A stretch of 64,000 nucleotides of DNA from Bacillota bacterium. Its GTDB lineage: Bacteria; Bacillota; Clostridia; Christensenellales; UBA1242. Positions within the stretch are counted from its first letter, which is position 1, and each line of letters begins with the position of its first letter. Location of the stretch: positions 7,267 through 71,266 of the forward strand of contig WRBH01000001.1 in assembly GCA_009784665.1 (NCBI GenBank). Reading direction: 5' to 3'. Positions 1-64,000 of the stretch are shown here, one piece after another. Both the position numbers and the translations under genes were made by a program. A model generated the notes under the pieces. It searched no databases and was not told where the DNA came from. It saw only the letters and a program-made list of their open reading frames with translations.

Positions 1-566
1 GCCCGAAGGGGGCGGGTGCATTGTATGTCCGCAAGGAACTGTTGGGTCTTGTCAAACGAAAGGATGCAGCCCCATTGGTGAACTTTCCTGCCTTTATTCG
101 TGGCGGATTTCAGGAAACTGGCCTGCGTGGAGGGACACAAAACACAGCGGCGATTGTGGGATTCGGCACAGCAACAGAAATCGATCACCAGCCCGAGTAT
201 GTCCGCGAGTTACGCGATTATATGATTCAACGAATCGAGAACGAAATTCCAAACGCATTCCTGAACGGCCCCAGGACCAAGAGGTTATGCAATAATGTTA
301 ACTTCTCGTTTAAATCTATCGAAGGCGAAAGCATCCTTATCATGCTGGACTTTGCCGGTATTGCTGTTTCAACAGGCAGTGCATGTTCGTCCGTGAATTT
401 GGAACCATCCTATGTCTTGTTTGCCATGGGCGTAGATGTAGAGCTAAGCATGGGGTCTGTGCGATTTACACTATCAAAACACAACACTCGCGAAGAAGTC
501 GATTATGTCGTAAATGAATTAAAAATAATCGTAGAAAAATTAAGGGCAATGTCGCCCCTTGAATAA
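1..566 (+). CDS. nifS: cysteine desulfurase (NifS/IscS family), C-terminal part; 5' end outside window
   Basis: The frame is open from the window edge (PKGAGALYVRK...), so the M at 21 is an internal TTG. The C-terminal motifs STGSACSS and SVRFTLSKHNTREEVDY are typical of class V aminotransferase cysteine desulfurases. Confidence 0.85.
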   Translation, partial: PKGAGALYVRKELLGLVKRKDAAPLVNFPAFIRGGFQETGLRGGTQNTAAIVGFGTATEIDHQPEYVRELRDYMIQRIENEIPNAFLNGPRTKRLCNNVNFSFKSIEGESILIMLDFAGIAVSTGSACSSVNLEPSYVLFAMGVDVELSMGSVRFTLSKHNTREEVDYVVNELKIIVEKLRAMSPLE

Positions 567-567
567 A

Positions 568-882
568 TTATCTTACCATATCTTGATACAGTGCCTCATT
601 CGCCTCGTATTCGTCGTATTGTGCATCAAATTCGGTATCTGGCGGAAACGCAAATGGGACTTCTATATCTGCCTCCTCCCAAAGTCCTTGCCGAGCTGTT
701 TTGAAATCGATTTTTTCAAGGTAGCTAATTAACCCACTAAAAAACTCACCTGTTTGCCCAAGATGTGCGGCAAAGGCCAATATTTCGTCCATGTTGTATC
801 CTTGCTGGATATATGGAGTCGCAAAAGCCTCTTCGTTAATAAAGTGAAATTCATCCTCTAGCTCGAAACCGTCTTTAAACAT
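568..882 (-). CDS. hypothetical acidic protein (104 aa) lying antisense between nifS and nifU
   Basis: Intact ORF with GGAGG 6 nt upstream of the ATG (revcomp of 883-900). I recognise no family. Confidence 0.55.
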   Translation of the reverse strand: MFKDGFELEDEFHFINEEAFATPYIQQGYNMDEILAFAAHLGQTGEFFSGLISYLEKIDFKTARQGLWEEADIEVPFAFPPDTEFDAQYDEYEANEALYQDMVR

Positions 883-927
883 TTTGTCCTCCTTGTATGT
901 CCCACATTATATACGCAAAACTCCTCG

Positions 928-956
928 TTGTCAATACTGCAGATTTAGGCTATGAT
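928..956 (+). promoter_or_regulatory. leaderless promoter of nifU (TTGTCA-17-TATGAT, 6 nt before ATG 963)
   Basis: TTGTCA at 928-933, a 17-nt spacer, TATGAT at 951-956, then tataaa and ATG at 963. There is no SD. Confidence 0.6.
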
Positions 957-962
957 TATAAA

Positions 963-1361
963 ATGTACAGTGATGAAACATTAGAGAGATTCAAGGCAGT
1001 TAAAAACATGGGCAAAATCGCGGATGCAGACGCAATCGGTGAGGTGGGCAATGTATATTGCGGCGACATCATGAGGCTGTATCTCAAAATTGACAAAGTC
1101 AAAGACATCATCTTGGATGCCAAATTTAAAACCTTTGGCTGTGTTGCGGCGATTGTTTCTATGGATATGGCATGTGAAAAATTAAAAGGGCTTACCCTAG
1201 ACGAAGCACTTAAAATAACAAATAGAGATGTCCTTTCTCTGATGGGGGCGAATATTCCAAAGCAAAAGATCCACTGCAGCGTCATGGCACAGGAATCTAT
1301 CGAAGCCGCCATTAAAACATACCGTGGCGAACCCTTCACGCCCCACGACCACCACCACTAA
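963..1361 (+). CDS. nifU: Fe-S cluster assembly scaffold protein (NifU/IscU N-terminal type)
   Basis: MYSDETLERFKAVKNMGKI...GNVYCGDIMRLYLKI...FKTFGCVAAIVS...IHCSVMAQESIEAAI carries the three conserved Cys of IscU-type scaffolds. The start is moved from 897 to 963 to match family N-termini and the promoter geometry. Confidence 0.9.
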   Translation: MYSDETLERFKAVKNMGKIADADAIGEVGNVYCGDIMRLYLKIDKVKDIILDAKFKTFGCVAAIVSMDMACEKLKGLTLDEALKITNRDVLSLMGANIPKQKIHCSVMAQESIEAAIKTYRGEPFTPHDHHH

Positions 1362-1719
1362 ATATCTCCAAGTCACCATTAACATGACCGTAGGCTACGG
1401 GCTTTGACTTGCATAGGTCATCGAACGCCCTGCTGTGCGACTTGGCCTCCATAAGAAGTTGTTCAAACTTTTCCAGCACTTCCTCCCCAGAGGTATCGGA
1501 TCTCTTCGCCTTGCATATTTCCAAGGGGTTGTCCCTTAAATACACTTTCCTTTCATCTCCTGGCCAGTCGCCATCGTTTTCGTCAAAGCTGTTGGCACTT
1601 ACCAATTCGCACGACCATATTCTCTTGTAATTGTACAAATTAAAACAATACGCTTGACCTTCTCCCACATATTCAACTGCCCTGTCTAACCACTTGACGA
1701 ATTTTTTTGGTTTTATCAT
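1336..1719 (-). CDS. hypothetical protein (127 aa)
   Basis: Intact ORF. Upstream on the minus strand: TTGACA, 18 nt, TGA-TAAACT, 6 nt, ATG, which is leaderless geometry. Its 3' end overlaps nifU by 26 nt. Confidence 0.55.
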   Translation of the reverse strand: MIKPKKFVKWLDRAVEYVGEGQAYCFNLYNYKRIWSCELVSANSFDENDGDWPGDERKVYLRDNPLEICKAKRSDTSGEEVLEKFEQLLMEAKSHSRAFDDLCKSKPVAYGHVNGDLEIFSGGGRGA

Positions 1720-1780
1720 GTGACTAGTTTATCAACCCAATACGATTTTTGTCAAATTCGAGAATCACCCTGCACGACCA

Positions 1781-2035
1781 TCAATAGTCTTGTTCTTTGC
1801 CGCGTGCATAATATTCTTTCAAAGAAATTTGACCACTCCAGTATTTCTCAAAATCATAATCCTCTTTATGTCTTCTGTCTTCTTCGGTCTTATGCCTTTC
1901 TATCGCTTCGTGTTCTTCTTGTTCTCTTAATTTTCTTCTCGCATCAGTTATGCTATCGTTACGGAAAAAACCTATTACAGGAATTATCTTCTTATTTGCC
2001 TGTTTCTCAAGAATTTCACGATATCCTTTGGTCAT
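1781..2035 (-). CDS. hypothetical charged protein (84 aa)
   Basis: Intact ORF preceded on the minus strand by TTGACA (2070-2065), 17 nt, GATACT (2047-2042), 6 nt, ATG 2035. Confidence 0.55.
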   Translation of the reverse strand: MTKGYREILEKQANKKIIPVIGFFRNDSITDARRKLREQEEHEAIERHKTEEDRRHKEDYDFEKYWSGQISLKEYYARGKEQDY

Positions 2036-2094
2036 AAAGCAAGTATCGCCTATTTCGATTCAAATGTCAAGAGCGATATTGAAAAGGGGGCTGG

Positions 2095-2153
2095 TTACTA
2101 TATATAGTTGATATGGGTTGGGACTTGTACTATATCTTGTGGTGTGATACTAT
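2095..2153 (+). promoter_or_regulatory. tandem NrdR boxes overlapping the nrdD promoter
   Basis: Box 1 at 2095-2110 has the perfect palindrome ACTATATATAGT as its core. Box 2 at 2125-2142 is ttgtACTATATCTTGTgg. The box centres are about 32 bp apart. Putative -35 TTGTAC (2125-2130) and extended -10 TGaTACTAT (2145-2153). GGGAGG SD at 2162-2167. Confidence 0.7.
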
Positions 2154-2171
2154 AGATGAAAGGGAGGTAGT

Positions 2172-4289
2172 GTGAGTAAGAAGGTGAAGAAAAGGGACGG
2201 GAAAATTCAAAAGTACAATCGTAAAAAGATTGCAGATGCCATATTCAAGGCCGTTAAGGATTGTGGCGGAACTAACAGGCAACGCAGCGACGAGATTGCA
2301 ATTGCGGTCGAGGAGGAGTTACTTGCGACTTTCGCTGGCAAGAACTATCCAACTGTTGAACAAGTCCAAGATATCGTGGAGAGGCACTTGATAAAAGCCG
2401 GCCACGACCAAGTCGCTAAAGCTTACATTTTGTATCGTGAAAAACGCCGTCAAGCCCGTGAACACGAGGCCTTACGAAAAGCAACAACCGAAACCTTCAA
2501 TACCTACCTAGGTGGTGATGACTTTGCCATCAAAGAAAACGCAAACCAACAGCGTTCCGTGATGGGCCTCATGAACTTTATTCGTGAGGAATTTACCAAA
2601 GGCTACTGGCTTAACGATGTTTATCCGGCAGACATTGCAGATGCACACAAGACGGGAGCATTCCACTTGCATGACCTTGGCTTCTATGGAGCGTACTGTG
2701 TTGGCTGGGATGTTAAACAAATTCTGATGATGGGCTTTACTGGTGTCCCGGGGAAAATCTCCTCTGCGCCGCCAAAGCACCTGCGAACCGCGTTAGGCCA
2801 AATTGTTAATGCAACATTCACTTTCCAAGGCGAAACCGCAGGAGCACAAGCCTGGTCATCGTTTGACACTTACCTGGCACCGTTTATCCGTTACGATAAC
2901 CTGGATTACAAACAAGTAAAACAAGCTATCCAAGAATTTGTATTTAACATGAATGTGGCAACAAGAGTTGGATTCCAATGTCCATTCAGCAATATAACTC
3001 TAGATATTACCTGCCCAAAAACACTTGCCGAAGAATTCGTTATCATCGGCGGCGAGATGCAAGGGGAAACTTATTCCGAATTCCAGGCCGAGATGGACAT
3101 GTTCAACCTGGCGTTCTGTGAAGTTATGAAAGCAGGTGATGCGTCTGGCAGGGTCTTTTCATTCCCTATCCCAACAATTAACATAACTCCACAACTGAAA
3201 TGGGATAGCCCAGTCATGGATGCAATAATGGACATGACAATCAAGTACGGGATTCCTTACTTTGCAAACTTTATTAACAGTGACCTCGATCCAGAGGACG
3301 CCGTTTCTATGTGCTGTCGTCTGCGCTTGGATGTATCCGAACTGCGAAAGCGTGGAGGTGGATTATTCGGGGCAAACCCACTGACTGGCTCGGTTGGGGT
3401 CGTCACCATTAATTTGCCACAATTAGCCTTTCTGTCAGCAAACGAGATGGAATTCTTCATCGGACTTGATCGTTTGGCCAACATGGCAAGGACCAGTCTA
3501 GAAATTAAGCGTAAAGTCGTCGAGGAACAAACTGATCGTGGCTTGTACCCATATTGTGCCTACTATCTGCAAGGCGTAAAAGATCGCAGTGGCGGGTATT
3601 GGGCAAACCACTTCAGCACCATTGGTATAGTTGGAATGCACGAAGCAATCCTGAACCTTTTTGGTGAAGGGTATGGCCTTGACACACAACATGGGCACGA
3701 ATTTGCGATAAGGGTTCTGAACTTCCTGCGTACAAAAATGCAACAATACCAAGAAGAGACTGGTAACATCTATAACTTGGAGGCTACCCCTGCCGAGGGT
3801 GTTGCGCCCCGCCTTGCAAAGATGGATAAAACGCGTCACCCAAAAATCATCACCAGTGGCGGGGACTCCCCATACTATACAAACAGCACACAGATGCCAG
3901 TGGGATTCAGTGACGATATCTACAAAACCGTCAAGTTGCAAGACGAACTGCAATCCCTGTACACTGGCGGAACAGTTCTGCATGTTTATATGGGTGAGAG
4001 GCTGGAAGACATCGATACCGCAAAAAACTTCATTCAAAAAGTATTCAGCAACAGTAAAATGCCCTACCTATCTCTGACACCAACTTTCAGTATCTGCTGT
4101 GACCACGGTTACATCAAAGGTGAAGAGTGGAATTGCCCAACATGTAAGAGGGAAACCGAGGTCTGGAGCCGAGTTGTAGGCTTCTTGCGTCCTGTGCAAA
4201 ACTATAATGCAGGTAAAACCCAAGAATACAGAGATCGTATCAAGTTCATAGTCAAGGATGATAAAACAACAGAAAAAAAGGTGGCTTAA
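2172..4289 (+). CDS. nrdD: anaerobic ribonucleoside-triphosphate reductase (class III)
   Basis: 705 aa with a GTG start behind GGGAGG. N-terminal ATP-cone (KRDGKIQKYNRKKI). C-terminal Zn-ribbon CCDHGY...CPTCK and a glycyl-radical tail SRVVGFLRPVQNYNAGKTQEYRDR. Confidence 0.95.
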   Translation: MSKKVKKRDGKIQKYNRKKIADAIFKAVKDCGGTNRQRSDEIAIAVEEELLATFAGKNYPTVEQVQDIVERHLIKAGHDQVAKAYILYREKRRQAREHEALRKATTETFNTYLGGDDFAIKENANQQRSVMGLMNFIREEFTKGYWLNDVYPADIADAHKTGAFHLHDLGFYGAYCVGWDVKQILMMGFTGVPGKISSAPPKHLRTALGQIVNATFTFQGETAGAQAWSSFDTYLAPFIRYDNLDYKQVKQAIQEFVFNMNVATRVGFQCPFSNITLDITCPKTLAEEFVIIGGEMQGETYSEFQAEMDMFNLAFCEVMKAGDASGRVFSFPIPTINITPQLKWDSPVMDAIMDMTIKYGIPYFANFINSDLDPEDAVSMCCRLRLDVSELRKRGGGLFGANPLTGSVGVVTINLPQLAFLSANEMEFFIGLDRLANMARTSLEIKRKVVEEQTDRGLYPYCAYYLQGVKDRSGGYWANHFSTIGIVGMHEAILNLFGEGYGLDTQHGHEFAIRVLNFLRTKMQQYQEETGNIYNLEATPAEGVAPRLAKMDKTRHPKIITSGGDSPYYTNSTQMPVGFSDDIYKTVKLQDELQSLYTGGTVLHVYMGERLEDIDTAKNFIQKVFSNSKMPYLSLTPTFSICCDHGYIKGEEWNCPTCKRETEVWSRVVGFLRPVQNYNAGKTQEYRDRIKFIVKDDKTTEKKVA

Positions 4290-4300
4290 CCACCTTTTTT
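4273..4300. terminator. bidirectional hairpin shared by convergent nrdD and orf170
   Basis: A-run, GGTGG (4280-4284), loop CTTAA, CCACC (4290-4294), T-run. Both stop codons sit in the loop tetranucleotide TTAA (4286-4289). Confidence 0.6.
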
Positions 4301-4798
4301 CTTTTTAAGCCGGTCGTATACTCGTACTCCTATCTTGAATTGACTAAGGTCCAGCTGTTGAATTTCTGCAGTCAAATCCCTGAAGGGCTTATCCCTTTCT
4401 TCTGCCCATTTTTTTGTTTCTGGGTTTTCGCTTGCTTTTGCCTTATCCAAGGATTCCCTGTTTCTTTCCAGCCACTTGTTGTGTATTATATCCCCCACTG
4501 TCGCATCATCATTATACCCAGCACAAATAATATCGGCGATGACTTTTCCAGCCTCCAAGTTCTCGTGTTGCCAATCTTTGCTTAGCTGCTCGAATGTCGC
4601 ATTTGCAATGTCTATCTCGAATCCGTCTTTTGCTTGCCTGACAAAAATAGGAAGATTGCCTTTAAAGCATTTACCGAATTCTTTGTCTTTCACCGTTTTC
4701 CATCTAGGGTCGTATGTCCCGTCCGCGAGCAACCTAGTAATCCTCCACTCGTCGTGCAGGCGGCTGCCTATTATCTGGGACAAAATTACAAGGTTCAT
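4286..4798 (-). CDS. hypothetical protein with two RyR-like (HxxW...) repeats, between nrdD and nrdG
   Basis: ORF 4286-4882. I prefer the start at 4798 (MNLVILSQ...) because TTGCGT-17-TGaTACTAT-5 nt-ATG sits there. The repeats LHDEWRITRLLADGTYDP and IHNKWLERNRESL weakly resemble the bacterial RyR domain. Confidence 0.5.
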   Translation of the reverse strand: MNLVILSQIIGSRLHDEWRITRLLADGTYDPRWKTVKDKEFGKCFKGNLPIFVRQAKDGFEIDIANATFEQLSKDWQHENLEAGKVIADIICAGYNDDATVGDIIHNKWLERNRESLDKAKASENPETKKWAEERDKPFRDLTAEIQQLDLSQFKIGVRVYDRLKKKKGG

Positions 4799-4858
4799 GT
4801 TGAATAGTATCATGTTCGCTGGGTTGACGCAACAGCATCGGTAATGGTATGATTGAAT

Positions 4859-5554
4859 GTGGTTAAAATAGCAGGGTTCCAAAAGAATAGCTTTATTGAT
4901 TACCCAGGAAAGATCGCCTCGGTGGTATTTTTAGGCGGATGCAATATGCGATGTTATTTCTGTCACAACTTTGAAATTTTGACACAAAAATCCAATGTCA
5001 AAGATTTTAATGAAGTAATTGCAGAGCTAGAAGAACAACTGGAATTTATTGACGCAGTAGTTGTCAGCGGAGGCGAACCAACCCTGCACCCACATATCCG
5101 CGAAATTTTACAAAAGATTAAGGACTTGGGCGTTTTAATTAAACTGGATACTAATGGCTCAAATCCCGAAATGTTACGCGAATTTGTGGAAAGCAACATG
5201 GTGGACTATGTTGCCATTGATGTCAAATGTGCGTTCGACCGAGAAAAAATAGTCCAGGGAATTACAGCACTAGGTAACAAAATCTTGCAATCAATTGACT
5301 ACCTGATAGGACAGGACAAGGTCGATTATATGTTCAGGACAACACTTGCCCCTGCCCTAGATGAAGATGATCTATTGGCAATCGCCGAGATGATAAAGGG
5401 GGCAAAGACATATCAACTGCAACAGTTCATACCAAACGAGAACTCGGAGGAATCCTGCTTTGGAGGTCTGCAGCCATTCACAAAACAGCAGGTTGAAGAA
5501 TTCGCAAAATTATTCGAAGGAAAGGTCGAAAAGGTTTTGATTCGCGGTTTTTGA
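4859..5554 (+). CDS. nrdG: anaerobic ribonucleotide reductase activating protein (radical SAM)
   Basis: Carries the CNMRCYFCHN (CxxxCxxC) motif, GGEPTL, and NrdG-like length. I prefer the GTG at 4859: TTGACG (4824-4829), 18 nt, TGgTATGAT (4845-4853), 5 nt, GTG. TTG at 4853 is also possible. Confidence 0.9.
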   Translation: MVKIAGFQKNSFIDYPGKIASVVFLGGCNMRCYFCHNFEILTQKSNVKDFNEVIAELEEQLEFIDAVVVSGGEPTLHPHIREILQKIKDLGVLIKLDTNGSNPEMLREFVESNMVDYVAIDVKCAFDREKIVQGITALGNKILQSIDYLIGQDKVDYMFRTTLAPALDEDDLLAIAEMIKGAKTYQLQQFIPNENSEESCFGGLQPFTKQQVEEFAKLFEGKVEKVLIRGF

Positions 5555-5570
5555 TGTGATAAACTGAGCT

Positions 5571-6233
5571 GTGGCGAAAAATAAGAAAAAACAAAAGAAT
5601 ACCGACTTGCAAAAAGCAAAGCGGGCACCGAAACAATACTCGGTTGACCCGCGTCTTGATCGTGCCTATTCGCGGAATATTCGCTGCCCTTACTGCAAAG
5701 CATTAATCGCTAAATGGACAACGACCTGCGTCCAGTGTGGAATCACAAAAGAAGAAATTGTTTATGCTTCACACCAGGACGCAAAGGCCGTCATCAACAA
5801 GGCCGAAAAAGGAAAAGTTCTGTGGACAAAAACAATCCCGGTCGACTTGAATTTCCGCAAGTTTATGTTGCTACTTATCTTTTTGGGCGTATTTGGAGCA
5901 CATAACTTCTATGTCGGACGAAAGGTTCGCGGGTGGATTATACTTTGTTCGACATTATTGCTGATATTTTCATCCCTGTTCTTTTATCATCCGAATTTTG
6001 ACCTAGGAACTCCTGGCCATCCATGGCGAGAAGCGTTCCCAGGGTCAGTAATCTTCCCCTTTGATATGCCAGGTATAATCGCAATTGTTGTATGGTTCGT
6101 AGACTGGTTTGCTGCAGTAGTGTTCAGCAGTTTCAAATATCCAATACGAATCAAGGGGAAGGATGGTCCATTTGATGCCCCTAAACCTCAACCTCCTGAA
6201 CAGCATCTTGCATCTTCCTTAACGCCTGATTAA
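5571..6233 (+). CDS. TM2 domain membrane protein with N-terminal zinc-ribbon
   Basis: CPYCK...CVQCG zinc ribbon followed by a TM2-like segment LLIFLGVFGAHNFYVGRKVRGWIIL. GTG start 5 nt after TGa-TAAACT. Confidence 0.7.
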   Translation: MAKNKKKQKNTDLQKAKRAPKQYSVDPRLDRAYSRNIRCPYCKALIAKWTTTCVQCGITKEEIVYASHQDAKAVINKAEKGKVLWTKTIPVDLNFRKFMLLLIFLGVFGAHNFYVGRKVRGWIILCSTLLLIFSSLFFYHPNFDLGTPGHPWREAFPGSVIFPFDMPGIIAIVVWFVDWFAAVVFSSFKYPIRIKGKDGPFDAPKPQPPEQHLASSLTPD

Positions 6234-6744
6234 ACCACCTAGATTCCGTTGGATAACTAACACCAGATAATACAAGGCTTGATCCACGAACCAGCTTGAT
6301 GGTTTCCAAGCTTCTATCTATAACGCTTTTGATTTCCTCATCTGTGAATTCCCTGTTCCCATGTATTTCTCTCAATTTATTGACAGCGAAGGATATAAGT
6401 AATCGATTTTGATACAAGCAACGCCCGCGGACATCTATTCCAGTTTCTTGTAACATTTTCCGCATAGCATTCCTCGCACCGCTGACCATGTATGACCATA
6501 CCTTTGCCCCACCCCCAGGCTCCCAGTTCCGCAAAGCACTTATTGCCGCCACGAACATTATGCCTACTAAATCTTCTGCCTCGTGGTCTACATAAGCGTT
6601 TTGTCTTATACTGTACAGATAATTATCCGCGATTCTGTAAAAATACCCATACATAGTTTCATAAAACTTCTCAAACGCCTCGTTAAAAACCGGATGTCCG
6701 TTAGGATATTTCTTGGCTATATCCATCATTTCATCTGGTGTCAT
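6181..6744 (-). CDS. compact sigma-70 family RNA polymerase sigma factor-like protein
   Basis: A region-2-like stretch DLVGIMFVAAISALRNWEPGGGAKVWSYMVSGARNAMRKML, and a region-3/4-like tail REFTDEEIKSVIDRS...GVSYPTESRWFNQALRKMQ. The 3' end overlaps the TM2 gene by 53 nt. Confidence 0.55.
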   Translation of the reverse strand: MTPDEMMDIAKKYPNGHPVFNEAFEKFYETMYGYFYRIADNYLYSIRQNAYVDHEAEDLVGIMFVAAISALRNWEPGGGAKVWSYMVSGARNAMRKMLQETGIDVRGRCLYQNRLLISFAVNKLREIHGNREFTDEEIKSVIDRSLETIKLVRGSSLVLSGVSYPTESRWFNQALRKMQDAVQEVEV

Positions 6745-6797
6745 TAGATTAATTTAACACAAAACGCCCTACTTCGTCAATACTGCCCGCGAATCTA

Positions 6798-6826
6798 TTG
6801 ACTTCTGACAGTGCTTTTGGCATAAT
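6798..6826 (+). promoter_or_regulatory. leaderless promoter of the IlvD-like gene
   Basis: TTGACT (6798-6803), 17 nt, CATAAT (6821-6826), 6 nt, ATG 6833. Confidence 0.6.
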
Positions 6827-6832
6827 ATTGGT

Positions 6833-7933
6833 ATGAATCTAAACACACTCTCGCCCAGTGCGAAAATCGTCAAAACACAGCAGTTAGTGTCTATGGGGGC
6901 CTCAGAGCCCTTTAGCGACATCAAGACAATCGGAGTCATTAATACAAGTGAAGCCTGTGATACATCTGTCCAGGTAATCGCAGGTGTCCGAAGTGCAGGC
7001 AGTGTTGCTCGTGAATTTTGGCTGCCCGAGTTAGGTGCCTGGAACAAACTTAATCCTTTGACGGCACAATATACCGAGAGTTTCGTCGGCCTGGCAGGGC
7101 GTAACCTGCTTGGGCTAGTCAAAACAAACGGCCTCGACGGAGTTGTAATTATTTCATGTTGCCAAGAAACTACGCTTGGACTCCTGATGGGATGCCTGCG
7201 AATCAATTGCCCTGTGTATGTGATACCGTCGCATAATCATGGTTTATTCAAGATGTTAGAGGGGCTTGGAATGACTATCGAGAATTATACATATACCCTT
7301 GCATCTGCATTCGAAACAGGCAAGCAAATTGTAGAGCGGGCTGTCAAAACACATTCTCCAAAACGATTCTTTACAAAACAAGCCCTGCTTTCGGTTCAGT
7401 CTGATATTTCAGGCATGGTAATGGCGGCAAAGCTGGTTCGTGCAAACGATACCAAACTGCCAAGTGACTGGCTCGTCAGTAAAGAAAATGGTAATTTAAT
7501 GGTTCGCGGCAGTGCCTGTGAAGAAGGAGGCCTTGTCAAGGTTCAGGAGAACTACCCCACACAATTCAACGGACAGGCCTGGGTATATAAGACTTTGGAA
7601 GATGCCGATCGTGCGATCAGTGGCGGCCAGATCAAAAACGGAATAGTTGTCTTACAGAACTGTGCTGGCATAAATATCTCGATTATTACTCAAGCAATTG
7701 AACAAAAAAATCTTGAATCATCCGTCGCACTTGCAACAGATGGGTATTGCGGTAATCCTACAGCTGTGTTTACGGTTACGCACTGTGAGGGTACTGCTTT
7801 TTCGCTTATTCAAACGGGTGATGCCTTAGAAATCGATCTAGGCAAAGGTCGATTTAATACAAATGTAGGAAGCAAAGACATGCGTCAGCGGGAAAAGCGC
7901 GGTTCAATTACAAAAAGGGAGCTATACTTCTAG
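6833..7933 (+). CDS. truncated, degenerate IlvD/Edd (dihydroxy-acid dehydratase) family protein, probable pseudoenzyme
   Basis: 366 aa versus about 550-610 for the family. It aligns by eye to IlvD at IKTIGVINTS, SAGSVAREF, DGVVIISCCQETTLGLLMGCLRINCPVYVI (family GCDKxxPGMLMA..LNIP) and the C-terminal ALATDGYCGNPT (family ITDGRFSGGT). The Mg-binding SDG motif, the D and K of GCDK, and the CGTCSG cluster-ligand segment are missing. Confidence 0.7.
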   Translation: MNLNTLSPSAKIVKTQQLVSMGASEPFSDIKTIGVINTSEACDTSVQVIAGVRSAGSVAREFWLPELGAWNKLNPLTAQYTESFVGLAGRNLLGLVKTNGLDGVVIISCCQETTLGLLMGCLRINCPVYVIPSHNHGLFKMLEGLGMTIENYTYTLASAFETGKQIVERAVKTHSPKRFFTKQALLSVQSDISGMVMAAKLVRANDTKLPSDWLVSKENGNLMVRGSACEEGGLVKVQENYPTQFNGQAWVYKTLEDADRAISGGQIKNGIVVLQNCAGINISIITQAIEQKNLESSVALATDGYCGNPTAVFTVTHCEGTAFSLIQTGDALEIDLGKGRFNTNVGSKDMRQREKRGSITKRELYF

Positions 7934-9996
7934 ACCCTTGCCGAGCCTATTACATAAAATGCTTCAGGCATGTTACGAAGTGCATTTTGTCGATATAGAT
8001 ATCTCATTTGAAACATTGCCCCTATTATAGTATTTGCGCGATCACGGAGGATTTTTGTTGTTAGATCACATGGAGGATCCCCCTCGACAGTACGCCACCG
8101 TGTTCCATTAAGTTCCATCCTGTCATAAAATGTACGGAAGTCGCGAGTCAGGAAGTGTCTGCCACTGGTCATGCATACTCCTGTATAGGTGCTGGTAACA
8201 AAGCCAACACCAAGAGACACAGTGGTTGGATCAAGTACAGATACCCCGAGTGTTAATCTGTTATATGTACGAATTCCAAACATGTGGGTAATGGTTGCGT
8301 AAATGTCAATGTTCGCCATAAACCTCTCGATTCGGCGTTCAGTTCGATCATTCGGATTTAAAATCATGAATGGCAGCCGCTCGCCCAAAACATTGTTCTC
8401 AGCATCCAAACCTGACAGCAATCCTCCTCCTGGATTTCGTGGATCGTTGTATGCGACCATATTAAAGTGGTCCCCATATAAAACAAGAACTGTTGTGTCA
8501 GCAAGCATGACAGTTCCACATGGATGACGAGCCAAATCTGGAGTATTTTCCAGGTGCTCCATCAAAATACCAATGCCAATGTCATAGTCATGCAATGCAA
8601 TCATGTATGACATTACCGCATGGCGAATCTCGGGAAGCCCCATCTTCGGGAAATCTTGAATTAAAATATTCTCGTGATCTTGAATCCATTGTGTGGCCTG
8701 TGCAAAATCAGGTAGTGTCATCACAACGGAACTGGTATGTGGAGCGTGTGGAGAAATGTTTAAAACATAGTTAAAAAATGTTCTGTTCGACGGGGCAATA
8801 TAATTAATCATCTCTCTGAACATTACGCTGTCACTGTTACGACTCATACTGTTATGGATTCTTATCCCTACATGCGTTGTGTCTTTTATCCAGTCGAATC
8901 CTTTGTATTGAGGTAAAAAAAACGAGCTGCGACCGTAAAAAGTTCGATGGAAATTATGAATCGCACCGATTTGGTCGTGACCAGCCCTGCGAAATATATG
9001 TGGCAGGGATTGCGGCGTTTTCACCCGTGGGAAATTCGACCACATCTCTAATCCTTGAACATGCGAGCCTACAAGGGACACATACTCGGTTATATTCGTC
9101 CGTTCATGCCCATAAAACCCATCAACCCATGTTGACATGCCTTGGATTCTGTATAAATTTGGAGTCAATACTGGATGAATAGCATCAAGTTCCACAGTCT
9201 CCATCATTAACATAATCATGTTATAATTCTCGTCTAATTGCCATTCGGGTGATAATTCCACCCAATCACTGTGAGAAAATTCTGTGGGCGGCAATTCTGT
9301 TGTAAATGTTGGATTGATTCCAGTAATGTGAAGCAAATTTCTAAAATAAAAGGCAAATGACCCGAATCTTCTTAGATAATTCTCACGATGACTGAATTGA
9401 TTTAACATGAATCGACTGTTATGTTCGTTATCTATCCAGTTTGCATAAACAGGTGGTAAAACCGAGTGATGTACGATCTTGCCACTTAGGGTAATCGTCA
9501 TAATTAAAATCACCACTACAAAACCCTTAAGGGTGTATCCTGCCCTTATATGTCTTAGTTTCCTCTTTACTATTATGCACGCGGCTATGAACGAGGCCCC
9601 AAGAGCAATAAGAAGCCCTAGCTCCAAAAATATCACTAACTGGGCACTTTCCATCGCAAACCAAATCTCTGTAAATGCCATAACATTTTCAAATTGGAAG
9701 ATTTCGCTGAGATTGCTGGTTGCCCCTATATTTGCCAAGGTCACACCCCCCTGAAGGAAAAGGGCGAATCCAAAAATAGAAATCTGTGCGGTGCGGTTAG
9801 GAATACAAGAAATTATAAGGGCAAATACCAACATTACCGCAAACGAGAAGAAAAAACCAGCTGGCATTCCCCACCCCGTCCGTGTAAACATAATAACTTC
9901 AAATAATATGCTAACAACCAACCATGCAGCAGGAATAAGCAGCTTCGCCATAACAACTTGTTTGCGAGTGATTTGTTTCTCCTCTTGCACTTCCAT
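7930..9996 (-). CDS. LTA synthase family / sulfatase-like membrane protein
   Basis: 688 aa with an N-terminal multi-TM region followed by an alkaline-phosphatase-superfamily domain (MLMMETVE..., VLVLYGDH). Confidence 0.75.
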   Translation of the reverse strand: MEVQEEKQITRKQVVMAKLLIPAAWLVVSILFEVIMFTRTGWGMPAGFFFSFAVMLVFALIISCIPNRTAQISIFGFALFLQGGVTLANIGATSNLSEIFQFENVMAFTEIWFAMESAQLVIFLELGLLIALGASFIAACIIVKRKLRHIRAGYTLKGFVVVILIMTITLSGKIVHHSVLPPVYANWIDNEHNSRFMLNQFSHRENYLRRFGSFAFYFRNLLHITGINPTFTTELPPTEFSHSDWVELSPEWQLDENYNMIMLMMETVELDAIHPVLTPNLYRIQGMSTWVDGFYGHERTNITEYVSLVGSHVQGLEMWSNFPRVKTPQSLPHIFRRAGHDQIGAIHNFHRTFYGRSSFFLPQYKGFDWIKDTTHVGIRIHNSMSRNSDSVMFREMINYIAPSNRTFFNYVLNISPHAPHTSSVVMTLPDFAQATQWIQDHENILIQDFPKMGLPEIRHAVMSYMIALHDYDIGIGILMEHLENTPDLARHPCGTVMLADTTVLVLYGDHFNMVAYNDPRNPGGGLLSGLDAENNVLGERLPFMILNPNDRTERRIERFMANIDIYATITHMFGIRTYNRLTLGVSVLDPTTVSLGVGFVTSTYTGVCMTSGRHFLTRDFRTFYDRMELNGTRWRTVEGDPPCDLTTKILRDRANTIIGAMFQMRYLYRQNALRNMPEAFYVIGSARV

Positions 9997-10018
9997 AGTT
10001 TATAATATACAATGAATT

Positions 10019-10693
10019 TTAATTTTTGCCAAATCTTCTATTGCGTTTTTGATACTCTGCTATACATTTGTCTATAAATTTTTCAGTTATAGCGGGCCAG
10101 TGTAGCTTTGGAAAATAAAATTCGGAATATGATAAATGCCACAACATAAAATTACTAATTCTTTGCTCGCCACTTGTCCTGACAACAAAATCAAGATCAG
10201 GCAAATCTCCGCCCCACAAGAGTTTGGCAAACCCTTCCTCGGACACGGGTTGAACCGCCAGATTTGCGGCCCGAACGATGTCTGCCCTGCCACCGTAATT
10301 AACGCAGAGGTTTAAAATGCAACGAGTATTATCTCTTGTTGCTTCTACTACATCGTTCAAAACATCCTGCATATCTTGCGGAAATTTGGTCAAATCGCCA
10401 CTGGTTACTACTTTGATTCCCTCGCGGATAAATTCATCTTTTGCCTCGTGCATGTTTTCGCGAACAATACGAAAAATCTCGTCGATTTCCGCCTGTTCCC
10501 TGTTCCAGTTTTCGGTAGAAAATGCAAAAATAGACACCACTTCAATGCCTCTGTTGGCACAATGTTTAACCGCCAACTTGACACGACGAAAACCCTCTTG
10601 ATGTCCGACAAATTTCGCAAGTCCTTTCATCTTCGCCCACCGACGATTGCCGTCCATGATGAATGCGATGTGTCTTGGGACTGGTTTTGTCAT
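10019..10693 (-). CDS. uppS: isoprenyl transferase (undecaprenyl diphosphate synthase)
   Basis: HIAFIMDGNRRWAK, FSTENWNR and RTSGEQRISNFMLWHLSYSEF motifs. Confidence 0.95.
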   Translation of the reverse strand: MTKPVPRHIAFIMDGNRRWAKMKGLAKFVGHQEGFRRVKLAVKHCANRGIEVVSIFAFSTENWNREQAEIDEIFRIVRENMHEAKDEFIREGIKVVTSGDLTKFPQDMQDVLNDVVEATRDNTRCILNLCVNYGGRADIVRAANLAVQPVSEEGFAKLLWGGDLPDLDFVVRTSGEQRISNFMLWHLSYSEFYFPKLHWPAITEKFIDKCIAEYQKRNRRFGKN

Positions 10694-11268
10694 TAAATCT
10701 CCAATATTTCTGATTCCTTGTTTGCCAATAATTTATCGAGGCTCTCTGTATATGTTCCAGTCAGTTTCTCGACATCTTTCTTGATTGTCTCGACCTCGTC
10801 CTCGGATATATTATCATCTTTACTTATACGCTTTAATCCATCCATTGTGTTCTTGCGCTCGTTTCGGATTGCAACTTTGCCCTCTTCAGCGATTTTTTTG
10901 ACTTGTTTTTTCAGCTCCTCACGGCGTTCTTTTGTCAGGATTGGGAATATCAAACGGATTACCCTTCCGTCATCAATTGGATTTGCCCCCAATTGTGCCA
11001 AGGTCAATGCTTTGCAAACTTCTCTAAGAATTGCCGTATCCCATAAATTTATGACAATTGTGCGGGAATCAGAGGCGGTTATGTTACCCAGGTTTCGGAT
11101 TGGTGTTGGTTCACCGAAATAGTCAACATTTATCCGTTCTACCAACCCAGTACTAACCCGCCCTGCCCTGACCATGCTGAATTCGGCTTTGACATGAGCG
11201 ACGGCTTTACCCAATCTCTCCTCGAAATTGAACAGTAGCTCGTTCACATTTTCATTAAGATAGTTCAC
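10693..11268 (-). CDS. frr: ribosome recycling factor
   Basis: 191 aa with MVRAGRVSTGLVERINVDYFG...LTKERREELKK, in the conserved frr-uppS order. Confidence 0.95.
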   Translation of the reverse strand: MNYLNENVNELLFNFEERLGKAVAHVKAEFSMVRAGRVSTGLVERINVDYFGEPTPIRNLGNITASDSRTIVINLWDTAILREVCKALTLAQLGANPIDDGRVIRLIFPILTKERREELKKQVKKIAEEGKVAIRNERKNTMDGLKRISKDDNISEDEVETIKKDVEKLTGTYTESLDKLLANKESEILEI

Positions 11269-11301
11269 AGCGAACCTCCTTGACCAATTCTATGTAAAAT
11301 T

Positions 11302-13032
11302 TCAAGTTTTGGCAAGCGATTTCATCCACACAAGCAATACATTTATATCCGCGGGATTAACACCACTTATTCGTGATGCCTGCCCTATACTAGTCGGGCG
11401 AATGGCATTTAACTTCATACGAGCCTCCAGCCGCAGTCCAGAAATCTTGGAGTAATCAATATCAGGCAGCAAGGAAACATTCTCTTGTGTCTTGACCTGT
11501 TCAATTCGGGCGAGTTCTTTTTGAATATAACCCTCGTATTTGATTTCAATGTGGATTTGTTCAGGAATCCCGTGTAGAATTTTTCCTTGCTTGATTTCTT
11601 GAATTTGATTGCGAGTTAGTGAATTTTTCAAGTTTTGAAGTTTTTTTTGCTTTTTTTGAAATATTTTCCATCGTTTTTCACAAACAAGCCCAGCCTCCCG
11701 TCCGATCGGCGTCATTCGAGTATCCGCATTATCTTGTCGGAGAAACAATCGATGCTCTGCCCTACCTGTCATCATTCGGTAGGGCTCGTTAGTTCCCTTG
11801 GTCACTAGGTCATCCACCAAAACACCAATGTAACTCTGGGTTCGAGACAGGGTCAGCGGTTTTCCTGATGCATTGATTCCCGCCAATAATCCTTGTGCGG
11901 CTGCTTCCTCGTAACCACTGGTCCCATTGATTTGACCAGCGAAATACAGTCCTTTGCATTTTTTTGATTCAAGCGTCGGAAGCAGTTGAGTAGGATCTAT
12001 GCAGTCATATTCAATGGCATAACCATCACGCATAATTTGGGCATTTTGCAAACCTGGGATAGTCTTTACATATGCCGCTTGAACATCGGTAGGCAGGGAT
12101 GTCGACAAGCCCTGCAGATACACCTCGGTCGTACCAAGTGCCTCAGGCTCAAGGAACACCTGATGCCTGTCCTTATCGGAAAACCGTACAACCTTGTCCT
12201 CGATAGATGGGCAATATCTTGCCCCCACCCCTCGCACCGTATCCTGGTACATTGGACTTCTAGCAAGATTATTGCGGATAACTTGATGCGTTTCATCGTT
12301 CGTCCAGGTTAGGTGGCAAACAATGAGATTTCTAATCTTTCTCTTGGTTAAAAATGAAAAAGCTTGTATATCATCCTCGCCGTGTTGAATTTCAGTTTCG
12401 CTGTAATCTATTGTACGGCCATTAACCCTTGGGGGGGTCCCCGTCTTGAATCGCCTTGTTGATATTCCCAATTTTTTAAAGCTACTGACCAGCTCTCCTG
12501 ACCTCTCCCATCCAGCAGGACCTGTGCTGTAGATGTTTTCGCCGATTAGGATTTGGCTGTTCAAATAAACACCTGTGGCGATAATGACTGAACTTGCAAA
12601 ATACTCCTCGTCGCTTTGCAATTTCACCCCCTCGATTCGCCCATCAGAAAAAATCAATTCTGTGACTTTGCCTTGCCTAATCGTGATGTTAAGCTCGTTT
12701 TCTAGAATTTCTTTGGCGGTTTGATGGTATTTTCGTTTGTCAACTTGTGCTCGAAGGCTCTGGACCGCCGCACCTTTACCCCTGTTCAACATACGAATTT
12801 GGATCGCAGTCTCGTCTGCGATTTGCCCCATTACCCCGCCTAAGGCGTCAATTTCCATAACTAGATGCGCCTTGGATGTCCCACCTATTGAAGGATTACA
12901 GGCAATATAAGAAATACTATCCAGGTTGAGAGTTAGAACAAGCACCCGCTTCCCAAGTCGTGCCCCGGCGACAGAGGCCTCGACCCCCGCGTGCCCCGCA
13001 CCAACAACGATGATGTCAAAGTCCCTTTTCAA
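11302..13032 (-). CDS. mnmG: tRNA uridine-5-carboxymethylaminomethyl(34) synthesis enzyme MnmG
   Basis: [19 protein letters not shown] motif and GidA-family sequence throughout. 576 aa. Confidence 0.93.
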
Positions 13033-13366
13033 TCTCGACCTCCCCTACATGAAATGTTTCCTTTATGGAAGGCGTGCGTACATATACCTCGAGGCCTCTG
13101 TAAGGAGTCAGCTTCAATAGATCAGCCGAAACCTGCTCCGCAAGCTTGACCAAGTCATATTCAACATCCAACTTAGACAAAAAGTGACTGACTCCATCAA
13201 ATATAAAGCCTCTTACAACCACCCCCTCTAACCTGTTTTGTTTGGTCAAGCTATCATGGCTGGTCACCTTATTATCTTTGTCAAAGAAAACGCTCTTCCC
13301 ATCGTCCGAGATTACCCAGATACATTTATCTTGAGCCCTGATATTTTTTACTCCGATATATTCCAT
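13016..13366 (-). CDS. hypothetical protein (116 aa)
   Basis: Intact ORF with an extended -10 TGaTATAAT 6 nt upstream of the ATG. Overlaps the mnmG start by 17 nt. Confidence 0.5.
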
Positions 13367-13427
13367 CGGGCTATTATATCACGATATTGACAAAAGCACC
13401 AAAATTTGATGTGGAAAAATCGCTAAA

Positions 13428-14780
13428 CTACGCACACCGACTCGCACAGCCCCGACATGAACCGCGACATCCCACTTTCAAATTGGTGGTTGCAGGACCG
13501 TTGATTAATTGACCTTTCTTGTCAAACCGGGACCCGTGGCATGGGCAATCCCATGTTTTCGTATCACGATTCCATTTCATACGACACCCCATATGTGAAC
13601 ATGCAGGCCCAGGGACAATTTTATTCAAGAACGCCAATAACACATTTCCCACATGCCCCGACGCCTTAACGGAATTCACAACCAAATCCATTCTTTGAGG
13701 CGAATAGATACTGTCATCATCTGCCTTGCCCAGAATGATATCGGTTACTATCTTTGCCGTGACAAAGGAACTGGTCATTCCCCATTTGTTAAACCCGCTG
13801 ACTACAAAAACATTATCAGTGAAATGAGAATATCGGCCAGCGTACGGCAGCCTATCCAAAGTTATACAATCTTGAGCAACAAATCGTGCCACCTCTTTTC
13901 GCTTTCCAAAGTGTTTACTTAGATGCCTCTCCATTATTCCGAATTTGTCTTTTTTAGATTTCTTGCCCACCCTGACCGAGACTCCATCCATTAAAATATC
14001 ATCGCCAACGCGTCTGTATTCGAATCCCGTTTCGTCGATACTCTCGTAACTTATCCCCTTGCAAAACTCTGTTTTGTCTTTAAACGCAATACAGTAATTT
14101 TGCCCCTGGTACATCTTCAGCCAATAAAACCCCAACTTGTTAATATATGGAAAGTGTGTTGCCACAATAAAATACTTTGCAGTGATTGTTTTATCATTGA
14201 CACTCAGCGTCTCTCCATCAGGGGCTTCAATTACACGAGCGTCTTCGAATATTTGTCCGCCTCCCTTTATAATTTCATCCGCCAAGAAATTTATTAAATC
14301 CAGAGGATTAAATTGAAATGCATCAAATTCTAAAGCTCCTCTGATGGGATACGGCAAATCAACTTCTGTAGTCATTTCTAAATCAAGGCCTAGGCTTTTA
14401 TAAGCTTTCACTTCTTTTCTTAAATTTTTTAGACCTTTTTTCTTTGTAGAAAATAAAGTGAATTTTATCGGCTCTAAATTAGGATAAATCTTTCTAATTG
14501 ATTTGATCGCATTCTGGGCATCCTTTAGATATTGTTCACCCTTATCGCCTAGATCCTTGTAAATCAAGTCATGGGCATAGGTCAAAATCGCACTAGAACC
14601 CGCCGTCACACCACTGCCAACAAACTTGGCCTCCAACACACACACTTTCTTGCCGGCCTTTACCAAGTGGTATGCACACCAAAGGCCCGCAACGCCCCCC
14701 CCGATTATGGCGACATCGCATTCGACATCGCCGCTTAACTCACCAAACTCGCGACCCTTTGTTTTCCAAATCGAAGACAT
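13428..14780 (-). CDS. FAD-dependent oxidoreductase with C-terminal Rieske [2Fe-2S] domain
   Basis: N-terminal DVAIIGGGVAGLW dinucleotide-binding motif. C-terminal CSHMGC...CPCHGSRF Rieske motif. Confidence 0.85.
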   Translation of the reverse strand: MSSIWKTKGREFGELSGDVECDVAIIGGGVAGLWCAYHLVKAGKKVCVLEAKFVGSGVTAGSSAILTYAHDLIYKDLGDKGEQYLKDAQNAIKSIRKIYPNLEPIKFTLFSTKKKGLKNLRKEVKAYKSLGLDLEMTTEVDLPYPIRGALEFDAFQFNPLDLINFLADEIIKGGGQIFEDARVIEAPDGETLSVNDKTITAKYFIVATHFPYINKLGFYWLKMYQGQNYCIAFKDKTEFCKGISYESIDETGFEYRRVGDDILMDGVSVRVGKKSKKDKFGIMERHLSKHFGKRKEVARFVAQDCITLDRLPYAGRYSHFTDNVFVVSGFNKWGMTSSFVTAKIVTDIILGKADDDSIYSPQRMDLVVNSVKASGHVGNVLLAFLNKIVPGPACSHMGCRMKWNRDTKTWDCPCHGSRFDKKGQLINGPATTNLKVGCRGSCRGCASRCA

Positions 14781-14877
14781 CTGTTAATTATTGACAAGTT
14801 CGACCTCTTCTGACTTGGCCCTTTTCAGAATAAATTGCATGGTTTATAGGGCCATATCTGTGCTACACTATTCAAGT

Positions 14878-16821
14878 ATGAAAAAACTTATGGGGCTGTT
14901 TATTGTATTAACTTTTGCCATAACTGGCGTGATGTTTCTGGTGCCAACGGACAGTGGCGATGTCCATGCGGGTTGGACAGTTGATGAAATCAGGTATTTG
15001 ATGCGAGAGCATCAACTTGATGGTGGTGTGATCACAACCGAAGTAGAAATCGAAACTCAAGAAACCTCCAGTATTGTGCCTCTTGGCTCGCGCGATTTTA
15101 ATATCGAAAGGATAATCTACAGCGGCAAATCAGACGAAGACAGTATCGTTGTCGTCCTGATGGGGGACGGATTTACGGCAGGGCAACAAGGTGATTTCAT
15201 GAATCATGCTATTGGCGTTGCACAATTCATGATTGGGTTTTATCCATTTAATTTATTTGAAGACCTGTTCACCGTCTATGCAATTCAAGTAATCTCGAAC
15301 GAATCAGGGGTCAGTCGTCGAATCAGTGGCTTTCCCGAAATTATCGTTGATAATTATTTCGGCAGCTATCGCCCCCATTCTACTGGATTAAACTATCCTC
15401 ACGGCCTGATGGTAAATAGGGTGCGTCAACTGGCGGGACAGGCCGCTGGCGGAATTGCGAATGTCAATATGATCCAAATAATTGCTAACACAACATATTT
15501 TGGTGGAGTCGCATGGACAGCACATCATATGTACAATCCTGTCTTAGGGGTCTCCTTAACTACGGTGCATAATATTGGTGGTGGAGCATGGATTACTAAC
15601 TATTTCCCATACAGGTGGTATGGGACATTCATTCACGAGTTCGGGCATTCGTTCGGATCTCTTGCCGACGAACATAATCAGGCAAACACAGGCGAGAGGC
15701 CAAATATGACCCACGGCAGCAACGCGGGGCCAAATATGCGATGGAACCACTGGCTGGGTCATGGGCACATGCGTTTCAATAATATCGACAGAGGACCAAT
15801 CAGGTTCAATGTATTCGACAGCGGAAACGCAACCGGATGGGCGGTCCCCCATACAAATTGCATCATGTCAACATCTGGAAATGTTATGTTCAATGCCGTA
15901 AACTCTGCTGAGCTTGTCCGTCGTATGGCACAACACCAAGCAGGTGAAACATTCATGCCACGCGGCTCGACAGAGCGAACGGTCGCCTTCCCTGCCGATG
16001 CGACACGAATTTTGAATTATGCCTTTAATGGAAATACCGCACTTGAAACAGTCATGATTCATGCGTTTATTGAGACAATTGGGCGATACGCATTCCTGGG
16101 CACAACTGGTTTGCGAACAATTGAAAATCGCCGCTCGATTCCCCAACAAATTGACGCAACAGTTTTTGCTGGAATCGACAAGTCCCAAGTTGTCCTGTAT
16201 GTCCCGATCGGCACAGCTAAGGCCTACATTGATGCAGGATGGAACTTTCCTAACATTTTCGAAAGGGAAGACTTCCTGACCCCACTTGGAATCACGGGAA
16301 CCATTACAGCGATTGACCGAGCATATGACGGCACCACCAGAGTTGAATTGGCAGGAGGCGAAATTTCTGGTGTCCACTATGGTCATAATGTTACAATCTC
16401 GCATGGAATGATGATGAATTCCCATGTAGGCGAGGGCAAAACCGTTACGATCGTATTTGGTGGAACGCATGGACACCTTTATTTCACAACCCTTACATTA
16501 ACGGTTGATATCACGCGAGCCTATCGTACGATATATACCCTGCCGCAAAATATCTCTACCAGAGCCCAAGACCTATCCGATATAACCTTGCCTACTGGCT
16601 GGCGTTGGGTCAACCCAAACCTCGAGTTGCAAATCGGCACACACGAGGTTGATATATACATGCCTGGGGGGACAAATCACTATAACCTGTACGCTACTGT
16701 AACCGTAACGATACGACAGGCCTCTGATCCAACAATTGCGTTCATTGTTTTGGGCGTATTCGCCGTTGCAGCGGTCGCCGCCGCCATTGTCGCAGCAACC
16801 ACCGCCAAGAAAAAAGTATAA
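14878..16821 (+). CDS. M64-like (IgA-peptidase family) zinc metalloprotease with BspA-type leucine-rich repeats and C-terminal membrane anchor
   Basis: The start is moved to MKKLMGLFIVLTF, a signal/anchor sequence. VVVLMGDGFTAGQQ and HEFGHSFGSLADEH (HExxH) motifs, then LRR-like ILNYAFNGNTALETV.../IGRYAFLGTTGLRTI, then a C-terminal hydrophobic tail plus KKKV. Confidence 0.7.
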   Translation: MKKLMGLFIVLTFAITGVMFLVPTDSGDVHAGWTVDEIRYLMREHQLDGGVITTEVEIETQETSSIVPLGSRDFNIERIIYSGKSDEDSIVVVLMGDGFTAGQQGDFMNHAIGVAQFMIGFYPFNLFEDLFTVYAIQVISNESGVSRRISGFPEIIVDNYFGSYRPHSTGLNYPHGLMVNRVRQLAGQAAGGIANVNMIQIIANTTYFGGVAWTAHHMYNPVLGVSLTTVHNIGGGAWITNYFPYRWYGTFIHEFGHSFGSLADEHNQANTGERPNMTHGSNAGPNMRWNHWLGHGHMRFNNIDRGPIRFNVFDSGNATGWAVPHTNCIMSTSGNVMFNAVNSAELVRRMAQHQAGETFMPRGSTERTVAFPADATRILNYAFNGNTALETVMIHAFIETIGRYAFLGTTGLRTIENRRSIPQQIDATVFAGIDKSQVVLYVPIGTAKAYIDAGWNFPNIFEREDFLTPLGITGTITAIDRAYDGTTRVELAGGEISGVHYGHNVTISHGMMMNSHVGEGKTVTIVFGGTHGHLYFTTLTLTVDITRAYRTIYTLPQNISTRAQDLSDITLPTGWRWVNPNLELQIGTHEVDIYMPGGTNHYNLYATVTVTIRQASDPTIAFIVLGVFAVAAVAAAIVAATTAKKKV

Positions 16822-16889
16822 ACTACTTCACTTATACAATCCATTGTAGTATAATTATTAATGTTGAATATGGCATAAGGAGGCCGTCT

Positions 16890-17525
16890 ATGGCAGAAAG
16901 ATTAAATGTTAACCCAACAAGAATGGAGTTGCAAAGGCAAAAAGCCCGTCTGCGTACCGCGGCAAGAGGCTGGAAACTCTTAAAAGATAAATCCGACGAA
17001 ATGATTCGTACCTTTATGGAATTAGCAAAAGAAAACAAGAGACTGCGTGAAAGCCTAGATGGCGAAGTTGTGTCTGCTTTGCAATTATTTTTAACAGCAA
17101 GCACACAGATGAGCAAAAAAGAACTTGAATCCGCGATATCTGCAACGGCCGCCAGCCGCATTTTATCATTAGAGGCCGGGACAACATCTATTATGGGTCT
17201 TCCTGTTCCGAAGCTGGAGGTCACTCGTGACGGAGGCGGCGATATAACTCTTATCAAAACTACATCCAGTTTTGACAAGTCTATCAATACGATTGCCCGC
17301 TTGTTGCGAGAATTAATGCATCTTGCGGAAATCGAGAAGTCCTGTGACATGTTGGCGTCTGAAATCATCCGGCTTCGTCGCCGAATCAACGCACTCGAAT
17401 TTATTTTGATGCCGCAAATTCGGGCGACTATCCGGTTCATCAATATGAAACTAGCCGAGAACGAGCGCTCGCAACTGGTCCGCGTCATGAAGGTCAAAGA
17501 ACAACAGGTAAAGAAGGTATCTTGA
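16890..17525 (+). CDS. ntpD: V-type ATP synthase subunit D (orphan; no other V-ATPase genes in window)
   Basis: MAERLNVNPTRMELQRQKARL..RGWKLLKDKSDEMI ... RRRINALEFILMPQI...MKLAENERSQLVRVMKVK closely follows the NtpD/AtpD family pattern. It has its own TATAAT and an AAGGAGG SD. Confidence 0.88.
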   Translation: MAERLNVNPTRMELQRQKARLRTAARGWKLLKDKSDEMIRTFMELAKENKRLRESLDGEVVSALQLFLTASTQMSKKELESAISATAASRILSLEAGTTSIMGLPVPKLEVTRDGGGDITLIKTTSSFDKSINTIARLLRELMHLAEIEKSCDMLASEIIRLRRRINALEFILMPQIRATIRFINMKLAENERSQLVRVMKVKEQQVKKVS

Positions 17526-17550
17526 CAAAGTTCCCATTTTGCGATATAAT
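17522..17550 (+). promoter_or_regulatory. leaderless promoter overlapping the ntpD stop codon
   Basis: TTGACA (17522-17527, which contains the ntpD TGA), 17 nt, TATAAT (17545-17550), 6 nt, ATG 17557. Confidence 0.65.
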
Positions 17551-17556
17551 ATTTAC

Positions 17557-18753
17557 ATGAGCAGAAAAAGAAACCAGAACTTGTTTGAAAGAAACACAAC
17601 TGTGCGTAGGTTGTCCCACCTTGCCTTGGCAGCGGTCTTTTTGAAGAGCGGAAGCTTTGCTGTGGGCGAGATTATGCAAGCAGTCGAAAACAGGCCCGCG
17701 GTGGTCGCACATCGTGAAATGGTTAACGAAGCAACCGATGCGTTTGATAATTCTGTGTTTGATTTCGTAAACCATATGTCGCAAGAGCAATTCGACCAAT
17801 TTACGCATGCCCTTGCTATGGCGAACAGCATGGCCCCTGAGGACTTTATAGCCGCCCGACATGAACCTTGGTTGGATTCCGTCATGATGTCCGACCAAAT
17901 GGTTATTCGCCGGGCAACAGGCTCTATGGTTACCAGTGGACAAAATCCCACCACAAGAAGTACTAATCTTTTAAGATTTATGGACGGTGACCTGAATCGC
18001 ATAGGAGCAAATAACAGAACCAGTACAATTGAGGGGTTTACATCCGCCGTTGGCGATATTATTAATGGAGCGACAATCGGAGAACCAGAAACAGATATGA
18101 TGGGCTTCATAAGTGACCGAATGGGTGACTTGCAACATGCTAATGCACAATCACCTGATGTTGAGCGACATGCGCGTGGGTGGGCGACGGCAGGAACAAT
18201 CGGTCTGGCCTTGGGAACAATTATTCCTAGCGTGAAACTTACGAAAATTTCGATTGTAGAAGGCAAAAATCGGAAAGAACGAAGAGCCAAGGAAAGAGAG
18301 GTCAAAAAAGAAGCACGAGCATTAAAAACCAAGGAAGAAAAAGCCGCAAAGGCATTGTTAGTCAAACAAGCAGCCGACGCCGCGGCAAAAGAAGAAGCCA
18401 AAAAGTTAGACGAAAGACGCAAAAAAGAGATGAAAGATATAACAGGCTCCTTCGCAACATTCGCCCAAACAGGTGACCCGGCCCACAGAGAAAATTTGGA
18501 AGCCTTGGCAAAAAAGATGCTGGAAACCGATGGAGACGACTACGGATTAATGAATCTCCTTAAAGAGCAAGACAGAAAAAGGTTAGATGCCAAGAGGGCA
18601 TCGATCAGTACAGATAATAAGCTTAATGTTGATGTCATGCGAAACATAGCTCAGGGCATTGTTCATGTCCCAGAAATTACTGGCGTTGCCGGCAGAGACC
18701 TTGGCAGCGAGACACAAGAGAACTGGCAAGGGGATAAAGAAAAAGAGGATTAG
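17557..18753 (+). CDS. hypothetical protein with central hydrophobic segment and Lys/Glu-rich coiled-coil region
   Basis: 398 aa from the leaderless ATG. Contains WATAGTIGLALGTIIPSV and then KNRKERRAKEREVKKEARALKTKEEKAAK. I recognise no family. Confidence 0.6.
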   Translation: MSRKRNQNLFERNTTVRRLSHLALAAVFLKSGSFAVGEIMQAVENRPAVVAHREMVNEATDAFDNSVFDFVNHMSQEQFDQFTHALAMANSMAPEDFIAARHEPWLDSVMMSDQMVIRRATGSMVTSGQNPTTRSTNLLRFMDGDLNRIGANNRTSTIEGFTSAVGDIINGATIGEPETDMMGFISDRMGDLQHANAQSPDVERHARGWATAGTIGLALGTIIPSVKLTKISIVEGKNRKERRAKEREVKKEARALKTKEEKAAKALLVKQAADAAAKEEAKKLDERRKKEMKDITGSFATFAQTGDPAHRENLEALAKKMLETDGDDYGLMNLLKEQDRKRLDAKRASISTDNKLNVDVMRNIAQGIVHVPEITGVAGRDLGSETQENWQGDKEKED

Positions 18754-18765
18754 ACCTCTTTTTTT
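18741..18765. terminator. bidirectional hairpin at a convergent gene junction
   Basis: A-run, AGAGG (18744-18748), loop ATTAGA containing both stop codons (TTAG at 18750-18753), CCTCT (18755-18759), T-run. Confidence 0.5.
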
Positions 18766-19175
18766 ATAATGATTCGTGTGTGACGGACAATCCATTTTTT
18801 CATCCGCAATGCTAACCACGCCATAAAAATACCATAAGCAATCAATGTTAGTGTCGGGACAAGTGCAAACCCCAAAACATTTATATCGCCACCATCTCCT
18901 GAGGGCAAGACCCAAAACATAATTGAGAATGCTAATGCAATCAACATTGGCCCAAATAACAGAAGCAACACAGTTCGAAGGAACAGAAAAAGCGGACTGC
19001 CATAGAATTCATGCTGTCTTCCATCTATTATTGTGTGTTTTGACACCCAACGCTCTCTGAAGCACATTGCAAATGGCAGGGCCAATCCCATCGTAAAGGT
19101 TATTGCTAAAACAATAGTTGTATTTGTAATTATCCACATGAAAACTCCACCAGTAAATTTTGATTCTTTTTCCAT
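18750..19175 (-). CDS. small integral membrane protein (141 aa)
   Basis: Three to four predicted hydrophobic helices. Loosely resembles DUF898/YjgN. Confidence 0.6.
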   Translation of the reverse strand: MEKESKFTGGVFMWIITNTTIVLAITFTMGLALPFAMCFRERWVSKHTIIDGRQHEFYGSPLFLFLRTVLLLLFGPMLIALAFSIMFWVLPSGDGGDINVLGFALVPTLTLIAYGIFMAWLALRMKKWIVRHTRIIIKKEV

Positions 19176-19194
19176 GCCTTAATTATACCCATAC

Positions 19195-20376
19195 CTAAAA
19201 TACCCTGTCAATCGAGTTCGCGTTCTCGCCTTCAATCAGTTGGGCGATTTGAAATATCTGCTCCGAAGTGAGGCTTCCTTCTGTATGCGGCAAGATAGAC
19301 GCCTGCCCCAACAGTTCGCTTAACTGGGATATGTTGGCCATCATTCGCCCCGAGAAGGCAACACTCTCATTAACATCCTTCGTCGCGGGCGAATTAAGCA
19401 ATTTCTTTTTGGCAAATATTGTGTTGTCAATTGTATTAAATGGGTCGTGCAGGTCTATTTGCTCTAACCCCATCTCGCCGTCAAGATTGATATCATAATG
19501 CACCCCGAATACTTGCCTTAGGATTTTCCTCCTGTATACTGGACTGCTTAATTCTTTTTCCGAAAATCTCAGCAAGGTTCCCTTCCGTGCCCTTGGCACA
19601 TAAAAGCCATCTTCGCCGGATACTACAAGGGCGTTAAGCGACCATTCGTTTTTTGCATTTGCTTCCATAACAAATATATTGTCCGCCCCAATTTCCAGTT
19701 GATCCAATACCTCACCCTCGATTTCATTTTCATCGCGTGACTCGCCTCGTAATTCCTTTTGTCGCTGGTCGTGTTTCTCCTTTTCTTTTTCCCTCCATCT
19801 TTCAAATTCTATTACTACCGCTTCCTTCAGTAACTCACAGGCGACTTCTATATCTTCCTCGCTTGGCTGGTATCCAAGATAATATCTCGCATTATCCTGT
19901 TCCAAATCTTTTAAAAAGTACTGCTTGTACACATCTACCAATGCAAAGGCTCCCCTCTCGAGGCTCATTTCATTTCTATTACCTTTCCAGATATGTTTTT
20001 CCGCTTTCTCTTTAAGATCCTGTATTGCACACCTGACACACATTGCGTCCGCCCCAAAATATCCCAACACAGTATTATAATTTTTGCTGTCCCCCAATAT
20101 TTTATCCAGAGAACCTGCATCTCTTAATTCCTTAATTTGCTCTAAATTACCATCAAGTACATTATCCCATCGAAGGGAACCAATTGCCTGATTTGTATAT
20201 TTTTTCGCATTTGATTTGGCATTACCAACCACCCAGGGATCAAGACCATAAAACCTGATATCTACAGACTCGTCATGCCCGAAACCGATTGTTTTTTCTT
20301 CATGTCGATTTGAAACAAACCACTTTTCGATCTCGGTGAATTCCGGGTCTACCCACACATGCTTGTATTCTCTCAT
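19195..20376 (-). CDS. hypothetical protein (393 aa)
   Basis: Long intact ORF that overlaps the upstream tag stop by 4 nt, suggesting one operon. I recognise no motifs. Confidence 0.6.
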   Translation of the reverse strand: MREYKHVWVDPEFTEIEKWFVSNRHEEKTIGFGHDESVDIRFYGLDPWVVGNAKSNAKKYTNQAIGSLRWDNVLDGNLEQIKELRDAGSLDKILGDSKNYNTVLGYFGADAMCVRCAIQDLKEKAEKHIWKGNRNEMSLERGAFALVDVYKQYFLKDLEQDNARYYLGYQPSEEDIEVACELLKEAVVIEFERWREKEKEKHDQRQKELRGESRDENEIEGEVLDQLEIGADNIFVMEANAKNEWSLNALVVSGEDGFYVPRARKGTLLRFSEKELSSPVYRRKILRQVFGVHYDINLDGEMGLEQIDLHDPFNTIDNTIFAKKKLLNSPATKDVNESVAFSGRMMANISQLSELLGQASILPHTEGSLTSEQIFQIAQLIEGENANSIDRVF

Positions 20377-20936
20377 AACTCCTCTCTTCTAAAACATCCC
20401 ACCAAATGGTCATTGACAACACCTATTGCCTGTAACCACGCATAGATAATCGTCGAGCCTACGAAACGGAAACCGCGTCTCTTTAAATCCTTACTGATTT
20501 TGTCACTCAGCGGCGTCGAAGCAGGAATTTCTTCCATTGCTTTGAAATTATTTTTGATGACCTCTCCATTTGTAAAACCCCAGACATAATTACTGAAGCT
20601 GCCGAATTCCTTTTGGATTTCCAAAAATTTCTGGGCATTACTAATAATTGCTCGAATTTTTAATTGATTTCGCACGATTCCCGCATTTTGCATTAATTCC
20701 TCGTATTTCTTCTCGTCATACCGCGAAATCGTTTCGATATCAAAATTATCAAATGCTTTATGAAAATTGTCCCATTTATACAAAATTGTTCGCCACATCA
20801 GACCCGCCTGCATCAAATCAAGACTAAGTTTCGCGAATAACATCTGATCATCATGCACGGGCACACCCCACACCTCGTCATGGTATTTTTCCATCAGCAT
20901 ATTACCTTGTGGCCAGCCACATCGAATTTTATCCAT
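20373..20936 (-). CDS. tag: DNA-3-methyladenine glycosylase I
   Basis: RCGWPQGN..YHDEVWGVPVHDD..LFAKLSLDLMQAGL.W matches the Tag family. Confidence 0.92.
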   Translation of the reverse strand: MDKIRCGWPQGNMLMEKYHDEVWGVPVHDDQMLFAKLSLDLMQAGLMWRTILYKWDNFHKAFDNFDIETISRYDEKKYEELMQNAGIVRNQLKIRAIISNAQKFLEIQKEFGSFSNYVWGFTNGEVIKNNFKAMEEIPASTPLSDKISKDLKRRGFRFVGSTIIYAWLQAIGVVNDHLVGCFRREEL

Positions 20937-20939
20937 CTA

Positions 20940-21626
20940 TCAGACCTCCCTTTCATCGAATTTTCTTCTTTTAAAATCCCTGCCGTACATAGCCGCGTCT
21001 ATTTCCTTTGGGCGTTCCTCGTATGGGAGATCATTCTGCCTATCCCAGTCTCGTATTGCCCACAGATCTGGCATATCCTCCCGTGCTAACTCTCCCTTCA
21101 GGGCGAGAGTTTGTTGAAAGTGCTTCATCTCGTGCAGAACGGTTTCTTGGAATTGACCAAGGGCCAAGTTGTTAGTCCGCAAAGTAATCAACCCTGATGA
21201 AGGCGTATGTTTCCCAAGGGCTATGGACCTTTTTTTTACCCCTTTTATCGCAAAGTGTAACATTGCAAGGCAAAACACTAACCCTATAATAGGTTCCAGA
21301 ACTCCCCCAACGCCTATAGCTGTGTTCAGATGCAACCCAATTAACCCACCAGCGATTGCCCTGTAATCCCACTTTGGATTGTATGAATCCATCTTCTCCA
21401 GAAGTATACGGCCTTCAGGCGTTCCTAATTCTTTTGCGACCTCTTGGGCGATTGTATTTGCTAAATTCAATCGCTCGCCTTGGGTAAGCTTTTCAAAAGC
21501 TCCCTGATCCATCCTTTGGGCTTCCTCAAAGGTAAAGTGTCTGTCCGAGGTGCTTTCGTAAAGGGTTCTTTTATCCTCACCTTCTGGTTTAACACGACGA
21601 ATTTCCTGCCAGGGATTACTGAACAT
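20940..21626 (-). CDS. hypothetical membrane-associated protein with HExxH-like motif
   Basis: 228 aa with a central hydrophobic pair of helices and LHEMKH. The family is unknown. Confidence 0.5.
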   Translation of the reverse strand: MFSNPWQEIRRVKPEGEDKRTLYESTSDRHFTFEEAQRMDQGAFEKLTQGERLNLANTIAQEVAKELGTPEGRILLEKMDSYNPKWDYRAIAGGLIGLHLNTAIGVGGVLEPIIGLVFCLAMLHFAIKGVKKRSIALGKHTPSSGLITLRTNNLALGQFQETVLHEMKHFQQTLALKGELAREDMPDLWAIRDWDRQNDLPYEERPKEIDAAMYGRDFKRRKFDEREV

Positions 21627-21629
21627 TGT

Positions 21630-22799
21630 TTATCTCCTTGCTCTTTTCGTTTTGTTACGCTTTGGCTTCTTGGTTATGAAGTCCATTGCTAAGAGTACAC
21701 CGAACGCGAAAACGATTACCATAGTCACAAGCATCCAGTAATCGAACCACTCGCCAGGAGCAATCGAACCATCAACCTCCAACGCGCCCATCCCGCCATC
21801 GCCCAAGGCACTGACTCGCACCAGAATGTCCCCAACCTGACGGGTGGTCAAGACGGTCGTATCCGCCGCCTCCAGCCTGCGAATAATTGCACCATGTGGG
21901 TGACCGAAGCTGTTCGCCCCAACCTGGATAATTGCGTATGTTGGGTTAATTGCGTTTATCAAGGCTTGGCTTGTACTTGTTGTACTGCCGTGATGGGAAA
22001 CATCCAAAACATCGACACTAATCGAGTTACTGCCAAGATACGCCAGCATATCAACCTCGCACGCCACATATGAATCACCGGTGAACATTATTGTTCTCCC
22101 TGCGAAAGTTATTGTGAAGATTGTGCTCAGTCTGTTTAACGCATCGAAATGGTGTCCATTAGGGGAGAGAAACCGAACCTGGGCCCCTCCTAAGTCTGAC
22201 TGAATCTCTTTACCGCGGTATGGAACCGAAATGGTAGCAGAACTGGTCGCTAGCTTCCTTGTAAAATCTTGCATTAAGCGGGTGTTGTGAACCATGACTG
22301 GGGCCGACAAACCAAATAATGCTGGTACACTACTATCGATTTCGTATTGCGTGAATGCCAAAGGCCGTATCACATGTCCGACGGTATAATTTGCCAAAAG
22401 GTAATATCCAGCCCCGATATGGTCAGCATGGGAATGAGTTGCAACAAAGTAATCCACAACTCGCGGAGTATCCCCTGGGAAGATGTGGGTTCGTAGGTAA
22501 TTGCTGAACGCGTTTCTTGATGCGTTTGTATTTGTGCCTGCGTCGACTATCATAATTCTTTCGTTTGGGAAACGAATTACTGCGGCGTCACCTTGACCTA
22601 CATCTATAAAATGTACATCCAGGCCTCCATCAAAGGTTATATCCACAGGTGGCATCTCGTTACCAAAAATTTGCCGATTCGCAAAGTCGGTAATTACTCC
22701 ATTCCAAATAAATCCAACGCCACAGGCGACGACTATCAATAAAAACGCCGCCAATCGGGGCCAGAAAAACTTCTTCCTCTTAAATTTTACCATACACAA
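21630..22799 (-). CDS. ComEC/Rec2-related metallo-beta-lactamase fold protein, membrane anchored
   Basis: HFIDVGQGDAAVI, DAGT, ATHSHADHIGAG and SHHGS motifs, with N- and C-terminal TM segments. Confidence 0.8.
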   Translation of the reverse strand: MCMVKFKRKKFFWPRLAAFLLIVVACGVGFIWNGVITDFANRQIFGNEMPPVDITFDGGLDVHFIDVGQGDAAVIRFPNERIMIVDAGTNTNASRNAFSNYLRTHIFPGDTPRVVDYFVATHSHADHIGAGYYLLANYTVGHVIRPLAFTQYEIDSSVPALFGLSAPVMVHNTRLMQDFTRKLATSSATISVPYRGKEIQSDLGGAQVRFLSPNGHHFDALNRLSTIFTITFAGRTIMFTGDSYVACEVDMLAYLGSNSISVDVLDVSHHGSTTSTSQALINAINPTYAIIQVGANSFGHPHGAIIRRLEAADTTVLTTRQVGDILVRVSALGDGGMGALEVDGSIAPGEWFDYWMLVTMVIVFAFGVLLAMDFITKKPKRNKTKRARR

Positions 22800-22805
22800 A
22801 ATATA

Positions 22806-23294
22806 CTATTTTTCAGCATCTTTTGCAACTTTATTGTTTAATGAAAAAACTACCAGCCCAACTATCCCCAAAATGATAAGTAACGGGGCACCCGAAAGTA
22901 ACCCAGCCCAAGACCTCAGGTCGATGCTTGCACTACCCCTAGTTATTGGACTAATGACAATTGTTAAAAGTGCGACGACTAGCAATATCGAATTGAATAT
23001 CAAAGCAGCCCTTCTGTGAGGTATTATCATCAAAATAATTGCCGCGATGATCGCAATCGTATATAGAAGCACAAGAATCAATATCCATACACCCCCGTGG
23101 CTAAATAGCTCCAGAACAAGCCCTACCGCACTTCTGTGCCTGTGCCCCATGCCAGACCAATCCATCCACATTCCATTTCCAAGATACTCGCCACCTCCGG
23201 TGAAATAAGCAACTACTGTTATCGGTACGACAAGTATAATAACCAATGCCACCACGGCATTCGCAATAGCCAGAATTCGCACCTTCTTCGTCAT
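22806..23294 (-). CDS. integral membrane protein (162 aa)
   Basis: Four hydrophobic helices. First gene of the minus-strand run 23294-19195. Confidence 0.6.
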   Translation of the reverse strand: MTKKVRILAIANAVVALVIILVVPITVVAYFTGGGEYLGNGMWMDWSGMGHRHRSAVGLVLELFSHGGVWILILVLLYTIAIIAAIILMIIPHRRAALIFNSILLVVALLTIVISPITRGSASIDLRSWAGLLSGAPLLIILGIVGLVVFSLNNKVAKDAEK

Positions 23295-23341
23295 CTATTT
23301 CCCAGTGTACCATATACCCAGATATATGATATAGTAACAAT

Positions 23342-23935
23342 ATGAACTTTGAAAAATATGACGCTGAAAAGCACGGAGCAACCATTGAAGATTGGCGTCG
23401 TAGGTTTGGATTCATAGATTATGGATATTCCCTAGGTACGCGTGACGCCGTTGCTTTTTTTGTTGCAATTCCGATAATGGTAATAATTTTTCTGATAGCA
23501 GAATTTGTTATTGAAATACCCATTAACCTAACACTTGTCGTCGTGTTTATTCCATTTTTGTGTGTATTCGCGTACATACTAACCCGCCCCAGGGATAACC
23601 ATAGAAAGAAAGTGGCATCCATCAATCAAAATGCAAAAGTGGCAATAGGAACAATATCCAAGGTTCAAACATGCGACCGCATGAACCGCTGGGGGGCTCA
23701 GAATATTCGCAAGCGCAGTATGCGGGTGGAATATTCGTTCCTTGACGAGGTCGGTAATACGCGGGAGGCAATTGGCTTGCTTGTCATCCAGAGCGATGTC
23801 CACCTAAATTCGCTTAATACCATGAATTGGGCACGGGAAACCTATATCGGCAAAGAGGTTCTTGTTGCGTTCAATGACAAGTACTCACTCATCCTTGATA
23901 TCGAGACCTCATTGCAAGTAACTGAGGCTATATGA
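23342..23935 (+). CDS. membrane protein (197 aa)
   Basis: Two TM helices followed by a soluble C-terminal domain. Extended -10 TGATATAGT lies 6 nt before the ATG. Confidence 0.55.
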   Translation: MNFEKYDAEKHGATIEDWRRRFGFIDYGYSLGTRDAVAFFVAIPIMVIIFLIAEFVIEIPINLTLVVVFIPFLCVFAYILTRPRDNHRKKVASINQNAKVAIGTISKVQTCDRMNRWGAQNIRKRSMRVEYSFLDEVGNTREAIGLLVIQSDVHLNSLNTMNWARETYIGKEVLVAFNDKYSLILDIETSLQVTEAI

Positions 23936-23950
23936 TACAATCATTGTCGG

Positions 23951-24658
23951 ATGGCAGGCAGAAGAAAGTTTTTTAAAGAGTTCTCCAAAGATTGGAACAA
24001 GTTCGAGTTCACAATGCTGGTTCTTGGTTTTGTCGTACCAATTATCCTAGGTATAATTTTTAACAGCAGTGCTTTGGAAATTATCACAAGTGTTTTCTTT
24101 ATTACCGCAATGCTTTTAATTGCAAAGGCAAGGATCGAGGGATTTATTTTGGCACTCATAGCCTATACCCTGTACATCATTGTCTCTTTCCAGAAGGGAT
24201 TATTCGGAGAAGTTATTACGATTGGGCTATTTTCCATCCCTATAACAATCTGGACGATAATATCTTGGTCGCGGAAAGCCAGACAGAAAAAACAAATCTC
24301 TACCGTTCAAATTGAAGGCGTCCGCATTGGGGAACTTTCTTTACTGATTCTGTCGCAACTGGTCATGGGAGTCGGGTATTATTTTCTGTTGCGTGCGTTA
24401 GGCACGAATTTCCTCATAGTCTCAACAATCGCACTCGCCGTAAATGTGATGGGGGACTATCTGTGTGCCAGACGAAATATCTTGGGGCCTTTTGCATATG
24501 TCCTGTATGATGTTTTGACGATTACATTGTGGATGATGGTATTCCTAAGCGGCGTTACCAGTGCGATTGTTATTCTGGCGATGCAAGTGGTTGTATTCAT
24601 CAACGATACATATGGCACTATAAATTGGGCAAAGTTGGCAAAGGAAAATAAGGATTAA
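23951..24658 (+). CDS. pnuC: nicotinamide riboside transporter PnuC family
   Basis: 235 aa with 7-8 TM helices and the PnuC-like pattern (LIAKARIEGF..., WTIISW). Confidence 0.8.
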   Translation: MAGRRKFFKEFSKDWNKFEFTMLVLGFVVPIILGIIFNSSALEIITSVFFITAMLLIAKARIEGFILALIAYTLYIIVSFQKGLFGEVITIGLFSIPITIWTIISWSRKARQKKQISTVQIEGVRIGELSLLILSQLVMGVGYYFLLRALGTNFLIVSTIALAVNVMGDYLCARRNILGPFAYVLYDVLTITLWMMVFLSGVTSAIVILAMQVVVFINDTYGTINWAKLAKENKD

Positions 24659-24682
24659 GATATTTATTTGGATTTAACAGCT

Positions 24683-25906
24683 TCAATAACCTCTGCGTAT
24701 AAGTTTGTACTCTCCTATCCTGATCATATCGTTTATGAATTCCAGTGGCTGGCAAATCTCATGCCAATAGCCTGTTATACTGAATCCATCAACTAAAACA
24801 GCATACTCAATCTTTCTACGCTTTTTTCCAGTCTCTTCATCGATATAATGTTCCACAAAGCTACCCCACTGATTTTTACCGAACATCTTTTTATCATATT
24901 CCTCAAACCAAAAATCGTCATCGTCATAATACCAAAGTTCTCCATCTATTTCCAACACAGAGTTGTATTCACCTTGCTCAAGGGGCTTTGGATTTTTGAT
25001 TGCTTGATGTTTCTTTGTTTTGTCTATAGGCTTGTGCCCCAAAAGCTTATTTAATTCGTCCATTCTCTCTTTTATATGATCCTGTGAAACATTCACCAAC
25101 ATTTTCTCATATTCTATAAGACTTTGCTTTTTAGATTCGTCCAACTCTGGCAATTGAAGCAGCCATTTCTTCCTGTAAAAAGTGATAACTCGCCTTGAGG
25201 CTTCTGGTAAAATTTTAAATGCCTTATCTAGCAGCAATTTTAACCTTTTCACTTTTTCAGTGTAATCCTCAGCATATCTTGATAAAGCCCTATCTAAATT
25301 CGGGGCATAAATTGCGAACAGCAAATGGTGATACATGTGAAATAGAATAAGAATTAATGGTAAAATTTCTACTACATCTTCCTTCACCATTTCGTAGCTG
25401 AATGATACTTGCTGGCTGACCCTAGTCGAATGGACAAATTTACCTAACATTTTGTAGAAATCCTTCATTTGGGCTAACCCCTTATCATCATCGCTCAACT
25501 TAATATAGTCGTAAATCCCTCTTTGAAGGTTTTTTCCCTTATCATCTATCCAGTCACAGAGAATAGTGCCAGTTTTATCATGAACGGCCGCCTTGGCAAT
25601 AATGAAAAATTCAACAACAGGGCGCAATGATAATGTAGCAAGTCCAACGCGACCGTGCGTAACACAATCTATTGCATTGTATAAACCCAACAACCCCTTA
25701 TGTAGCGCAGCGAAACATATTGAATTTCTGCTTAAATCATGAGGCGGTGGTTCAATCTGATTTAGATAAATTCGGTGACTGTGCTCCAAAATATATTCAA
25801 ATAAATCATAGATTTCTTGCAATAGTTTTATGTACGGTTTATGCTCAGCATCAATTAGTTTCTTGGTGACTTTTATCTCCTCTTCAATTTCTTTAATGGA
25901 TATCAC
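24683..25906 (-). CDS. hypothetical protein (407 aa)
   Basis: Long intact ORF with a GTG start. The N-terminal helical half weakly recalls DUF5677/AbiV-like proteins, which I cannot verify. Confidence 0.55.
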   Translation of the reverse strand: MISIKEIEEEIKVTKKLIDAEHKPYIKLLQEIYDLFEYILEHSHRIYLNQIEPPPHDLSRNSICFAALHKGLLGLYNAIDCVTHGRVGLATLSLRPVVEFFIIAKAAVHDKTGTILCDWIDDKGKNLQRGIYDYIKLSDDDKGLAQMKDFYKMLGKFVHSTRVSQQVSFSYEMVKEDVVEILPLILILFHMYHHLLFAIYAPNLDRALSRYAEDYTEKVKRLKLLLDKAFKILPEASRRVITFYRKKWLLQLPELDESKKQSLIEYEKMLVNVSQDHIKERMDELNKLLGHKPIDKTKKHQAIKNPKPLEQGEYNSVLEIDGELWYYDDDDFWFEEYDKKMFGKNQWGSFVEHYIDEETGKKRRKIEYAVLVDGFSITGYWHEICQPLEFINDMIRIGEYKLIRRGY

Positions 25907-25997
25907 TTCGCATTTCCTTTTATTTTAAGTTTGTCAGGGATGTCGTTATTTTGCTTTTTACTATCCTTTACAAAGCCCAATGAAATATTTGCCTCCT

Positions 25998-26387
25998 TTA
26001 TCCTACCATCAGACACCAACGCAAGCCATATTTATCAATAAGGTCACAGGTGTGCGATGTCCATGCCGCTTTCATAAGTTCCCATTTAACCTCCAAGGCA
26101 TCTGCCTTGAGCATCTTGTATGCTTTTTCGAGTTTCGCAACATCGGATTTATCGTATCGAATGCACATTTGCATTATATTGCCTGTATTTACAGGGCCTT
26201 CAATTGCGGAGTCCCCTTTGCGTTCTGCAAGCCAGAACGACACACCTCTTGAAAGTCGCAACTCCACTAACTCGTATCCGCCGTCTTTCCGCATAAATGT
26301 TTCGCCGAATGTGGCGTCAAAAACCTTTTGGTAATATGCAACTGCCTCATCAATCCCGTCAACATAAGTGAACATTTGTAGTTTCAT
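25998..26387 (-). CDS. VOC/glyoxalase-fold protein (PhnB-like)
   Basis: 129 aa. MKLQMFTYVDGIDEAVAYYQKVFDA is a typical PhnB-like N-terminus. Confidence 0.7.
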   Translation of the reverse strand: MKLQMFTYVDGIDEAVAYYQKVFDATFGETFMRKDGGYELVELRLSRGVSFWLAERKGDSAIEGPVNTGNIMQMCIRYDKSDVAKLEKAYKMLKADALEVKWELMKAAWTSHTCDLIDKYGLRWCLMVG

Positions 26388-27250
26388 TCCGCTCTCTCCT
26401 TTTTGAATTGGACTATCTCTCGAATAAGATCATACGGTATTCCCTTTTTGTATGGAAACTGAATCGCTCCCTTTGTAGTTTTGTAATCTCCCAACTTCGG
26501 CAAGAATTCGGCAACCCCATCCGCCTCTGGATAGAGCCCAAGGTGCTCCTTGCCTGCGTGGAAGTGTACAACCACTTTGCCGTTCAGTTTGTATGTCGGC
26601 ATTCGATATGAGATCTGTTCGGCCACACCAGGAACGCACTCTTTAATCAGTTCTCGAGTCTTAGCGATAATCTCATGGTGTTCAGGGTTCACCTGAGCGA
26701 TGTATTCTTCAACCGTTTGCGTTTCTTTTATCATAAAATTAAAAACTTCTCCATACTTCTTTTTATTACTAGTCATTTTCTCATCTAAAGCTCTTTGACG
26801 CTCTGGAGTGGTACACAATGGTTTTAAAGTCTCATATATTTCCTCGCGCCAATTTGGCCAGCCGCTGTAGTGCTTATTGGCAGCATGTGCAAGGATTAGA
26901 TCGAATGAAGTCGCATGGTCATCTTCTTTAAGAAAACTGGTTATAATGCCAAGCTTATCAATCGCATCAAAAATCACTCTGCCTTTTTCTCCAGCGTTCG
27001 AGTCATCTATCTCTGCCTTCATCATTTCTTCAAGCACTAAAATGCAAAGTTTCATTGCGAGAATCAATTCGTGCTTTTTAATATAATCCGACACCAGATC
27101 CAGTATTTGCTCTGCACCTTTCACAGCCGCCCAAGCTTTCGATCTCCACACATATCCATCTTTACCTAGATTCGTATCTATAGCATCGTTAATAATTTTT
27201 CTTGCATCGGCTAATATCTGTTTCTCTTTAATCATACTCAACTCCTTCAA
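26384..27250 (-). CDS. hypothetical helical domain fused to a DUF1801 (YdhG-like) domain
   Basis: The C-terminal 110 aa (EEYIAQVNPEHHEI...SYRMPTYKLNGKVVVHFHAGKEHLGLYP) fit DUF1801. Has 4-nt overlaps with both neighbours. Confidence 0.65.
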   Translation of the reverse strand: MKELSMIKEKQILADARKIINDAIDTNLGKDGYVWRSKAWAAVKGAEQILDLVSDYIKKHELILAMKLCILVLEEMMKAEIDDSNAGEKGRVIFDAIDKLGIITSFLKEDDHATSFDLILAHAANKHYSGWPNWREEIYETLKPLCTTPERQRALDEKMTSNKKKYGEVFNFMIKETQTVEEYIAQVNPEHHEIIAKTRELIKECVPGVAEQISYRMPTYKLNGKVVVHFHAGKEHLGLYPEADGVAEFLPKLGDYKTTKGAIQFPYKKGIPYDLIREIVQFKKERAE

Positions 27251-27633
27251 TCCTCCTCCCTATACTCTGGCTTATCCCAATCACTCCCGCACTGCAATCC
27301 GAACTCAATAATATCTGTCAACTCAGCGACCTTGTTCTCTTTCATCATGGTCAAAAATGTAAAAATCTTGTCATTGCAAAACTTGTTCAATGTCTTCATA
27401 TCATCTTGCGACAATTGGTCATTTGGACTGGCATGCATATCTTCCACTGGACCATTACGAAAGCAATAGTGCGTCAATGCATGTGAGATCTGTTCCAGTG
27501 GAAATCTTTTCAAGATGTCCATCCCATTAAAGAATTTATCAGTTGTGATACCATGTTCTTCTGCCATGAAATTCAGAAACTCCTGCATCTTCTTGCGTTT
27601 CTTCCAAAACTTCTCTTTTTCTTTCTCAGTCAT
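27247..27633 (-). CDS. hypothetical protein (128 aa)
   Basis: Intact ORF with TGaTATTAT 6 nt before the ATG (leaderless geometry). Confidence 0.55.
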   Translation of the reverse strand: MTEKEKEKFWKKRKKMQEFLNFMAEEHGITTDKFFNGMDILKRFPLEQISHALTHYCFRNGPVEDMHASPNDQLSQDDMKTLNKFCNDKIFTFLTMMKENKVAELTDIIEFGLQCGSDWDKPEYREED

Positions 27634-27690
27634 ACACTTATAATATCACAACTTGCTTACATTTTTCACTAATCTAACATAGATTTCGAC

Positions 27691-27870
27691 TCAATTGGCT
27701 TCGATCTCTTCCTCTTTGGTTCTTTTGCCTGGCAGCACCGGAGGTGGAGAAGTCGGTGGAGGATTTTCACCAATACAATCTCTCATACTTCTACCTACCA
27801 AAAAGTGAATGGGTAATAAAGCGACCTCCAAGATCCCCTCACCAATATTTTGTAGTGTTCTTTTTTTCAT
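27691..27870 (-). CDS. small hypothetical protein (59 aa) immediately 3' of ssrA
   Basis: CGGAGGAAAT-ATG SD/start at 27880-27868, 24 nt after the tmRNA CCA end. The longer track ORF (to 28005) runs into the tmRNA and is rejected. Confidence 0.4.
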   Translation of the reverse strand: MKKRTLQNIGEGILEVALLPIHFLVGRSMRDCIGENPPPTSPPPVLPGKRTKEEEIEAN

Positions 27871-27894
27871 ATTTCCTCCGTTTTCGACAAGACT

Positions 27895-28256
27895 TGGTGG
27901 AAGCGCCGGGATTGAACCCGGGTCCGAATGGCCGCCCAATTGATTTTCTACATGCTTAGTCACTTTGCTTTGAACTGCACACCTTACTTCTAGCGACAGA
28001 GACAAGGGTGAGACCGAGATATTTAGGTAGATACTCCTCCCGATAGAAAGTAACTACACAAGGCACTTTGTTGCCCCTGGGTCAGTAAAAGTGCGAAACT
28101 GTTTCCAGGGTTAGACCTTAAGCAGCCAGGGCCAAGTGGCCGTGACCAGCGTAAGAGGTCGAAGTAGATGTTTTTGCATCTAAAATTTGTTGCGTTTGAG
28201 GGCGCCCCCTGCATGCTTGTCAATCTTCTCTCCACCCGTCGAGTACTTTCGCCCCC
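27895..28256 (-). ncRNA. ssrA: transfer-messenger RNA (tmRNA)
   Basis: The 5' GGGGGCG pairs with the 3' CGCUUCC-ACCA and includes a G3-U pair. T-arm GGTTCAATCCCGG. Tag reading frame from GCA at 28177 to TAA at 28120-28118 encodes AKTSTSTSYAGHGHLALAA. 362 nt long. Confidence 0.93.
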
Positions 28257-28271
28257 ATACAGATATGCTTT

Positions 28272-28300
28272 ATTATATCTCATTCAAGTGATATTGTCAA
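28272..28300 (-). promoter_or_regulatory. ssrA promoter
   Basis: TTGACA (28300-28295), 17 nt, TATAAT (28277-28272), about 15 nt upstream of the mature 5' end. Confidence 0.65.
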
Positions 28301-28333
28301 CATCATCAAAAGCTCCCAGGGACACGATGGAGA

Positions 28334-28999
28334 CTAAGCCTCGATAAATTTCCACTTTCCTGTCGCCAAATCTCCTAACTGGAACTCTCCTACTGCTGTA
28401 CGCTTTAGATTCATAACCTCGTATCCAAGTGCTGCGAACATTCGGCGAACTTGACGGTTTCGACCCTGCGTGATGACCAGCCTGAATATATTGGGTGCAC
28501 CGTCATTCTGCACCTTCGCGGGGTGCGTTAACTCGCCATCGATTTCAACCCCAGCCTCGAGAATTTTCAGATGAGATTTCGTCACCGGCTTGTCTGTTAT
28601 TACAATATATGTCTTCTCGACACCTGAACGCGGATGTGTAATTTTTCGAGTGAATTCGCCATCGTTTGTTAACAACAATAATCCCTCAGTCTCATAATCC
28701 AACCTCCCTACTGCAAACAGTCTGACATCCGATGGGACTAGATCAAATACGGTTTTCCGCCCCCGTTCGTCGCGGGCAGATGTTATATATCCTCTTGGCT
28801 TGTTAAGCATTATATAAACGAAACTGCCATCCACCTGGACCTCTTTCCCATCTACTGCTACCTTATCTGTGGGTTGAACTTGGGTCCCCAGCTCCCTGAC
28901 GACTACATCGTTGATCGTCACCCTGCCTGCGGTCACAAGGTCTTCGCATTTGCGTCTTGCTCCCAATCCTGCGGCTGCCAGATATTTGTTGATTCTCAT
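28334..28999 (-). CDS. pseudouridine synthase (RsuA/RluB family) with S4 domain
   Basis: MRINKYLAAAGLGARRKCEDLV S4 domain, plus the GRLDYETEGLLLLTNDG catalytic motif. Confidence 0.9.
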   Translation of the reverse strand: MRINKYLAAAGLGARRKCEDLVTAGRVTINDVVVRELGTQVQPTDKVAVDGKEVQVDGSFVYIMLNKPRGYITSARDERGRKTVFDLVPSDVRLFAVGRLDYETEGLLLLTNDGEFTRKITHPRSGVEKTYIVITDKPVTKSHLKILEAGVEIDGELTHPAKVQNDGAPNIFRLVITQGRNRQVRRMFAALGYEVMNLKRTAVGEFQLGDLATGKWKFIEA

Positions 29000-29023
29000 G
29001 ATATTTTATGGTACACTACTCTT

Positions 29024-29335
29024 ATGGAAAAAAACAAAGTAAATTTCAAGCAGAGCATTGTCAATATTCTTGTTCTGATCTTCGTAGCAGTCATATCAGC
29101 GGTAGCATTCTTTGCATTCTTTGTCGCTGTATTCACTACTGCTAACCCATTTGCGTATTATATCGCCTCGCTGTATGTCTTATGCATGTTGCTTGCCGCA
29201 CCAACACTAAAGGTCTTCATGGATAAAAAGGAAACCCCTCCCGTTGTGCAAAAGCTAAACCTGGCAGGAATTATTACTATATTCTCTATGATTCTTCTCT
29301 TTGCCATGACAACATTTATTTATCTCGCGGTCTAA
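29024..29335 (+). CDS. small membrane protein (103 aa)
   Basis: The start is moved to ATG 29024, 6 nt after TGgTACACT. Three hydrophobic helices. Confidence 0.55.
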   Translation: MEKNKVNFKQSIVNILVLIFVAVISAVAFFAFFVAVFTTANPFAYYIASLYVLCMLLAAPTLKVFMDKKETPPVVQKLNLAGIITIFSMILLFAMTTFIYLAV

Positions 29336-30203
29336 TCAATTCGCCGTAATATTTTGGCTTCCTATAGGCATTCCCCCGAATGTCTATTTTTCTGAAATCT
29401 CGCAAAGACCTAAGGTCAAGTTGCGCGATTGCTATTTCTTCGATCTCCCCCATTACAACAAGAGCCGGGTCAACCTCTATCCTATCCAAGTTCCTAAAAA
29501 CGGGCGAATAGGCACATGATCGACCGTTACTGTCATTAGTCGATTTGGCCTGTATTGGATAGTTCACCATCAGGGTCGCAAAACAATTCTCATATGCCCT
29601 GATTTTCATCTGGGCGTGATAGATATCGTAAACATGACAGGCATTTGGTACAACTATAATTTCCGCCCCATTCAACATCAGAATTCGGGCAGCCTCTGGA
29701 AAATCTCTATCAAAACAGATCATTGAACCAATTCTTACACTACCTCGCCCAAAGTCCAGGTCGCCCACATTGAAACTATCGCCACTGTCTATAAATTTCT
29801 CCATTTTGAAATCGACGGTGTGAATTTTTGAATATTTCAGGATTTTCTTGCCAAATCTGTCAAAAATTATGACCGTGTTTTTTGGAAGTTTGTCGGTTCT
29901 TTCAAAAAAAGTAATTGCAATCGCCATTTCCAACTCTTTCGACAATCGTGCGAACGATTCAACAAAGTTATGGTTTTCAGCTATCGCCTTGTCGTGCCAG
30001 GCTTTGATCTCATCCTCGGAGACCGTGTTTTTATCCAGATATCCCTGGAACAGTAACTCATAACCATTACACCACATTTCAGGAAAAACTGCTAAATCTG
30101 CTCCCATCTTTTTCGCCTGACGACACGCATCAATTCCTTTCGCTAAGTTCCCCTCCAACGACCCTGTCGGAGAAATTTGTAACAAGGCTATATTAAAATT
30201 CAT
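29316..30203 (-). CDS. carbon-nitrogen hydrolase (nitrilase superfamily)
   Basis: VFPEMW (catalytic Glu) and MICFDRDFPE (catalytic Cys) motifs. 295 aa. Confidence 0.85.
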   Translation of the reverse strand: MNFNIALLQISPTGSLEGNLAKGIDACRQAKKMGADLAVFPEMWCNGYELLFQGYLDKNTVSEDEIKAWHDKAIAENHNFVESFARLSKELEMAIAITFFERTDKLPKNTVIIFDRFGKKILKYSKIHTVDFKMEKFIDSGDSFNVGDLDFGRGSVRIGSMICFDRDFPEAARILMLNGAEIIVVPNACHVYDIYHAQMKIRAYENCFATLMVNYPIQAKSTNDSNGRSCAYSPVFRNLDRIEVDPALVVMGEIEEIAIAQLDLRSLRDFRKIDIRGNAYRKPKYYGELIRPRDK

Positions 30204-30670
30204 TTTAATTCCTCCTGGAGATTGTGTGTGACAACATTATTGTCTTCGTCTAATTCCATGAAAAATTCAAGTTTTTCTCCGTTCAACAAACGCGGCAGCC
30301 ACAAGATATCTCCCGACCACATCTCGCTATACGGAACCTGGTCAATATCAAACCAAGCAGGAGCCATTTCGTCCGATTCGGTTGGCTCGCCCTCGTATTC
30401 CGTCGCGATATACATGTGGCCGAATAATCGTGCCCTTTCGCCTTTGAAATAAACTATAAATTCGGCAAGTCCTACCTTTTCAAACTTGGTTGGCGTTATG
30501 CCAATTTCTTCCTGGGTTTCACGAATTGCCGCCGCCGTGATGTCTTCACCCTCGTCAACCTTGCCGCCTATTCCATTATAAATTCCCGCACGCCAGCCAC
30601 GCTTTTTCCTGCCAAGTAATATCCGTCCATCTTGAACCACCCACAGCAATGTCGCGACTATTTCCTTCAC
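30200..30670 (-). CDS. NUDIX hydrolase (MutT-like)
   Basis: Nudix box GGKVDEGEDITAAAIRETQEEIGI. Confidence 0.88.
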   Translation of the reverse strand: MKEIVATLLWVVQDGRILLGRKKRGWRAGIYNGIGGKVDEGEDITAAAIRETQEEIGITPTKFEKVGLAEFIVYFKGERARLFGHMYIATEYEGEPTESDEMAPAWFDIDQVPYSEMWSGDILWLPRLLNGEKLEFFMELDEDNNVVTHNLQEELK

Positions 30671-30694
30671 AAACTCATTGTATCATACTATAAT
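30666..30694 (+). promoter_or_regulatory. leaderless promoter of proC
   Basis: TTCACA (30666-30671), 17 nt, TATAAT (30689-30694), 5 nt, ATG 30700. Confidence 0.6.
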
Positions 30695-30699
30695 AGTTT

Positions 30700-31476
30700 A
30701 TGAAAATCGGATTTATTGGGGCAGGTAATATGGCAGTCGCCATGATGAAAGGCATGCAGGCTAAGCATCTAGATATTTTCGCAACGGACATCGATAATGA
30801 AAAGCTCAAGGGTCTTGAAAAGATAGGCGTAAATATTCTTACAAGTAATCAAAATATCGTCGATGTCGCAGATGTGATAGTTCTGGCAATCAAACCTCAG
30901 CAGTACAAGGATATTATAACCAACTTAAAAACCCCTCCCGATAAAATTTTTTTGACTATGGCCCCTGGAATAACCCTTGCAATGGTTAAGGATTGGTCAG
31001 GCGGCGGTCGAGTAGTGCGGACGATGCCTAACACCCCTGCACTTATTGGTGAGGGGGTGACCGCAGTTTGCTTTGGGCAAGGCTTCGATAATTACGAACT
31101 TGAATTTATTAAGTCAATGCTAGGAGACTTTTCTGCGGTATTTCAAATCGAGGAAGAACAAATGGATTTGGCAATCGCTATATCGGGAAGCTCGCCCATA
31201 TTTGGCTATAAAATTATTGAAATAGTGTCGGCATTTGCAAAAAAAAATGGATTTAGTGAAGCAATGGCAAAAAAGATGATTGCAAAAACTCTAATTGGAT
31301 CGGCAATGATGGTCCTAGCCAGTGATGATTCTCCCGCGACTCTTATCGATCGTGTTTGCTCAAAAGGTGGAACGACAGAGCAATTAGTTAAGACTCTGGA
31401 TAATAATAATCTGGCTGGAATTATTCACCAAGGATTAGCAGCGTGTGTTGCTAGGGCTAGAAATCTTGCTCTCTAG
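30700..31476 (+). CDS. proC: pyrroline-5-carboxylate reductase
   Basis: MKIGFIGAGNMA Rossmann start, RTMPNTPALIGEG, and the CSKGGTTE C-terminal motif. Confidence 0.93.
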   Translation: MKIGFIGAGNMAVAMMKGMQAKHLDIFATDIDNEKLKGLEKIGVNILTSNQNIVDVADVIVLAIKPQQYKDIITNLKTPPDKIFLTMAPGITLAMVKDWSGGGRVVRTMPNTPALIGEGVTAVCFGQGFDNYELEFIKSMLGDFSAVFQIEEEQMDLAIAISGSSPIFGYKIIEIVSAFAKKNGFSEAMAKKMIAKTLIGSAMMVLASDDSPATLIDRVCSKGGTTEQLVKTLDNNNLAGIIHQGLAACVARARNLAL

Positions 31477-31900
31477 AGGCTGCCTTATCTAAATCCCTTT
31501 CCTTCAGTGTCTGTTTTTTATCGTGCAGCTTCTTGCCCTTTGCAAGAGCAATTTCCGCCTTTAATAATCCACGACTGGTAAAATACAGTTTAGTGCATAT
31601 ACAGGTTACACCTTTGCTGGCAACCGCTTTGTGCAACTTTTCAATTTGGTTTTTCTTTAATAATAATCGTCGATTGCGGGTCGGGTCTTGGTCGCGATCG
31701 GGGCTGTTTTTATATTTTGCAAAGTGTGCATTTTTTAAGAACGCCTCGCCATCAACAAATCGTACAAATGATTCAGCCAAGCTGACCGCCCCCATCCGGG
31801 CGGACTTGACTTCCCATCCGAAAAGCTCCACCCCTGCCTCGATCTTGTCCTCCAGATGATAGTTGAACCGTGCTTTCCGATTTTCCGCGACTACTGGCAT
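31457..31900 (-). CDS. smpB: SsrA-binding protein
   Basis: AENRKARFNYHLEDKIEAGVELFGWEVKS...DPTRNRRLLLKKNQI. The start is moved to MPVVAENRK at 31900. Overlaps proC by 20 nt. Confidence 0.93.
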   Translation of the reverse strand: MPVVAENRKARFNYHLEDKIEAGVELFGWEVKSARMGAVSLAESFVRFVDGEAFLKNAHFAKYKNSPDRDQDPTRNRRLLLKKNQIEKLHKAVASKGVTCICTKLYFTSRGLLKAEIALAKGKKLHDKKQTLKERDLDKAASREQDF

Positions 31901-31927
31901 ATAATAACATACCAGAAAACCTCTATC

Positions 31928-31956
31928 TTGACAAATCGCAAAATTTGTTGTATACT
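31928..31956 (+). promoter_or_regulatory. leaderless promoter of orf122, back-to-back with the smpB promoter
   Basis: TTGACA (31928-31933), 17 nt, TATACT (31951-31956), 6 nt, ATG 31963. On the other strand: TTGTCA (31934-31929), 17 nt, TGgTATGTT, 5 nt, ATG 31900. Confidence 0.65.
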
Positions 31957-31962
31957 TTACAC

Positions 31963-32331
31963 ATGACAACAAGAGAATCTCAGCTTAAAATAATCAGACA
32001 AATTACATCATCCGCTGTAAAAGACAAACATGATGACTCCGCTTATAGCGGCTATCATCCTTACAACATGACAAGTCTTAATGCTTTCTCAGACGACGAA
32101 ATCGAGCAGATTCTTAACAACCTGCAACCGCACTTTGAAGAAGTATCTTCGCATAAAGCACAAATAAAAGAGCTGACTAACACAATGGATTCGAAAATAA
32201 AGCATGTTGTTGACGAAGCGAACAGGCGTCGAAAGCTGAATGAATTACAAAAGAGCTTTGATTTGAATGCACTACTAAACGAGCAAACTCCCGTCGAAGC
32301 CCCATGGGTACAAAGCGAGATGGAATCATAA
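31963..32331 (+). CDS. hypothetical protein (122 aa)
   Basis: Intact ORF starting at the leaderless ATG. I recognise no family. Confidence 0.55.
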   Translation: MTTRESQLKIIRQITSSAVKDKHDDSAYSGYHPYNMTSLNAFSDDEIEQILNNLQPHFEEVSSHKAQIKELTNTMDSKIKHVVDEANRRRKLNELQKSFDLNALLNEQTPVEAPWVQSEMES

Positions 32332-33291
32332 TTAAATGCCCACGGCAATCTTTACTCTTTCAAGGGTTGCCTGGGCTTTTTTTCTTGCCCTGCCTGCCCC
32401 TTCGGACAGGATTTTTTCAACCTCGGCATAATTCGCCATGTAATAGTCAAACTTCTCACGCATTGGGGTCAGCTCCCTATTGGCAACCTCGTACAGTTCT
32501 TTTTTTACATCGCCCCAGCCTATGCCGACGAGAAACCTCTTGGCCATGGTATCGGTCTCCTGCTTGGTTGCAAACAAACTGTATAACTGAAACAAAACAT
32601 GGTCGGTCGGCTTTGGCTCGGATGGCAGAGAGCTATCCGTTGTAATTCGCATAATGTGTTTTTTCAGTTCATTTGCGGGGGCGAACAGTGGTATTTGGTT
32701 GCCATAGCTTTTGGACATTTTACGACCGTCAAGACCTGGTATCGTGGCAACGGATTTTTCAATTAATGACTCTGGCACTGTAAATGTTTGCCCGTAAATC
32801 GCATTGAATGCACGGGCGATGTGCTTGGCATTTTCAAGGTGCTGTTCTTGGTCTTTACCTACCGGGACATGTGTCGTGTCAAATGCCAAGATGTCGGCAC
32901 TCATCAAAATTGGATAGTTATACAAACCCATATTAATTGACTGCCCTTCATCCATAGCAGCTTTATATGCGTGCGATCTGTCCAGCTCACCCTTTGGGGT
33001 AATATTTTGAACTATGGTGAAAATCTCGAAAATCTCAGAAACATCCGACTGTTTATAAAACACAGTCCTCTTTGGATCTAGTCCGCACGCCAACCACGCA
33101 CACGCCAACTCTTTTACAAGGCCTCGCATCGTTTTCGCATCCTTGACTGTGGTTAACGCATGATAATCGGCAATAAACAAGTAATCCGCTCCCAACTCGA
33201 TTGCGGGTCGGATCGCACCGAATAAATTCCCAACATGCGGAATCCCCGTGGGCTTGACGCCCGTTAAAATTGTTCGTTTTGTATCTTTCAT
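32332..33291 (-). CDS. trpS: tryptophan--tRNA ligase
   Basis: GVKPTGIPHVGNLFGA (HIGH-type) and KMSKS motifs. 319 aa. TTGCTC-17-TATAAT (33303-33298)-6 nt-ATG. Confidence 0.95.
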   Translation of the reverse strand: MKDTKRTILTGVKPTGIPHVGNLFGAIRPAIELGADYLFIADYHALTTVKDAKTMRGLVKELACAWLACGLDPKRTVFYKQSDVSEIFEIFTIVQNITPKGELDRSHAYKAAMDEGQSINMGLYNYPILMSADILAFDTTHVPVGKDQEQHLENAKHIARAFNAIYGQTFTVPESLIEKSVATIPGLDGRKMSKSYGNQIPLFAPANELKKHIMRITTDSSLPSEPKPTDHVLFQLYSLFATKQETDTMAKRFLVGIGWGDVKKELYEVANRELTPMREKFDYYMANYAEVEKILSEGAGRARKKAQATLERVKIAVGI

Positions 33292-33309
33292 AAGATGATT
33301 ATACCTTAA

Positions 33310-33996
33310 TTATTTCCGGCGAGCAATAAATTCCCACGCTCCTTTTGATTTTCCCATTCGCTGTTCAAATTTATTTTCGAGGTATAAAAATTCAAAATCG
33401 CCAAAAAATTTATTGATACAATCACGGCTGAAAAACCTAATATGTTTTGTGCGACCACTATCAAATATTTCGTGATAGTGATTCGGTTCAATTTCCTGAA
33501 ATGTCCCTCTATGCTTTACGAATTCCCACTCCTCCGTTGAAACGACCGAGCCTACTAAAAATCCATCTTTCTTCAGAATCCGCTTAGCCTCGGTAATCGC
33601 GTTGCGGGTGTCAAATTCGCTGAAATAGTGCAGAGACAAATTCGCGATTACTATATCAAAATCTTCGTCATCAAACGGAAGCGGCTTTGTTATATCTAAA
33701 ACTTTTGTTTTAATATTTGACGAGTGGCTCTTCAAAACAGCCAAAGCATTTTCCGAAAAGTCCACCGCCGTCACACAGGCACCAAGCTTTTCAAAAAACA
33801 AACTCAGCTGCCCATAGCCACACCCTAAATCGATAACCCTACTGCCCACAGCACTTTCAGCAACCTGGCCAAATTCAGGCAGGTTTTCAACCCACAATTT
33901 GTCCGTCAAAATTTTCGCAGTCGCCGCCTGCAGACCTTGTCTCATGATTTCCTTATCATCACTAAAGCGGGCGTTCCACCATTCCTTTTGACTCAA
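33310..33996 (-). CDS. class I SAM-dependent methyltransferase
   Basis: VIDLGCGYGQLS motif I. 228 aa. Confidence 0.85.
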   Translation of the reverse strand: MSQKEWWNARFSDDKEIMRQGLQAATAKILTDKLWVENLPEFGQVAESAVGSRVIDLGCGYGQLSLFFEKLGACVTAVDFSENALAVLKSHSSNIKTKVLDITKPLPFDDEDFDIVIANLSLHYFSEFDTRNAITEAKRILKKDGFLVGSVVSTEEWEFVKHRGTFQEIEPNHYHEIFDSGRTKHIRFFSRDCINKFFGDFEFLYLENKFEQRMGKSKGAWEFIARRK

Positions 33997-35177
33997 AATT
34001 CGACCTCCTGCTCCCCGCCTGTGGCCATGTCCTTGATCCTGATTCTGCCGTCTGACAACTCCTTCTCACCTACAACTGCCACAGACGGAATCCCAACCTT
34101 GTCCGCATATTCAAACGCCTTACCGACTTTCATACCACTTAGAATCAGAACTCTTTTTCCAGCCGCCCTGAATCTATCGGCAACGGCCTGAGACTGAACA
34201 AAGTTCTTCATACTGATGATTAACAGGTCCACCGGGCTGGCAACCACCTGTAATTCTTGCAACAGATACATAATAGGCTCAAGCCCAAACGCCATACCTA
34301 CTGCGGGATACTCAAGGCCATTGTCTACCCAGTCTGTGATAATGTTATCGTACCTACCTCCACCGCCCAGACTGCCAGCAATCCTTGCGTTTTTATCAAA
34401 GACCTCCCACACTGTACCCGTATAGACATTCAGACCTCGGGCAAGACTCGGCGTGTAAGCACAATATTCACTTACGCCCATCTCGTCTAACAATCTGGAT
34501 AACTCTTCAACTTCTTCGTTCCTAATACCTTTTTCAAGTTCAACAAGTAATTTTTTGACCTCCGCCTTGGAAATCAATTTTTCCAGTTCGGTTTCTAATT
34601 CCTTCTTGGAAATCTTTTCCATTTTATCAATCACAGCGATGACTTTCTCGGTATTGTTTGGAATCAAAGATGATAATACTTTCCTGTTGCCATATTTGAC
34701 AAGAGGCGTTATACCCAACTCCAGATAACATTTGACAGCCATGGCGATAAGTTCAGCCTCGACCTCAACGCCCTTTTGCCCTACAACATCAATATCGCAT
34801 TGATAAAACTCTCGCAGCCTCCCTGCCTTGACGGGGCCATTACGCCAAACTTTACCTATTTCGTACCGCCTAAAAGGCATCTTGATATCACGGTTGGTTG
34901 CTATAAATTTCGCGAACGGCACGGTCAAGTCAAACCGCAGACCCAAATCACGATCCCCTTGGTCTTTTATTTTGTAAATCTCGCGAACAATCTCGGCATC
35001 CGATTCATACTTGTACCCCAGAACTTCCATGTAATTTAACATCGCCGTTTCAATCGGCACAAAGCCATGTAACTCGAAATTCCGTTTCAATATATCGATG
35101 ACTCTGTTACGGATTATTTGCTCGGCTGGCAGAGTATCGGCCGCCCCCTTGATGTTAGTTGGTTTAAATTTACCCAT
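33993..35177 (-). CDS. hisS: histidine--tRNA ligase
   Basis: Class II motifs including LRFDLTVPFAKF, FRRYEIGKVWR and REFYQCDIDVVG, plus a C-terminal HGTP anticodon-binding domain (AAGKRVLILS...YADKVGIPSVAVVGEKEL). GGAGGG SD. Confidence 0.9.
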   Translation of the reverse strand: MGKFKPTNIKGAADTLPAEQIIRNRVIDILKRNFELHGFVPIETAMLNYMEVLGYKYESDAEIVREIYKIKDQGDRDLGLRFDLTVPFAKFIATNRDIKMPFRRYEIGKVWRNGPVKAGRLREFYQCDIDVVGQKGVEVEAELIAMAVKCYLELGITPLVKYGNRKVLSSLIPNNTEKVIAVIDKMEKISKKELETELEKLISKAEVKKLLVELEKGIRNEEVEELSRLLDEMGVSEYCAYTPSLARGLNVYTGTVWEVFDKNARIAGSLGGGGRYDNIITDWVDNGLEYPAVGMAFGLEPIMYLLQELQVVASPVDLLIISMKNFVQSQAVADRFRAAGKRVLILSGMKVGKAFEYADKVGIPSVAVVGEKELSDGRIRIKDMATGGEQEVEF

Positions 35178-35211
35178 ATCTTATATTACCCTCCTTTCGC
35201 ACTTTTCGCAA

Positions 35212-35496
35212 CTAGTGTATGCTGTAGCCCTGCTCATCCCCAACAATCTCCCCTTCCCGGGTATATCTCTGCTCAGAGACTTCACTACTACGCTCTGCGT
35301 TTTGCAGCCTAGCCTCCTTCCGCCATATTGCCTTACGAAGCTTATCCCCAAATTTGAAATATTCATCAGCCACTGTATTGTACAAGCCTAAGTCCAGTGC
35401 CTTTTCTAGCATAGTGTCGCCATACTCAACGAACTCCTTGCTGTAACAACGAACCTTTTTCTCTTCCCAACACTCCATTTCTCTTAATTTTGACAT
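35212..35496 (-). CDS. hypothetical protein (94 aa), first gene after the His leader
   Basis: The start is moved to MSKLREMECW, behind AAAGGAGGA. I recognise no family. Confidence 0.5.
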   Translation of the reverse strand: MSKLREMECWEEKKVRCYSKEFVEYGDTMLEKALDLGLYNTVADEYFKFGDKLRKAIWRKEARLQNAERSSEVSEQRYTREGEIVGDEQGYSIH

Positions 35497-35537
35497 TTCT
35501 GTCCTCCTTTTAATTTCTCTGAACACCTAAAACGCAC

Positions 35538-35634
35538 AAAAAAACCGCAATCTCGGTTTAGCGGACTGCGGCTGATGTAGTTTCTAGATGCTAATTAGAT
35601 AGTCAAAAACCACACACGGCAATCCGTGCATGGT
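35538..35634 (-). promoter_or_regulatory. putative His-responsive transcription attenuator (alternative hairpins plus U-tracts)
   Basis: Segments 1:2 pair 35634-35624 with 35619-35609 (11 bp). Segments 2:3 pair 35614-35608 with 35573-35567 (7 bp). Segments 3:4 pair 35573-35564 with 35552-35543 (10 bp), followed by a U-run reaching 35538. Confidence 0.6.
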
Positions 35635-35683
35635 GGTGATGCATATTCCCTGCTTTTAATCTCGTGGCACTCTGGGTGTTCAT
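35603..35683 (-). CDS. putative His-rich leader peptide MNTQSATRLKAGNMHHHHARIAVCGF
   Basis: A leaderless ATG lies 6 nt after TATAAT. Four consecutive His codons, CAT CAC CAC CAT, at 35641-35630. Stop TGA at 35605-35603, directly after hairpin segment 2. Confidence 0.55.
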   Translation of the reverse strand: MNTQSATRLKAGNMHHHHARIAVCGF

Positions 35684-35689
35684 AGCCCT

Positions 35690-35719
35690 ATTATATGATA
35701 TCTAAGCACTGTTTGTCAA
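35690..35719 (-). promoter_or_regulatory. promoter of the His leader / hisS operon
   Basis: TTGACA (35719-35714), 18 nt, TATAAT (35695-35690). Confidence 0.65.
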
Positions 35720-35722
35720 GCC

Positions 35723-36412
35723 CTACATTACCACAAAAAACAAAATCGCAAAGAACTGCAAAATCGAACCCAGCAAGACAAATAAATGCCAAATACTGTG
35801 GATATATTTCTTTTTGTGTCCGAGTGCATAAAATACCGCCCCCACTGTATATGCAACCCCACCCAGGGCGGTCAAGATAATTCCAACGGGATGCAAAACC
35901 CTAACAATCGGAACAATGGCGACTATGCAACTCCATCCCATTGCCAGGTATGCGGTCATACTTACCCGCCTGACGGTTTTATCGTACATATTAATGGCAT
36001 TAAATACAATTCCTATAATTGCACACAACCACACTACACTAAACAAAGCCCATCCCCATGCCCCTTGGTCTCGCAATAAAATCAGACAAAACGGTGTATA
36101 TGTTCCGGCAATCAATAAGAATATCGAGCAATGATCCAAAATACGAAAAACTCTTTTTGCCCTGTTTGGACGCAAGAAATGATAAATCGAGCTTGCAATA
36201 TACAGCAGAATCAAGCTTATGCCGTATATAACCATAGCCACAATTGCCAAGGCGTCCCCATAAATCGCCGCAAATACAACTCCTACCACAAGAAAAATTA
36301 CACCCAGAGATGCCCCAACGATATGGGTCACGGCATTGAAAACCTCCTCTCCCTTGGTAAATCCCGGCAGTGCCTTTTTGTCCTTTACTTCCATCAATAA
36401 ATTATATGTCAT
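35723..36412 (-). CDS. hemolysin III family (PAQR) membrane protein
   Basis: 229 aa with 7 TM helices and family motifs EEVFNAVTHIVG, SSIYH and HLFVL. Confidence 0.88.
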   Translation of the reverse strand: MTYNLLMEVKDKKALPGFTKGEEVFNAVTHIVGASLGVIFLVVGVVFAAIYGDALAIVAMVIYGISLILLYIASSIYHFLRPNRAKRVFRILDHCSIFLLIAGTYTPFCLILLRDQGAWGWALFSVVWLCAIIGIVFNAINMYDKTVRRVSMTAYLAMGWSCIVAIVPIVRVLHPVGIILTALGGVAYTVGAVFYALGHKKKYIHSIWHLFVLLGSILQFFAILFFVVM

Positions 36413-36520
36413 GAACTACATTATTTCAACGAACATTTTTAATAAGGATTCAAAATATGTCACAATTCGGTTCGTTTTTGAAAATCATGTGATATACTGT
36501 GGTATCTCACTGGAGGCACT

Positions 36521-38206
36521 ATGAAAACCAAAACTCAAGCCAATAAAAAAAATCTCAAGAAACCCTTGGAAACCCTTGAAAACCCTCAAGAAACCCTCAC
36601 CCCCCCCCCTATTTCTGAAAAACCCTCAAGGAATGTATTAATCGGGCTATCCTGGCCGTATGCAAACGGCCGCCTGCATATTGGGCATGCCGCGTCCAGT
36701 TTGCCCGCCGATGCCCTTGCCCGATATCATCGAATGATTGGAAACGAAGTCGCATTTGTCAGTGGCAGTGATTGTTACGGAACACCAATTTTGGTCGCGG
36801 CAAAGTCCGAGGGTATAGCCCCTACTGAATTGTCCGACAAATACCATCAATACCATACTGACGATTTCAATTCTCTCAATTTCACATTCGATAATTATAC
36901 TAAAACAACAACCCCAACACATGGTGACTTTGTCCGCTGTTTCCACCGACAAATGTACGACGGAAAATATGTCTTTGAAAAGACCGAGCCACAACTATAT
37001 TGCGGCACTTGCGTTAAATATCTACCCGACAGATTCGTCGAGGGAACTTGCCCACATTGCAAGGCGGATGCAAAAGGAGATTCGTGTGATGGTTGTGGGA
37101 AAATTCTGGAGCCAGAAGATCTTGTTGACCCAAAATGCAAACTATGCTCAGGAAACCCAGTGGCACGCGACACAAAACAACTATATCTTGCCCTGTCGAA
37201 ACTGGAACCCGAAATCCGCAAGTTTTATGATTTACATAAAGACAGCTGGGCAAACAATGCCATTGGACTGACGGGGCGATACCTCAAGGAAGGTCTTCAC
37301 GATCGTGCAATCACCCGCAATATCGAATGGGGTGTGGGCCTCCCACCCGAAGCTAAATCGAAGTTCAACCTCAGCGACGAGGAGTTCGCCGAGAAGAAAA
37401 TCTACATCTGGGCAGAAAATGTCCTCGGCTACCTCAGTGCAGCAAAAGAGGTTTCAGCATCTTTCACTGAAACTCCCTCATCTCTTTTTTACTTTGTCCA
37501 TGCCAAGGATAATATTCCGTTTCACTCTATAATTCTTCCAGGGCTTTTAATCGCGGGGGGGAAAGAACTGCCCCAGTGGATAATGGTCAGCAGCGAGTAT
37601 GTCCGACTTGCCGACAATAAAATGAGCAAATCCACCGGGAACATGATAACAATCAAAGACTTGGTGTGCAAATACGACCCTGATATGATCCGCTTTTATT
37701 TTCTTCGAAATGTTAACGACCGCAAGGATGTAAACTTTACTGAGGAAGATTTCAAAGCGGTCATCAATTCGGAACTTATCAATGGATTCGGGAACCTAGT
37801 CAACCGCACTCTTTCCTTCATAAACTCAAAATTGGATGGGAAATTAGATATCAAGTCATCGGGTAATAAAGAAATCTTTAATGAAGTTGGTAAACTTATT
37901 CATGAAGGAAAAACAAACAAGGCTCTGGCAAAAATTTGGGAAGTGGTGACGGCAGGAAACAAACTCTTCGATGAATCTGCTCCATGGAAATCAATTAAAG
38001 AAGATGTGAAAAAATGTGAAAAGGACCTAGGCGAAGTCGTGACAATTATCGCAAATTTAGCACGGTTACTATACCCATTTATTCCAACAGCGTGCGAGAA
38101 GATTGCCAGATGGTTAGGAGTAGCACTTGACAAGTGGGAACCTGTCCAATTAAAGAAAACAATCTCGCTGGGCGAGATTGCAATCTTGTGGACTCGGTTG
38201 ACTTAA
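36521..38206 (+). CDS. metG: methionine--tRNA ligase with a low-complexity N-terminal extension
   Basis: PYANGRLHIGHA and KMSKS motifs, and CxxC zinc knuckles (CGTC...CPHC, CDGC...CKLC). GGAGG SD. About 35 extra N-terminal residues. Confidence 0.95.
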   Translation: MKTKTQANKKNLKKPLETLENPQETLTPPPISEKPSRNVLIGLSWPYANGRLHIGHAASSLPADALARYHRMIGNEVAFVSGSDCYGTPILVAAKSEGIAPTELSDKYHQYHTDDFNSLNFTFDNYTKTTTPTHGDFVRCFHRQMYDGKYVFEKTEPQLYCGTCVKYLPDRFVEGTCPHCKADAKGDSCDGCGKILEPEDLVDPKCKLCSGNPVARDTKQLYLALSKLEPEIRKFYDLHKDSWANNAIGLTGRYLKEGLHDRAITRNIEWGVGLPPEAKSKFNLSDEEFAEKKIYIWAENVLGYLSAAKEVSASFTETPSSLFYFVHAKDNIPFHSIILPGLLIAGGKELPQWIMVSSEYVRLADNKMSKSTGNMITIKDLVCKYDPDMIRFYFLRNVNDRKDVNFTEEDFKAVINSELINGFGNLVNRTLSFINSKLDGKLDIKSSGNKEIFNEVGKLIHEGKTNKALAKIWEVVTAGNKLFDESAPWKSIKEDVKKCEKDLGEVVTIIANLARLLYPFIPTACEKIARWLGVALDKWEPVQLKKTISLGEIAILWTRLT

Positions 38207-38637
38207 GCGATTTCTGTTTCACCTTCGGTGCGAACCCATGGCGGTGTCCAAAGCGGTGGACGCGCCCCCTCATCCCTTCCGACGCGCACACGGAAACGGA
38301 TCTCGTGCTCACTGTGAGCTCGTATAATTGGGAAGCGGAAGCGAACTTCTCCCTGGTGAATGTGAGCCAATGCCGGACGACCGTTGACACGGAAGCTGAG
38401 TGGCACATAGCGGAAGTCATCACCCAGAGGGTCGCGGAAATCTACACCGCGGAAATCTAACTCGCTGTTGTTCTTCAACCTGATTCTGAACTCGACTACT
38501 TCCCCCATGAATACATGGTCACAGTCAGGACCGAACTTCTCAAACTCTAGGTCAACTTTTTTCAGTTCAACAGTGTTAGTTTCCAGAGTCCGTGGACGAC
38601 CACACAACTCAACGCTTAAAAAAGCTTTATTTTCCAT
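38203..38637 (-). CDS. DUF11-like (conserved repeat / beta-sandwich) domain protein
   Basis: GEVVEFRIRLKNNSELDFRGVDFRDPLGDDFRYVPLSFRVNG follows the DUF11 pattern. AAGGAGGA SD. No signal peptide seen. Confidence 0.55.
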   Translation of the reverse strand: MENKAFLSVELCGRPRTLETNTVELKKVDLEFEKFGPDCDHVFMGEVVEFRIRLKNNSELDFRGVDFRDPLGDDFRYVPLSFRVNGRPALAHIHQGEVRFRFPIIRAHSEHEIRFRVRVGRDEGARPPLWTPPWVRTEGETEIA

Positions 38638-38700
38638 TTATTTTCCTCCTTGCATATCACCCTTAATGGTTGATATGCAGGTTGGGCACTTTAGCTCAGT

Positions 38701-39282
38701 CTATGCAAGCTCCTTGATTCTTTGTGACATGATGTTTTTTTGTGGACCTTTCATTTTCAAAGCATATTCAAGAAGCAACATGGTCTGCTTGCGATTCAAT
38801 GATGGAACAGTAGTTCCAGATTTTTTACATCCGGCGACAAACACATCATCCACGATTGCCTGCATGCGTGTGTTGTAATCAGGTGTTTTGTTAAGAGATA
38901 TCAATTTCAGTATCTCGCCTGCTGCGTCAATCTTACCTCCCATGACAAGATGTGTAATATAGGCAAGGTTACCAGCAGTCGCGGCGGTTACGGATGAATA
39001 TATAAGCTTTAACAGTTGTGGATTATTTCCAAGATTTGTCTTCAGTCGGGCATCAGACACGCTCGAGAAAACTTCCCAAACACGGGTTTCCAGCAGTTGC
39101 GAAACCTCCAGCTTAGACAATTGCGGTGCATAGGTGGTCATAGTAAACTCCCACATATCTATTGCTGTTTGAAAGTCGTTTCGTGCCAACTCATCAAATA
39201 ATTTGATAATCCCTTCGTATGTTGGGGCACAATTGCCGATTTCAACGATAAGTGTGTACTTCCTTAATTCCTTTGAATTCAT
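38701..39282 (-). CDS. hypothetical protein (193 aa)
   Basis: TATAAT (39294-39289), 6 nt, ATG 39282. The track start at 39288 is a TTG inside that spacer. Confidence 0.55.
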   Translation of the reverse strand: MNSKELRKYTLIVEIGNCAPTYEGIIKLFDELARNDFQTAIDMWEFTMTTYAPQLSKLEVSQLLETRVWEVFSSVSDARLKTNLGNNPQLLKLIYSSVTAATAGNLAYITHLVMGGKIDAAGEILKLISLNKTPDYNTRMQAIVDDVFVAGCKKSGTTVPSLNRKQTMLLLEYALKMKGPQKNIMSQRIKELA

Positions 39283-39296
39283 ACCCAAATTATACC

Positions 39297-39794
39297 CTAA
39301 AGCTCCAAATTTTGCAAGTATGAAATTATCTCAGGCAGTATCAATTGCTCGTTATGAAACTCCATTTTCTTCATTTCTTCAAGGGTTACCAGCTGAGCTT
39401 CACGAGCATATGACAACTCGTGCGTATCAAAACCACTGGTTGATATTTCTCCGCCGATGATTTCCCCCGCATAATATAACAATGTATAATGTGCAGGCCC
39501 TTTCTTTGGGTGAACAAAAAAGTTCGTTGCGGCGGTGATAATGTTACCTGGCTTGATCGTAAAACCTGTTTCTTCACGAACTTCGCGTACAAGTGCGTCG
39601 CGATGATCCTCACCTAGGTCAATGTGCCCACCGGGGAAGTCATAGCCGTTCTCCGTCCATTGCGGACTAATTAAAATTTTACCGTCACTAACTACAACGC
39701 CATATATACAAACGCGGTGTGTCAAGTCGGCGGGATTCACCTGTATCACTGTTCCATCAATTTTTCTTGCGATTATCATGCTTTTATCATACAC
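39297..39794 (-). CDS. NUDIX hydrolase
   Basis: Nudix box GGHIDLGEDHRDALVREVREETGF. Confidence 0.88.
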   Translation of the reverse strand: MYDKSMIIARKIDGTVIQVNPADLTHRVCIYGVVVSDGKILISPQWTENGYDFPGGHIDLGEDHRDALVREVREETGFTIKPGNIITAATNFFVHPKKGPAHYTLLYYAGEIIGGEISTSGFDTHELSYAREAQLVTLEEMKKMEFHNEQLILPEIISYLQNLEL

Positions 39795-39800
39795 TTAAGT

Positions 39801-40389
39801 ATGGCAAGCTTGCAAGTCCATTTGGCGATCGCGAAACTATTTGTGGAAAAGAATCCAGGACTTATCAAAGATAAGCAAGCATTTTACAATGGAAATGTAC
39901 TGCCTGACCTTGATCCTGACAAAGGTATCGCACTTCGGAATCAGGGGCGAGCGAATTGATTTAATCAAACGCCATAAAGAGAAAGTAGGTATAAAGAAAT
40001 TCTTGGAATTGAACAAATTGGACGATGACCTTAACTTGGGACGATTCCTGCATTTATATACCGACTGGGCTTATTATAATAAAATGTTTGATGATGATTA
40101 TTTGCGTAAGACGACTCTGGCAAATTTTGACACCAATCACCTATATACCATTGTTGAATTAGATAAAGGCATCAAGAATAAATACGGCATCTTGTATGGG
40201 ATTACATCTATGGAGAAACAACTGCTTACCGTAATCGACGAGTGGAATAAAAAGCAAGGCTCGCCAAAAGGAAAACTCCTCTTTTCACAAGAGGAGTTGC
40301 TGGCATTCATCGAGATGATATCGAATATTGACTTACTCTGCCCCGTCTTCCTCGCTGGCCTGAGCGATTGCGACACCCACGACTTTTGA
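39801..40389 (+). pseudogene. zinc-dependent phospholipase C-like / metal hydrolase-like gene split by a +1 frameshift near 39921-39926
   Basis: Frame A (39801-39956) gives MASLQVHLAIAKLF...YNGNVLPDLDPDK and then a stop. Frame B continues ...KVSHFGIRGERIDL...LHLYTDWAYYNKMF to 40389. A one-base shift joins the two frames. Confidence 0.5.
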
Positions 40390-42813
40390 ACCGCTGTCTT
40401 TCAGTTTCATAATTCGGACACCTTGTGTGTCACGGCCGATTTTACTGATGTCCCTTGCACGCGTACGGATAATTTGTCCGTTATCAGAAATCAACATGAC
40501 ATCTTGGTCGGGACGAACTTGCTTAAGGTTTACCAGAAGTCCTGTCTTTTCATTAAATGTTCCGGCCTTGATTCCCTTGCCCGCACGGGATTGTAGACGA
40601 TAGTCCTCGACATCAGATCGCTTTCCATATCCATTTGCGGAAACGGTCAAAATTTCGTGCCCTGGCAAGATTACTGTCATATCAACCACTCGGTCGTTTT
40701 TGTCTATGTTCATAGACTTGACACCCGCGGCTGTTCTGCCCATTGTTCGAACATCTTCTTCACTGAAACGAATACATTTACCACTGGATGCCGCCATCAA
40801 GATTTCATCACGACCAGATGTGAATTGAACGCTGATCAGTTCGTCTCCATCTTCCTTAAAGCTGATAGCTATTTTTCCAACGCGCATGATTTTTTTGAAT
40901 TCTTTGATAGATGTTTTCTTGATGATACCATTTTTTGTTGCCATCATCAGATGGCCTCTTTGATAATCCTCGATTGGAATACAGGATGTTATCCTTTCAC
41001 CCTCGGACAGTTGCAGCAAGTTAACAACCGCCCTACCCTTGGTGTTCTTGGCGGCTTCTGGGATTTCGTAGGTTTTGATACAGTATACCTTGCCCTTACT
41101 TGTAAAGAACAGTAGGTCATGATGGGTATTTGTTACGAATAATCTTTCGACAAAGTCCTCCTCACGAGTAGATTGGGTCTTGACACCTTTTCCACCACGG
41201 TTCTGTGCACGATATTCGGACAGAGGCAATCGCTTGACATAGCCAAGGTGGGACATCGAAACAACAACATCTTCCTTGTCAATCAGGTCACCGATTTCAA
41301 TTTCGCCAAAGTCATGGCTGACCTCGGTTCGCCTGTCTTCGCCGTACTTTTCTTTGACCTCCATCAATTCTGCCTTGATGATGTCCAGAACCTTTTGCTT
41401 GGACGCCAAGATGGATTTTAACTCGGCAATCAGAGCCTGCAACTCTTTCAGTTCTGCTTTTAACTTTTCAACCTCCAATTTTGCCAGTCGAGCAAGTCGC
41501 ATATCAAGAATTGCGTTTGCTTGTTTCTCACTAAGCAAGAATGCTTTGCAAAGTTGATCGCGGGCATCATCCCTATCCTCAGCCGAACGAATGATCCGAA
41601 TAACTTCGTTGATTTTGGCAAGAGCAATTACCAACCCTTCAACAATATGAGCTCTCTCTTCGGCTTTCTCTAGGTCAAACTTTGTCCTTCGTATAATAAC
41701 TTCCTTTTGGTGTTCAAGATAATGATATAGCATCTCTTTTAAATTCAGGAACTTTGGCTCGTTATTCACAAGGGCAAGGAATATAATTCCAGAGCTGGTC
41801 TGCATTTGCGTGTGCTTGTATAACAAATTCAGAACAACATTTGGTTGAGCATCTTTTTTCAAATCAATAACGATTCGGTTTCCCGTACGGTCGGAAAAGT
41901 CGTTAACCTTGGAAATCCCTTCGATTTTTTTTGCCTCGACAAGTTCGGATATTTGTGCGACTAATCTACTTTTGTTAACTTGGAAAGGAATTTCAGTGAC
42001 GATGATTTGTTTGCGGCCGTTTTTGCCTTCCTCGAAATCGGCTCGGGCCCGCAAGACCACTCCACCACGACCTGTCTTGTATGCATGACGCAATGCGGCA
42101 CGACCCATAACCGTTCCGCCTGTTGGATAATCAGGAGCAGGGATAATTTTGATTAATTGTTCAATTGTGACCTCTGGATCGTCTATCAAGGCTACGACGC
42201 CGTCAATAACTTCATTTAAGTTGTGAGGCGGGATGTTTGTCGCCATACCAACTGCAATACCATCCGAACCGTTGACAAGCAAGTTTGGGAATCGTGCAGG
42301 CAAAACAACTGGTTGCTCTTCCTGTTCATCATAGTTCGGGACAAAGTCAACGGTGTTCTTGTCAATTTCGCGAAGTAACTCGCCCGAGATCGCGGCTAAT
42401 CTTGCCTCGGTATAACGCATAGCAGCGGGCTTGTCATCGTCCATAGAACCAAAGTTTCCTTGCCCATCAATTAGGGGGTGCCGCATAGACCATGGTTGGG
42501 CCATACGAACCAACGCATCGTAAATGGAACTGTCACCGTGCGGGTGGTATTTACCCATACAATCACCAACAATACGCGCCGATTTTTTGTGCGGGCGGTT
42601 GTTGCTTAGGCCCAACTCGTGTGCCGTGAATAAAATTCGCCTGTGAACGGGCTTTAACCCATCCCGAACATCGGGAATCGCACGCGACATGTTTACCATC
42701 ATGGCATAACTCATGAACGAATTCTTTAACTCGTTCTCTATCCGTACTTTTAGAATCTTCGTCTTATCAACGATTTCCTCCTCACCCGGCTTGACCTCTT
42801 TAATTTCGTCCAT
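40333..42813 (-). CDS. gyrA: DNA gyrase subunit A
   Basis: 826 aa. [25 protein letters not shown] and [10 protein letters not shown] (active-site Tyr), plus C-terminal beta-pinwheel repeats. AAAGGAGGG SD. Confidence 0.97.
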
Positions 42814-42825
42814 TTATACCCTCCT

Positions 42826-43224
42826 TTACCCTGCCAACTTCTCTTCTATTTTCCCTACCATTCTTTCGAAATCATTCTCTATGTTCTTATCCGTGTAACC
42901 AAACCATTCTTTAACTGAACCCACAGGATTTTGTGCAGAGGTTATTTCAATTTCTACCCCCGAAGTACACATAAACCCCAGTATCCCTCTTCCATGATTC
43001 ATGGAAAGCACATATTTTTTCCCTTCCTCCTCCGAGTCCAAAATGTAGCCTGTATCTTTTTTTGATACCCTTGTCTTTTTATCCAGGAATTTCGCTATAT
43101 CTTTACATTCATTCGCAAGCCTGCTGATCTGTCGCTGGGTTTCGTTAAAGTTCTCGTGGGTCTCTTCATTTTTCAGATCAATATATCGCAGCATTCCTGG
43201 GCTTAACTTGTCTCTTTTTTTCAT
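42826..43224 (-). CDS. hypothetical protein (132 aa) inside the gyrB-gyrA operon
   Basis: GAAGGAGGTG SD 5 nt upstream of the ATG. Its stop lies 12 nt before the gyrA ATG. I recognise no family. Confidence 0.65.
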   Translation of the reverse strand: MKKRDKLSPGMLRYIDLKNEETHENFNETQRQISRLANECKDIAKFLDKKTRVSKKDTGYILDSEEEGKKYVLSMNHGRGILGFMCTSGVEIEITSAQNPVGSVKEWFGYTDKNIENDFERMVGKIEEKLAG

Positions 43225-43256
43225 ATTACACCTCCTTCAAGTCCCATTTCCTTACT

Positions 43257-43556
43257 TTACCCAAATATGTCCGCTATCCTATCTCGAGTATTTGTACCGC
43301 CTTCCTTTTCTTTTCGCTTGCTTTGCTCGCTGATAATTACTGCTTGGGCTTCTTTCACCTGAGCCTTAAAATCTGCAAGATGCTCGTCCGACATTTCTGG
43401 CACATGAGATATTTGATGTCCTAAAACTTTCGACATGATACCAGAGTTCTTCAAATTTTCTAACTCCTTGCCCTTATCACGCTGGGTGACTTGTTCCCCA
43501 AGAATTTGCAAGTCGCTTTTTTCCATCCCAGCTCTTTTCATGCTGCTTAAATCCAT
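43257..43556 (-). CDS. hypothetical protein (99 aa) inside the gyrB-gyrA operon
   Basis: The ATG lies 2 nt after the gyrB TAA, and the GGAGGTG SD is formed by the last gyrB codons. Helical and Lys/Glu-rich. Confidence 0.6.
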   Translation of the reverse strand: MDLSSMKRAGMEKSDLQILGEQVTQRDKGKELENLKNSGIMSKVLGHQISHVPEMSDEHLADFKAQVKEAQAVIISEQSKRKEKEGGTNTRDRIADIFG

Positions 43557-43558
43557 GG

Positions 43559-45472
43559 TTACACCTCCACATTGCCGAATTGCGCGGCGTGTTCTTCGAT
43601 GAATGCACGACGCAGCTCTGGCTTGTCCCCCATCAGGGTGCTGAATATCTCGTCCGCCATGAACGCATCTTCCATAGATACCTGTCCCAGCGTTCTGTGT
43701 TCGGGGTTCAGGGTTGTCTCCCACAACTGTTCTGCGTTCATTTCACCCAGACCCTTGAAGCGCTTGATTTCCGCCCCTGTACGGTTCATCTTTGAAAGTT
43801 CTTTCTCGTCATAAACATAGGTGGATGATTTTCCTCGCTTGACCTCGTACAATGGCGGCTGGGCTATATAAACATGACCATTTTCAATCAGCGGTCGCAT
43901 AAACCGGTAAAAGAATGTCAGCAACAAAATTCGAATGTGCGAACCGTCCACATCCGCGTCAGTCATAATTATGATCTTGCCATAACGCAGTTTTTCCAAT
44001 TTAAAGTCATCCTGAATTCCACAACCAAACGCTGTTATCATGTTTTTAATTTCGCTGTTTTCCAGAACTTTACTCAAGCGTGCCTTTTCCACATTAAGAA
44101 TCTTACCCTTAAGCGGCAGGATTGCCTGGAATCGCTTGTCACGCCCTGATTTGGCTGTTCCGCCCGCACTGTCACCCTCGACGACATAAATCTCTGTGTG
44201 TGGCCCTTCCTCGGAACAGTCTGACAATTTTCCTGGGAGAGTACTGTTTGATAGCTTCCCTTTTGACCTAGATAAATCACGGGCGTTACGGGCAGCCTCA
44301 CGGGCGTTACGGGCAGTTACGCATTTAAGGATAAGTTCTTTTGCCTCTTTGGGATGTTCTTCCATAAAGTTTGTGAACCCATCGGTTACCGCCTTTTCGA
44401 CCTCGCCACGCATAAAGGAATTTCCCAACTTGGTCTTGGTTTGCCCCTCGAATTGAGGATCCATCAATTTTACGGAAATAATCGCAACAATTCCCTCAAG
44501 CGTATCATCAATTGTCAGTTTGTCATTTTCGTTTTTTAATTGATTGGTCTTTAATCCATATTGATTAATTACTTTGTTCAGGGCGTTACGGAATCCGGTC
44601 AAGTGCACCCCGCCCTCTTCGGTGTTAATGTTGTTCGCGTAGCTATGAACATTGTCGCTGTACCCATCGTTATATGCAAATGCAACCTCGACCTCGGATT
44701 GCTTGCCAACTTTGTGGATATAGATTGTTTGCGGGATGACAAGAGTTTTGTTTTTGTTCAGGTGGTCGACGAACTCGACAATACCGCCTTTGTAGTAGAA
44801 CTTGTCTTCACGCTTGCGTCCCGCGCGTTCATCTTTGGCAATGATGGTCAGGCCTTTGTTCAAGAATGCCACCTCTCGCAACCTTGCACGCATAGTGTCA
44901 TAGTTAAAGTCAACCGTCTCAAAAATATCACGGTCAGGCATAAATGTCACCCGTGTTCCGCGTTTCTTTGTTGGGCCGACGACCGCTAAGGCTCTTTGAG
45001 GGATTCCGCGGTTGTATGTTTGCTTGTGCTCTTTTCCATCTTGCCAGACAATAACATCCAGCCATTCACTTAACGCGTTAACAACGGAAATACCAACACC
45101 ATGCAGACCACCCGAGACCTTGTAACCACCGTCACCAAATTTTCCACCAGCGTGCAACTTGGTAAATACAACCTCGACCGCAGACTTTTTCTCGGTCTTG
45201 TGAATACCTGTTGGAATACCACGGCCGTTATCGGTTACGGACACAGAACCGTCCTTGTGTATAACAACCTCTATTTGGTCACAATGCCCTGCAAGGGCCT
45301 CGTCAACAGAGTTATCGACGATTTCAACAATCAAGTGGTGCAAGCCACGACTGTCTGTCGACCCGATATACATGCCGGGACGCTTTCTGACCGGGTCCAA
45401 ACCTTCCAAGACCTGGATCTGGTCTTCGCCGTATTTAGTTGTAATTTTTGCAATATTTTCTTTCTTTGCCAT
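43559..45472 (-). CDS. gyrB: DNA gyrase subunit B
   Basis: GHKL ATPase motifs (LEGLDPVRKRPGMYIG, GGLHGVG), the Toprim EIYVVEGDSAGG, and a PLKGKILNVEKA-type motif. The start is moved to MAKKENI at 45472. Confidence 0.97.
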   Translation of the reverse strand: MAKKENIAKITTKYGEDQIQVLEGLDPVRKRPGMYIGSTDSRGLHHLIVEIVDNSVDEALAGHCDQIEVVIHKDGSVSVTDNGRGIPTGIHKTEKKSAVEVVFTKLHAGGKFGDGGYKVSGGLHGVGISVVNALSEWLDVIVWQDGKEHKQTYNRGIPQRALAVVGPTKKRGTRVTFMPDRDIFETVDFNYDTMRARLREVAFLNKGLTIIAKDERAGRKREDKFYYKGGIVEFVDHLNKNKTLVIPQTIYIHKVGKQSEVEVAFAYNDGYSDNVHSYANNINTEEGGVHLTGFRNALNKVINQYGLKTNQLKNENDKLTIDDTLEGIVAIISVKLMDPQFEGQTKTKLGNSFMRGEVEKAVTDGFTNFMEEHPKEAKELILKCVTARNAREAARNARDLSRSKGKLSNSTLPGKLSDCSEEGPHTEIYVVEGDSAGGTAKSGRDKRFQAILPLKGKILNVEKARLSKVLENSEIKNMITAFGCGIQDDFKLEKLRYGKIIIMTDADVDGSHIRILLLTFFYRFMRPLIENGHVYIAQPPLYEVKRGKSSTYVYDEKELSKMNRTGAEIKRFKGLGEMNAEQLWETTLNPEHRTLGQVSMEDAFMADEIFSTLMGDKPELRRAFIEEHAAQFGNVEV

Positions 45473-45480
45473 ATCTGACA

Positions 45481-45510
45481 AGTATACCATATATAGGTAG
45501 GAACTGGCAA
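45481..45510 (-). promoter_or_regulatory. leaderless promoter of gyrB
   Basis: TTGCCA (45510-45505), 18 nt, TATACT (45486-45481), 8 nt, ATG 45472. Confidence 0.6.
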
Positions 45511-45533
45511 GAGTTTAGGCGAAAATTTATACG

Positions 45534-45554
45534 AAAAAGCCCCATAATCGGGGC
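45534..45554 (-). terminator. intrinsic terminator after orf89
   Basis: On the minus strand: GCCCC GATTAT GGGGC followed by TTTTT. Confidence 0.7.
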
Positions 45555-45576
45555 GAATTTTGCAATATTTTAAGTA

Positions 45577-45846
45577 TTATTGGTCTTTTTCCCATTCGTA
45601 TTTGCATTTTCCTGCTTGGTATACTGGGCAGATTGCACTTTGGTCACAAACACCAGAATAATGCTCGTCATGGAACAAACCGATCACTTTACCACTAAGT
45701 CCTGTATCATTTGGTTGGAATTGAACCTCCCAATCCGCAAATCTCATAAAACCGTTCGGGTGTATCTTTCCAGGGATTCTTTTCAGTCTGGCATCAGAAA
45801 TCTTAAATTTGTCACCTTCATTTAACTCGCATAAAGTGTTTTCCAT
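45577..45846 (-). CDS. hypothetical protein (89 aa)
   Basis: The start is moved to MENTLCELNEG, behind AGAGGAGGTAG. Confidence 0.55.
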   Translation of the reverse strand: MENTLCELNEGDKFKISDARLKRIPGKIHPNGFMRFADWEVQFQPNDTGLSGKVIGLFHDEHYSGVCDQSAICPVYQAGKCKYEWEKDQ

Positions 45847-45934
45847 ACGACTACCTCCTCTAGCCCCCAACTAGCATAAGTATAGCCCCTCCCAGGAGTT
45901 TGTCAATACCCACGGTGATGTGATATTATCGACT

Positions 45935-47512
45935 ATGATAACTCTTTTGAAAGGTGGCAGTGTTTACGATGGAACGGGTGCGGTAGTCAATGTTTTGGAC
46001 ATTCTTGTCAGCGGGGATAAAATAATAGAAATTGGTACGGATATCAAGTCCAAGGCAGACCGAGTGATTGACTGTACGGGCCTGTGCGTTGCCCCAGGCT
46101 TTATCGACGCACACAGCCATAACGACTTTTTTGTATTAAGCAAACAGTCCCAGGAATACTTCGCCCCATTCCTGCGACAAGGTATTACAAGCCAAGTCGT
46201 AGGAAATTGCGGCAAGTCCGCGTTTGGGGTTGATATGAACTCGCCCCATGTACCTGTTGCCAGTGGCGGTCTGTTCCCCCCACCTATGTCGGGGTCGTTT
46301 ACCGATTTTGTTCGGGATTCCCAAGGCAAGCTGCACCTGAATATTGTCCCCCTAATAGGCCATGGTACAATTCGCGGAGGAATGGTAGGAATGGACCCAA
46401 AACATTTTACACAGGAACAAAACGACGAAATGATAACCCACATAGACGAAGCCATGGAAAACGGTGCGTTCGGGGGCAGCTTTGGGATAATGTACGAACC
46501 TGGAATGTACGCAGACGAGGAGGAGCTGCTTACTTTTGCCCGTGCGTTAAAGAAACATGACGGAATCTTGACAATTCATCCAAGGGCGTGTTCCAGCGTC
46601 TCGCTTGCCTATCGCCCTATGTTCACCCGACCACATATAGAGATCGCCTTGAACGAAGTTGAAAACTTTATGGTGAAAACTGGCGTGCGAACACAATACA
46701 GCCACTTAATCTTTGTTGGCGAGAAAACATGGAAAACCTATGATACGATGGTTAGGAGATTTCGCGAAATGCAGGAAGCAGGTCACGATATCGCCTTTGA
46801 TATTTATGCGTATACATTTGGATGCTCGGTTATTACGGTCATCTTGCCGCCGTGGTATTTGGGGTTGTCACCCGAGAAACGAAAAAGTCGCTTCGTTCGA
46901 ATGCGGTTAAAGATGTTGATGAAGATTTCGATGAAACTGCTTGGCTTTGGGTTTGAGGAAATTCTAGTTCAATATATATCTCCCAAACACAAGCATTACG
47001 AGGGTAAAACCATCGCTCAAATTGCACGAGACGAGGGCAAATCCGCAACTGATATGTACCTTGAACTGGTGGAATTGTCCAACGCAGAAGGAAGGTTGTT
47101 AATCAGCAAATACTCGACTGACGAGATGGTGTTAAAGTTAATGCAAAACCCTCAATCCCTCCTGATGACGGACGCCTGGTGGGAGGAGGCGGGATACCAG
47201 AACACCGCGACCTATCAGGGCTTTCCAGAGTTCTTGGTCATAGCAAAAAGACATAATTTACCGCTGGAGCGAATCATCCACAAAATGACGGGGGCAACGG
47301 CAGCAAGATTCAAAATCCCCAACCGAGGGACAATCGCCGAGGGAAACTTTGCCGACATAACAGTCTTTGATTACGAGAATGTATCCACTAACCTGTCAGT
47401 TCCCGATGAAGCACCAAAAGGAATAAAATATGTCCTTGTTAACGGGCAACTGGTTGTTGATAATGAACAATATACTCCCAATCTTTGTGGACGAATGCTT
47501 ACGCGAGCGTAA
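45935..47512 (+). CDS. amidohydrolase family protein (N-acyl-D-amino-acid deacylase-like)
   Basis: GGSVYDGTG...DILVSGDKIIEIG...VAPGFIDAHSHND is a typical D-aminoacylase N-terminus. Leaderless geometry: TTGTCA-18-TATTAT-5 nt-ATG. Confidence 0.85.
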   Translation: MITLLKGGSVYDGTGAVVNVLDILVSGDKIIEIGTDIKSKADRVIDCTGLCVAPGFIDAHSHNDFFVLSKQSQEYFAPFLRQGITSQVVGNCGKSAFGVDMNSPHVPVASGGLFPPPMSGSFTDFVRDSQGKLHLNIVPLIGHGTIRGGMVGMDPKHFTQEQNDEMITHIDEAMENGAFGGSFGIMYEPGMYADEEELLTFARALKKHDGILTIHPRACSSVSLAYRPMFTRPHIEIALNEVENFMVKTGVRTQYSHLIFVGEKTWKTYDTMVRRFREMQEAGHDIAFDIYAYTFGCSVITVILPPWYLGLSPEKRKSRFVRMRLKMLMKISMKLLGFGFEEILVQYISPKHKHYEGKTIAQIARDEGKSATDMYLELVELSNAEGRLLISKYSTDEMVLKLMQNPQSLLMTDAWWEEAGYQNTATYQGFPEFLVIAKRHNLPLERIIHKMTGATAARFKIPNRGTIAEGNFADITVFDYENVSTNLSVPDEAPKGIKYVLVNGQLVVDNEQYTPNLCGRMLTRA

Positions 47513-48107
47513 CAGCTTGCTTCTCTTCTGGCATTTTTTGATAGTTCTCTCTTTGATGCGGGTCAAACTTCATCATGCTTTTCTTTGGGGCGTACTTTTC
47601 CGAGTTCAATTGTATTATTGGTTCCTCGTATTTTTCGATCACCCTCTCGGCGTTATAGCGTAAGCCGACCATTGCACGCTTTCCAGCCTCTTTCATAGCC
47701 ACTTCCTTTGAACCCCTACCATGCATAATTGAACCCGAGTAAAGATTCTCTATCTTATCGCCATTCTCTTGATTACTCAAAACACCTTTGACCGCAACAG
47801 TCCTTGACCTCGGGTTAATTCTATACGGTTCGCCAGATTCAAAAATATAGTCACCCAAGAAGCCCCTGATTACTTCAATATTATCTTGGTAAATCATTCC
47901 TTCCTGGCCTTTTGTGATTTTGTTCTGTTTGTGTATTCCTATCGCCTCTTGTTGCTCTTCTTCGGTCATGGCTTCCCATACTCTTGCATGTTCAAGGGCT
48001 TGTTCGATTTCCACGACTGTATAATTGGGTTTTGGGCTGTCCGTCAACAGATTCAGTCTGTTACGCGCCGCTCTCTCCCTCCTCATCATGATGTCAAGCG
48101 TTGGCAT
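47499..48107 (-). CDS. hypothetical protein (202 aa)
   Basis: The start is moved to MPTLDIMMRR, behind AAAGGAGGTAG. I recognise no family. Confidence 0.55.
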   Translation of the reverse strand: MPTLDIMMRRERAARNRLNLLTDSPKPNYTVVEIEQALEHARVWEAMTEEEQQEAIGIHKQNKITKGQEGMIYQDNIEVIRGFLGDYIFESGEPYRINPRSRTVAVKGVLSNQENGDKIENLYSGSIMHGRGSKEVAMKEAGKRAMVGLRYNAERVIEKYEEPIIQLNSEKYAPKKSMMKFDPHQRENYQKMPEEKQAVTLA

Positions 48108-48143
48108 GACTACCTCCTTTAACCCCAATGCAATATTATCACA

Positions 48144-48172
48144 TAAAAAAAAGCCCGCGAGTCAAGCGGGCT
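48144..48172 (-). terminator. intrinsic terminator after the M23-like gene
   Basis: On the minus strand: AGCCCGC TTGACTC GCGGGCT followed by a run of T residues. Confidence 0.75.
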
Positions 48173-48189
48173 TTATCTGATGGCAAATA

Positions 48190-48807
48190 TTATTTATCGC
48201 CTAGGTCAATGAAGTTCGCTGGGTTGACGCGAGTGCCATCCTTCAGAACCTCAATACGAACATGTGGCGTGCTGGTGAATTCGAATGTGGAAGTTGTTCC
48301 AACTGTTCCGATTTTTTGACCTTGTTCAACGCGTTGATTTGGGGTCACCACCACATTGCGGTCAAGGGACTGGAACACAGTTGCCAGGCCTTCACCATGA
48401 TCAATCGTAACAGTTGTACCGTGGATTGTTGTGGTGACACTGCGAACCACACCTGCATATGTTGCCAGAACCTCTGTACCTGTTGCAGCCCCAAGGTTCA
48501 ATGCCCTATGTGACTGCCAGCGATTCATTGTTGAATTAAACTGCAATTGGGTACCACTATACTCCTTGAGGACAGTAAAGCTTTCGGTGCCCAAGGGGAA
48601 CCTGAAGACTATCGCACCACCGCCGACTTCGTCGTCGCCTCCTCCTCCACCGCCGCCTCCACCACCGGGCTGGCTAAGGCTTAATGCCGTAAAGGTTATT
48701 GCAACCGTGAGCATCAGCATTATCAACAACGCCGAAAACCCTATTGCTCGTGCACGCCTTCTATCCGCTCTTGTAGACACCCTTAGTTCATTGTTTTTGT
48801 TGCTCAT
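48190..48807 (-). CDS. membrane-anchored LytM/M23 domain protein with degenerate active site
   Basis: N-terminal TM, a poly-Gly linker, then an M23 fold. HRALN replaces HxxxD, FQSL replaces the family xxHL, and PHVRIE replaces HLHFE. Confidence 0.8.
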   Translation of the reverse strand: MSNKNNELRVSTRADRRRARAIGFSALLIMLMLTVAITFTALSLSQPGGGGGGGGGGDDEVGGGAIVFRFPLGTESFTVLKEYSGTQLQFNSTMNRWQSHRALNLGAATGTEVLATYAGVVRSVTTTIHGTTVTIDHGEGLATVFQSLDRNVVVTPNQRVEQGQKIGTVGTTSTFEFTSTPHVRIEVLKDGTRVNPANFIDLGDK

Positions 48808-48862
48808 TTTCTGACCTCCTTGCCTTGATAGTTGACAAGGTAAGGTCAGTTTATACAGATAA

Positions 48863-49741
48863 TTACATATCTTTTTCCCAATCGACGCCCATATCCGCCC
48901 AAGCCGCGTCAGTCAGGTCAACCCACTTTCCTGTTTGCGAGTTGTCGATAAGAAAAATTGCCTCCTTATGGTCAGCGATTCGTTGGTTCCTTGATTGCTC
49001 GTCCAGCATTCTGTCCGTCGAGATATCGTTGCTTATTCTTGGTACTGTGCCGTATTTGTCCCAGTCTGATTGACTGCTTGGAAACTCCACCACATCCATT
49101 TGGTTTGAATAATCTTGCCCTTCTTGGTGGCTGTTATCCGTTTCAATTGCCCCATCGAAAACCTCTCTTGCAGTGGCTAAGGATTGCACAGGATGATCCA
49201 TCATTCGACCTGCGTACCTTTTCCAATTTTCATTGTTATAGTCAGAGCTATGGTTCGGGAAAAATTCTTTAAACACATTCTCGCTGTCCCCCACTGCGAC
49301 TGGCAATTCAAACTGGTCACTAAACAAATCCTCCGAGTTCAAGATCTTGTCTTCTATATCCATAATCCCCAACCAATAGTCAATAAAGTAATGCCCATCT
49401 TGCGTATTTGTAAAATCACGCTGGTGCATGTCAGCCAATTTCCCCTGTTGCTCCAAAGAATATTTTTCCCAATTAAGGGGCCTGTTACCACCTGACCATA
49501 TTTCGTTTGCAAGAACTTTCCTGGAAATCATGCTGTTAAACAATGTGGTTTTTTTTACCTTGTCCGTTTCGGATTTGGTATAGGCCGGATCCAAATCATA
49601 TTTCAAGGCTGCCCTGCGTGCCTCTGCGATTGTACCCACTTGAAGTGCCTGTGCTAAATCCTGCAATTCTAAATCGTTGCCCCCCTCCGCCATTAACTGG
49701 CTGTACCTGTTGCGAACTACATCTATTACTGCCCTATCCAT
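48863..49741 (-). CDS. hypothetical protein (292 aa)
   Basis: Long intact ORF with an AAGGAGGTAG SD. I recognise no family. Confidence 0.55.
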   Translation of the reverse strand: MDRAVIDVVRNRYSQLMAEGGNDLELQDLAQALQVGTIAEARRAALKYDLDPAYTKSETDKVKKTTLFNSMISRKVLANEIWSGGNRPLNWEKYSLEQQGKLADMHQRDFTNTQDGHYFIDYWLGIMDIEDKILNSEDLFSDQFELPVAVGDSENVFKEFFPNHSSDYNNENWKRYAGRMMDHPVQSLATAREVFDGAIETDNSHQEGQDYSNQMDVVEFPSSQSDWDKYGTVPRISNDISTDRMLDEQSRNQRIADHKEAIFLIDNSQTGKWVDLTDAAWADMGVDWEKDM

Positions 49742-49753
49742 GAACTACCTCCT

Positions 49754-50236
49754 TTAGATTAAATACTCCTCAATTGACTTGCGTACTCCGTGATAGCGAC
49801 TGGTCCCCATGTCTTCCCTTGCGTAACCTATTGGCAGAAATGCTATTGGGTCAAGGCCTTCTGGCAAGTTGAACACTTTTATGGTCTTGTCGGCATCAAA
49901 ATTTTGGACCCAGCAACTGCCGATCCCAAGGTCCCAAGCTTGATACATCATAGCGGTTGTTGCAATAACGGCACCAACCTTTCCCCAGTCATTTCCGTTG
50001 TCAATCCCACATATCAGGATGACGGCAGGAGCTCCATATCGACATGGCGTACATTGATCGACTAATCCTAAATCAGCGGGCGTTACTAGAACCTTGAACC
50101 TTTGCAGCTGAGAATTTTTTGCCGTAGGGGCAAGAATTCCTGCTTGCAATATCTTATCTAACTTGTTTTGTTCGACAGGGATATCTTTGAATCCCCGCAC
50201 TGAATAGCGATCTTTTAACAATTTTTCGAAGCTCAT
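49754..50236 (-). CDS. nitroreductase family protein
   Basis: RYSVRGFKD...ILQAGILAPTAKNSQ is a typical nitroreductase N-terminus. Confidence 0.85.
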   Translation of the reverse strand: MSFEKLLKDRYSVRGFKDIPVEQNKLDKILQAGILAPTAKNSQLQRFKVLVTPADLGLVDQCTPCRYGAPAVILICGIDNGNDWGKVGAVIATTAMMYQAWDLGIGSCWVQNFDADKTIKVFNLPEGLDPIAFLPIGYAREDMGTSRYHGVRKSIEEYLI

Positions 50237-50265
50237 AATATGTCTATATCATAAAAAATTTTTTG

Positions 50266-50448
50266 TTGACAACTCATTTCGATTCAAGTATAATCTAATA
50301 GGTTTACACATGAACAACTTTGTGAGAGGAATGGCTGCAATCGTTATGGACAACACACGGCTTGCCAAGTGTGTCTTTTAGGAATGATTATCTAAAACCA
50401 CATTACACACTTGGCAAGTCAAAACTGACCCTTCTTACGGGGTTTTTT
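50266..50448 (+). promoter_or_regulatory. candidate cis-regulatory leader or small RNA: promoter, 23-codon uORF, 14-bp perfect inverted repeat, terminator
   Basis: TTGACA (50266-50271), 17 nt, TATAAT (50289-50294). uORF at 50310-50381. Inverted repeat CTTGCCAAGTGTGT (50361-50374) / ACACACTTGGCAAG (50405-50418). ACCCU...GGGGU hairpin at 50428-50443 followed by a T-run to 50448. Confidence 0.5.
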
Positions 50449-50520
50449 GTTGTAGTCATAACAATCAGCAAAATTGTGTCATGTGTAAAATCAAAATTTA
50501 AAAAGGAGATTTATATTATA

Positions 50521-50973
50521 ATGAGAGAAAATTATCCTCAATATGTTCAAGATGTAGTGGACGGTAAAAAGTCGTTCCTAGATGGCTTTTGGGACTATCT
50601 AGACGAGCAGCGCGAGGCACGAGACGCACAGAAAGAACCACTTACACCAAAGCAAGTAGCAAAACAGAGACTCAAGAAAAAGTTGTTTAGTTTTGAGGCA
50701 ACAAAAGATGATTGGCATGGAATGCAACACATTTTGCATGATGCCGCAGTTGCAGCAGGTGCAGAACCTGGAACGGAGTTGTATGACTATGCACTCAAAC
50801 AAGGATTCTTAGCCTACCAACTTGGCATGATTCTTGGCGGAGAGTTTGGCGAGCACCCGCGAATAGTCCTAAACCATGCCCACAAATCGGCAGAAAAAAG
50901 GGTTGCACAAGTAGTTGCTGAAGGAATTCCACAACCCGAACAAATGACTTACGAACCAGAAAACTTGCACTAA
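50521..50973 (+). CDS. hypothetical protein (150 aa)
   Basis: The start is moved to ATG 50521, behind AAAGGAG. The longer TTG-initiated ORF from 50362 runs through the structured leader and is rejected. Confidence 0.55.
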   Translation: MRENYPQYVQDVVDGKKSFLDGFWDYLDEQREARDAQKEPLTPKQVAKQRLKKKLFSFEATKDDWHGMQHILHDAAVAAGAEPGTELYDYALKQGFLAYQLGMILGGEFGEHPRIVLNHAHKSAEKRVAQVVAEGIPQPEQMTYEPENLH

Positions 50974-50979
50974 GAATCG

Positions 50980-52272
50980 TTATCCCTTCATCTCTATTCT
51001 ATCTACACCACCCAAATATTTTCTTAAGACTTCTGGGATTGTGACCGATCCATCCGCGTTTTGGAATTGCTCTAAGATCGCAGGGAACAAACGACTTGTC
51101 GCCAAGCCCGATGCATTCAAGGTGTGAACAAATTGTTTGCCCTTCTCGGTTGTTGTGCGGATGTTCGCACGACGGGCTTGATAGCAATGTGCGTTGGATG
51201 AACTGGAAACCTCCTTATAACCCTTCATGCTTGGCACCCAGACCTCGATGTCATAGGTTTTTGCCATAGCCGCCCCAGTGTCCCCTGCGGACAACAAAAC
51301 GGTTTGATAGTGCAGTCCAAGACCCTCGACAAGTTTCTCCGCGTTGCGAACAAGCTCTTTATGTAACTCGTCACTTTGTTCGGCTGTTGCAAACATGAAC
51401 ATTTCAACCTTATTGAATTGATGTCCACGAATCATGCCGCGCTCGGATGCTCCGTATCCCCCTGCCTCTTTCCTGTAACATGGGCTGTAGGCTGCATACT
51501 TGATTGGCAACTTATCGATGGCAAGGTTTTCTCCCCTATGCATGTTAATTAGTGCTGTCTCGGATGTTGGTAAGAGGAACTTGGTTGACTTTAGGTCGTC
51601 CCCGAAATTGGTAACAAACACATCATCGGCGAACTTTGGAAATTGGCCGGCGGTATAGCCCGACTCGTAATTCAAAAGGTGTGGTGGCAATACAAACTCG
51701 TACCTATTTGCCACATGGAAATCAATGAAGTAATTAAGCAATGCCCACTCAAGGCGAGCTCCCATGCCTTTATAAACCCAGTTACCCGATCCACTCATCT
51801 TCGCCCCTGTTTCATAATTAATTAAACCTAAGACGGTTGCCAGTTCAACATGGTCCTTTGGTGTGAATTCAAACACACGTTGCTCCAAGTTAGTTTTCAC
51901 CACCCTGTTGGCTTCTTTACCACCTGCAGTTACTTCATCCGCAGGAATGTTTGGAATTGCAGACATTGCCTCGAATAATCTTGCTTCGATTTTTCGCAGT
52001 TTGTCTTCACTTTTTTCAATCTTTTCGCCCAGTTTCTGCATATCGTGAATTTTAGCATTAATAATTGCCACAGGCTCATCATCGCGTTTCAGCTTTGCAA
52101 TTTCGGAGCTGACCGAGTTTCTTGTTGCCCGCATTTTTTCGATTTTAGCGAGACGGTCTTTACGCTCCTCTTCCATTTCAAGAATTCCTTCGATATCAAG
52201 GACAAACCCCCGTTTTTTCAGTGCCTCCACAAAAGCTTGTGGATTCTCCTTCAATGAATTGAAATCAATCAT
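50980..52272 (-). CDS. serS: serine--tRNA ligase
   Basis: 430 aa with an N-terminal coiled-coil arm, class II motifs and the TLNASGLATSR motif-3 region. Confidence 0.96.
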   Translation of the reverse strand: MIDFNSLKENPQAFVEALKKRGFVLDIEGILEMEEERKDRLAKIEKMRATRNSVSSEIAKLKRDDEPVAIINAKIHDMQKLGEKIEKSEDKLRKIEARLFEAMSAIPNIPADEVTAGGKEANRVVKTNLEQRVFEFTPKDHVELATVLGLINYETGAKMSGSGNWVYKGMGARLEWALLNYFIDFHVANRYEFVLPPHLLNYESGYTAGQFPKFADDVFVTNFGDDLKSTKFLLPTSETALINMHRGENLAIDKLPIKYAAYSPCYRKEAGGYGASERGMIRGHQFNKVEMFMFATAEQSDELHKELVRNAEKLVEGLGLHYQTVLLSAGDTGAAMAKTYDIEVWVPSMKGYKEVSSSSNAHCYQARRANIRTTTEKGKQFVHTLNASGLATSRLFPAILEQFQNADGSVTIPEVLRKYLGGVDRIEMKG

Positions 52273-52273
52273 G

Positions 52274-52308
52274 AAAAAAGCCTAGCATAGCTAGGCCCTT
52301 TCTGTCAA
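52274..52308 (-). promoter_or_regulatory. terminator hairpin nested inside a leaderless-type promoter for serS
   Basis: On the minus strand: TTGACA (52308-52303, containing the upstream TGA stop), 18 nt containing most of the hairpin GCCTAGC-TAT-GCTAGGC (52296-52280), a -10-like TAGGCT (52284-52279) that overlaps the hairpin 3' arm, then TTTTTC and ATG 52272. Confidence 0.5.
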
Positions 52309-54059
52309 CTGTACGCTGCTGTTGTTCGTGCCACAATCCGCTGGCCAGTATTGCGTGGCTTTGGGGCAGGCGGTGGAGGTGCTTCTTGAGGTGGAGGCGG
52401 AGGTGCAATCTCCTTTGGCGGCTCAGCCTTTGTCAACTCACCTTTTATGTGTGCCAGAATTTCTGCGACTATTGAATCCTTGTCAATCGGAGCCGCATCT
52501 TTTTTTGGCAAAGGATCAAGCTCGGGTTTTTCATCCTCTAGATCCATATCTCCGACGCCCATATAATCAATGCTTAACTCTGGTGGTGGAGTTGGCTTTT
52601 CTTGCACAGCAGGAGGCGGCGTAATTGGTCCCTCGTCCAGACGAGAAATCATAATGTCTACTAGTCGCTCGTCAGGGGTTGGCCTCAGCTTTATACCTGG
52701 CGACGATGGTGGAGGAGAGATTATTTCTCTTGGAGGTGGAATTTCCAATTCTACAGGAAGAGGGGCCACAGTAGGAGACGAAGAAACTGGCGGCGGAGGG
52801 GGCTGGACCACAGTTGGCGGAGGGGGCGGCGGAGCTATTATTGGGGGAGGCGGAGGGGGCGGAGCTATAACAGGAGGCGGCGGGTGTGCCCCCATCATTG
52901 GAGGCGGTGGGGGACTCATCATCGGAGGCGGTGGGGGGACTGCTGGAGGTGGGGGCGGCGGGGCCGCGACAAACTCTGCTACTGATGGGGGCGGCACATA
53001 TGGCATCTCTTCAAACTTTTGGAAAATTTCCTCAAGAGGCTCTTCTTGTTGTATTGGTTGTTCCGGCATTGGAATTGGTGCTTCCTCGGAAATTGGATCA
53101 GGTGCTATTTCGACTACAGGAACTTCTTCCTGACTTTCATTAGGTGCCATCTCCAGGCCTATTTCCGCCCCTTCCGACCCCTCTTCTTCTACAGCAACTG
53201 GTATTGGCTTTGCTTTTTTTTCTTTTTTAATCTTCGGCTCTTTTTCCTTTTTCTCTTTTTTTTGTTTTTGCACTGGCTGCTTTCTTTCTATGCCGCATGT
53301 TTCAAATATTTCTTCGTTGAACTCGCGGCCTTCTTTTTTAATCATACGAAGAGTCTTCTCGTGAACCTTGTCGGATGGGGCAGCAAGAAGTAAAATCCCA
53401 CACGCAAAGGCCTGGAAGGTTTCCTCGATACTTTGGAAGAATGAATCTGTATTTTCGGCGAACTCGGACATCTTATCTTGTCTGTATCTCTCGACAGCTG
53501 CATGATAAAAACCGAGGAGAACTGTCGATGCTATTATAAACATAAGAACAGCGAACGGAGCAATGGCCGAATATATTGCGGCAGTTGTTAGTGACCCATC
53601 AACAGATGCATCAGCGAATATGTTTGTTGCCGCCGCAATCTCGACAGCACCACCCCAGATCGTTATCAACATAGCAAGAAATATTATCCCTGCGTTTAAG
53701 AACCAATTATTTCTGATCGCTCCAAATTTTTTGTATTCAGGATTCGTGTGGTAAACAATCATGTTAGAAAAATTCTTGTGTGCGATCACGAATTTGTATA
53801 GAACCATAAGAAATGCACTGCCTGGGTATCTTGCCAAGATTCCTAAATACTCTTCTGCTTTTCTGTCTGGCTCGTGCTCCTCTATACTGGCGATGGTTTG
53901 ATAGTTTATAATCTCGCGCATCAGTGTGCCATCTTTTGCCCTGTACCTGGCAAGTTGCAAGATTTTGAAAAAAGTGAACATAAAAATAAAAATCGCAGGC
54001 AAAATAACCCAAAACAAGGGGAAAGGATAGTTTATGCACCATTCAATTATTCTGGTCAC
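52305..54059 (-). CDS. membrane protein with long proline-rich C-terminal region
   Basis: 584 aa. N-terminal hydrophobic helices, a KEKKEKE linker, then about 300 aa dominated by PPPPP runs. GTG start. Confidence 0.65.
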   Translation of the reverse strand: MTRIIEWCINYPFPLFWVILPAIFIFMFTFFKILQLARYRAKDGTLMREIINYQTIASIEEHEPDRKAEEYLGILARYPGSAFLMVLYKFVIAHKNFSNMIVYHTNPEYKKFGAIRNNWFLNAGIIFLAMLITIWGGAVEIAAATNIFADASVDGSLTTAAIYSAIAPFAVLMFIIASTVLLGFYHAAVERYRQDKMSEFAENTDSFFQSIEETFQAFACGILLLAAPSDKVHEKTLRMIKKEGREFNEEIFETCGIERKQPVQKQKKEKKEKEPKIKKEKKAKPIPVAVEEEGSEGAEIGLEMAPNESQEEVPVVEIAPDPISEEAPIPMPEQPIQQEEPLEEIFQKFEEMPYVPPPSVAEFVAAPPPPPPAVPPPPPMMSPPPPPMMGAHPPPPVIAPPPPPPPIIAPPPPPPTVVQPPPPPVSSSPTVAPLPVELEIPPPREIISPPPSSPGIKLRPTPDERLVDIMISRLDEGPITPPPAVQEKPTPPPELSIDYMGVGDMDLEDEKPELDPLPKKDAAPIDKDSIVAEILAHIKGELTKAEPPKEIAPPPPPQEAPPPPAPKPRNTGQRIVARTTAAYS

Positions 54060-54116
54060 AGCAGTCCCCCATTTACTAGCCTGTGCAATATTTTAGCCTT
54101 TTAACTTCCGTTTTGT

Positions 54117-54698
54117 CTAATTGTTTTTTTTAATTATAAGTATTGTTCTGGTTAAATCTTCTAGATTTTTATCAATAATCTCGACAATTTTAAATTTTAA
54201 GCGGGTCATTATGTGTTTTGCTGAATTAACTTCTTCTTGAAAATTCGGGCCCTTGAAAGCCAAAAGTACTCCGCCCTTTTTTAAAAGTGGTGACGCGAGC
54301 CTGATTAGTTCATTTAACGGTGCAACCGCCCTTGCCGTTACAATATCAAATTCGCCCTTGAAGTCCTCTATCCGACCATGAACCACATATCCATCAATTT
54401 TAAGTTCATCCAAAACATTTTGCAAGAAGTTACACTTCTTGAATGTGCTGTCTATCATTGTAAGAGTTATCTGCGGAAAACTAACCTTCAGCGGAATAGC
54501 AGGACTGCCTGAACCTGACCCTAAATCAATCATCCTAGCACCCTGTTTAAAGAATTTTGAAATCTCGTCATTGAAAAGCAAGCTGTCCTGGATATTATAA
54601 ATCCAGCTCTTCTCCAGTGTTTTGTGGGCAGTCAGATTGAACGCTTTGTTTGTTTCGACGAGAAGGGAGTTGTACATACTCAGTTTGCAGTCTTTCAT
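54117..54698 (-). CDS. rsmG: 16S rRNA (guanine527-N7)-methyltransferase
   Basis: FNLTAHKTLEKSWIYNIQDSLL and IDLGSGSGSPAIPLK motifs. The start is uncertain (54677, 54698 or 54749). Overlaps the murB tail. Confidence 0.88.
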   Translation of the reverse strand: MKDCKLSMYNSLLVETNKAFNLTAHKTLEKSWIYNIQDSLLFNDEISKFFKQGARMIDLGSGSGSPAIPLKVSFPQITLTMIDSTFKKCNFLQNVLDELKIDGYVVHGRIEDFKGEFDIVTARAVAPLNELIRLASPLLKKGGVLLAFKGPNFQEEVNSAKHIMTRLKFKIVEIIDKNLEDLTRTILIIKKNN

Positions 54699-55563
54699 TG
54701 TACGCAGTATACACCGCCCTTTTGATTTTGCGAACAAGTTTTTCAACATCCGCTGCTGTTGCCCCACCATTGTTTACTATGAACCCTGCGTGCTTAGTCG
54801 ACACCTGTGCCCCGCCAACAGAAGTTCCCTGCAATCCCAATTCCTTTATCGCCGTTCCAACATAAAAGTCCGGCCTTGGGCGACGAAAGGTGCTGCCTGC
54901 ACTTGCATCATGATATGGCTGGCTTGTCAATCTCTTGGCAAATAATTCTTCTTGCTTTTTTACAATCTCGCATATTTTTCCGTTTTTAAGATAAAAATAT
55001 GCACCCAAAATAATCCAATCTTTCTTTTTTTGAAAAATGCTTGTTCGGTATGAAAATTTCAATTTCGTCGCGTCCATATTCACAACCTGTCCTTCTGTCA
55101 AAACATCGACACAGACAACGACATCCTTTATCTCGCCGCCGTATGCCCCCGCGTTCATAAACACCGCCCCTCCCACCGTGCCGGGCAAGCCGATTGCCCA
55201 TTCCAAACCTGATAAGGCCCTCTCCTTGGCGAATTCAAGAACATCGTCCATCTTTGCCCCTGCGTCGGCATAGATAAAAGTTCCATTGTCCAAAATCTCG
55301 GCAAAGTCCAAATTTATCACAACTCCATCAAATCCATCGTCCGATGCCAAGATATTGAAACCTCCTCCTATTACAAAAAAATCCTCTTCAACAAATGTCA
55401 GGGCGCTGACCAACCTTATTAAATTCGCTTTATTCTGAACGCGGACAAAGAACTTTGCCGGACCGCCAATGCGGAAATTTGTTAACTCGGCAAGGGGTTT
55501 ATCCTCGTGCACGAATTCCTCGCCGCACAGATGTTCCAGATAACTTTTTAGGACATTTCTCAC
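54595..55563 (-). CDS. murB: UDP-N-acetylenolpyruvoylglucosamine reductase
   Basis: LAELTNFRIGGPAKFF, GGGFNIL and AGSTFRRP motifs. About 20 extra C-terminal codons overlap rsmG. Confidence 0.93.
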   Translation of the reverse strand: MRNVLKSYLEHLCGEEFVHEDKPLAELTNFRIGGPAKFFVRVQNKANLIRLVSALTFVEEDFFVIGGGFNILASDDGFDGVVINLDFAEILDNGTFIYADAGAKMDDVLEFAKERALSGLEWAIGLPGTVGGAVFMNAGAYGGEIKDVVVCVDVLTEGQVVNMDATKLKFSYRTSIFQKKKDWIILGAYFYLKNGKICEIVKKQEELFAKRLTSQPYHDASAGSTFRRPRPDFYVGTAIKELGLQGTSVGGAQVSTKHAGFIVNNGGATAADVEKLVRKIKRAVYTAYNERLQTEYVQLPSRRNKQSVQSDCPQNTGEELDL

Positions 55564-55584
55564 AATCTATGGTATGCTTGAATC

Positions 55585-56574
55585 GTGACCAAGTTGTTGA
55601 AAGAATCCCAACACCGCGAAGCCGCACAAATCATTCGTGATGGCGGTCTTGTTGCGTTCAGGACCGAAACAGTTTATGGTCTGGGTGCCGATGCCACAAA
55701 TGATGAAGCGGTCAAAAAAATCTTCACGGCAAAGGGTCGACCATCGTCAAACCCCCTGATAGTTCATTTTCACAGCATCAAACACCTAAAGCAATATTTT
55801 GACCTAAATCCCGAGATTGAAAGAATCCTGAGGCTGATAACCGAGGCACTAACCGTTACCTTGCCCGCATCAGACATGATAGCAAAATCAGTATTAGCGG
55901 GACATGCAACCGCCGCCGTGCGAATTCCGTCATGCAAATTCGCCCGTAAATTCATTCGAGCGTGCGGCGTTCCGATTGCGGCACCCTCGGCTAATACCTC
56001 GACGCGACCTTCCCCCACCGATTGGCGCGCAGTACAGGATGATCTGGAGGGAAAGATTAATGCAATCATGATGGGCAGGCGAACACGAATAGGAATAGAA
56101 AGCACAGTGATAGAAATGCAGGACAAGGGATTAGGGATAAACATATTAAGACAAGGAGGCGTGTCTATGAAAAAGTTAAGAGAACAAACAGGCTTGGATG
56201 TCAAACTGGCAACAAGCCCTGAAGAGCTACAAAAAAGCCCAGGGACAAGGTTCAAGCATTATTCTCCCTCCTACCCCATTCATATCCTGACAGACTTCTT
56301 TGATATAATGGGACTGACATACCAAAAAGAGTATGTTGTAATAGGATACAGCAATCATTTTAACTATACTGATAAAAATATTTTGTATATAGGCAAAAAT
56401 GCTAGGCAGGCAAACGCGAACTTATTCTACCTGCTGCGAGAAGCTGAACGGATTTTGAATAAATCAAAGAGTAAAAAAGATAAAATTATAGTGATAGAAG
56501 ATTTGCCAAACACGGATGAATATGCTAGTGTTAGAGAGCGAGTGCAAAAAGCCAGTATCGGAGGTGATAAATGA
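55585..56574 (+). CDS. L-threonylcarbamoyladenylate synthase (Sua5/YwlC type)
   Basis: FRTETVYGLGADATN, KGRPSSNPLIVH and APSANTSTRPSPT motifs, plus a Sua5 C-terminal domain. GTG start 6 nt after TGgTATGCT. Confidence 0.9.
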   Translation: MTKLLKESQHREAAQIIRDGGLVAFRTETVYGLGADATNDEAVKKIFTAKGRPSSNPLIVHFHSIKHLKQYFDLNPEIERILRLITEALTVTLPASDMIAKSVLAGHATAAVRIPSCKFARKFIRACGVPIAAPSANTSTRPSPTDWRAVQDDLEGKINAIMMGRRTRIGIESTVIEMQDKGLGINILRQGGVSMKKLREQTGLDVKLATSPEELQKSPGTRFKHYSPSYPIHILTDFFDIMGLTYQKEYVVIGYSNHFNYTDKNILYIGKNARQANANLFYLLREAERILNKSKSKKDKIIVIEDLPNTDEYASVRERVQKASIGGDK

Positions 56575-57392
56575 AGTGGACAATTATAGCAGATTCGTGT
56601 TGTGATTTGAGGGACGAAGACTTGACAGGTGGGAGTATAACATTCAAGACAATACCCTTAACCCTGACACTAGGAGAAGAGGATTTTATTGATGATCAGA
56701 CCCTTGATACGGCATTGTTCATCCCAAAAATGAAGGCATCCAAGACCCTGCGGTCAGCGTGCCCATCACCAGAGGCGTTCATGGAACATATGCGAGATAA
56801 TGATAATATTATTATCGTAACGCTAAGTTCAAAGCTTTCCGGAACGCACGGTTCTGCCCTGATTGCAGTTGAACAAATCAAGTCGGAGTTCCCAAACAAA
56901 AAGGTCTATCTGCTGGATAGCCTAAGTGCATCTGCGGGTATGGCATCTCTGTGCGTAAAAATCAAGGAATTAATCGAGAATGGGAACATGAGTTTCGAAG
57001 AACTGACAGAGAAGCTGGATCCTATTCGTTCTAAGACTCGCGTTAGATTCTTGCTTCAGGACCTGTCCAATTTGGTCAAAACTGGCAGGCTATCCAAAGT
57101 TATGGGCGGAATCCTAGGTCTGACACCGCTGAAGTTAATTTGCGGGGACGACGGCAATGGTGAAATCAAGAAGTTTGGCTCATCCCTAGGAACAAAGAAA
57201 GGACTTGTTAAATTATCCGAATTTCCCCCAAAGGATGCATCGGTTGTAATCGCACACGCCCATAACGAGACGGACGCCGGATATCTGAAGGGGCTTTTGG
57301 AAAAACTAGGAATCACAAATATCAAAACCGTCCTGATGCGTGGGGTGGCAACATTCTATTCGAACGACAAAGGAATCGTTTTGGCGTACTAG
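56571..57392 (+). CDS. DegV family fatty-acid-binding protein
   Basis: IIADSCCDL start, LSSKLSGTHGSA motif. 273 aa. Confidence 0.9.
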   Translation: MKWTIIADSCCDLRDEDLTGGSITFKTIPLTLTLGEEDFIDDQTLDTALFIPKMKASKTLRSACPSPEAFMEHMRDNDNIIIVTLSSKLSGTHGSALIAVEQIKSEFPNKKVYLLDSLSASAGMASLCVKIKELIENGNMSFEELTEKLDPIRSKTRVRFLLQDLSNLVKTGRLSKVMGGILGLTPLKLICGDDGNGEIKKFGSSLGTKKGLVKLSEFPPKDASVVIAHAHNETDAGYLKGLLEKLGITNIKTVLMRGVATFYSNDKGIVLAY

Positions 57393-58318
57393 AGAAGTGC
57401 TATCCCTTCCCTCTCCGCCCATTTATTGGTTTCATCGGAGTGAACGGATGCCTGGACCTCGCCAATGTGTCTGGCCCCAAGAATTAGCATAGCCAATCGT
57501 GATTGACCAATCCCTCCCCCAATTGTTTGGGGGAGTTCGTTTTTTAAAACCCTCTTATGATATTCTTGATCTGGGTTCATGCCCTTTATGTTGCATTGTT
57601 GCAGGAGCGTATCACTATTTACACGAATACCCATGGAACTGAGTTCTAACTCGCCATCAATCGGAGGGTGATATGCAACAATATCTCCGTTTAGTTCGTC
57701 AATCCAACTGTCATAATCTGGGGCCCTGGGCTCATCAATGCCACGGATAAACACGAAGGGATGCTGCTTAACTAAATCCTTCTCGGTCATGTTGCCCATT
57801 TCCCTCATTGTTACAAATTTCAATTTCTCGTCGATGTTGCGGTCTAACTTTGGAAAAGCACGCAGCAATTCCTCCTGGGTTTCAAGCATCGCCTCGTGTA
57901 TCTGAGCAACGACCTTTTCAAGGTATTTTTGATTTCGCTGTCCCTCAGCCATTGCAATTTCCCAGTCCCACTGGTCAACAAATACCGAGTGCGTTGCATC
58001 AAGCTCGGGTTCTTCTGGGCGAAAATACGCCCCATCGACTATTATTCCTTCGCCTTGTTGGATGTTATATTTTTGTATGGCCTCACGCTTCCATTTAGCA
58101 AGGCTGTGAGGGACCTCTACATGTTTATTGGCTGCGGGGATGTAAAAGCCGACGGGCTGTTCGATCCCCGTTAAACCATCTTGCAATCCTTTACCACTTT
58201 CTATAAAATGTGGGGCAGATATCCGCAATAATTTCAATTTGCTTGACAGTGAGTTCTTGAAATGGAATTTAATCATCTCAATCGCCTCTTGCCTTGACCT
58301 TATATCAGCTATGTTCAT
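57389..58318 (-). CDS. asnA: aspartate--ammonia ligase
   Basis: AsnA family sequence throughout, ending ...GGGIGQSRLAMLILG. Confidence 0.9.
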   Translation of the reverse strand: MNIADIRSRQEAIEMIKFHFKNSLSSKLKLLRISAPHFIESGKGLQDGLTGIEQPVGFYIPAANKHVEVPHSLAKWKREAIQKYNIQQGEGIIVDGAYFRPEEPELDATHSVFVDQWDWEIAMAEGQRNQKYLEKVVAQIHEAMLETQEELLRAFPKLDRNIDEKLKFVTMREMGNMTEKDLVKQHPFVFIRGIDEPRAPDYDSWIDELNGDIVAYHPPIDGELELSSMGIRVNSDTLLQQCNIKGMNPDQEYHKRVLKNELPQTIGGGIGQSRLAMLILGARHIGEVQASVHSDETNKWAEREGIALL

Positions 58319-58959
58319 TGCTCAGTATATGAAACTACTCGTGCTATCGCTAATACTTCCACCTTTTTCGCACCAGCCTCTTTCAGGACGCGTGCAACCT
58401 CGGTGGTAGTTGCCCCACTGGTTATAACATCATCTACTAACAATATCCTTTTCCCCTTGACTTCACTAATGACTTCATACGCACCTGCTTGGTTCTTAAA
58501 GCGTTCCGCAGTACTCATTCTTTCCTGTGGAATGGTGGACTTAACTTTACTGAGGATATTTTCGTTTATTTCTAGCTCTCCTGCAAATATTTCTTGGGCA
58601 AGCAAAGTCGCTTGATTAAATCCTCGTTCCCGCTGTCTTGCCTTGGACAAGGGAATAGGAACTGCAAAATCGTAATTCTTTGGTTTAACAGACACCCGCA
58701 TAAACGGGGCAAGGGTCTTTGCCACCAAGCCATCAGAACTATACTTCAATCCTAAAATCATTTTGGCAACTACATCGTTGTATACAAATGGCGTGATAAT
58801 ATTATCTTTTTTTGACGGCACGGCAAAATCAAGCTTCTCTAAACATCCATCGCAAATGTTCGGATACTCAGATATGTTAATCTCACCTCGGCAACCAAGA
58901 CATGTAAAGTTCGGGAATAAATAGTCTAGGACTTTTTTAATCACAGCCCAGTATAACAA
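58315..58959 (-). CDS. ComF family phosphoribosyltransferase-domain protein
   Basis: CLGCRGE...CDGC zinc finger and the PRTase motif ILLVDDVITSGATT. The start is either TTG 58959 or, as I prefer, leaderless GTG 58944. Confidence 0.85.
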   Translation of the reverse strand: MLYWAVIKKVLDYLFPNFTCLGCRGEINISEYPNICDGCLEKLDFAVPSKKDNIITPFVYNDVVAKMILGLKYSSDGLVAKTLAPFMRVSVKPKNYDFAVPIPLSKARQRERGFNQATLLAQEIFAGELEINENILSKVKSTIPQERMSTAERFKNQAGAYEVISEVKGKRILLVDDVITSGATTTEVARVLKEAGAKKVEVLAIARVVSYTEQ

Positions 58960-58979
58960 AAGGGCGACAGATTGTCGCC

Positions 58980-59174
58980 CTACATTTGGTTGCTTGCACT
59001 TTCCTCTTTTATAATTTCTTGCAACGCTTGTATAAATTCCTCGATTTGATATGCGTGAGCGTACTTCCTCATCAGGCGTACAATTCCGCCAAGCAATAAC
59101 TCCATATCCCTCGGAGACATATACGGCTTGTGTACAGTTTCCGGCATGGGGATTATATTACATGTGTGCTCCAT
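58980..59174 (-). CDS. hypothetical small protein (64 aa)
   Basis: GAGGAGGTCAAA-ATG SD. Followed by the 8-bp hairpin GGGCGACA/TGTCGCCC (58962-58980). Confidence 0.5.
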   Translation of the reverse strand: MEHTCNIIPMPETVHKPYMSPRDMELLLGGIVRLMRKYAHAYQIEEFIQALQEIIKEESASNQM

Positions 59175-59184
59175 TTTGACCTCC

Positions 59185-59457
59185 TCACTCTAAAACTGCT
59201 GACTTAAACTTCTTGTTTGGTTTGAACAAGGGGACGACTTTTGGCCCGATCTGGATGCGTTCACCAGTTGCAGGGTTGACGCCCTCTCTGGCACTGCGCT
59301 GCTTTAGTTTGAATTTACCAATGCCCAACCCCACTTCCCCTCCCCTCCTTAGAGTTTCGATCACAAGGTCGGTTAGTTCGTCAACGATATGACTCGTTTC
59401 CTTTTTAGGCAAACCTGTGCGGATTGAGAGGTCCTTTATAAAAGCTTTCTTTGTCAT
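59185..59457 (-). CDS. hup: HU family DNA-binding protein
   Basis: 90 aa. ...RSAREGVNPATGERIQIGPKVVPLFKPNKKFK is a typical HU arm. Confidence 0.95.
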   Translation of the reverse strand: MTKKAFIKDLSIRTGLPKKETSHIVDELTDLVIETLRRGGEVGLGIGKFKLKQRSAREGVNPATGERIQIGPKVVPLFKPNKKFKSAVLE

Positions 59458-59474
59458 GACTAGATGATACCCAG

Positions 59475-59503
59475 TTGTATAAGTTGTTAAACATTAGTAT
59501 ACT
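59475..59503 (+). promoter_or_regulatory. promoter firing into the 59509-59895 region
   Basis: TTGTAT (59475-59480), 17 nt, TATACT (59498-59503), 5 nt, ATG 59509. Confidence 0.55.
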
Positions 59504-59508
59504 GTTAC

Positions 59509-59715
59509 ATGAGTAAGCAAACCCTTGACCTAGGCAGAGAATCTCTAGAGAGCATGTTTTCTTCATACTACTATGAACTAGATCCTAATATCCAAATAAC
59601 CGGTATGGGAGCCACTTCTGATGAGTCCTTCAGCGATGCCCCCAGCAGAGAGTGGAATCTTGCCCATATGAACTTCGCAGGAATAACAGAGGTTAATGGA
59701 GCCCAGCAATGGTAG
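59509..59715 (+). CDS. questionable small ORF (68 aa); the region may instead be non-coding RNA
   Basis: The leaderless geometry supports a transcript. The peptide has no recognisable features, and the region immediately downstream (59724-59818) carries rRNA-like motifs. Confidence 0.3.
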   Translation: MSKQTLDLGRESLESMFSSYYYELDPNIQITGMGATSDESFSDAPSREWNLAHMNFAGITEVNGAQQW

Positions 59716-59895
59716 AGCAGCAAGCTAAAAGCATCTAAGGTCAAATCTCTGTGCCAGACGCACATCAATACTAATAGGGATAAAAACCGCCAACTCAAGG
59801 TCAAGAGAATTAACCCTTATTTTTCTTTTCACGGCAAAGGCAGAACACACCCTCGCCTGGAGGGTATGATTGTAGAAGTAGGTCAAAAGAAATTA

Positions 59896-61506
59896 TCATT
59901 CCTGGATCGATTTTCCTCTTTTTTTGATAAAGTTAACAATCCTGATAGGGAAAATTCTCAAGACTAGCACCATAATCACATAGCCTAGAAACGCGGTTGC
60001 ACCAGCAAGAATAATCCATCCTTTGCCAGGCGGAAGTAAAAATTTAAGCAAGAAAAGGATCCCAATATAGATTCCAATCAGCAACCCTAGCCTTGCTTTG
60101 ATGGATAATCCTTGTTTAGTAACTCGTGGCTTGAGTTTCATAAATCGCATTACCCAAAAGATATTAAGGGACAGGGCAATGGTAAAACACAGGATATTTC
60201 CGATACTAACGGCATAAATCCCCAAAGTTCCGATAAGTGCAAGCTGAAACCCTATTTTCGCCGCCCCACCAATGATAAGCGAAATCAGAGGGAGGTACGA
60301 GCGATCAGACCCTTGCAGCAGACTTGTGAATATCGTTGACAGCCCTACAAGAAATATCATAGCAGATTCCATCCGTAGTAAATTCACTGCGACAGGTATT
60401 TGCGAAGGATTTTCATGAAATGCGCGGGCGTATACAAAATTAATTAATTCCCCCGCAAAGACCAAATAAAATAAGGAAAAGAAAAATGCGATGACCACTA
60501 TGATTTTAATTGAAAGGAAGAATTTTTGTTTTACTTCTTCTTTTTTTCCTTGCTTTAATAATTTTGCCGCCATTGGAACAATCGCTAAACCTATTGCAAT
60601 CGCCAAAACCGCAGGCATGTTCACCAATGTGTGAACCGCCCCTGTCGAGATTCCAAACAGGCGTGTTGCGTCGCGGGTGGACTCGCCTGCCTCGGTCAGC
60701 ATTTTAACAACGACTAGGGAATCAAAGACTAAAATCAAAGGGAAAACAGAAGCCAGGAATGTTATAGGTAACGCAGTTTTAAAAATCCGCCACATTAACC
60801 TTAAATCCACCATTCGGACAGTTAAAGTACCAACTCTCTCCTGGCCCTTTTCTTCCCTCTTGGCTTTCCTGAGATGGGCGAGATAAGTTATGCTGAGGAA
60901 CGCGAGAGCAAAAACCTCGGCGATTGTGGTACCCAGGATTGCCCCAAAGACCGCCCATTCAACACCACGAGGCAACAAGATAACAGCCAGGGTTATACCG
61001 ATAGCCAGTTTCGTGGTTTGTTCAATCAGTTGAGAGACGGCTGTCGGAACCATGTTGGACATACCTTGAAAATATCCCCTAAACGCCGCCATCAAGCAAA
61101 CAATCAAAACCGCGGGTGCAATTGCAAGGTAGAGCTTAGTATTGCCTTCATTGCCTTGAAGAGAAGCTATATTGTCGGCCAAGAGAGTGAAGAGAGTTGC
61201 AAACAACAATCCAAATACGGCAAGGATAATAAGAGAGTTAAGTAAAATTTTTCGGCACTCCTGGAAGTTTTTGGCGGTTCGTTCTTTTGCAACCATCTTT
61301 GATATTGCAACCGGGATACCCGAGGAAGCGATAACAAGCAATAATGCATAAACAGGAAAAACCATCTGGTACAATCCCATACCATAATTCCCAACTATGT
61401 TGGCCAGCGGTATTCGAAACCCTGCACCAAGTAATCGCACAAGCAACCCCGCTCCCGCCAAAACTAAGGCCCCACCAAGGAAGTTTTGTTTCTTGAGGTG
61501 ATGCAT
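59896..61506 (-). CDS. murJ: lipid II flippase MurJ (MviN family)
   Basis: About 14 TM helices. The N-terminus after MHHLKKQNFLGGALVLAGAGLLVRLLGAGFRIPLANIVG matches MurJ. The upstream in-frame extension to 61716 looks non-coding, so the start is uncertain (61506 or 61584). Confidence 0.85.
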   Translation of the reverse strand: MHHLKKQNFLGGALVLAGAGLLVRLLGAGFRIPLANIVGNYGMGLYQMVFPVYALLLVIASSGIPVAISKMVAKERTAKNFQECRKILLNSLIILAVFGLLFATLFTLLADNIASLQGNEGNTKLYLAIAPAVLIVCLMAAFRGYFQGMSNMVPTAVSQLIEQTTKLAIGITLAVILLPRGVEWAVFGAILGTTIAEVFALAFLSITYLAHLRKAKREEKGQERVGTLTVRMVDLRLMWRIFKTALPITFLASVFPLILVFDSLVVVKMLTEAGESTRDATRLFGISTGAVHTLVNMPAVLAIAIGLAIVPMAAKLLKQGKKEEVKQKFFLSIKIIVVIAFFFSLFYLVFAGELINFVYARAFHENPSQIPVAVNLLRMESAMIFLVGLSTIFTSLLQGSDRSYLPLISLIIGGAAKIGFQLALIGTLGIYAVSIGNILCFTIALSLNIFWVMRFMKLKPRVTKQGLSIKARLGLLIGIYIGILFLLKFLLPPGKGWIILAGATAFLGYVIMVLVLRIFPIRIVNFIKKRGKSIQE

Positions 61507-61645
61507 ATACTTTTTCACTTGTTTATCTTGTGCAAAAATGTGACAAACTTGTTGTACGGACTTTAATTTTATCGAAGCATTCATATAGTAGGGTCGGATG
61601 GATAACCCTTGTCGTTGAAAGAATTTTATAGTATAATATAAAGAC

Positions 61646-62155
61646 ATGAAAGGACTTAGGCTGTCTGCGGCAATTCTTGCCATTATTGTGTGCATTATAG
61701 GTGCCGCATCGACCATTATCGAGATTATTGAAATGGATCTCTTTTATGACTTCGATATTATTTCGATTGAGGTAATTCTTTCGATGATCATTGCATCGGC
61801 GTTACTGATAGCTTTTTTCGTCGTTGCTATCATTCTGTGTGCAAAGCGAAGTCGTGGCCTGATAATCACCATACTAGTTCTCACCTGTGTTATTCTTGCA
61901 TTCTTGGTCGCAGGTATCGCAATGGTTGCCACGGGAGATTATTCTGTCCCAGTTGTTTATTGGATTCTGAACGGAGTTAATTTAGCTTTACTGATCACTA
62001 TTGTTATTTTATCCGCCATTTACCTGACGAGAAGAGTAACAAAGTATACGATATATAAGAAAAATAAAAAACTCCTAGACAGGATGCTTACTGAAGGATC
62101 AATTAGAGAAGATTTTTACCGCCAAGTTCTGGCGGAAGAAGCAGGAAAACTTTAA
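61646..62155 (+). CDS. membrane protein (169 aa)
   Basis: Four hydrophobic helices. TTGTCG-17-TATAAT-8 nt-ATG. Confidence 0.6.
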   Translation: MKGLRLSAAILAIIVCIIGAASTIIEIIEMDLFYDFDIISIEVILSMIIASALLIAFFVVAIILCAKRSRGLIITILVLTCVILAFLVAGIAMVATGDYSVPVVYWILNGVNLALLITIVILSAIYLTRRVTKYTIYKKNKKLLDRMLTEGSIREDFYRQVLAEEAGKL

Positions 62156-62616
62156 CCCCAACCGAACTCGTTGTAGGCAATCTTTTTAAGATAACAATCT
62201 ATCGCACAGCGACGATTTGGGATTAGCTGCTTAGGAAGATCATCAATGTTAAACCACTCCAGATGAGAACACTTTTCACATTCGCAAATTTTTGGCTCGC
62301 CTGCCCATTTGTTCACGAAGAAGTATGAGTTATAGTAATGCATCTTTGTGCCTGGAACACCGCTTTGTGCACTATCTTGAATGTGAATGAATTCAATATC
62401 CTCGCGACTGAATTCGATAGCGATTTCTTCTTTCGCTTCACGCTGCATTGCGGCGGTCAATGATTCCCCAGCATCTACATGTCCACTAGCGGCACTGTCC
62501 CACCATCCAGTTGCCCAAATATTCCCTGCCCTCTTTTGTAGAAGAATTTGTGTTTTACCATCTTCAACTCGTACAAGAAACAACATGGATGCAGAAAGTG
62601 TTGCGTTTTTACTCAC
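62152..62616 (-). CDS. NUDIX hydrolase
   Basis: Nudix box GHVDAGESLTAAMQREAKEEIAI. Confidence 0.88.
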   Translation of the reverse strand: MSKNATLSASMLFLVRVEDGKTQILLQKRAGNIWATGWWDSAASGHVDAGESLTAAMQREAKEEIAIEFSREDIEFIHIQDSAQSGVPGTKMHYYNSYFFVNKWAGEPKICECEKCSHLEWFNIDDLPKQLIPNRRCAIDCYLKKIAYNEFGWG

Positions 62617-63332
62617 TTTGCACCCCTTTGACGATTGACTTCATAAAGTACCATTGCCGTAGCATTTGCGACATTTAGGCTGTTTACCTTGCCATGTTGT
62701 GGCACGGAAACGATTCCATCAACCAAAGTTCTTGTTAATGTTCTGACACCAGTGTGCTCGCCCCCCATGACAATTGCGATGGGTCCAGAAAGGTTTGTTT
62801 TTGAAACATCCATCCCACCCATATCGGCGGCGAAAATCCAAAAACCTTTCTCTTTAAGGTACTCAATTTCGTGGTTGATATTTGTGACTTTGCAGACCTT
62901 GACATGTGACGCGGCACCCGCAGAAACACGAATAACGGTGTCCGTTACAGAGGCACTGCGGTTCTTTGGAATGATGATGCCATCAACCCCCATACACTCG
63001 GCAGTACGAATAATGTTACCGAAGTTATGCGGGTCCTCAACTCCGTCCAGTATCAAAATCAGAGGCTGGGTGCCTTTTTTGTATCCCTCGTCGATAATTT
63101 CCCTTAATTCGAAATATCTATAATCACTTACGAATGCAACGAATCCTTGGTGGTTCTTAGTCTTGGAAACCCTATCCAGAGCCGTCCTGTCCACGAATTG
63201 GTATACAATCCCGCTGTCCTTGATTTTGTCCACCAAGTATTGGGCATTTGTGCCTTTTTGAATCATTATCTTTTCAACGGTCGCGTGTCCCCCAAGGGCT
63301 TCCTCGACCGCGTTCTTTCCTTCAACAATCAT
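62613..63332 (-). CDS. rlmB: 23S rRNA (guanosine-2'-O)-methyltransferase RlmB (TrmH/SpoU family)
   Basis: N-terminal SpoU substrate-binding domain, and C-terminal motifs LDGVEDPHNFGNIIRTA, VMGGEHTG and NSLNVANA. Confidence 0.9.
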   Translation of the reverse strand: MIVEGKNAVEEALGGHATVEKIMIQKGTNAQYLVDKIKDSGIVYQFVDRTALDRVSKTKNHQGFVAFVSDYRYFELREIIDEGYKKGTQPLILILDGVEDPHNFGNIIRTAECMGVDGIIIPKNRSASVTDTVIRVSAGAASHVKVCKVTNINHEIEYLKEKGFWIFAADMGGMDVSKTNLSGPIAIVMGGEHTGVRTLTRTLVDGIVSVPQHGKVNSLNVANATAMVLYEVNRQRGAK

Positions 63333-63678
63333 GCATTAACTTTACCACAACTGCGGTCACCTTGTCTAACTCATTATTCATGTGCCAAAAACCGACAAGT
63401 GCTTCCAAAGCCGTTGCTTTGCGGTATTCACAGAGAGTCGCGTTTTTTGCCTTGGTATTGACCTTGGCATTAAATGCCCGTTGTGCAAGGTCTTTTTCTT
63501 CTTCGGTCAATTTAAGCGTGTCATATACTTGGGCTTGGGTCTTGGCATTTTCATAGGACGAAGCCCGCTTGTGCAGGACATTAATTTTGTTATCCGCGTC
63601 ATTAACAAGGAACGAGCGAATAAAAAATGTTATAACGGCATCACCAAGGAATGCCAAGGCCAGTGGGGATTTAATCAT
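63322..63678 (-). CDS. mrnC: Mini-ribonuclease 3
   Basis: ALAFLGDAV signature, 118 aa, in the conserved mrnC-rlmB order. Confidence 0.88.
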   Translation of the reverse strand: MIKSPLALAFLGDAVITFFIRSFLVNDADNKINVLHKRASSYENAKTQAQVYDTLKLTEEEKDLAQRAFNAKVNTKAKNATLCEYRKATALEALVGFWHMNNELDKVTAVVVKLMHDC

Positions 63679-63684
63679 AATATA

Positions 63685-63969
63685 TTAAAACCTTTCGCGG
63701 GCATAATCGTCAACTAGATCCCGAACAGATTCCTCCAATACTTGATTATTACTTTCCATAGTTAGTGGACATCTCCGGCAACGCTTTTTATCACCATGAA
63801 TCATGTACGAGCAAAAAGATTCTATGTGTTGGGTTACTATTTCCCAAACTTGGTCGCCGATGATTTCTTCACCTATATTCCGCTCTTCTAGCAAACTGCC
63901 TGCGAAGCCTTGTGCATGAACTTCAAGGTCAATTTGGTTTTCACAAGTGAACAAGTCGCCTTTTGGCAT
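63685..63969 (-). CDS. hypothetical protein (94 aa)
   Basis: AAAGGAGGCGAAT-ATG SD. Contains CxxQ...CRRCP cysteines. Confidence 0.5.
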   Translation of the reverse strand: MPKGDLFTCENQIDLEVHAQGFAGSLLEERNIGEEIIGDQVWEIVTQHIESFCSYMIHGDKKRCRRCPLTMESNNQVLEESVRDLVDDYARERF

Positions 63970-64000
63970 ATTCGCCTCCTTTTTATCACATCGAGGTTAT

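Follow-up and report, generated by a model that had tools for sequence, protein, structure and literature searches.

Consensus promoters close to start codons point to leaderless expression of most transcription units in an uncultured gut clostridium

The 64-kb stretch of DNA analysed here (the window) belongs to an uncultured gut Bacillota MAG with a small genome, from the Clostridia near Christensenellaceae. In a curated table of its 76 coding features, 42 have a leaderless-type start, defined as an ATG or GTG that follows the -10 box of a sigma-70/sigma-A promoter at a distance of 5–8 nt. Of these, 32 are strong and 10 are weak, the latter having a -10 box with 4/6 matches or a poor -35 box. 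By a strict automatic classifier the leaderless fraction is 24% of window genes, versus 55% by the curated table. An earlier note had described this geometry at about 20 genes and listed 26 starts, all of which (26/26) have an ATG or GTG on the expected strand, a TAnnnT-type hexamer 5–8 nt upstream and no Shine-Dalgarno (SD) sequence; the geometry stands, and the number was an undercount. The 16 starts added here lie at 6744, 9996, 14780, 19175, 22793, 28999, 30670 and 36394 in the first half and at 39779, 50236, 54698, 55563, 58318, 61716, 63332 and 63678 in the second. Weaker entries within the earlier list are 2035, 4798, 52272, 59457, 59509 and 29024, and rival starts exist for 4798 (SD-led 4732), 36394 (36412) and 61716 (61584). 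The gene names nifU, nrdG, proC, smpB, trpS, gyrB, serS, comF and hup, also given in that note, are agreed by NCBIfam and Pfam. The units are as follows, written as -35 box, spacer, -10 box, distance and start codon.

928–965 (+) NifU: TTGTCA-17-TATGAT-6nt-ATG; independent caller's start at 897
1717–1755 (-) hyp127: TTGACA-18-TGnTAAACT-6nt-ATG
2033–2070 (-) hyp84, weak -10: TTGACA-17-GATACT-6nt-ATG
4796–4832 (-) hyp170, weak: TTGCGT-17-TGnTACTAT-5nt-ATG; the rival at 4732 is a TTG
4824–4861 (+) NrdG: TTGACG-18-TGnTATGAT-5nt-GTG; -35 box overlaps that of hyp170
5537–5573 (+) TM2-domain protein: TTGATT-17-TGnTAAACT-5nt-GTG
6742–6780 (-) sigma-70 region 2 protein: TTGACG-18-TGnTAAATT-6nt-ATG
6798–6835 (+) IlvD/Edd-like protein: TTGACT-17-TGnCATAAT-6nt-ATG
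9994–10032 (-) LtaS-like sulfatase: TTGGCA-17-TATATT-7nt-ATG
13364–13402 (-) hyp116: TTGGTG-18-TGnTATAAT-6nt-ATG
14778–14816 (-) FAD/Rieske protein, weak: AATAAT-6nt-ATG
17522–17559 (+) hyp398: perfect TTGACA-17-TATAAT-6nt-ATG; -35 box includes the TGA that ends the V-ATPase D gene
19173–19211 (-) hyp141: perfect TTGACA-18-TATAAT-6nt-ATG; absent from the earlier list
22791–22828 (-) metallo-beta-lactamase-fold protein: TTGCAA-17-TATATT-6nt-ATG
23307–23344 (+) hyp197: TGnTATAGT-6nt-ATG
27631–27669 (-) hyp128: TGnTATTAT-6nt-ATG
28997–29037 (-) pseudouridine synthase, weak: TACCAT-8nt-ATG
28989–29026 (+) hyp103, small ORF uncalled by the independent caller: TTGATT-17-TGnTACACT-6nt-ATG
30668–30706 (-) NUDIX: TGnTACAAT-6nt-GTG
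30666–30702 (+) ProC: TTCACA-17-TATAAT-5nt-ATG
31898–31934 (-) SmpB: TTGTCA-17-TGnTATGTT-5nt-ATG
31928–31965 (+) hyp122: TTGACA-17-TATACT-6nt-ATG
33289–33326 (-) TrpS: TTGCTC-17-TATAAT-6nt-ATG
35681–35719 (-) 26-aa His-rich leader ORF (35603–35683): perfect TTGACA-18-TATAAT-6nt-ATG
36392–36429 (-) HlyIII/TrhA: TTGAAA-17-TATAAT-6nt-ATG
39280–39317 (-) hyp193: TTGCAA-17-TATAAT-6nt-ATG
39777–39815 (-) NUDIX: TTGCAA-18-TATGAT-6nt-ATG
45470–45510 (-) GyrB: TTGCCA-18-TGnTATACT-8nt-ATG
45900–45937 (+) amidohydrolase: TTGTCA-18-TGnTATTAT-5nt-ATG
50234–50272 (-) nitroreductase, weak -10: TTGTCA-18-TGnTATAGA-6nt-ATG; heads an operon whose next three genes have AAGGAGGT
52270–52308 (-) SerS: TTGACA-18-TGnTAGGCT-6nt-ATG; -35 box includes the upstream TGA stop
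54696–54734 (-) RsmG: TTCGCA-17-TATACT-7nt-ATG; within the murB 3' end
55561–55597 (-) MurB, weak: TACCAT-5nt-GTG
55550–55587 (+) Sua5/TsaC: TGnTATGCT-6nt-GTG
58316–58352 (-) AsnA, weak: TATACT-5nt-ATG; promoter within comF
58942–58978 (-) ComF: TGnTATACT-5nt-GTG
59455–59491 (-) HU, weak, poor -35: TATCAT-6nt-ATG
59475–59511 (+) hyp68, weak, poor -35, small ORF uncalled by the independent caller: TATACT-5nt-ATG
61609–61648 (+) hyp169: TTGTCG-17-TATAAT-8nt-ATG
61714–61752 (-) polysaccharide-synthesis/MATE-like protein, weak: AATAAT-7nt-ATG
63330–63368 (-) SpoU-type methylase: TAGACA-18-TGnTAAAGT-6nt-ATG
63676–63713 (-) RNase III-domain protein: TTGACG-18-TTTAAT-5nt-ATG

The distance from -10 box to start codon has a sharp maximum at 6 nt (5 nt, n=11; 6 nt, n=25; 7 nt, n=3; 8 nt, n=3), matching the usual distance between the -10 box and the transcription start site for sigma-70 polymerase. 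The start codons are ATG in 36 cases and GTG in six, with a purine as first base throughout (42/42); TTG is absent here and occurs among SD-type genes. No SD trace (GGAG or GAGG) lies upstream of any of the 42, and strong AAGGAGG sites, matching 5–8 nt of AAGGAGGT, are present at 27 other genes. The promoters are of the sigma-70 type that the earlier note had proposed, TTGACA-17/18-TATAAT and often with TGn. An upstream TTG is found at a spacer of 17 bp (n=16) or 18 bp (n=13) in 29/42 cases, versus 0–2 times at each other spacer from 10 to 26, while TGn precedes the -10 box in 19/42, and positions 1, 2 and 6 of that box are T (38/42), A (41/42) and T (41/42). The box at SerS (52272), TAGGCT, is weak, yet is accompanied by TGn and a perfect -35 box. 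In a promoter scan the top ranks are leaderless-type sites, alongside the promoter of a non-coding RNA that serves as a control within the window:

27895–28300 (-) tmRNA gene, with a perfect TTGACA-17-TATAAT promoter at 28300–28272

The distribution of the two start types follows gene arrangement. A gene with a divergent neighbour must be first in its unit, and among the 30 such genes 23 are leaderless-type and five SD-type; conversely, 21 of the 26 SD genes with an upstream neighbour inside the window lie behind a same-strand gene (Fisher p=0.005). As the earlier note had observed, strong SD sites are found inside operons, including those of gyrA (AAGGAGG), hyp132 and Peptidase_M23 (both AAGGAGGT):

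40333–43569 (-) SD-led genes behind leaderless gyrB: hyp99 (GGAGGTG), hyp132 (AAGGAGGT) and gyrA (AAGGAGG)
47499–49760 (-) SD-led genes behind the leaderless nitroreductase gene: hyp292, Peptidase_M23 and hyp202, each with AAGGAGGT

Two modes are thus supported, and this reading of the sequence is borne out by every available computational test, with promoters at the starts of unit-first genes and SD sites within operons; however, the leaderless type is not limited to unit-first genes. Nineteen leaderless-type genes lie behind a same-strand gene at gaps of mostly -104 to +61 nt, which places their promoters within the upstream ORF. The TTGACA at 17522–17527 does include the upstream TGA stop (17523–17525), as does that at 52303–52308 (-) the stop of its upstream gene, and the divergent pairs reported to share -35 boxes overlap at 4824–4832 (TTGACGCAA) and 31928–31934 (TTGACAA). 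Start codons of other divergent pairs are 21 nt apart for Sua5/TsaC and murB, whose -10 boxes overlap, 24 nt for hyp103 (29024) and the pseudouridine synthase (28999), and 29 nt for the NUDIX gene (30670) and proC.

By an estimate from base composition, roughly 8% of random codons should be preceded by a loose TAnnnT match somewhere in a 4-nt range of distances, and the pattern might be put down to chance co-occurrence in AT-rich intergenic DNA combined with selective listing. We give this reading a negligible probability, as the following tests refute it. In a start-blind scan, where a promoter-like site scores at least 10 of 13 and an event is an ATG or GTG at 5–8 nt opening an ORF of 60 aa or more, the window contains 50 sites versus 18.2 ± 4.3 in 200 dinucleotide shuffles. 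Events number 21 among the 50 sites, versus 0.11 in the shuffles (maximum 1) and 2.5 in other 4-nt distance bins of the real sequence. E. coli K-12 (50 kb) has 0 events in the same scan, and about 800 kb of distant Firmicutes at similar GC show no enrichment (ratio 0.7, strict gene fraction 1%). Held-out flanks of the same contig (19.4 kb) repeat the pattern with 14 events versus about 0.3 per control bin.

It is also conceivable, if improbable, that the promoters are real and many adjacent ATG or GTG codons false, the starts having been picked to fit and the true ones lying downstream on short leaders. Downstream alternatives with SD-like sequence exist at 4732 (GGAGG), 27567 (AGGAG), 30649 (AAGGA) and 39725 (AGGTGA), and for 19 of the 42 genes an SD-trained independent caller prefers another start, while it misses three ORFs, which agrees with the earlier expectation that start calls would change. 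Most of the caller's alternatives, however, lack both an SD and a promoter, the scan excess is blind to starts, and the N-termini expected from family models coincide with the leaderless codons. Full-length NCBIfam models begin at residues 1–9 of NifU (NifU_clost 1–117 on residues 2–121), NrdG (NrdG2 2–192 on 4–190), ProC (proC 1–263 on 3–256), SmpB (smpB 2–142 on 4–144), TrpS (trpS 2–328 on 5–319), GyrB (Gyrase B position 5 on residue 9), SerS (serS 1–418 on 1–420), HU (HU-beta 1–89 on 1–88) and the RsuA-like pseudouridine synthase at 28999 (RsuA 1–220 on 1–217). The caller's shorter versions intrude on conserved domains: its NrdG start (4946) loses 29 aa, its 124-aa SmpB cuts the domain, and the rsmG model requires residues upstream of its 138-aa start, pointing to the upstream leaderless one. 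These alignments confirm the predicted leaderless starts as N-termini of NifU, NrdG, ProC, SmpB, TrpS, GyrB, SerS, HU and RsmG. Less probable still is a reading in which the TA-rich boxes are not promoters and serve translation, as an AT-rich initiation element that needs no SD and sits on mRNAs whose 5' ends lie further upstream, comparable to Bacteroidota-type non-SD genomes. The fixed short distance to start codons that lack an SD would suit such an element, but TTG(ACA) at exactly 17–18 bp together with TGn indicates recognition by RNA polymerase, not the ribosome; moreover, operon-internal genes have strong AAGGAGG in place of the motif, the tmRNA gene is driven by the same consensus, and the upstream regions are often convergent or divergent coding sequence with no space for another promoter.

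We therefore favour, with a probability of about 0.85, the reading that most transcription units of this small-genome bacterium are expressed as leaderless mRNAs. The motifs, their spacing, the statistical excess, SD exclusion, N-terminal agreement and recurrence in held-out flanks and relatives are directly established, and from them we infer where transcription starts and how translation is initiated. In the proposed scheme the housekeeping sigma-A RNA polymerase would bind the TTGACA-17/18-(TGn)TATAAT promoter, and with the -10 box ending 5–8 nt, usually 6 nt, upstream of the start codon, transcription would begin at, or 1–3 nt from, the A or G of the ATG or GTG. The 5'-terminal start codon would then be decoded without SD pairing; in other bacteria, leaderless start codons are decoded by 70S ribosomes with initiator tRNA. 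Canonical AAGGAGG sites would serve downstream operon genes, as well as the smaller share of first genes that have leaders of 16–30 nt. Because no leader would be needed, promoters could overlap the 3' ends of upstream ORFs or fit into divergent gaps of 21–90 nt, and the coding density of about 95% fits such tight packing. It is conceivable that some of the -10-like boxes belong to internal promoters embedded in longer read-through transcripts; the genes concerned would then be present on polycistronic RNA as well, lacking an SD there.

The pattern recurs in related insect-gut metagenome contigs and weakens with phylogenetic distance, the strict leaderless fraction falling from 24% in the window to 12%, 5% and 1% at GyrB identities of 72–91%, 62–65% and 53–61%. 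In L093, L094 and L095 there are 1.9–5.4 events per 10 kb, and hisS is leaderless, as in part are smpB, metG and gyrB; gyrB is so in 9/15 clade members. The geometry is kept at serS in L001 and at smpB in L095, and the presumed hyp193 homologue in L093, a syntenic ORF of 193 aa, is also leaderless. Leaderless architecture is known from Actinobacteria and Deinococcus, where promoters are likewise placed at starts, whereas in Clostridia it is very rare. The view that it is not typical of Firmicutes agrees with the literature: GeneMarkS-2 assigned 36/1064 Firmicutes to its leaderless group C (PMC6028130), and in cultured Clostridia the mapped transcription starts put the leaderless share at 2–4% (PMC9045289, PMC5171806). 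What is described here is a known architecture in a new lineage, one that would lead standard gene finders to choose wrong start codons.

All 26 of the leaderless starts listed in the earlier note carry an ATG or GTG on the right strand, with a TAnnnT-type hexamer 5-8 nt before it and no Shine-Dalgarno (SD) sequence. The finer details given there also held up on inspection: the TTGACA boxes at 17522-17527 and 52303-52308 each include the TGA stop of the upstream gene, and overlapping -35 boxes are present in the divergent pairs at 4824-4832 and 31928-31934. Our curated table of 76 coding features in the window contains 42 leaderless-type units (32 strong and 10 weak; 55%), in all of which the -10 box of a sigma-70/sigma-A promoter ends 5-8 nt before the start codon, and 27 SD-type genes (36%), typically led by AAGGAGG(T), with sites consisting of 5-8 nt of AAGGAGGT. 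The other seven features belong to neither mode; several of them, which overlap the preceding stop by 1-4 nt, may be translationally coupled. A strict automatic classifier returns 24% leaderless genes for the window, compared with ~55% after curation. The leaderless start codons are ATG (36) or GTG (6) and never TTG, which does occur among the SD starts, and SD cores (GGAG, GAGG, AAGGA) are absent from positions -18 to -4 of all 42 units.

Because circular start-picking was to be avoided, both strands were searched for promoter-like sites first (-10 TAnnnT, -35 at 16-18 bp, optional TGn, score of at least 10 out of 13) and the downstream codon was examined afterwards. The window contains 50 such sites, compared with 18.2 +/- 4.3 in 200 dinucleotide shuffles. 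When the comparison with a shuffled background proposed in the earlier note was run on the window, 21 of the 50 sites preceded, at 5-8 nt, the ATG or GTG of an ORF of at least 60 aa, against 0.11 in the shuffles (maximum 1) and 2.5 in other 4-nt distance bins of the window itself. The distance is exactly 6 nt in 13 of these 21 events, and a scan of the window with the -10 box only displays the same spike at 6 nt. As a global explanation, chance is rejected by the 21 events against 0.11 in the shuffles and by the same scan of 50 kb of E. coli K-12, which gave 0 events.

An AT-rich, non-SD ribosome-binding site could also place a TA-containing motif at a fixed distance from start codons. With the 42 units aligned on the -10 box, TTG is found 17 bp upstream in 16 units and 18 bp upstream in 13 (together 29/42), the count at each of the other spacers from 10 to 26 being 0-2; a TGn extension is present in 19/42, and the hexamer has T at position 1 in 38 units, A at position 2 in 41 and T at position 6 in 41. 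The units thus carry the elements of a sigma-70/sigma-A promoter (-10 TAnnnT, -35 TTGnnn at 17 +/- 1 bp, optional TGn), and the signature is, as judged from the alignment, that of sigma-70/sigma-A recognition rather than that of an element bound by ribosomes. Since the TA motif comes with a -35 box and internal genes use AAGGAGG, the ribosome-binding explanation is rejected as a global one; likewise, the single non-SD motif before all genes, operon-internal ones included, that defines GeneMarkS-2 group B is not what the window contains. In an independent consensus scan of a section of the window (65 promoter-like sites, 37 +/- 6.7 expected) the sites of leaderless units rank at the top, next to the promoters of the tmRNA gene and of hyp89, a hypothetical protein gene which has a top-ranked promoter but a 26-nt leader bearing an SD sequence.

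The tmRNA gene and the ORFs overlapping it.
27895-28300, - strand: tmRNA gene (Rfam match, 114.6 bits)
27691-28005: listed ORF overlapping the tmRNA gene, dropped as a non-gene
28023-28283: listed ORF overlapping the tmRNA gene, dropped as a non-gene

The tmRNA promoter is a perfect TTGACA-17-TATAAT separated by 16 nt from the mature 5' end, and smpB lies 3.2 kb from the gene. ARAGORN, run on the window, reported no tRNA and no tmRNA, the latter being seen with Rfam.

The geometry might instead reflect start codons picked wrongly behind real promoters, with the true starts further down on short leaders. Full-length NCBIfam models start at residues 1-9, counted from the leaderless codon, in ten conserved proteins: the eight listed here, together with the RsuA-like protein and RsmG, whose N-termini likewise coincide with leaderless codons according to family models.

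NCBIfam model positions and matching residues counted from the leaderless start.
SerS: model 1-418, residues 1-420
HU: model 1-89, residues 1-88
ProC: model 1-263, residues 3-256
NifU: model 1-117, residues 2-121
NrdG: model 2-192, residues 4-190
SmpB: model 2-142, residues 4-144
TrpS: model 2-328, residues 5-319
GyrB: model from 5, residues from 9

These alignments argue, indirectly, that the proteins would begin at the leaderless codons, and together with the start-blind scan they lead us to reject mis-picked starts as a global explanation. Individual calls are provisional for the ten weak units, for 4798, 36394 and 61716, which have rival starts, and for the uncalled small ORFs at 29024 and 59509. 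The expectation that this architecture would alter many start-codon calls was borne out: the promoter-unaware caller of the source collection picks a different start for 19 of the 42 units and leaves three ORFs uncalled. It places 14 of 48 starts directly behind a TAnnnT; elsewhere it picks starts lacking both SD and promoter, and of these the ones for SmpB (124 aa), NrdG (202 aa) and RsmG (138 aa) cut conserved domains. At 54595-54734 (- strand), the leaderless rsmG start (54698) lies 104 nt within the 3' end of the murB ORF; since the last ~26 residues of MurB are beyond its family model, this overlap may be real or may reflect over-extension of the MurB ORF.

The two modes are distributed by position in transcription units, as the earlier note had described, though its rule for the leaderless mode is too narrow. 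Genes with a divergent upstream neighbour are obligate first genes, and 23 of these 30 (77%) are leaderless-type, with five SD-type and two neither. SD-led genes are mostly found behind a same-strand gene, as are 21 of the 26 with an in-window upstream neighbour (Fisher p=0.005). Restriction of the leaderless geometry to first-in-unit genes does not hold, as 19 leaderless-type genes also follow a same-strand gene, the gaps being mostly -104 to +61 nt, so that the promoters lie within the upstream ORF. The start codons of several divergent pairs are just 21-30 nt apart, and their -10 boxes overlap.

Close divergent leaderless pairs and the distance between their start codons.
55561-55597, divergent (murB/Sua5): 21 nt
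28989-29037, divergent: 24 nt
30666-30706, divergent: 29 nt

In the 21-nt and 24-nt pairs the -10 boxes overlap on opposite strands (e.g. TATGGTATGCT), and in all three each promoter falls within the first codons of the other gene. Symmetric bidirectional promoters have been described in other bacteria and are similar to these close pairs, although with a different spacing.

The modal 6-nt spacing is the usual distance between a -10 box and its transcription start site. Most likely, sigma-A polymerase would take the purine that opens the start codon as its first base, the resulting 5'-terminal AUG or GUG would be decoded without SD pairing, and downstream cistrons would be served by SD sites. 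The observation is confirmed, and its leaderless interpretation is supported computationally.

The geometry extends beyond the window. A held-out 19.4 kb of the same contig contains 14 promoter-to-start events against ~0.3 per control bin, at genes that include RNase R, DNA polymerase III delta and delta', guanylate kinase and GltX. Three relatives found through HisS (metagenome loci L093, L094 and L095) have the gyrB...metG...hisS-trpS-smpB neighbourhood in common with the window; with the strict threshold their density is 1.9-5.4 events per 10 kb, compared with 3.3 in the window. Across a distance series of 80 GyrB-anchored metagenome loci the density falls from 3.1 per 10 kb in the window tier to 1.13 at 72-91% GyrB identity, 0.57 at 62-65% and 0.20 at 53-61%, the last being the control level; the strict leaderless gene fraction over the same tiers is 24%, 12%, 5% and 1%. 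Ortholog comparison at GyrB-anchored loci yields few shared genes because synteny is poor, and hisS-anchored loci serve better. Of 15 clade members, nine have a leaderless gyrB and six an SD-led one, the latter being the form seen in nearly all of the more distant relatives. In the relative L001, where serS is also leaderless, gyrB (9900-10003) has the same promoter but a 26-nt leader with GGAGG and a GTG start. Further switches are seen between L093 (9880-10003) and the window (36480-36523): metG, leaderless in L093, has a short leader with an SD in the window, and hisS, directly leaderless in all three of L093, L094 and L095, is SD-led there. The trait is a property of the clade; it is at its strongest in this genome and the nearest relatives, and switches on and off from one gene to the next.

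The window is 44% GC and 94.6% coding, and the host, a member of the Bacillota, has a genome of ~1.3-1.5 Mb. A GyrB search of genome contigs found three true relatives and two unrelated Streptobacillus MAGs, the latter serving as negatives. The three, which at species level are the nearest genomes by GyrB (amino-acid identity 74-79%), are the termite-gut MAGs Lab288P1_bin46, Lab288P1_bin80 and Co191P1_bin89, classed as Firmicutes; Clostridia; Christensenellaceae; Gut cluster 13. Their assemblies are 72-87% complete, 1.1-1.2 Mb in size and 92-94% coding (PMC7024585 supplement). HisS homologues at greater distance carry the labels Christensenellaceae, Eubacteriales or Clostridia bacterium. A gene for a YabP-family sporulation protein, at 4266-4550 of L092 (same contig, ~5.7 kb past the right end of the window), fits an endospore-former ancestry of this small-genome lineage. 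A V-type ATPase subunit D gene (16890-17525, + strand) is isolated, with a Peptidase_M64 gene on one side and a hypothetical gene on the other; in L094 the D gene is beside B, with the A, F, AC39, E and C genes a few kb off, and the lone copy may be an operon remnant or the product of rearrangement.

Upstream of the SD-led hisS of the window, one leaderless unit opens with a short His-rich ORF.

The hisS leader region, 35530-35719, - strand.
35603-35683, - strand: leader ORF of unit 35683, 26 aa, MNTQSATRLKAGNMHHHHARIAVCGF, with four consecutive His codons
35634-35609: hairpin A, overlapping the His codons
~35572-35540: hairpin B

A perfect promoter ends 6 nt before the leader ORF, which is situated 426 nt upstream of hisS and is followed by the two terminator-like hairpins with U-runs, an SD-led orf94 and the SD-led hisS itself. 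T-boxes are usual in Firmicutes, and an ordinary T-box or riboswitch leader was rejected here since Rfam found none at this leader. The arrangement instead looks like a candidate leader-peptide attenuator of hisS, replacing a T-box. When the footprint of a stalled ribosome was masked in constrained folding of the leader, hairpin A was lost and hairpin B stayed intact, with no antiterminator for hairpin B. The leader ORF is absent upstream of the leaderless hisS of L093, L094 and L095.

The features of the window, i.e. -10 box localisation, SD-free starts, SD sites on internal genes and a substantial share of such units, are those of GeneMarkS-2 group C, in which a Pribnow box lies ~6-8 nt from the starts of first genes, ribosome-binding sites are used elsewhere and 25-50% of operons are typically involved (PMC6028130). 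In agreement with the earlier note, which called the architecture well known in Actinobacteria and Deinococcus and not typical of Firmicutes, group C accounts for 90% of the Actinobacteria, 97% of the Deinococcus-Thermus and just 36 of the 1064 Firmicutes (PMC6028130). The Actinobacteria (Mycobacterium tuberculosis, M. smegmatis, Corynebacterium, Streptomyces) resemble the window in the Pribnow box 6-8 nt before first-gene starts with SD elsewhere, in the use of both ATG and GTG as 5'-terminal starts, and in that SD-trained gene finders mis-start such genes (PMC6028130); their signal is a bare TAnnnT (PMC3160421), whereas the promoters of the window match the low-GC sigma-A consensus in full, TTGACA and TGn included. 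The share in the window, predicted from sequence at ~55% of genes, or 77% if only obligate first genes are counted, compares with the 25-50% of operons in group C. It is similarly high in D. deserti, where 167 of 262 mapped genes are leaderless with the -10 box directly before the start codon (PMC6028130), and 36-46% leaderless genes are predicted in Deinococcus-Thermus (PMC3160421); D. deserti and D. radiodurans differ in phylum, high GC, larger genome and the experimental nature of their data. Among Firmicutes having any, Zheng et al. predict 2.4-16.6% leaderless genes (Lactobacillales, Mycoplasma) (PMC3160421). Lactococcus/Streptococcus, Oenococcus/Leuconostoc and Mycoplasma show a logo of the same low-GC type, in which TAtAAT, together with a TG peak, lies around -10 relative to the start codon (PMC3160421), and the predicted share in this Clostridia-like lineage is several times these minor fractions. 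Clostridium phytofermentans and the solventogenic clostridia belong to the same broad class and share the sigma-A consensus and strong SD of the window, but in cultured Clostridia only 2-4% of start sites are leaderless, and in most cases the genes concerned also have a ribosome-binding site and a second start site further upstream, the reverse of the window (PMC5171806, PMC9045289). Our literature search found no report specific to leaderless expression in this clade. The kind of initiation is already known, and what would be new, as far as the literature was searched, is its predicted Deinococcus-like level in a Clostridia-related lineage.

Leaderless initiation is regarded as characteristic of Actinobacteria, Deinococcus and archaea, and Firmicutes are the textbook users of SD sequences. 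A Clostridia-related lineage with about half of its genes leaderless would mean that the trait can dominate despite a strong canonical SD system. There is a practical side: because a standard caller mis-starts about half of the leaderless genes, depriving SmpB, NrdG and RsmG of conserved N-terminal residues and missing small ORFs, the MAG annotations of the clade and protein families built from them would carry systematic N-terminal errors unless the gene model is leaderless-aware. We propose tentatively, at slightly less than even odds (about 0.45), that the leaderless-dominant regime arose recently within a genome-streamlined clade of insect-gut Clostridia, the relatives of 'Christensenellaceae gut cluster 13'. 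Behind this reading stand the rise in share from ~1% through 5% and 12% to at least 24% (curated ~55%), the mode switches in gyrB, hisS, metG and smpB, the promoters within ORF ends and the overlapping bidirectional pairs. If true, the clade would offer a natural series from a canonical-SD bacterium to Deinococcus-level leaderless initiation, with genome compaction as a possible driver, and the switches between leaderless and SD modes at the same genes in close relatives would aid the study of how such a switch evolves.

Follow-up and report, generated by a model that had tools for sequence, protein, structure and literature searches.

Organization of the locus

The feature described here lies on the minus strand of the window, the stretch of 64,000 nucleotides that was analyzed as a whole. 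A sigma-70-type promoter begins 4 nt past the stop codon of the hlyIII/trhA gene. It is followed by a leader open reading frame (ORF) with a run of histidine codons, by three overlapping RNA helices, and by the genes orf94, hisS, a SAM methyltransferase and trpS (Table 1).

Table 1. Features of the leader region and of the genes downstream, in window coordinates
Feature	Position	Strand	Details
Sigma-70-type promoter	35719-35690	minus	TTGACA 35719-35714, 18-nt spacer, TATAAT 35695-35690
Leader ORF	35683-35603	minus	26 codons, MNTQSATRLKAGNMHHHHARIAVCGF; ATG at 35683, stop UGA 35605-35603
Tandem His codons (proposed sensor)	35641-35630	minus	CAU CAC CAC CAU, codons 15-18
Hairpin 1 (1:2)	35634-35604	minus	35634-35624 pairs with 35619-35609, loop AUUG, then UUUU-GA
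Antiterminator (2:3)	35626-35562	minus	26-bp composite long hairpin
Antiterminator, basal helix	35626-35619 with 35569-35562	minus	CGGAUUGC with GCAGUCCG
Antiterminator, middle pairs	35617-35616 with 35572-35571	minus	
Antiterminator, apical part	35615-35600 with 35590-35575	minus	
Putative attenuator terminator (3:4)	35573-35536	minus	35573-35562 pairs with 35555-35543, then U-run to 35538
orf94 (first gene of the putative regulated operon)	35496-35212	minus	Shine–Dalgarno sequence AAGGAGGA 35509-35502; orphan protein
hisS	35177-33993	minus	Shine–Dalgarno sequence AAAGGAGG 35197-35190, inside degenerate promoter 35211-35183
SAM methyltransferase	33996-33310	minus	4-nt overlap with hisS stop; probable distal operon gene
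trpS	33291-32332	minus	18-nt gap after methyltransferase; probable distal operon gene

The promoter and the leader ORF

An earlier, sequence-only reading of this DNA had described a near-perfect promoter ending 6 nt before the ATG at 35683. These coordinates were verified, and the promoter matches the consensus at 12/12 positions. It is the sole 12/12 match between 33000 and 37000 in a promoter scan whose total of 10 sites is about equal to the 8.3 found in shuffles. The six nucleotides between the −10 box and the ATG are AGGGCT, and the ORF has no Shine–Dalgarno (SD) sequence. The ATG is predicted to form the 5′ end of the transcript, which would make the leader ORF itself leaderless.

A leaderless start is the norm for the first genes of this genome, with at least 15 real examples in the window. 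Strong promoters (at least 10/12) followed by an ATG or GTG 4–8 nt past the −10 box number 18, and 15 of these open ORFs of 84–688 amino acids. The claim that about 20 other genes in the window share this geometry therefore holds. The commonest spacing among these strong promoter–start pairs is 6 nt, and the identical TTGACA-18-TATAAT-6-ATG layout precedes a real 141-amino acid gene at 19175. The start of the leader ORF is judged credible from its consensus −10 box and 6-nt spacing, its translation being predicted, and the hisS genes of eight relatives begin with the same geometry. The encoded peptide matches no protein family.

The 26 codons and the four histidine codons among them were confirmed on the minus strand. 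When both strands of the whole window are counted (128 kb in total), this in-frame run in the leader is the sole instance of (CAY)4, against a chance expectation of 0.11 per window and 1.7 × 10−4 per 190-nt leader. The last 5 nt of the run fall within the 5′ arm of hairpin 1. The 5′ leader of this hisS operon thus carries tandem codons for the cognate amino acid, as an attenuator would.

Alternative structures of the leader RNA

Hairpin 1, the 1:2 helix, consists of 11 bp including two G-U pairs, as had been described. It has an energy of −17 kcal/mol (z = −3.8), with 0 of 200 dinucleotide shuffles as good, and without a modelled ribosome it is part of the minimum free energy (MFE) fold with P = 0.92. 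It is scored as terminator-like. The U-run reported after segment 2 is present, but only 4 U lie beyond the stem (5 with the closing pair), the last being the U of the UGA stop codon. The position of this stop codon was read correctly, although it begins 3 nt and not 4 nt past segment 2. Hairpin 1 is a terminator-like or pause hairpin, at which hlyIII transcripts, and leader transcripts that are not translated, probably end as well. Given its resemblance to a terminator, transcripts might stop there in any case.

The 3:4 helix has the form of an intrinsic terminator and resides between the leader ORF and orf94. Its U-tract reaches 35538 as first described, but its stem is of 12 bp instead of 10 bp, with one bulge and the loop CUAAAC, followed by 7 consecutive U of which 2 belong to the stem. 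The energy of −16 kcal/mol corresponds to a z-score of −3.9 against dinucleotide shuffles. The ATG of orf94 comes just 41 nt after the U-run. The promoter scan found no promoter between terminator and orf94, and there is no room for one.

The third structure, the 2:3 antiterminator, is a composite of a basal helix, two middle pairs and an apical part, with z = −4.45 and 0 of 200 dinucleotide shuffles as good. Its strands include the loop and 3′ arm of hairpin 1 together with the U-run behind it and the stop codon of the leader ORF. Of the 12 nt in the 5′ arm of the terminator, 10 are taken up as well. The sequence-only reading had assigned this role to a 7-bp helix between UGUGGUU (35614-35608) and AGCCGCA (35573-35567). 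These bases are complementary (UA, GC, UG, GC, GC, UG, UA), but the pairing is weak, with −5.0 kcal/mol against −26.2 kcal/mol for the composite helix, and it is not the predicted fold. The true competitor is the composite helix. Hairpin 1, the antiterminator and the terminator share strands pairwise and are mutually exclusive, each being individually significant. Constrained folding supports the three exclusive states proposed earlier, by way of this stronger 2:3 helix.

The dependence of the fold on the position of a ribosome was followed by simulated masking, in which the leader was refolded with masks ending at successive positions and the probability of the terminator, P(terminator), was read out. 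P(terminator) falls to 0.04–0.25 only for mask ends at 35628-35626 and is otherwise at least 0.9 (0.92–0.97). The terminator is kept (P ≥ 0.9) when the leader carries no ribosome, when a ribosome has reached His17/18 or a later position, and when it is at the stop codon, where P(terminator) is 0.96. When the RNA is folded at stepwise lengths with masks ending at 35629-35626, the antiterminator is the MFE structure once 35562 has been transcribed, before the 3′ arm of the terminator exists. The leading edge of the E. coli ribosome lies about +12 nt from the A-site codon, and the masking results assume the same footprint here. With a leading edge of +12/+13, the terminator is lost only for stalls at His15 or His16, while stalls at His17 or His18 leave it in place. 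At equilibrium, the window for the antiterminator is 3 nt of leading-edge positions, and its margin of 1–2.5 kcal/mol does not exceed the uncertainty of the energy model.

The downstream genes

The first gene past the putative attenuator is the orphan orf94, not hisS. No homologue of orf94 was found among 5.8 billion proteins except itself, its cluster mates being the same gene with another start call, and it has no Pfam or NCBIfam match. It has a consensus SD sequence at the correct spacing and is called by gene callers. This SD sequence resides outside all three helices, about 30 nt past the terminator, and is unpaired with them in the MFE fold of the full leader.

The product of hisS scores 314.9 bits against TIGR00442 (cutoff 286.75) and contains the anticodon-binding domain. 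The possibility that it is HisZ rather than a histidyl-tRNA synthetase (HisRS) was rejected on these two grounds and because the hisZ models score far below their cutoffs. The gene is preceded by a remnant promoter, TTGCGA-17-TAATAT-5-ATG, that matches the consensus at 8/12 positions. Because hisS has an AGGAGG SD sequence and only this 8/12 promoter of its own, unlike eight relatives, it probably relies on the upstream promoter for its transcription. The remnant could nevertheless supply hisS independently and bypass the attenuator. Between hisS, the methyltransferase gene and trpS, the scan found no convincing terminator or promoter.

Conservation in relatives

The hisS loci of nine relatives (HisS 57–79% identical) all lack the leader segment. 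The adjacency of hisS and trpS is ancestral in these relatives, and all carry the syntenic hisS, next to trpS-smpB. Eight of the nine were read, and each has a −10 box of 5–6/6 located 5–8 nt before the hisS ATG, with no SD sequence. In contrast to these eight genes, the hisS gene described here no longer has a consensus −10 box and has acquired an SD sequence.

Homologues of the leader were sought through its neighbours orf94, hlyIII and hisS. None of 175 hisS loci, drawn from protein database relatives of HisS, GTDB genomes and JGI metagenomes, has the leader, and no homologue of the hlyIII-leader-orf94 arrangement was found in the loci and databases searched. The nearest hlyIII relatives (74–78% identical) reside in unrelated contexts that lack the leader. 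All fetched hisS loci were also scanned with a regular expression for at least three His codons in the 500–600 nt upstream. Matches in three of them (L044, L093 and L099) were rejected as leaders, since they belong to the interior or the end of protein genes located upstream, and the only genuine His leader recovered (L126) precedes a hisS-like-hisG-hisD operon. The run of four His codons is absent from every other hisS locus fetched. In a scan of the metagenome collection with the degenerate pattern CAYCAYCAYCAY, chance matches would swamp the result, and a covariance model built from the single leader sequence would have too little power. Leader ORF, His run and helices form a single instance, with no homologous leader for a comparison of conservation and covariation.

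An origin from a huge phage, suggested by the clustering of metG, hisS, trpS, smpB and a tmRNA, was dropped. The same synteny is present in several contigs of related metagenome-assembled genomes (MAGs), and the source databases label the proteins as those of a Firmicutes/Bacillota MAG.

Proposed mechanism

The preferred explanation of this arrangement, with a probability of roughly 0.7, is a ribosome-mediated transcription attenuator with a His leader peptide, responding to charged tRNA(His) and controlling orf94-hisS-methyltransferase-trpS. The 1:2, 2:3 and 3:4 logic put forward in the sequence-only reading is retained, while its antiterminator pairing, its expectation of a T-box and its view of the rarity of the arrangement need correction.

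The first nucleotide transcribed would be the A of the start codon at 35683, giving a leaderless leader ORF. On a leader free of ribosomes, both hairpin 1 and the terminator would form, and transcripts would stop at the weak U-run behind hairpin 1 or at 35538. Transcripts reading through from hlyIII would be in this same state, the leader ATG being internal to them and having no SD sequence. When histidine is sufficient, the ribosome would reach the UGA at 35605-35603. The stop codon sits within the 5′ strand of the antiterminator, as the attenuation model requires, and because a ribosome at UGA sits inside this strand the antiterminator could not form. The terminator would form instead and transcription would end before orf94.

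When charged tRNA(His) is scarce, the ribosome is expected to stall when its A site holds the first or the second His codon. It would then hide the 5′ arm of hairpin 1, while the RNA from 35626 onward stays free. This free strand would pair with 35593-35562 to give the antiterminator of −26 kcal/mol before the 3′ arm of the terminator is made, and the RNA polymerase would read on into orf94-hisS-methyltransferase-trpS. Such a response to histidine would need tight coupling between transcription and translation.

A more far-reaching version of the attenuator may be entertained tentatively, with the odds against it. It holds that the attenuator is recently born and lineage-specific, and that hisS has moved from the ancestral, constitutive leaderless promoter, which the eight relatives keep, to SD-dependent, operon-internal expression under a new His-sensing leaderless leader peptide with two checkpoints, the first leader-peptide control of a housekeeping HisRS in Firmicutes. 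In one genome, the segment consisting of hlyIII, the leader and the orphan gene lies between metG and hisS. Hairpin 1 would be the first checkpoint, passed only by a translating ribosome and also ending hlyIII transcripts, and the His-dependent terminator would be the second. If this were true, the locus would be an example of attenuators arising de novo.

Alternative explanations

A real attenuator that answers to another signal or acts on another target is unlikely. The leader ORF extends across hairpin 1 as far as its U-run, where it stops, so that a close-following ribosome would suppress hairpin 1, and the leader could in principle be a general gate for translation, similar to that of pyrBI. 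The narrow equilibrium window of the antiterminator also counts in favour of another signal or target. Such a gate leaves unexplained the unique run of four His codons before hisS, as well as the second terminator with its dedicated and significant antiterminator. The main target might instead be orf94, which is directly downstream, with hisS transcribed from its remnant promoter. Against this, hisS has gained a strong SD sequence, and decay has left its promoter with an 8/12 match where all eight relatives keep a −10 box of 5–6/6. This points to hisS being read from upstream.

It is quite unlikely that there is no regulation at all, and that the two hairpins are tandem terminators of hlyIII. 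The promoter, the ORF and the His codons would then be coincidental, hisS would use its own weak promoter and orf94 would not be a real gene. It is consistent with this that hlyIII has no other terminator, that both hairpins lie 90–185 nt past its stop codon, that orf94 is an orphan and the leader absent from relatives, and that the promoter scan gave about as many sites as the shuffles. What it requires is the joint coincidence of the sole 12/12 promoter of the scanned region, an ATG at the modal spacing and a unique in-frame run of four His codons. It also has to account for a helix of −26 kcal/mol (z = −4.45) that bridges both hairpins, for a called gene with a consensus SD sequence in orf94, and for hisS having lost its consensus −10 box and gained an SD sequence here alone.

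The leader may also be viewed as a small gene in its own right, with hairpin 1 as its end and no bearing on hisS, whose product would be either an RNA (about 80 nt) or a functional 26-residue peptide with four histidines that possibly bind metal. Promoter, ORF and terminator-like hairpin with its U-run do make up a complete unit about 80 nt long. RNAs and leader peptides derived from attenuators can act in trans in other bacteria (PMC6614838, PMC7298713). As a substitute for the attenuator this is very unlikely: neither the RNA nor the peptide matches a family, the searches gave no homologue for orf94 or its flanking arrangement, and such a His run is absent from the other hisS loci fetched. 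The second terminator, the antiterminator that links it to hairpin 1 and the lack of any promoter for orf94-hisS would all be left unexplained. A small gene is, in any case, compatible with the attenuator model and does not exclude it.

T-boxes are the usual control of aminoacyl-tRNA synthetase genes in Firmicutes and have been reported upstream of hisS in Bacillus (PMC2965389, PMC1262725). A T-box (RF00230) would have the same purpose as the attenuator proposed here, namely to respond to the charging of tRNA(His), and the same output in the choice between terminator and antiterminator. The T-box senses uncharged tRNA directly and without translation, whereas sensing by a ribosome is proposed here. 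In the whole window, Rfam models at their gathering scores found only a tmRNA. Between 35150 and 35800, on both strands, with E ≤ 10 and permissive filters, there was no match to the T-box or to His_leader (RF00514), which bears out the earlier observation that hisS has no T-box here. Matches in this segment were at chance level (FtrA 17.9 bits, cutoff 134; L31 leader 13.6 bits), and the T-box, His_leader and known small RNA families were rejected on these scans. The motif TGGNACCRCG is absent upstream of hisS at this locus (L081). The further claim that a T-box would be expected here does not apply to this lineage: in eight relatives a −10 box abuts the hisS ATG, and the five scanned with Rfam have no T-box. 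A non-canonical T-box-like RNA, with CAU/CAC as specifiers and the UGGU of the 3′ arm of hairpin 1 binding the acceptor end of the tRNA, could draw on the His codons and the UGG-containing GUGUGGU (35615-35609), both in a leader that can fold into either terminator or antiterminator, and on the prevalence of T-boxes in Firmicutes, but it is exceedingly improbable, as even the permissive scan gave no match, as four tandem in-frame codons with a proper start are a signature of sensing by a ribosome and not of tRNA sensing, and as UGGU would fit an A73 discriminator where bacterial tRNA(His) has C73.

Relation to known attenuators

The leader resembles the attenuators of the enterobacterial hisL (RF00514) and trp type. 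Like them, it has mutually exclusive 1:2, 2:3 and 3:4 helices, a terminator before the first structural gene and a stop codon that would let an unstalled ribosome block the antiterminator. With hisL it also shares a short ORF with tandem His codons, of which E. coli hisL has seven and the leader here four. It differs from hisL in having no match to RF00514, a leaderless start instead of an SD-dependent one, and a 1:2 hairpin with a short U-run of its own. Its target is an aminoacyl-tRNA synthetase operon and not histidine biosynthesis, and its host is a Firmicutes MAG.

Control of synthetase genes by leader-peptide attenuation has been described for pheST in gamma-proteobacteria and for trpS and leuS in Streptomyces, no synthetase gene of Firmicutes being known at that time to use classical attenuation (PMC1262725). 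These attenuators share with the one proposed here a leader of cognate codons and the control of a synthetase gene through stalling and the choice between terminator and antiterminator. The amino acid and the phylum are different, and in this case the synthetase gene comes second, behind an orphan ORF.

Within Firmicutes, bacilli have been predicted to encode His leader peptides ahead of hisZ and ahead of a paralogue of hisS (PMC2965389). His-leader attenuators with 3–5 His codons have been predicted for the his operons of the B. cereus group, Peptostreptococcaceae/Lutispora and Erysipelotrichales (PMC9413887). The leader described here agrees with these in phylum, in amino acid in having 3–5 His codons that abut a hairpin or terminator with an alternative antiterminator, and in the lack of a His T-box at the locus, a likeness taken from the published descriptions. 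The published cases control histidine biosynthesis operons or the paralogue, whereas here the syntenic hisS is concerned and the ORF is leaderless. His-leader attenuators are therefore already predicted in Firmicutes, including before a hisS paralogue, and the leader here would be one further, unconserved example.

Leaderless sensory short ORFs have been demonstrated in mycobacteria, where poly-Cys ORFs make up the "Cys ribulon" (bioRxiv 10.1101/834739). These share with the leader described here a leaderless 5′ ORF, a run of codons for a single amino acid and the control of a downstream operon by stalling. The phylum and the amino acid differ, and the output predicted here is the termination of transcription. 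With the SD sequence of orf94 outside the helices, the leader is not a member of the Cys-ribulon type. In view of these precedents and of the two studies on Firmicutes (PMC2965389, PMC9413887), the sequence-only reading had overstated the rarity of leader-peptide control combined with a leaderless leader.

If functional, the leader would extend classical attenuation to a Clostridia-like Firmicute and its main gene for histidyl-tRNA synthetase, and would add a case of transcription termination to the leaderless sensory short ORFs of mycobacteria. Compared with the relatives, this genome alone combines a putative attenuator, a new SD sequence and a decayed promoter, and so offers a rare before-and-after view of the capture of a housekeeping gene by an RNA switch. 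In genomes rich in leaderless genes, such ORFs have no SD sequence and would be missed by gene callers and by Rfam. A scan for the combination of promoter, ATG, codon run and terminator could reveal more of these leaders.

The one genuine His leader recovered by the regular-expression scan (L126) follows the pattern of the predicted Firmicutes cases and is arranged as a promoter, the ORF MKTGKTTISDRAITPSGFDVHHHIARS, a 16-bp hairpin and a terminator, followed by the hisS-like gene, hisG and hisD. Apart from the motif HHH-x-AR that both contain, no resemblance between it and the leader described here was seen.

Organization of the hisS Leader

The leader lying between hlyIII and orf94 is best explained as a functional His-responsive leader-peptide attenuator, with a probability of approximately 0.7. 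A sequence-only reading had proposed this core interpretation, and its observation is confirmed, as all elements were found on the minus strand with coordinates correct to within 1 nt. Its choice of antiterminator, its expectation of a T-box and the degree of novelty that it claimed did not stand. The synthetase encoded downstream is, judged by its domains, a true HisRS (TIGR00442 314.9 bits against a cutoff of 286.75; anticodon-binding domain present).

Features of the leader and downstream genes, with the leader of L126, a hisS-family locus
Feature	Position	Strand	Description	kcal/mol	z
hlyIII/trhA stop	35725-35723	minus			
-35 box	35719-35714	minus	TTGACA		
Promoter spacer		minus	18 nt		
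-10 box	35695-35690	minus	TATAAT		
Gap, -10 box to ATG		minus	6 nt		
Leader ORF ATG	35683	minus			
Leader ORF	35683 to UGA 35605-35603	minus	26 codons, MNTQSATRLKAGNMHHHHARIAVCGF		
His codons	35641-35630	minus	CAU CAC CAC CAU		
Hairpin 1 (1:2)	35634-35609	minus	11 bp including 2 G-U, then UUUU	-17	-3.8
Antiterminator (2:3)	35626-35562	minus	0/200 shuffles	-26.2	-4.45
Hairpin 2/terminator (3:4)	35573-35543	minus	12 bp and one bulge, U-run to 35538	-16	-3.9
SD of orf94	35509-35502	minus	AAGGAGGA		
orf94	35496-35212	minus			
hisS	35177-33993	minus	SD 5′ of gene		
Methyltransferase (MTase)	33996-33310	minus			
trpS	33291-32332	minus			
L126 leader	2280-2500 (JGI Ga0156435_108)		Promoter TTGACA-17-TATAAC, ORF MKTGKTTISDRAITPSGFDVHHHIARS, hairpin, terminator		

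Alternative Structures and Ribosome Position

The free leader (161 nt) folds into hairpin 1 and hairpin 2, with a minimum free energy (MFE) of -45.6 kcal/mol (z = -2.1). The antiterminator first proposed, 35614-35608 with 35573-35567, reaches only -5.0 kcal/mol, is absent from all predictions and was rejected in favor of the structure at 35626-35562 (-26.2 kcal/mol). The basal helix of this predicted structure joins CGGAUUGC (35626-35619) to GCAGUCCG (35569-35562), the middle pairs GU (35617-35616) with GC (35572-35571), and the apical part pairs 35615-35600 with 35590-35575. It takes in the loop, entire 3′ arm and U-run of hairpin 1, the leader stop codon and 10 of the 12 nucleotides of the terminator 5′ arm. 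Because of this overlap with the arms of hairpin 1 and the terminator, the three helices exclude one another pairwise, an arrangement shared with the trp and his attenuators. The strand GGAUUGC, on the 5′ side of the basal helix, is similar to the terminator 3′ arm (AGAUUGCGG), as expected of strands competing for one partner.

Ribosome position was modeled by computing pair probabilities while the 5′ part of the RNA was masked, the end of the mask being shifted along the leader. The terminator has a probability of 0.92-0.97 with no ribosome or a ribosome 5′ of the His codons, and also when His17, His18 or a later codon occupies the A site or the ribosome has reached the stop codon. This drops to 0.04-0.25 solely for mask ends 35628-35626. 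The leading edge of the E. coli ribosome lies +12/+13 nt from the A-site codon; on this footprint, these mask ends correspond to His codon 1 or 2 in the A site. The equilibrium margin for the antiterminator is small (1-2.5 kcal/mol). The outcome is clearer when the fold is predicted stepwise at growing transcript lengths for each mask end: with masks ending at 35629-35626, the antiterminator in its full extent is the MFE structure (-24 to -26 kcal/mol) once 35562 is transcribed. This is ~20 nt ahead of the complete terminator 3′ arm, so that the terminator would need to displace a pre-formed 26-bp helix. With masks ending at 35623 or 35620, the apical part alone forms (about -11 kcal/mol) and the terminator then prevails. 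Thus modeled, a ribosome stalled at the first or second His codon would allow the antiterminator to pre-form and disfavor the terminator, and a ribosome at the leader stop codon would allow the terminator to form. These results are support for, and not proof of, an attenuator that would work when the ribosome stalls at either of the first two His codons and would be sensitive to register.

Transcription Unit and hlyIII Read-Through

The terminator U-run and the orf94 ATG are separated by 41 nt. As no promoter is found within this gap, transcription of orf94 must traverse both hairpins. Between orf94 and trpS there is no terminator of note and the intergenic gaps are 34, -4 and 18 nt; the transcription unit is probably orf94-hisS-MTase-trpS. 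The first gene 3′ of the attenuator, orf94, has a consensus SD. A search of 5.8 billion proteins gave no homologs of this orphan, nor does it match any Pfam or NCBIfam family; it may be confined to its lineage or have arisen de novo, or it may be a translated spacer ORF without function. An attenuator with a different signal or target, for which this orphan stands first in line, is the leading alternative, and is unlikely.

No terminator of its own is found for hlyIII upstream of the leader. In hlyIII read-through transcripts the leader ATG would be internal and without an SD, and the hairpins would form and end these transcripts, a plausible reason for the U-run on hairpin 1. The hairpins could also be tandem hlyIII terminators, with the remaining features a coincidence. 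The (CAY)4 motif occurs once on both strands of the whole window, as the leader His run, against an expected 0.11 per window and 1.7e-4 per 190-nt leader; such a coincidence is likewise unlikely.

Leaderless Starts

Within the 4 kb scanned, no other site equals the 12/12 match of the leader promoter. That other genes in the window share its leaderless geometry was borne out by counting promoters of at least 10/12 with an ATG or GTG 4-8 nt past the -10 box. ORFs of 84-688 aa are opened by 15 of 18 such pairs, with a modal spacing of 6 nt. The arrangement is seen, for instance, at 19175 (TTGACA-18-TATAAT-6-ATG) and at 17557 (TTGACA-17-TATAAT-6-ATG), and the NCBI annotation starts hlyIII (223 aa) at the leaderless ATG at 36394. 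The leaderless geometry is genuine for this genome. That the leader ORF is an independent small gene is very improbable.

Many first-in-operon genes of this genome and its relatives are leaderless: they lack an SD, and a consensus -10 box ends 5-7 nt upstream of the ATG (window examples: 6833(+), 9996(-), 17557(+), 19175(-), 30700(+), 36394(-), 39282(-) and 45935(+)); operon-internal genes of the window genome have strong AGGAGG sites. Frequent leaderless starts are unusual in a Firmicutes-labeled genome and are relevant to gene-start annotation.

Relatives of the hisS Locus

The reported lack of a T-box agrees with Rfam cmscan, in which tmRNA is the sole RNA family match in the whole window and neither T-box nor His_leader is found around the leader (best E = 4.6). 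A tRNA-sensing RNA can accordingly be given almost no weight.

The expectation that hisS should be T-box controlled fails for this lineage. Nine relatives were fetched, with HisS 57-79% identical (L082, L083, L084, L087/L089, L090, L091, L173/L174, L175). In 8/8 read (L082, L083, L084, L087, L090, L091, L173, L175), the -10 box of hisS (TATAAT, TATATT, TACAAT, TATACT, TACAAT, TATCAT, TATACT, TATAAT) ends 5-8 nt before the ATG with no SD, and Rfam scans of five of these loci gave no T-box. Unlike its relatives, the window hisS has an SD, AAAGGAGG, at the correct distance. The promoter position holds only TTGCGA-17-TAATAT (8/12; 35183-35211, minus), with the SD inside the spacer. On sequence grounds, in this genome alone hisS seems to have exchanged autonomous expression from a constitutive leaderless promoter, now decayed, for operon-internal expression with a new SD, dependent on an upstream attenuator-gated promoter, which indicates indirectly that the leader matters for hisS.

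The metG...hisS-trpS-smpB(-tmRNA) neighborhood is retained in many of the nine relatives; hlyIII, the leader and orf94 are absent from this place in all nine. The closest hlyIII relatives (74-78% identical) lie in other genomic contexts. The translation-related metG/hisS/trpS/smpB/tmRNA neighborhood (window 27895-38206; tmRNA 28256-27895, 114.6 bits) is conserved in related MAG contigs (L082, L084, L087, L175). The inserts between these anchors vary, being hlyIII, orf94 and the methyltransferase in the window and HTH proteins, a Bro-N protein or NUDIX in relatives.

A further 155 hisS-family loci from GTDB genomes and JGI metagenomes were scanned by regex. T-box core motifs were few, and one genuine His-codon leader was found, that of L126; three other His-run matches were rejected as they are located inside upstream genes. 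L126 has a perfect 16-bp hairpin with the stop codon inside and no Rfam match. The terminator is followed by a full-length hisS-like gene (TIGR00442 395.7 bits) in the hisZ position, then by a short-form hisG and by hisD. The L126 leader is an attenuator for a his biosynthesis operon, a type already known from Firmicutes. The window leader has no homolog in the relatives or the 155 loci and hence no comparison for conservation or covariation, which is the main weakness of the attenuator case.

Precedents

Classical attenuators have been reported before pheST in gamma-proteobacteria and before trpS and leuS in Streptomyces, with none known at that time for Firmicutes synthetase genes (PMC1262725, 2005). 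His leader peptides were later predicted before a Bacillus hisS paralog and hisZ, and termed a switch away from the main hisS T-box (PMC2965389, 2010). His-operon attenuators with 3-5 His codons are described in the B. cereus group, Peptostreptococcaceae/Lutispora and Erysipelotrichales, with no Rfam His_leader matches in Firmicutes (PMC9413887, 2022). Mycobacterial leaderless poly-Cys short ORFs are Cys-responsive attenuators that act by ribosome-binding-site unmasking (bioRxiv 10.1101/834739), whereas the predicted output of the window leader is termination. As every ingredient has precedent, the novelty first claimed is lowered to that of a new combination, not different in kind, in which a leaderless start, a 1:2 hairpin resembling a terminator and termination as the output are joined to the syntenic, housekeeping hisS of a Clostridia-like MAG. 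The leader is a singleton from an uncultured organism with a textbook mechanism, but it offers a clean case that can be tested and whose evolutionary context is instructive.

Other Promoter–ORF Sites

At 2085-2175 (+), a promoter-like TTGAAA-18-TATAGT is followed 4 nt on by the ATG of a 20-codon ORF, MGWDLYYILWCDTIDEREVV, whose end overlaps the GTG start of nrdD (anaerobic ribonucleotide reductase, 2172-4289). Two ACTATA-containing repeats there are possible operator boxes. This ORF could be a further leader or could be present by chance. At 16861-16889 (+), a strong promoter (TTCACT-17-TATAAT, ATG 5 nt on) precedes a 5-codon ORF (MLNMA) just 5′ of the SD-led V-type ATPase subunit D gene (16890-17525); this is either a mini-ORF at the transcript 5′ end or a coincidence. 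On the strand opposite to trpS and smpB, the space between these two genes holds a leaderless 122-aa ORF (TTGACA-17-TATACT-6-ATG; 31963-32331 (+)) without a significant Pfam match. Its counterpart by position in L082 is a gene of 132 aa, for which no Pfam match is recorded.

Follow-up and report, generated by a model that had tools for sequence, protein, structure and literature searches.

Two small orphan genes between gyrB and gyrA are probably lineage-specific cargo at an insertion hotspot

In the DNA studied here (a stretch of 64 kb, hereafter called the window), the gyrB and gyrA genes of an uncultured Bacillota bacterium are separated by two small open reading frames, orf99 and orf132, and the question arises whether this pair serves gyrase in some way or is simply carried along on its transcript. 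The minus strand carries all four genes in head-to-tail order (Table 1). The gyrB stop codon (TAA, 43561-43559) is followed by the dinucleotide CC and, after this 2-nt gap, by the ATG of orf99 at 43556, and the Shine-Dalgarno sequence of orf99, GGAGGTG, is built from the final codons of gyrB (…GTG GAG GTG TAA). Between the orf99 stop codon (43259-43257) and the orf132 ATG at 43224 there is a 32-nt spacer with GAAGGAGGTGTAAT; the sequence upstream of orf132 reads GAAGGAGGTG and provides this gene with a GGAGGTG of its own. The orf132 stop codon (42828-42826) is separated by 12 nt from the ATG of gyrA at 42813, which in turn has its own GGAGG.

On profile scores, the two flanking genes encode gyrase and not topoisomerase IV. 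The gyrB product scored 937 bits with TIGR01059 (cutoff 882) and the gyrA product 1141 bits with TIGR01063 (cutoff 877), the parE and parC models scored these genes under their own cutoffs, and gyrA contains a QNRGGKG motif, which we read as the GyrA box. The gyrB product annotated at NCBI is 637 aa long, starting at Met7 (coordinate 45472), and this version (P0004) is 100% identical to the gyrB of the window. In a consensus scan we found no terminator-like hairpin within the gyrB-gyrA interval; such sites occur only upstream of gyrB (45554-45539) and just past gyrA, and the one promoter-like sequence inside the interval, located in orf99, matches weakly (9/12). Rfam gave zero matches across the region. 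The insert has neither a promoter nor a terminator of its own and carries a strong Shine-Dalgarno site for each ORF; its coding strand is purine-rich and its GC content is 0.39-0.43, as compared with about 0.46 in the gyrase genes. The preliminary description of this locus had given the same gene order and the same spacings (2 nt before orf99 and 12 nt before gyrA), had noted that the end of gyrB doubles as the orf99 Shine-Dalgarno sequence, and had claimed that no terminator or promoter separates the four genes and that co-expression with gyrase appears obligatory. On re-reading, the coordinates matched exactly and the Shine-Dalgarno observation was confirmed in the sequence; the claim about signals holds apart from the weak match in orf99, and both ORFs are tied into the gyrB-gyrA unit, with an expression that we infer from these signals.

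Table 1. Features of the gyrB-orf99-orf132-gyrA unit (coordinates in the window).
Feature	Coordinates	Strand	Remarks
gyrB	45490..43559	minus	643-aa ORF; TIGR01059 match above cutoff
orf99	43556..43257	minus	99 aa; no family; NCBI MCL2586667.1, 'hypothetical protein'
orf132	43224..42826	minus	132 aa; no family; NCBI MCL2586666.1, 'hypothetical protein'
gyrA	42813..40333	minus	826 aa; TIGR01063 match above cutoff
Whole insert	42814..43558	minus	745 nt, lineage-specific
GGAGGTGTAA, copy 1	43559..43568	minus	final gyrB codons and stop; doubles as orf99 Shine-Dalgarno
GGAGGTGTAA, copy 2	43226..43235	minus	followed by T and the orf132 ATG; doubles as orf132 Shine-Dalgarno
Terminator-like hairpin 3' of gyrA	40298-40274	minus	probable operon end
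Best promoter-like site of the operon	45510-45481	minus	TTGCCA, 18 nt, TATACT, TG upstream; consensus match only

Judging by their coding statistics, orf99 and orf132 look like real genes more than chance ORFs. Both are intact and together occupy 93% of the insert, and when composition-matched versions of these 745 nt were generated by shuffling, only 5 of 40,000 strands contained ORFs this long (>=132 and >=99 aa). Under a codon-usage log-odds model trained on 24 long genes from the window, the annotated frames scored 0.215 (orf99) and 0.195 (orf132), very near the value for host genes (0.218 +/- 0.069, mean over 100-codon windows), and the five alternative frames of each ORF all scored negative. 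As the codon usage is host-like, a very recent foreign origin is argued against. The rest of the window contained no paralogue or source DNA for either ORF. Both products are hydrophilic and near neutral (pI 6.3 for orf99 and 6.75 for orf132), no hydrophobic segments were found in them, and they would be soluble cytosolic small proteins. It might be supposed that the ORFs are functionless or near-neutral, that is, remnants of a larger element or proto-genes that are tolerated for preserving the reinitiation chain leading to gyrA. Occurrence in a single lineage, absence of homologues and the low confidence of the orf132 structure (see below) would all suit such an origin. However, an intact pair of this size, strong and correctly spaced Shine-Dalgarno sites on both ORFs and a codon usage the same as in established host genes speak against it, and we consider it doubtful.

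Neither protein has a detectable family or homologue. Searches of Pfam, NCBIfam, PHROGs and PADLOC returned only chance-level matches for both ORFs, and sequence searches of the PDB gave nothing better than E=0.03. A k-mer-indexed search of 5.8 billion proteins recovered self matches only, again for both ORFs. The exhaustive HMMER scan was run with orf132, orf99 being covered by the k-mer-indexed search; here phmmer, against 1.84 billion cluster representatives, returned orf132 itself and one 1931-aa repeat protein (P0003, E=3.6e-6). We rejected this match as an artefact: the target is a beta-helix protein with five near-identical repeats, and its score of 43.6 bits is made up of five stretches of about 9 bits each on a 50-residue low-complexity strand region. 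Searches of phage and plasmid collections with tblastn gave zero matches for orf99 and orf132, and both were absent from viral contigs as assessed by pattern scans.

Structure prediction and structural comparison, both proposed in the preliminary description, yielded AlphaFold models (single-sequence) of low to moderate confidence. The model of orf99 is all helical, with four helices (pLDDT 67.6, pTM 0.26), and in that of orf132 five strands lie between an N-terminal helix and C-terminal helices (pLDDT 41.3), which fits the previous portrayal of orf99 as helical and of orf132 as helical in its N-terminal half and beta-rich in its C-terminal half. With these models, Foldseek searches of the PDB gave no matches for orf99 and none for either ORF at E<=0.001; the best value for orf132 was E 0.55, with TM<=0.32 and a low-confidence model behind it. 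Frataxin/CyaY-like helix-sheet-helix folds recurred in the orf132 list and were discarded as unusable at E>=0.55, and a GIY-YIG-like pattern in orf132 ('GYI…YVL') that had been spotted by eye received no backing from Pfam. The proteins had also been described as unlike the known gyrase modulators, and this stands: at E<=10, Pfam, whose library should include YacG, GyrI/SbmC, the pentapeptide proteins Qnr/MfpA, CcdB and ParE, gave no match to any of these families, and the matches listed were unrelated and at chance level.

Only one strain-level lineage from the termite gut has the pair. Four contigs, each from a different sample, encode the exact orf99 protein, invariably in the order gyrB-orf99-orf132-gyrA, and the DNA of these contigs is 99.9-100% identical to the window, with two differences in 2,381 nt across samples of this same strain-level lineage. 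Exact look-ups of GyrB and GyrA showed no alternative-context, empty-site or variant contig of the strain on record. The nearest relatives of the host that can be named are the MAGs Co191P1 and Lab288P1, which are part of a higher-termite gut MAG series (PMC7024585).

What, then, occupies the gyrB-gyrA junction in other genomes? In nine relatives with a GyrB identity of 74-83% (L005, L008, L009, L014, L090, L091, L092, L094 and L096) the two genes are adjacent, and in insert-free relatives the gap between them is 1-48 nt, as compared with 745 nt here. Five further genomes of the same clade have inserts at the junction, each with a different cargo. The closest relative found, L010 (GyrA 91% identical), has a 290-aa DinD protein (NF008573, 390 bits; Bro-N domain) and a 71-aa ORF; L011 has three small ORFs of 93, 88 and 78 aa, and L013 a pair of paralogues (88 and 73 aa), in both cases with no family match; L093 has a 55-aa Gly/Ala-rich hydrophobic ORF, probably a membrane peptide; and L095 has, downstream of a long hairpin, a 92-aa ORF in which a Gly/Ala-rich hydrophobic stretch probably forms a membrane segment. 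In more distant genomes the junction holds an MNT-HepT toxin-antitoxin pair (L032), an N6_N4 DNA methyltransferase with a 203-aa ORF that is probably a restriction enzyme (L015), an MgtE/CBS transporter (L038) or a 103-aa ORF (L017). All-against-all comparisons of these cargos by blastp, blastn and tblastx revealed similarity only between the L013 paralogues (E=4e-10), a shared ancestry of the junction cargos was rejected, and nothing among them resembles orf99 or orf132. When the window is aligned with L010, an identity of about 90% persists up to the gyrB TAA and is then gone.

In this group of uncultured Bacillota, whose members, where identifiable, are termite-gut MAGs, the junction thus behaves as a transfer hotspot flanked by core genes, with empty sites and unrelated content. 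The preliminary description had suggested a survey of related genomes for a gyrB-x-y-gyrA arrangement, and a conserved arrangement of this kind does not emerge from it. In a neighbour-joining GyrA tree, which was not bootstrapped, genomes with an insert are spread over three subclades, each beside an insert-free neighbour, and the cargo differs even between sister genomes. Inserts of at least one gene are present in 6 of the 15 clade genomes versus 4 of the 53 more distant ones (Fisher p=0.006, a value uncorrected for phylogeny and derived from metagenome contigs). On this comparative evidence, adjacency of gyrB and gyrA is the ancestral state and the insert a gain relative to it, and the pattern points to repeated independent gain or turnover rather than to a single ancestral insertion.

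The neighbourhood of gyrase is generally in flux as well. When 14 genes of the surrounding region were compared, only gyrA, gyrB, MetRS and NUDIX had counterparts in the loci of relatives. In L010 the NUDIX gene is coupled to gyrA via an overlapping TGATG, and in the window a 182-aa ORF lies on the opposite strand between gyrA and NUDIX; this ORF lacks both a Pfam match and a counterpart in the compared loci of relatives. In the 20-kb locus L001, 9 of 23 called genes are without a Pfam match, and because orphan genes are common in this genome, two more of them carry less significance.

How do these observations bear on the idea of a gyrase accessory module, that is, a regulator, a chaperone or a protection against poisons, recently evolved in this lineage and kept in stoichiometry by translational coupling? 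The layout would make co-expression with GyrB and GyrA obligatory, and small-protein modulators of gyrase are diverse and often belong to no family; the phage protein Gip is an example (bioRxiv 10.1101/2021.01.28.428610). Nevertheless, the pair is missing in every relative examined, including L010 with its unrelated genes at the same place, the cargo found elsewhere at the junction (MgtE, the probable restriction-modification pair, MNT-HepT, the Gly/Ala-rich ORFs) has no expected link to gyrase, and no similarity to the Pfam families of known modulators was found. It is the combination of relatives without the pair and unrelated cargo at the junction that weakens this idea most. The dedicated gyrase regulator or chaperone put forward in the preliminary description was thus not borne out, as the pair belongs to one strain-level lineage, nine relatives have the gyrase genes adjacent and L010 has different genes between them, and we regard such a module as very unlikely. 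Still, a role linked to gyrase, invisible to homology searches, could be the reason why the pair lies in this operon.

Some traces of how the insert may have arisen can be seen in the repeats at its borders. The 10-mer GGAGGTGTAA occurs twice in the 64 kb, as compared with 0.07 occurrences expected, and its copies bracket orf99; the shorter GGAGGTG is found at 10 sites in the entire window. Outside the 10-mer the similarity amounts to 9/32 positions only, and an extended duplication of the gyrB tail such as that in L010 was rejected for the window, where the 10-mer alone matches. The L010 dinD ORF ends in a 42-nt, 71%-identical copy of the gyrB tail (…FDKDVAEFGNVEV before its stop, versus …IEDNAAQFGNVEV at the end of GyrB), and since the ORF runs into this copy, the gyrB terminus is present as a direct repeat on either side of dinD. 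This pattern is what would be expected from a single-crossover or att-like integration at the 3' end of gyrB. Phages and phage satellites often encode DinD homologues; one of these, in a Christensenellales phage, has 57% identity. The match of the L010 protein to the NF008573 profile stops about 13 positions short of the profile end, and this loss, together with the gyrB-tail ending, would suit messy insertion or decay and thus the view of the junction ORFs as functionless remnants. In L091 the same string, in the form GGAGGTGTRR-T-ATG, links gyrB straight to gyrA, and in L010 it stands before orf71. Repetition of a strong Shine-Dalgarno sequence with TAA could alternatively have originated by chance or by selection for coupling. 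Because the two copies of the 10-mer lie in otherwise unrelated sequence, we keep stepwise insertion as plausible rather than demonstrated.

We identified neither a mobility gene nor an att site nor a donor sequence for the insert. Integron gene cassettes carry at their 3' end an attC site, an imperfect inverted repeat of at least about 57 nt, and have an integrase nearby. Here the spacers are just 32 and 12 nt long, the insert contains a single inverted repeat, a weak pair of 21 nt (76%) within orf132, no integrase is present among the neighbouring genes, and the pair is thus not an integron cassette by these features. Pfam likewise revealed no HNH, GIY-YIG, LAGLIDADG or intein signature that would indicate a homing endonuclease or intein, and the score of gyrA is far under the cutoff of the model for intein-containing GyrA. 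One may go further and propose that, in this bacterial group, the junction is specifically targeted by promoterless micro-cassettes, which would copy the Shine-Dalgarno sequence and stop codon of the gyrB end and thereby hijack translational coupling, and that orf99 and orf132 form a new two-protein module tied to gyrase in its action, such as a toxin directed at gyrase together with its antidote, or a protection from a gyrase poison. Taken as a whole, this proposal seems rather improbable to us.

The pair could also be a type II-like toxin-antitoxin or addiction module, in which the helical orf99 protein, encoded first, would be the antitoxin and the alpha/beta orf132 protein the toxin, with gyrase as a possible target; such a module would stabilise itself within an essential operon. 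Gene order, sizes and spacing match the generic architecture of such modules (99 and 132 aa, a 32-nt spacer, the same strand), and an orphan, strain-specific distribution is typical of conflict genes. Moreover, the presence of MNT-HepT in L032 and of the methyltransferase with its probable restriction enzyme in L015 means that addiction-type modules do land at this junction. On the other hand, no Pfam, PADLOC or NCBIfam model is matched at E<=0.01, Pfam detects in orf99 no HTH, RHH, AbrB or other recognisable DNA-binding domain, and the consensus scan found no autoregulated promoter upstream of orf99. The near-neutral pI values of both proteins are unlike the usual combination of an acidic and a basic partner, and known families are usually widespread and mobile, while orf99 and orf132 have no relatives at all. 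The addiction pair considered in the preliminary description thus keeps circumstantial support from what is found at the junction elsewhere (MNT-HepT, the methyltransferase and restriction pair, the phage-type DinD), but the pair itself matches no toxin-antitoxin family, and we find this assignment unlikely.

Since the pair occurs in one lineage and unrelated inserts occupy the same junction in relatives, the explanation we favour, with a probability of roughly 60%, is that orf99 and orf132 are strain-specific passengers: accessory or selfish genes of this lineage that ride the gyrase transcript, at an insertion hotspot with fast turnover between two of the most conserved genes of the genome. 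In this scenario, insertion would have occurred into the few nucleotides separating the gyrB stop codon from the ribosome-binding site of gyrA, and both proteins would be made from the gyrBA mRNA by closely spaced reinitiation. The genes may have arrived stepwise, orf132 first and orf99 second, because the copies of the 10-mer bracket orf99 in a manner resembling the gyrB-tail repeat around the L010 dinD. The cargo may then persist because its expression is assured and because an imprecise deletion would damage an essential operon. As for the job of the two proteins, a mobile-element or conflict-type accessory function seems most likely, rather than control of gyrase.

If our passenger reading is true, orf99 and orf132 are another strain-specific orphan set at a recombination hotspot, and a caution follows, namely that embedding in an essential operon does not equal a function related to that operon. 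The comparative pattern, with unrelated small genes between gyrB and gyrA in 6 of 15 genomes of one group of uncultured Bacillota, is the more useful by-product of this analysis, as it suggests that small selfish or accessory genes can find a safe harbour in the tight junctions of essential conserved operons. If one of the two proteins were to bind gyrase, it would represent a new class of gyrase-directed proteins, of interest for topoisomerase biology and inhibitor discovery.

Several known systems resemble this arrangement in part. As in type II/VII toxin-antitoxin pairs such as MNT-HepT, there are two small adjacent co-directional genes that are strain-specific; unlike in those pairs, homology, an autoregulated promoter, a DNA-binding antitoxin domain and charge asymmetry are all absent from orf99 and orf132. 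With YacG, GyrI/SbmC, Qnr/MfpA, CcdB, ParE and Gip the two proteins share a small size and predicted solubility, and they are additionally linked to gyrase genetically; in contrast to these modulators, they are not conserved with gyrase in relatives. We know of no established gyrase modulator that is encoded between gyrB and gyrA. Selfish elements are found at conserved essential genes, as exemplified by the inteins of GyrA and GyrB and by free-standing homing endonucleases between conserved phage genes. Such elements are likewise sporadic at a precise position by an essential gene and use its flanks as homology for spread, whereas the cargo described here differs in every genome and is not one homing element.

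The transfer hotspots flanked by core genes that were described by Oliveira et al. 2017 (PMC5635113) are alike in their conserved core-gene flanks, in a content that is wholly different between close relatives and turns over rapidly, and in the absence of recognisable mobility genes, exchange being likely to proceed via recombination in the flanking core genes. They are unlike the present case in that the spot here lies within an essential, translationally chained operon and measures only 0-1.6 kb, and in that its cargo is promoterless and co-oriented, so that read-through is needed for gyrA expression. In Caldalkalibacillus thermarum, a 4.7-kb insert with magnesium and molybdate import genes lies between gyrB and gyrA (PMC7561548). 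That block is larger, comprises several genes and has annotated functions, and ours is a coupled pair of small orphans, but in both cases unrelated genes split gyrB from gyrA, as does the MgtE-type gene of L038.

The gyrB-gyrA junction of the closest relative, the metagenome contig Ga0123352_10089138 (L010), bears a phage-type dinD gene (NF008573, 390 bits). The last 42 nt of dinD duplicate the 3' tail of gyrB at 71% identity and terminate in '…AEFGNVEV*'. As dinD ends in this duplicate, two directly repeated copies of the gyrB terminus flank the cassette, and this suggests that dinD arrived through a single-crossover or att-like integration at the end of gyrB. The string GGAGGTGT(A/G)(A/G)-T-ATG constitutes the direct gyrB-to-gyrA join in the insert-free relative L091 (L091:5920-5936), and it is also present directly before orf132 in the window (43222-43235) and directly before orf71 in L010 (L010:1137-1150). 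This string may have survived from an ancestral gyrB/gyrA junction with 1-nt spacing.

Small-ORF cargo was also found at the junctions of other clade members, among them L013, L093 and L095. The two L013 ORFs are mutual paralogues (35% identity, E=4e-10): a small protein without a family has been duplicated in tandem within the gyrase operon. The L093 product is probably a membrane peptide, and the hydrophobic stretch of the L095 ORF is a probable membrane segment; the nested hairpin lying 5' of the latter ORF, roughly 135 nt long, may be a small repeat element.

Features of the window and of the gyrB-gyrA loci of other genomes
Feature	Location	Strand	Remarks
tmRNA gene	window 27895-28256	-	Rfam RF00023, 114.6 bits, full length
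NUDIX gene	window 39297-39794	-	
182-aa ORF	window 39841-40389	+	between gyrA and NUDIX gene, opposite to both
89-aa Cys-containing ORF	window 45577-45846	-	immediately 5' of gyrB
gyrB-terminus direct repeats	L010:168-209 and L010:1106-1147		42 nt
88- and 73-aa ORFs	L013:3468-3955		junction
55-aa Gly/Ala-rich hydrophobic ORF	L093:3112-3279		between gyrB and gyrA, tightly coupled
Hairpin and 92-aa ORF with Gly/Ala-rich hydrophobic stretch	L095:5434-5873		junction
Nested hairpin arms	L095:5434-5453/5551-5570 and 5471-5502/5504-5535		
MNT-HepT toxin-antitoxin pair	L032:3335-3977		junction
N6/N4 DNA methyltransferase and 203-aa probable restriction enzyme	L015:2376-3939		junction
MgtE/CBS transporter	L038:2946-3932		junction

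Downstream of gyrA, the 182-aa ORF of the window shares 57 nt with the gyrA 3' end and has no Pfam match. Since in L010 gyrA is followed directly by the NUDIX gene, with an overlapping TGATG, we read this ORF as a second lineage-specific insertion near the gyrase operon. On the other side, the 89-aa ORF matched nothing in Pfam, PHROGs or PADLOC, comparison with the loci of the relatives revealed no counterpart, and the ORF is followed by a G+C-rich terminator-like hairpin (45554-45539). The gyrB start itself is ambiguous (45472-45490, minus strand), with 643 aa given by the longest ORF versus 637 aa, from Met7, by NCBI; the shorter form is favoured by an overlap between the first ATG and the best promoter-like -10 element, the end of which is at 45481. 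Elsewhere in the window, the tmRNA gene was recognized by Rfam; ARAGORN, run on all 64,000 nt, reported neither tRNA nor tmRNA.

Occupation of the gyrB-gyrA junction by other genes extends to the more distant L032, L015 and L038.
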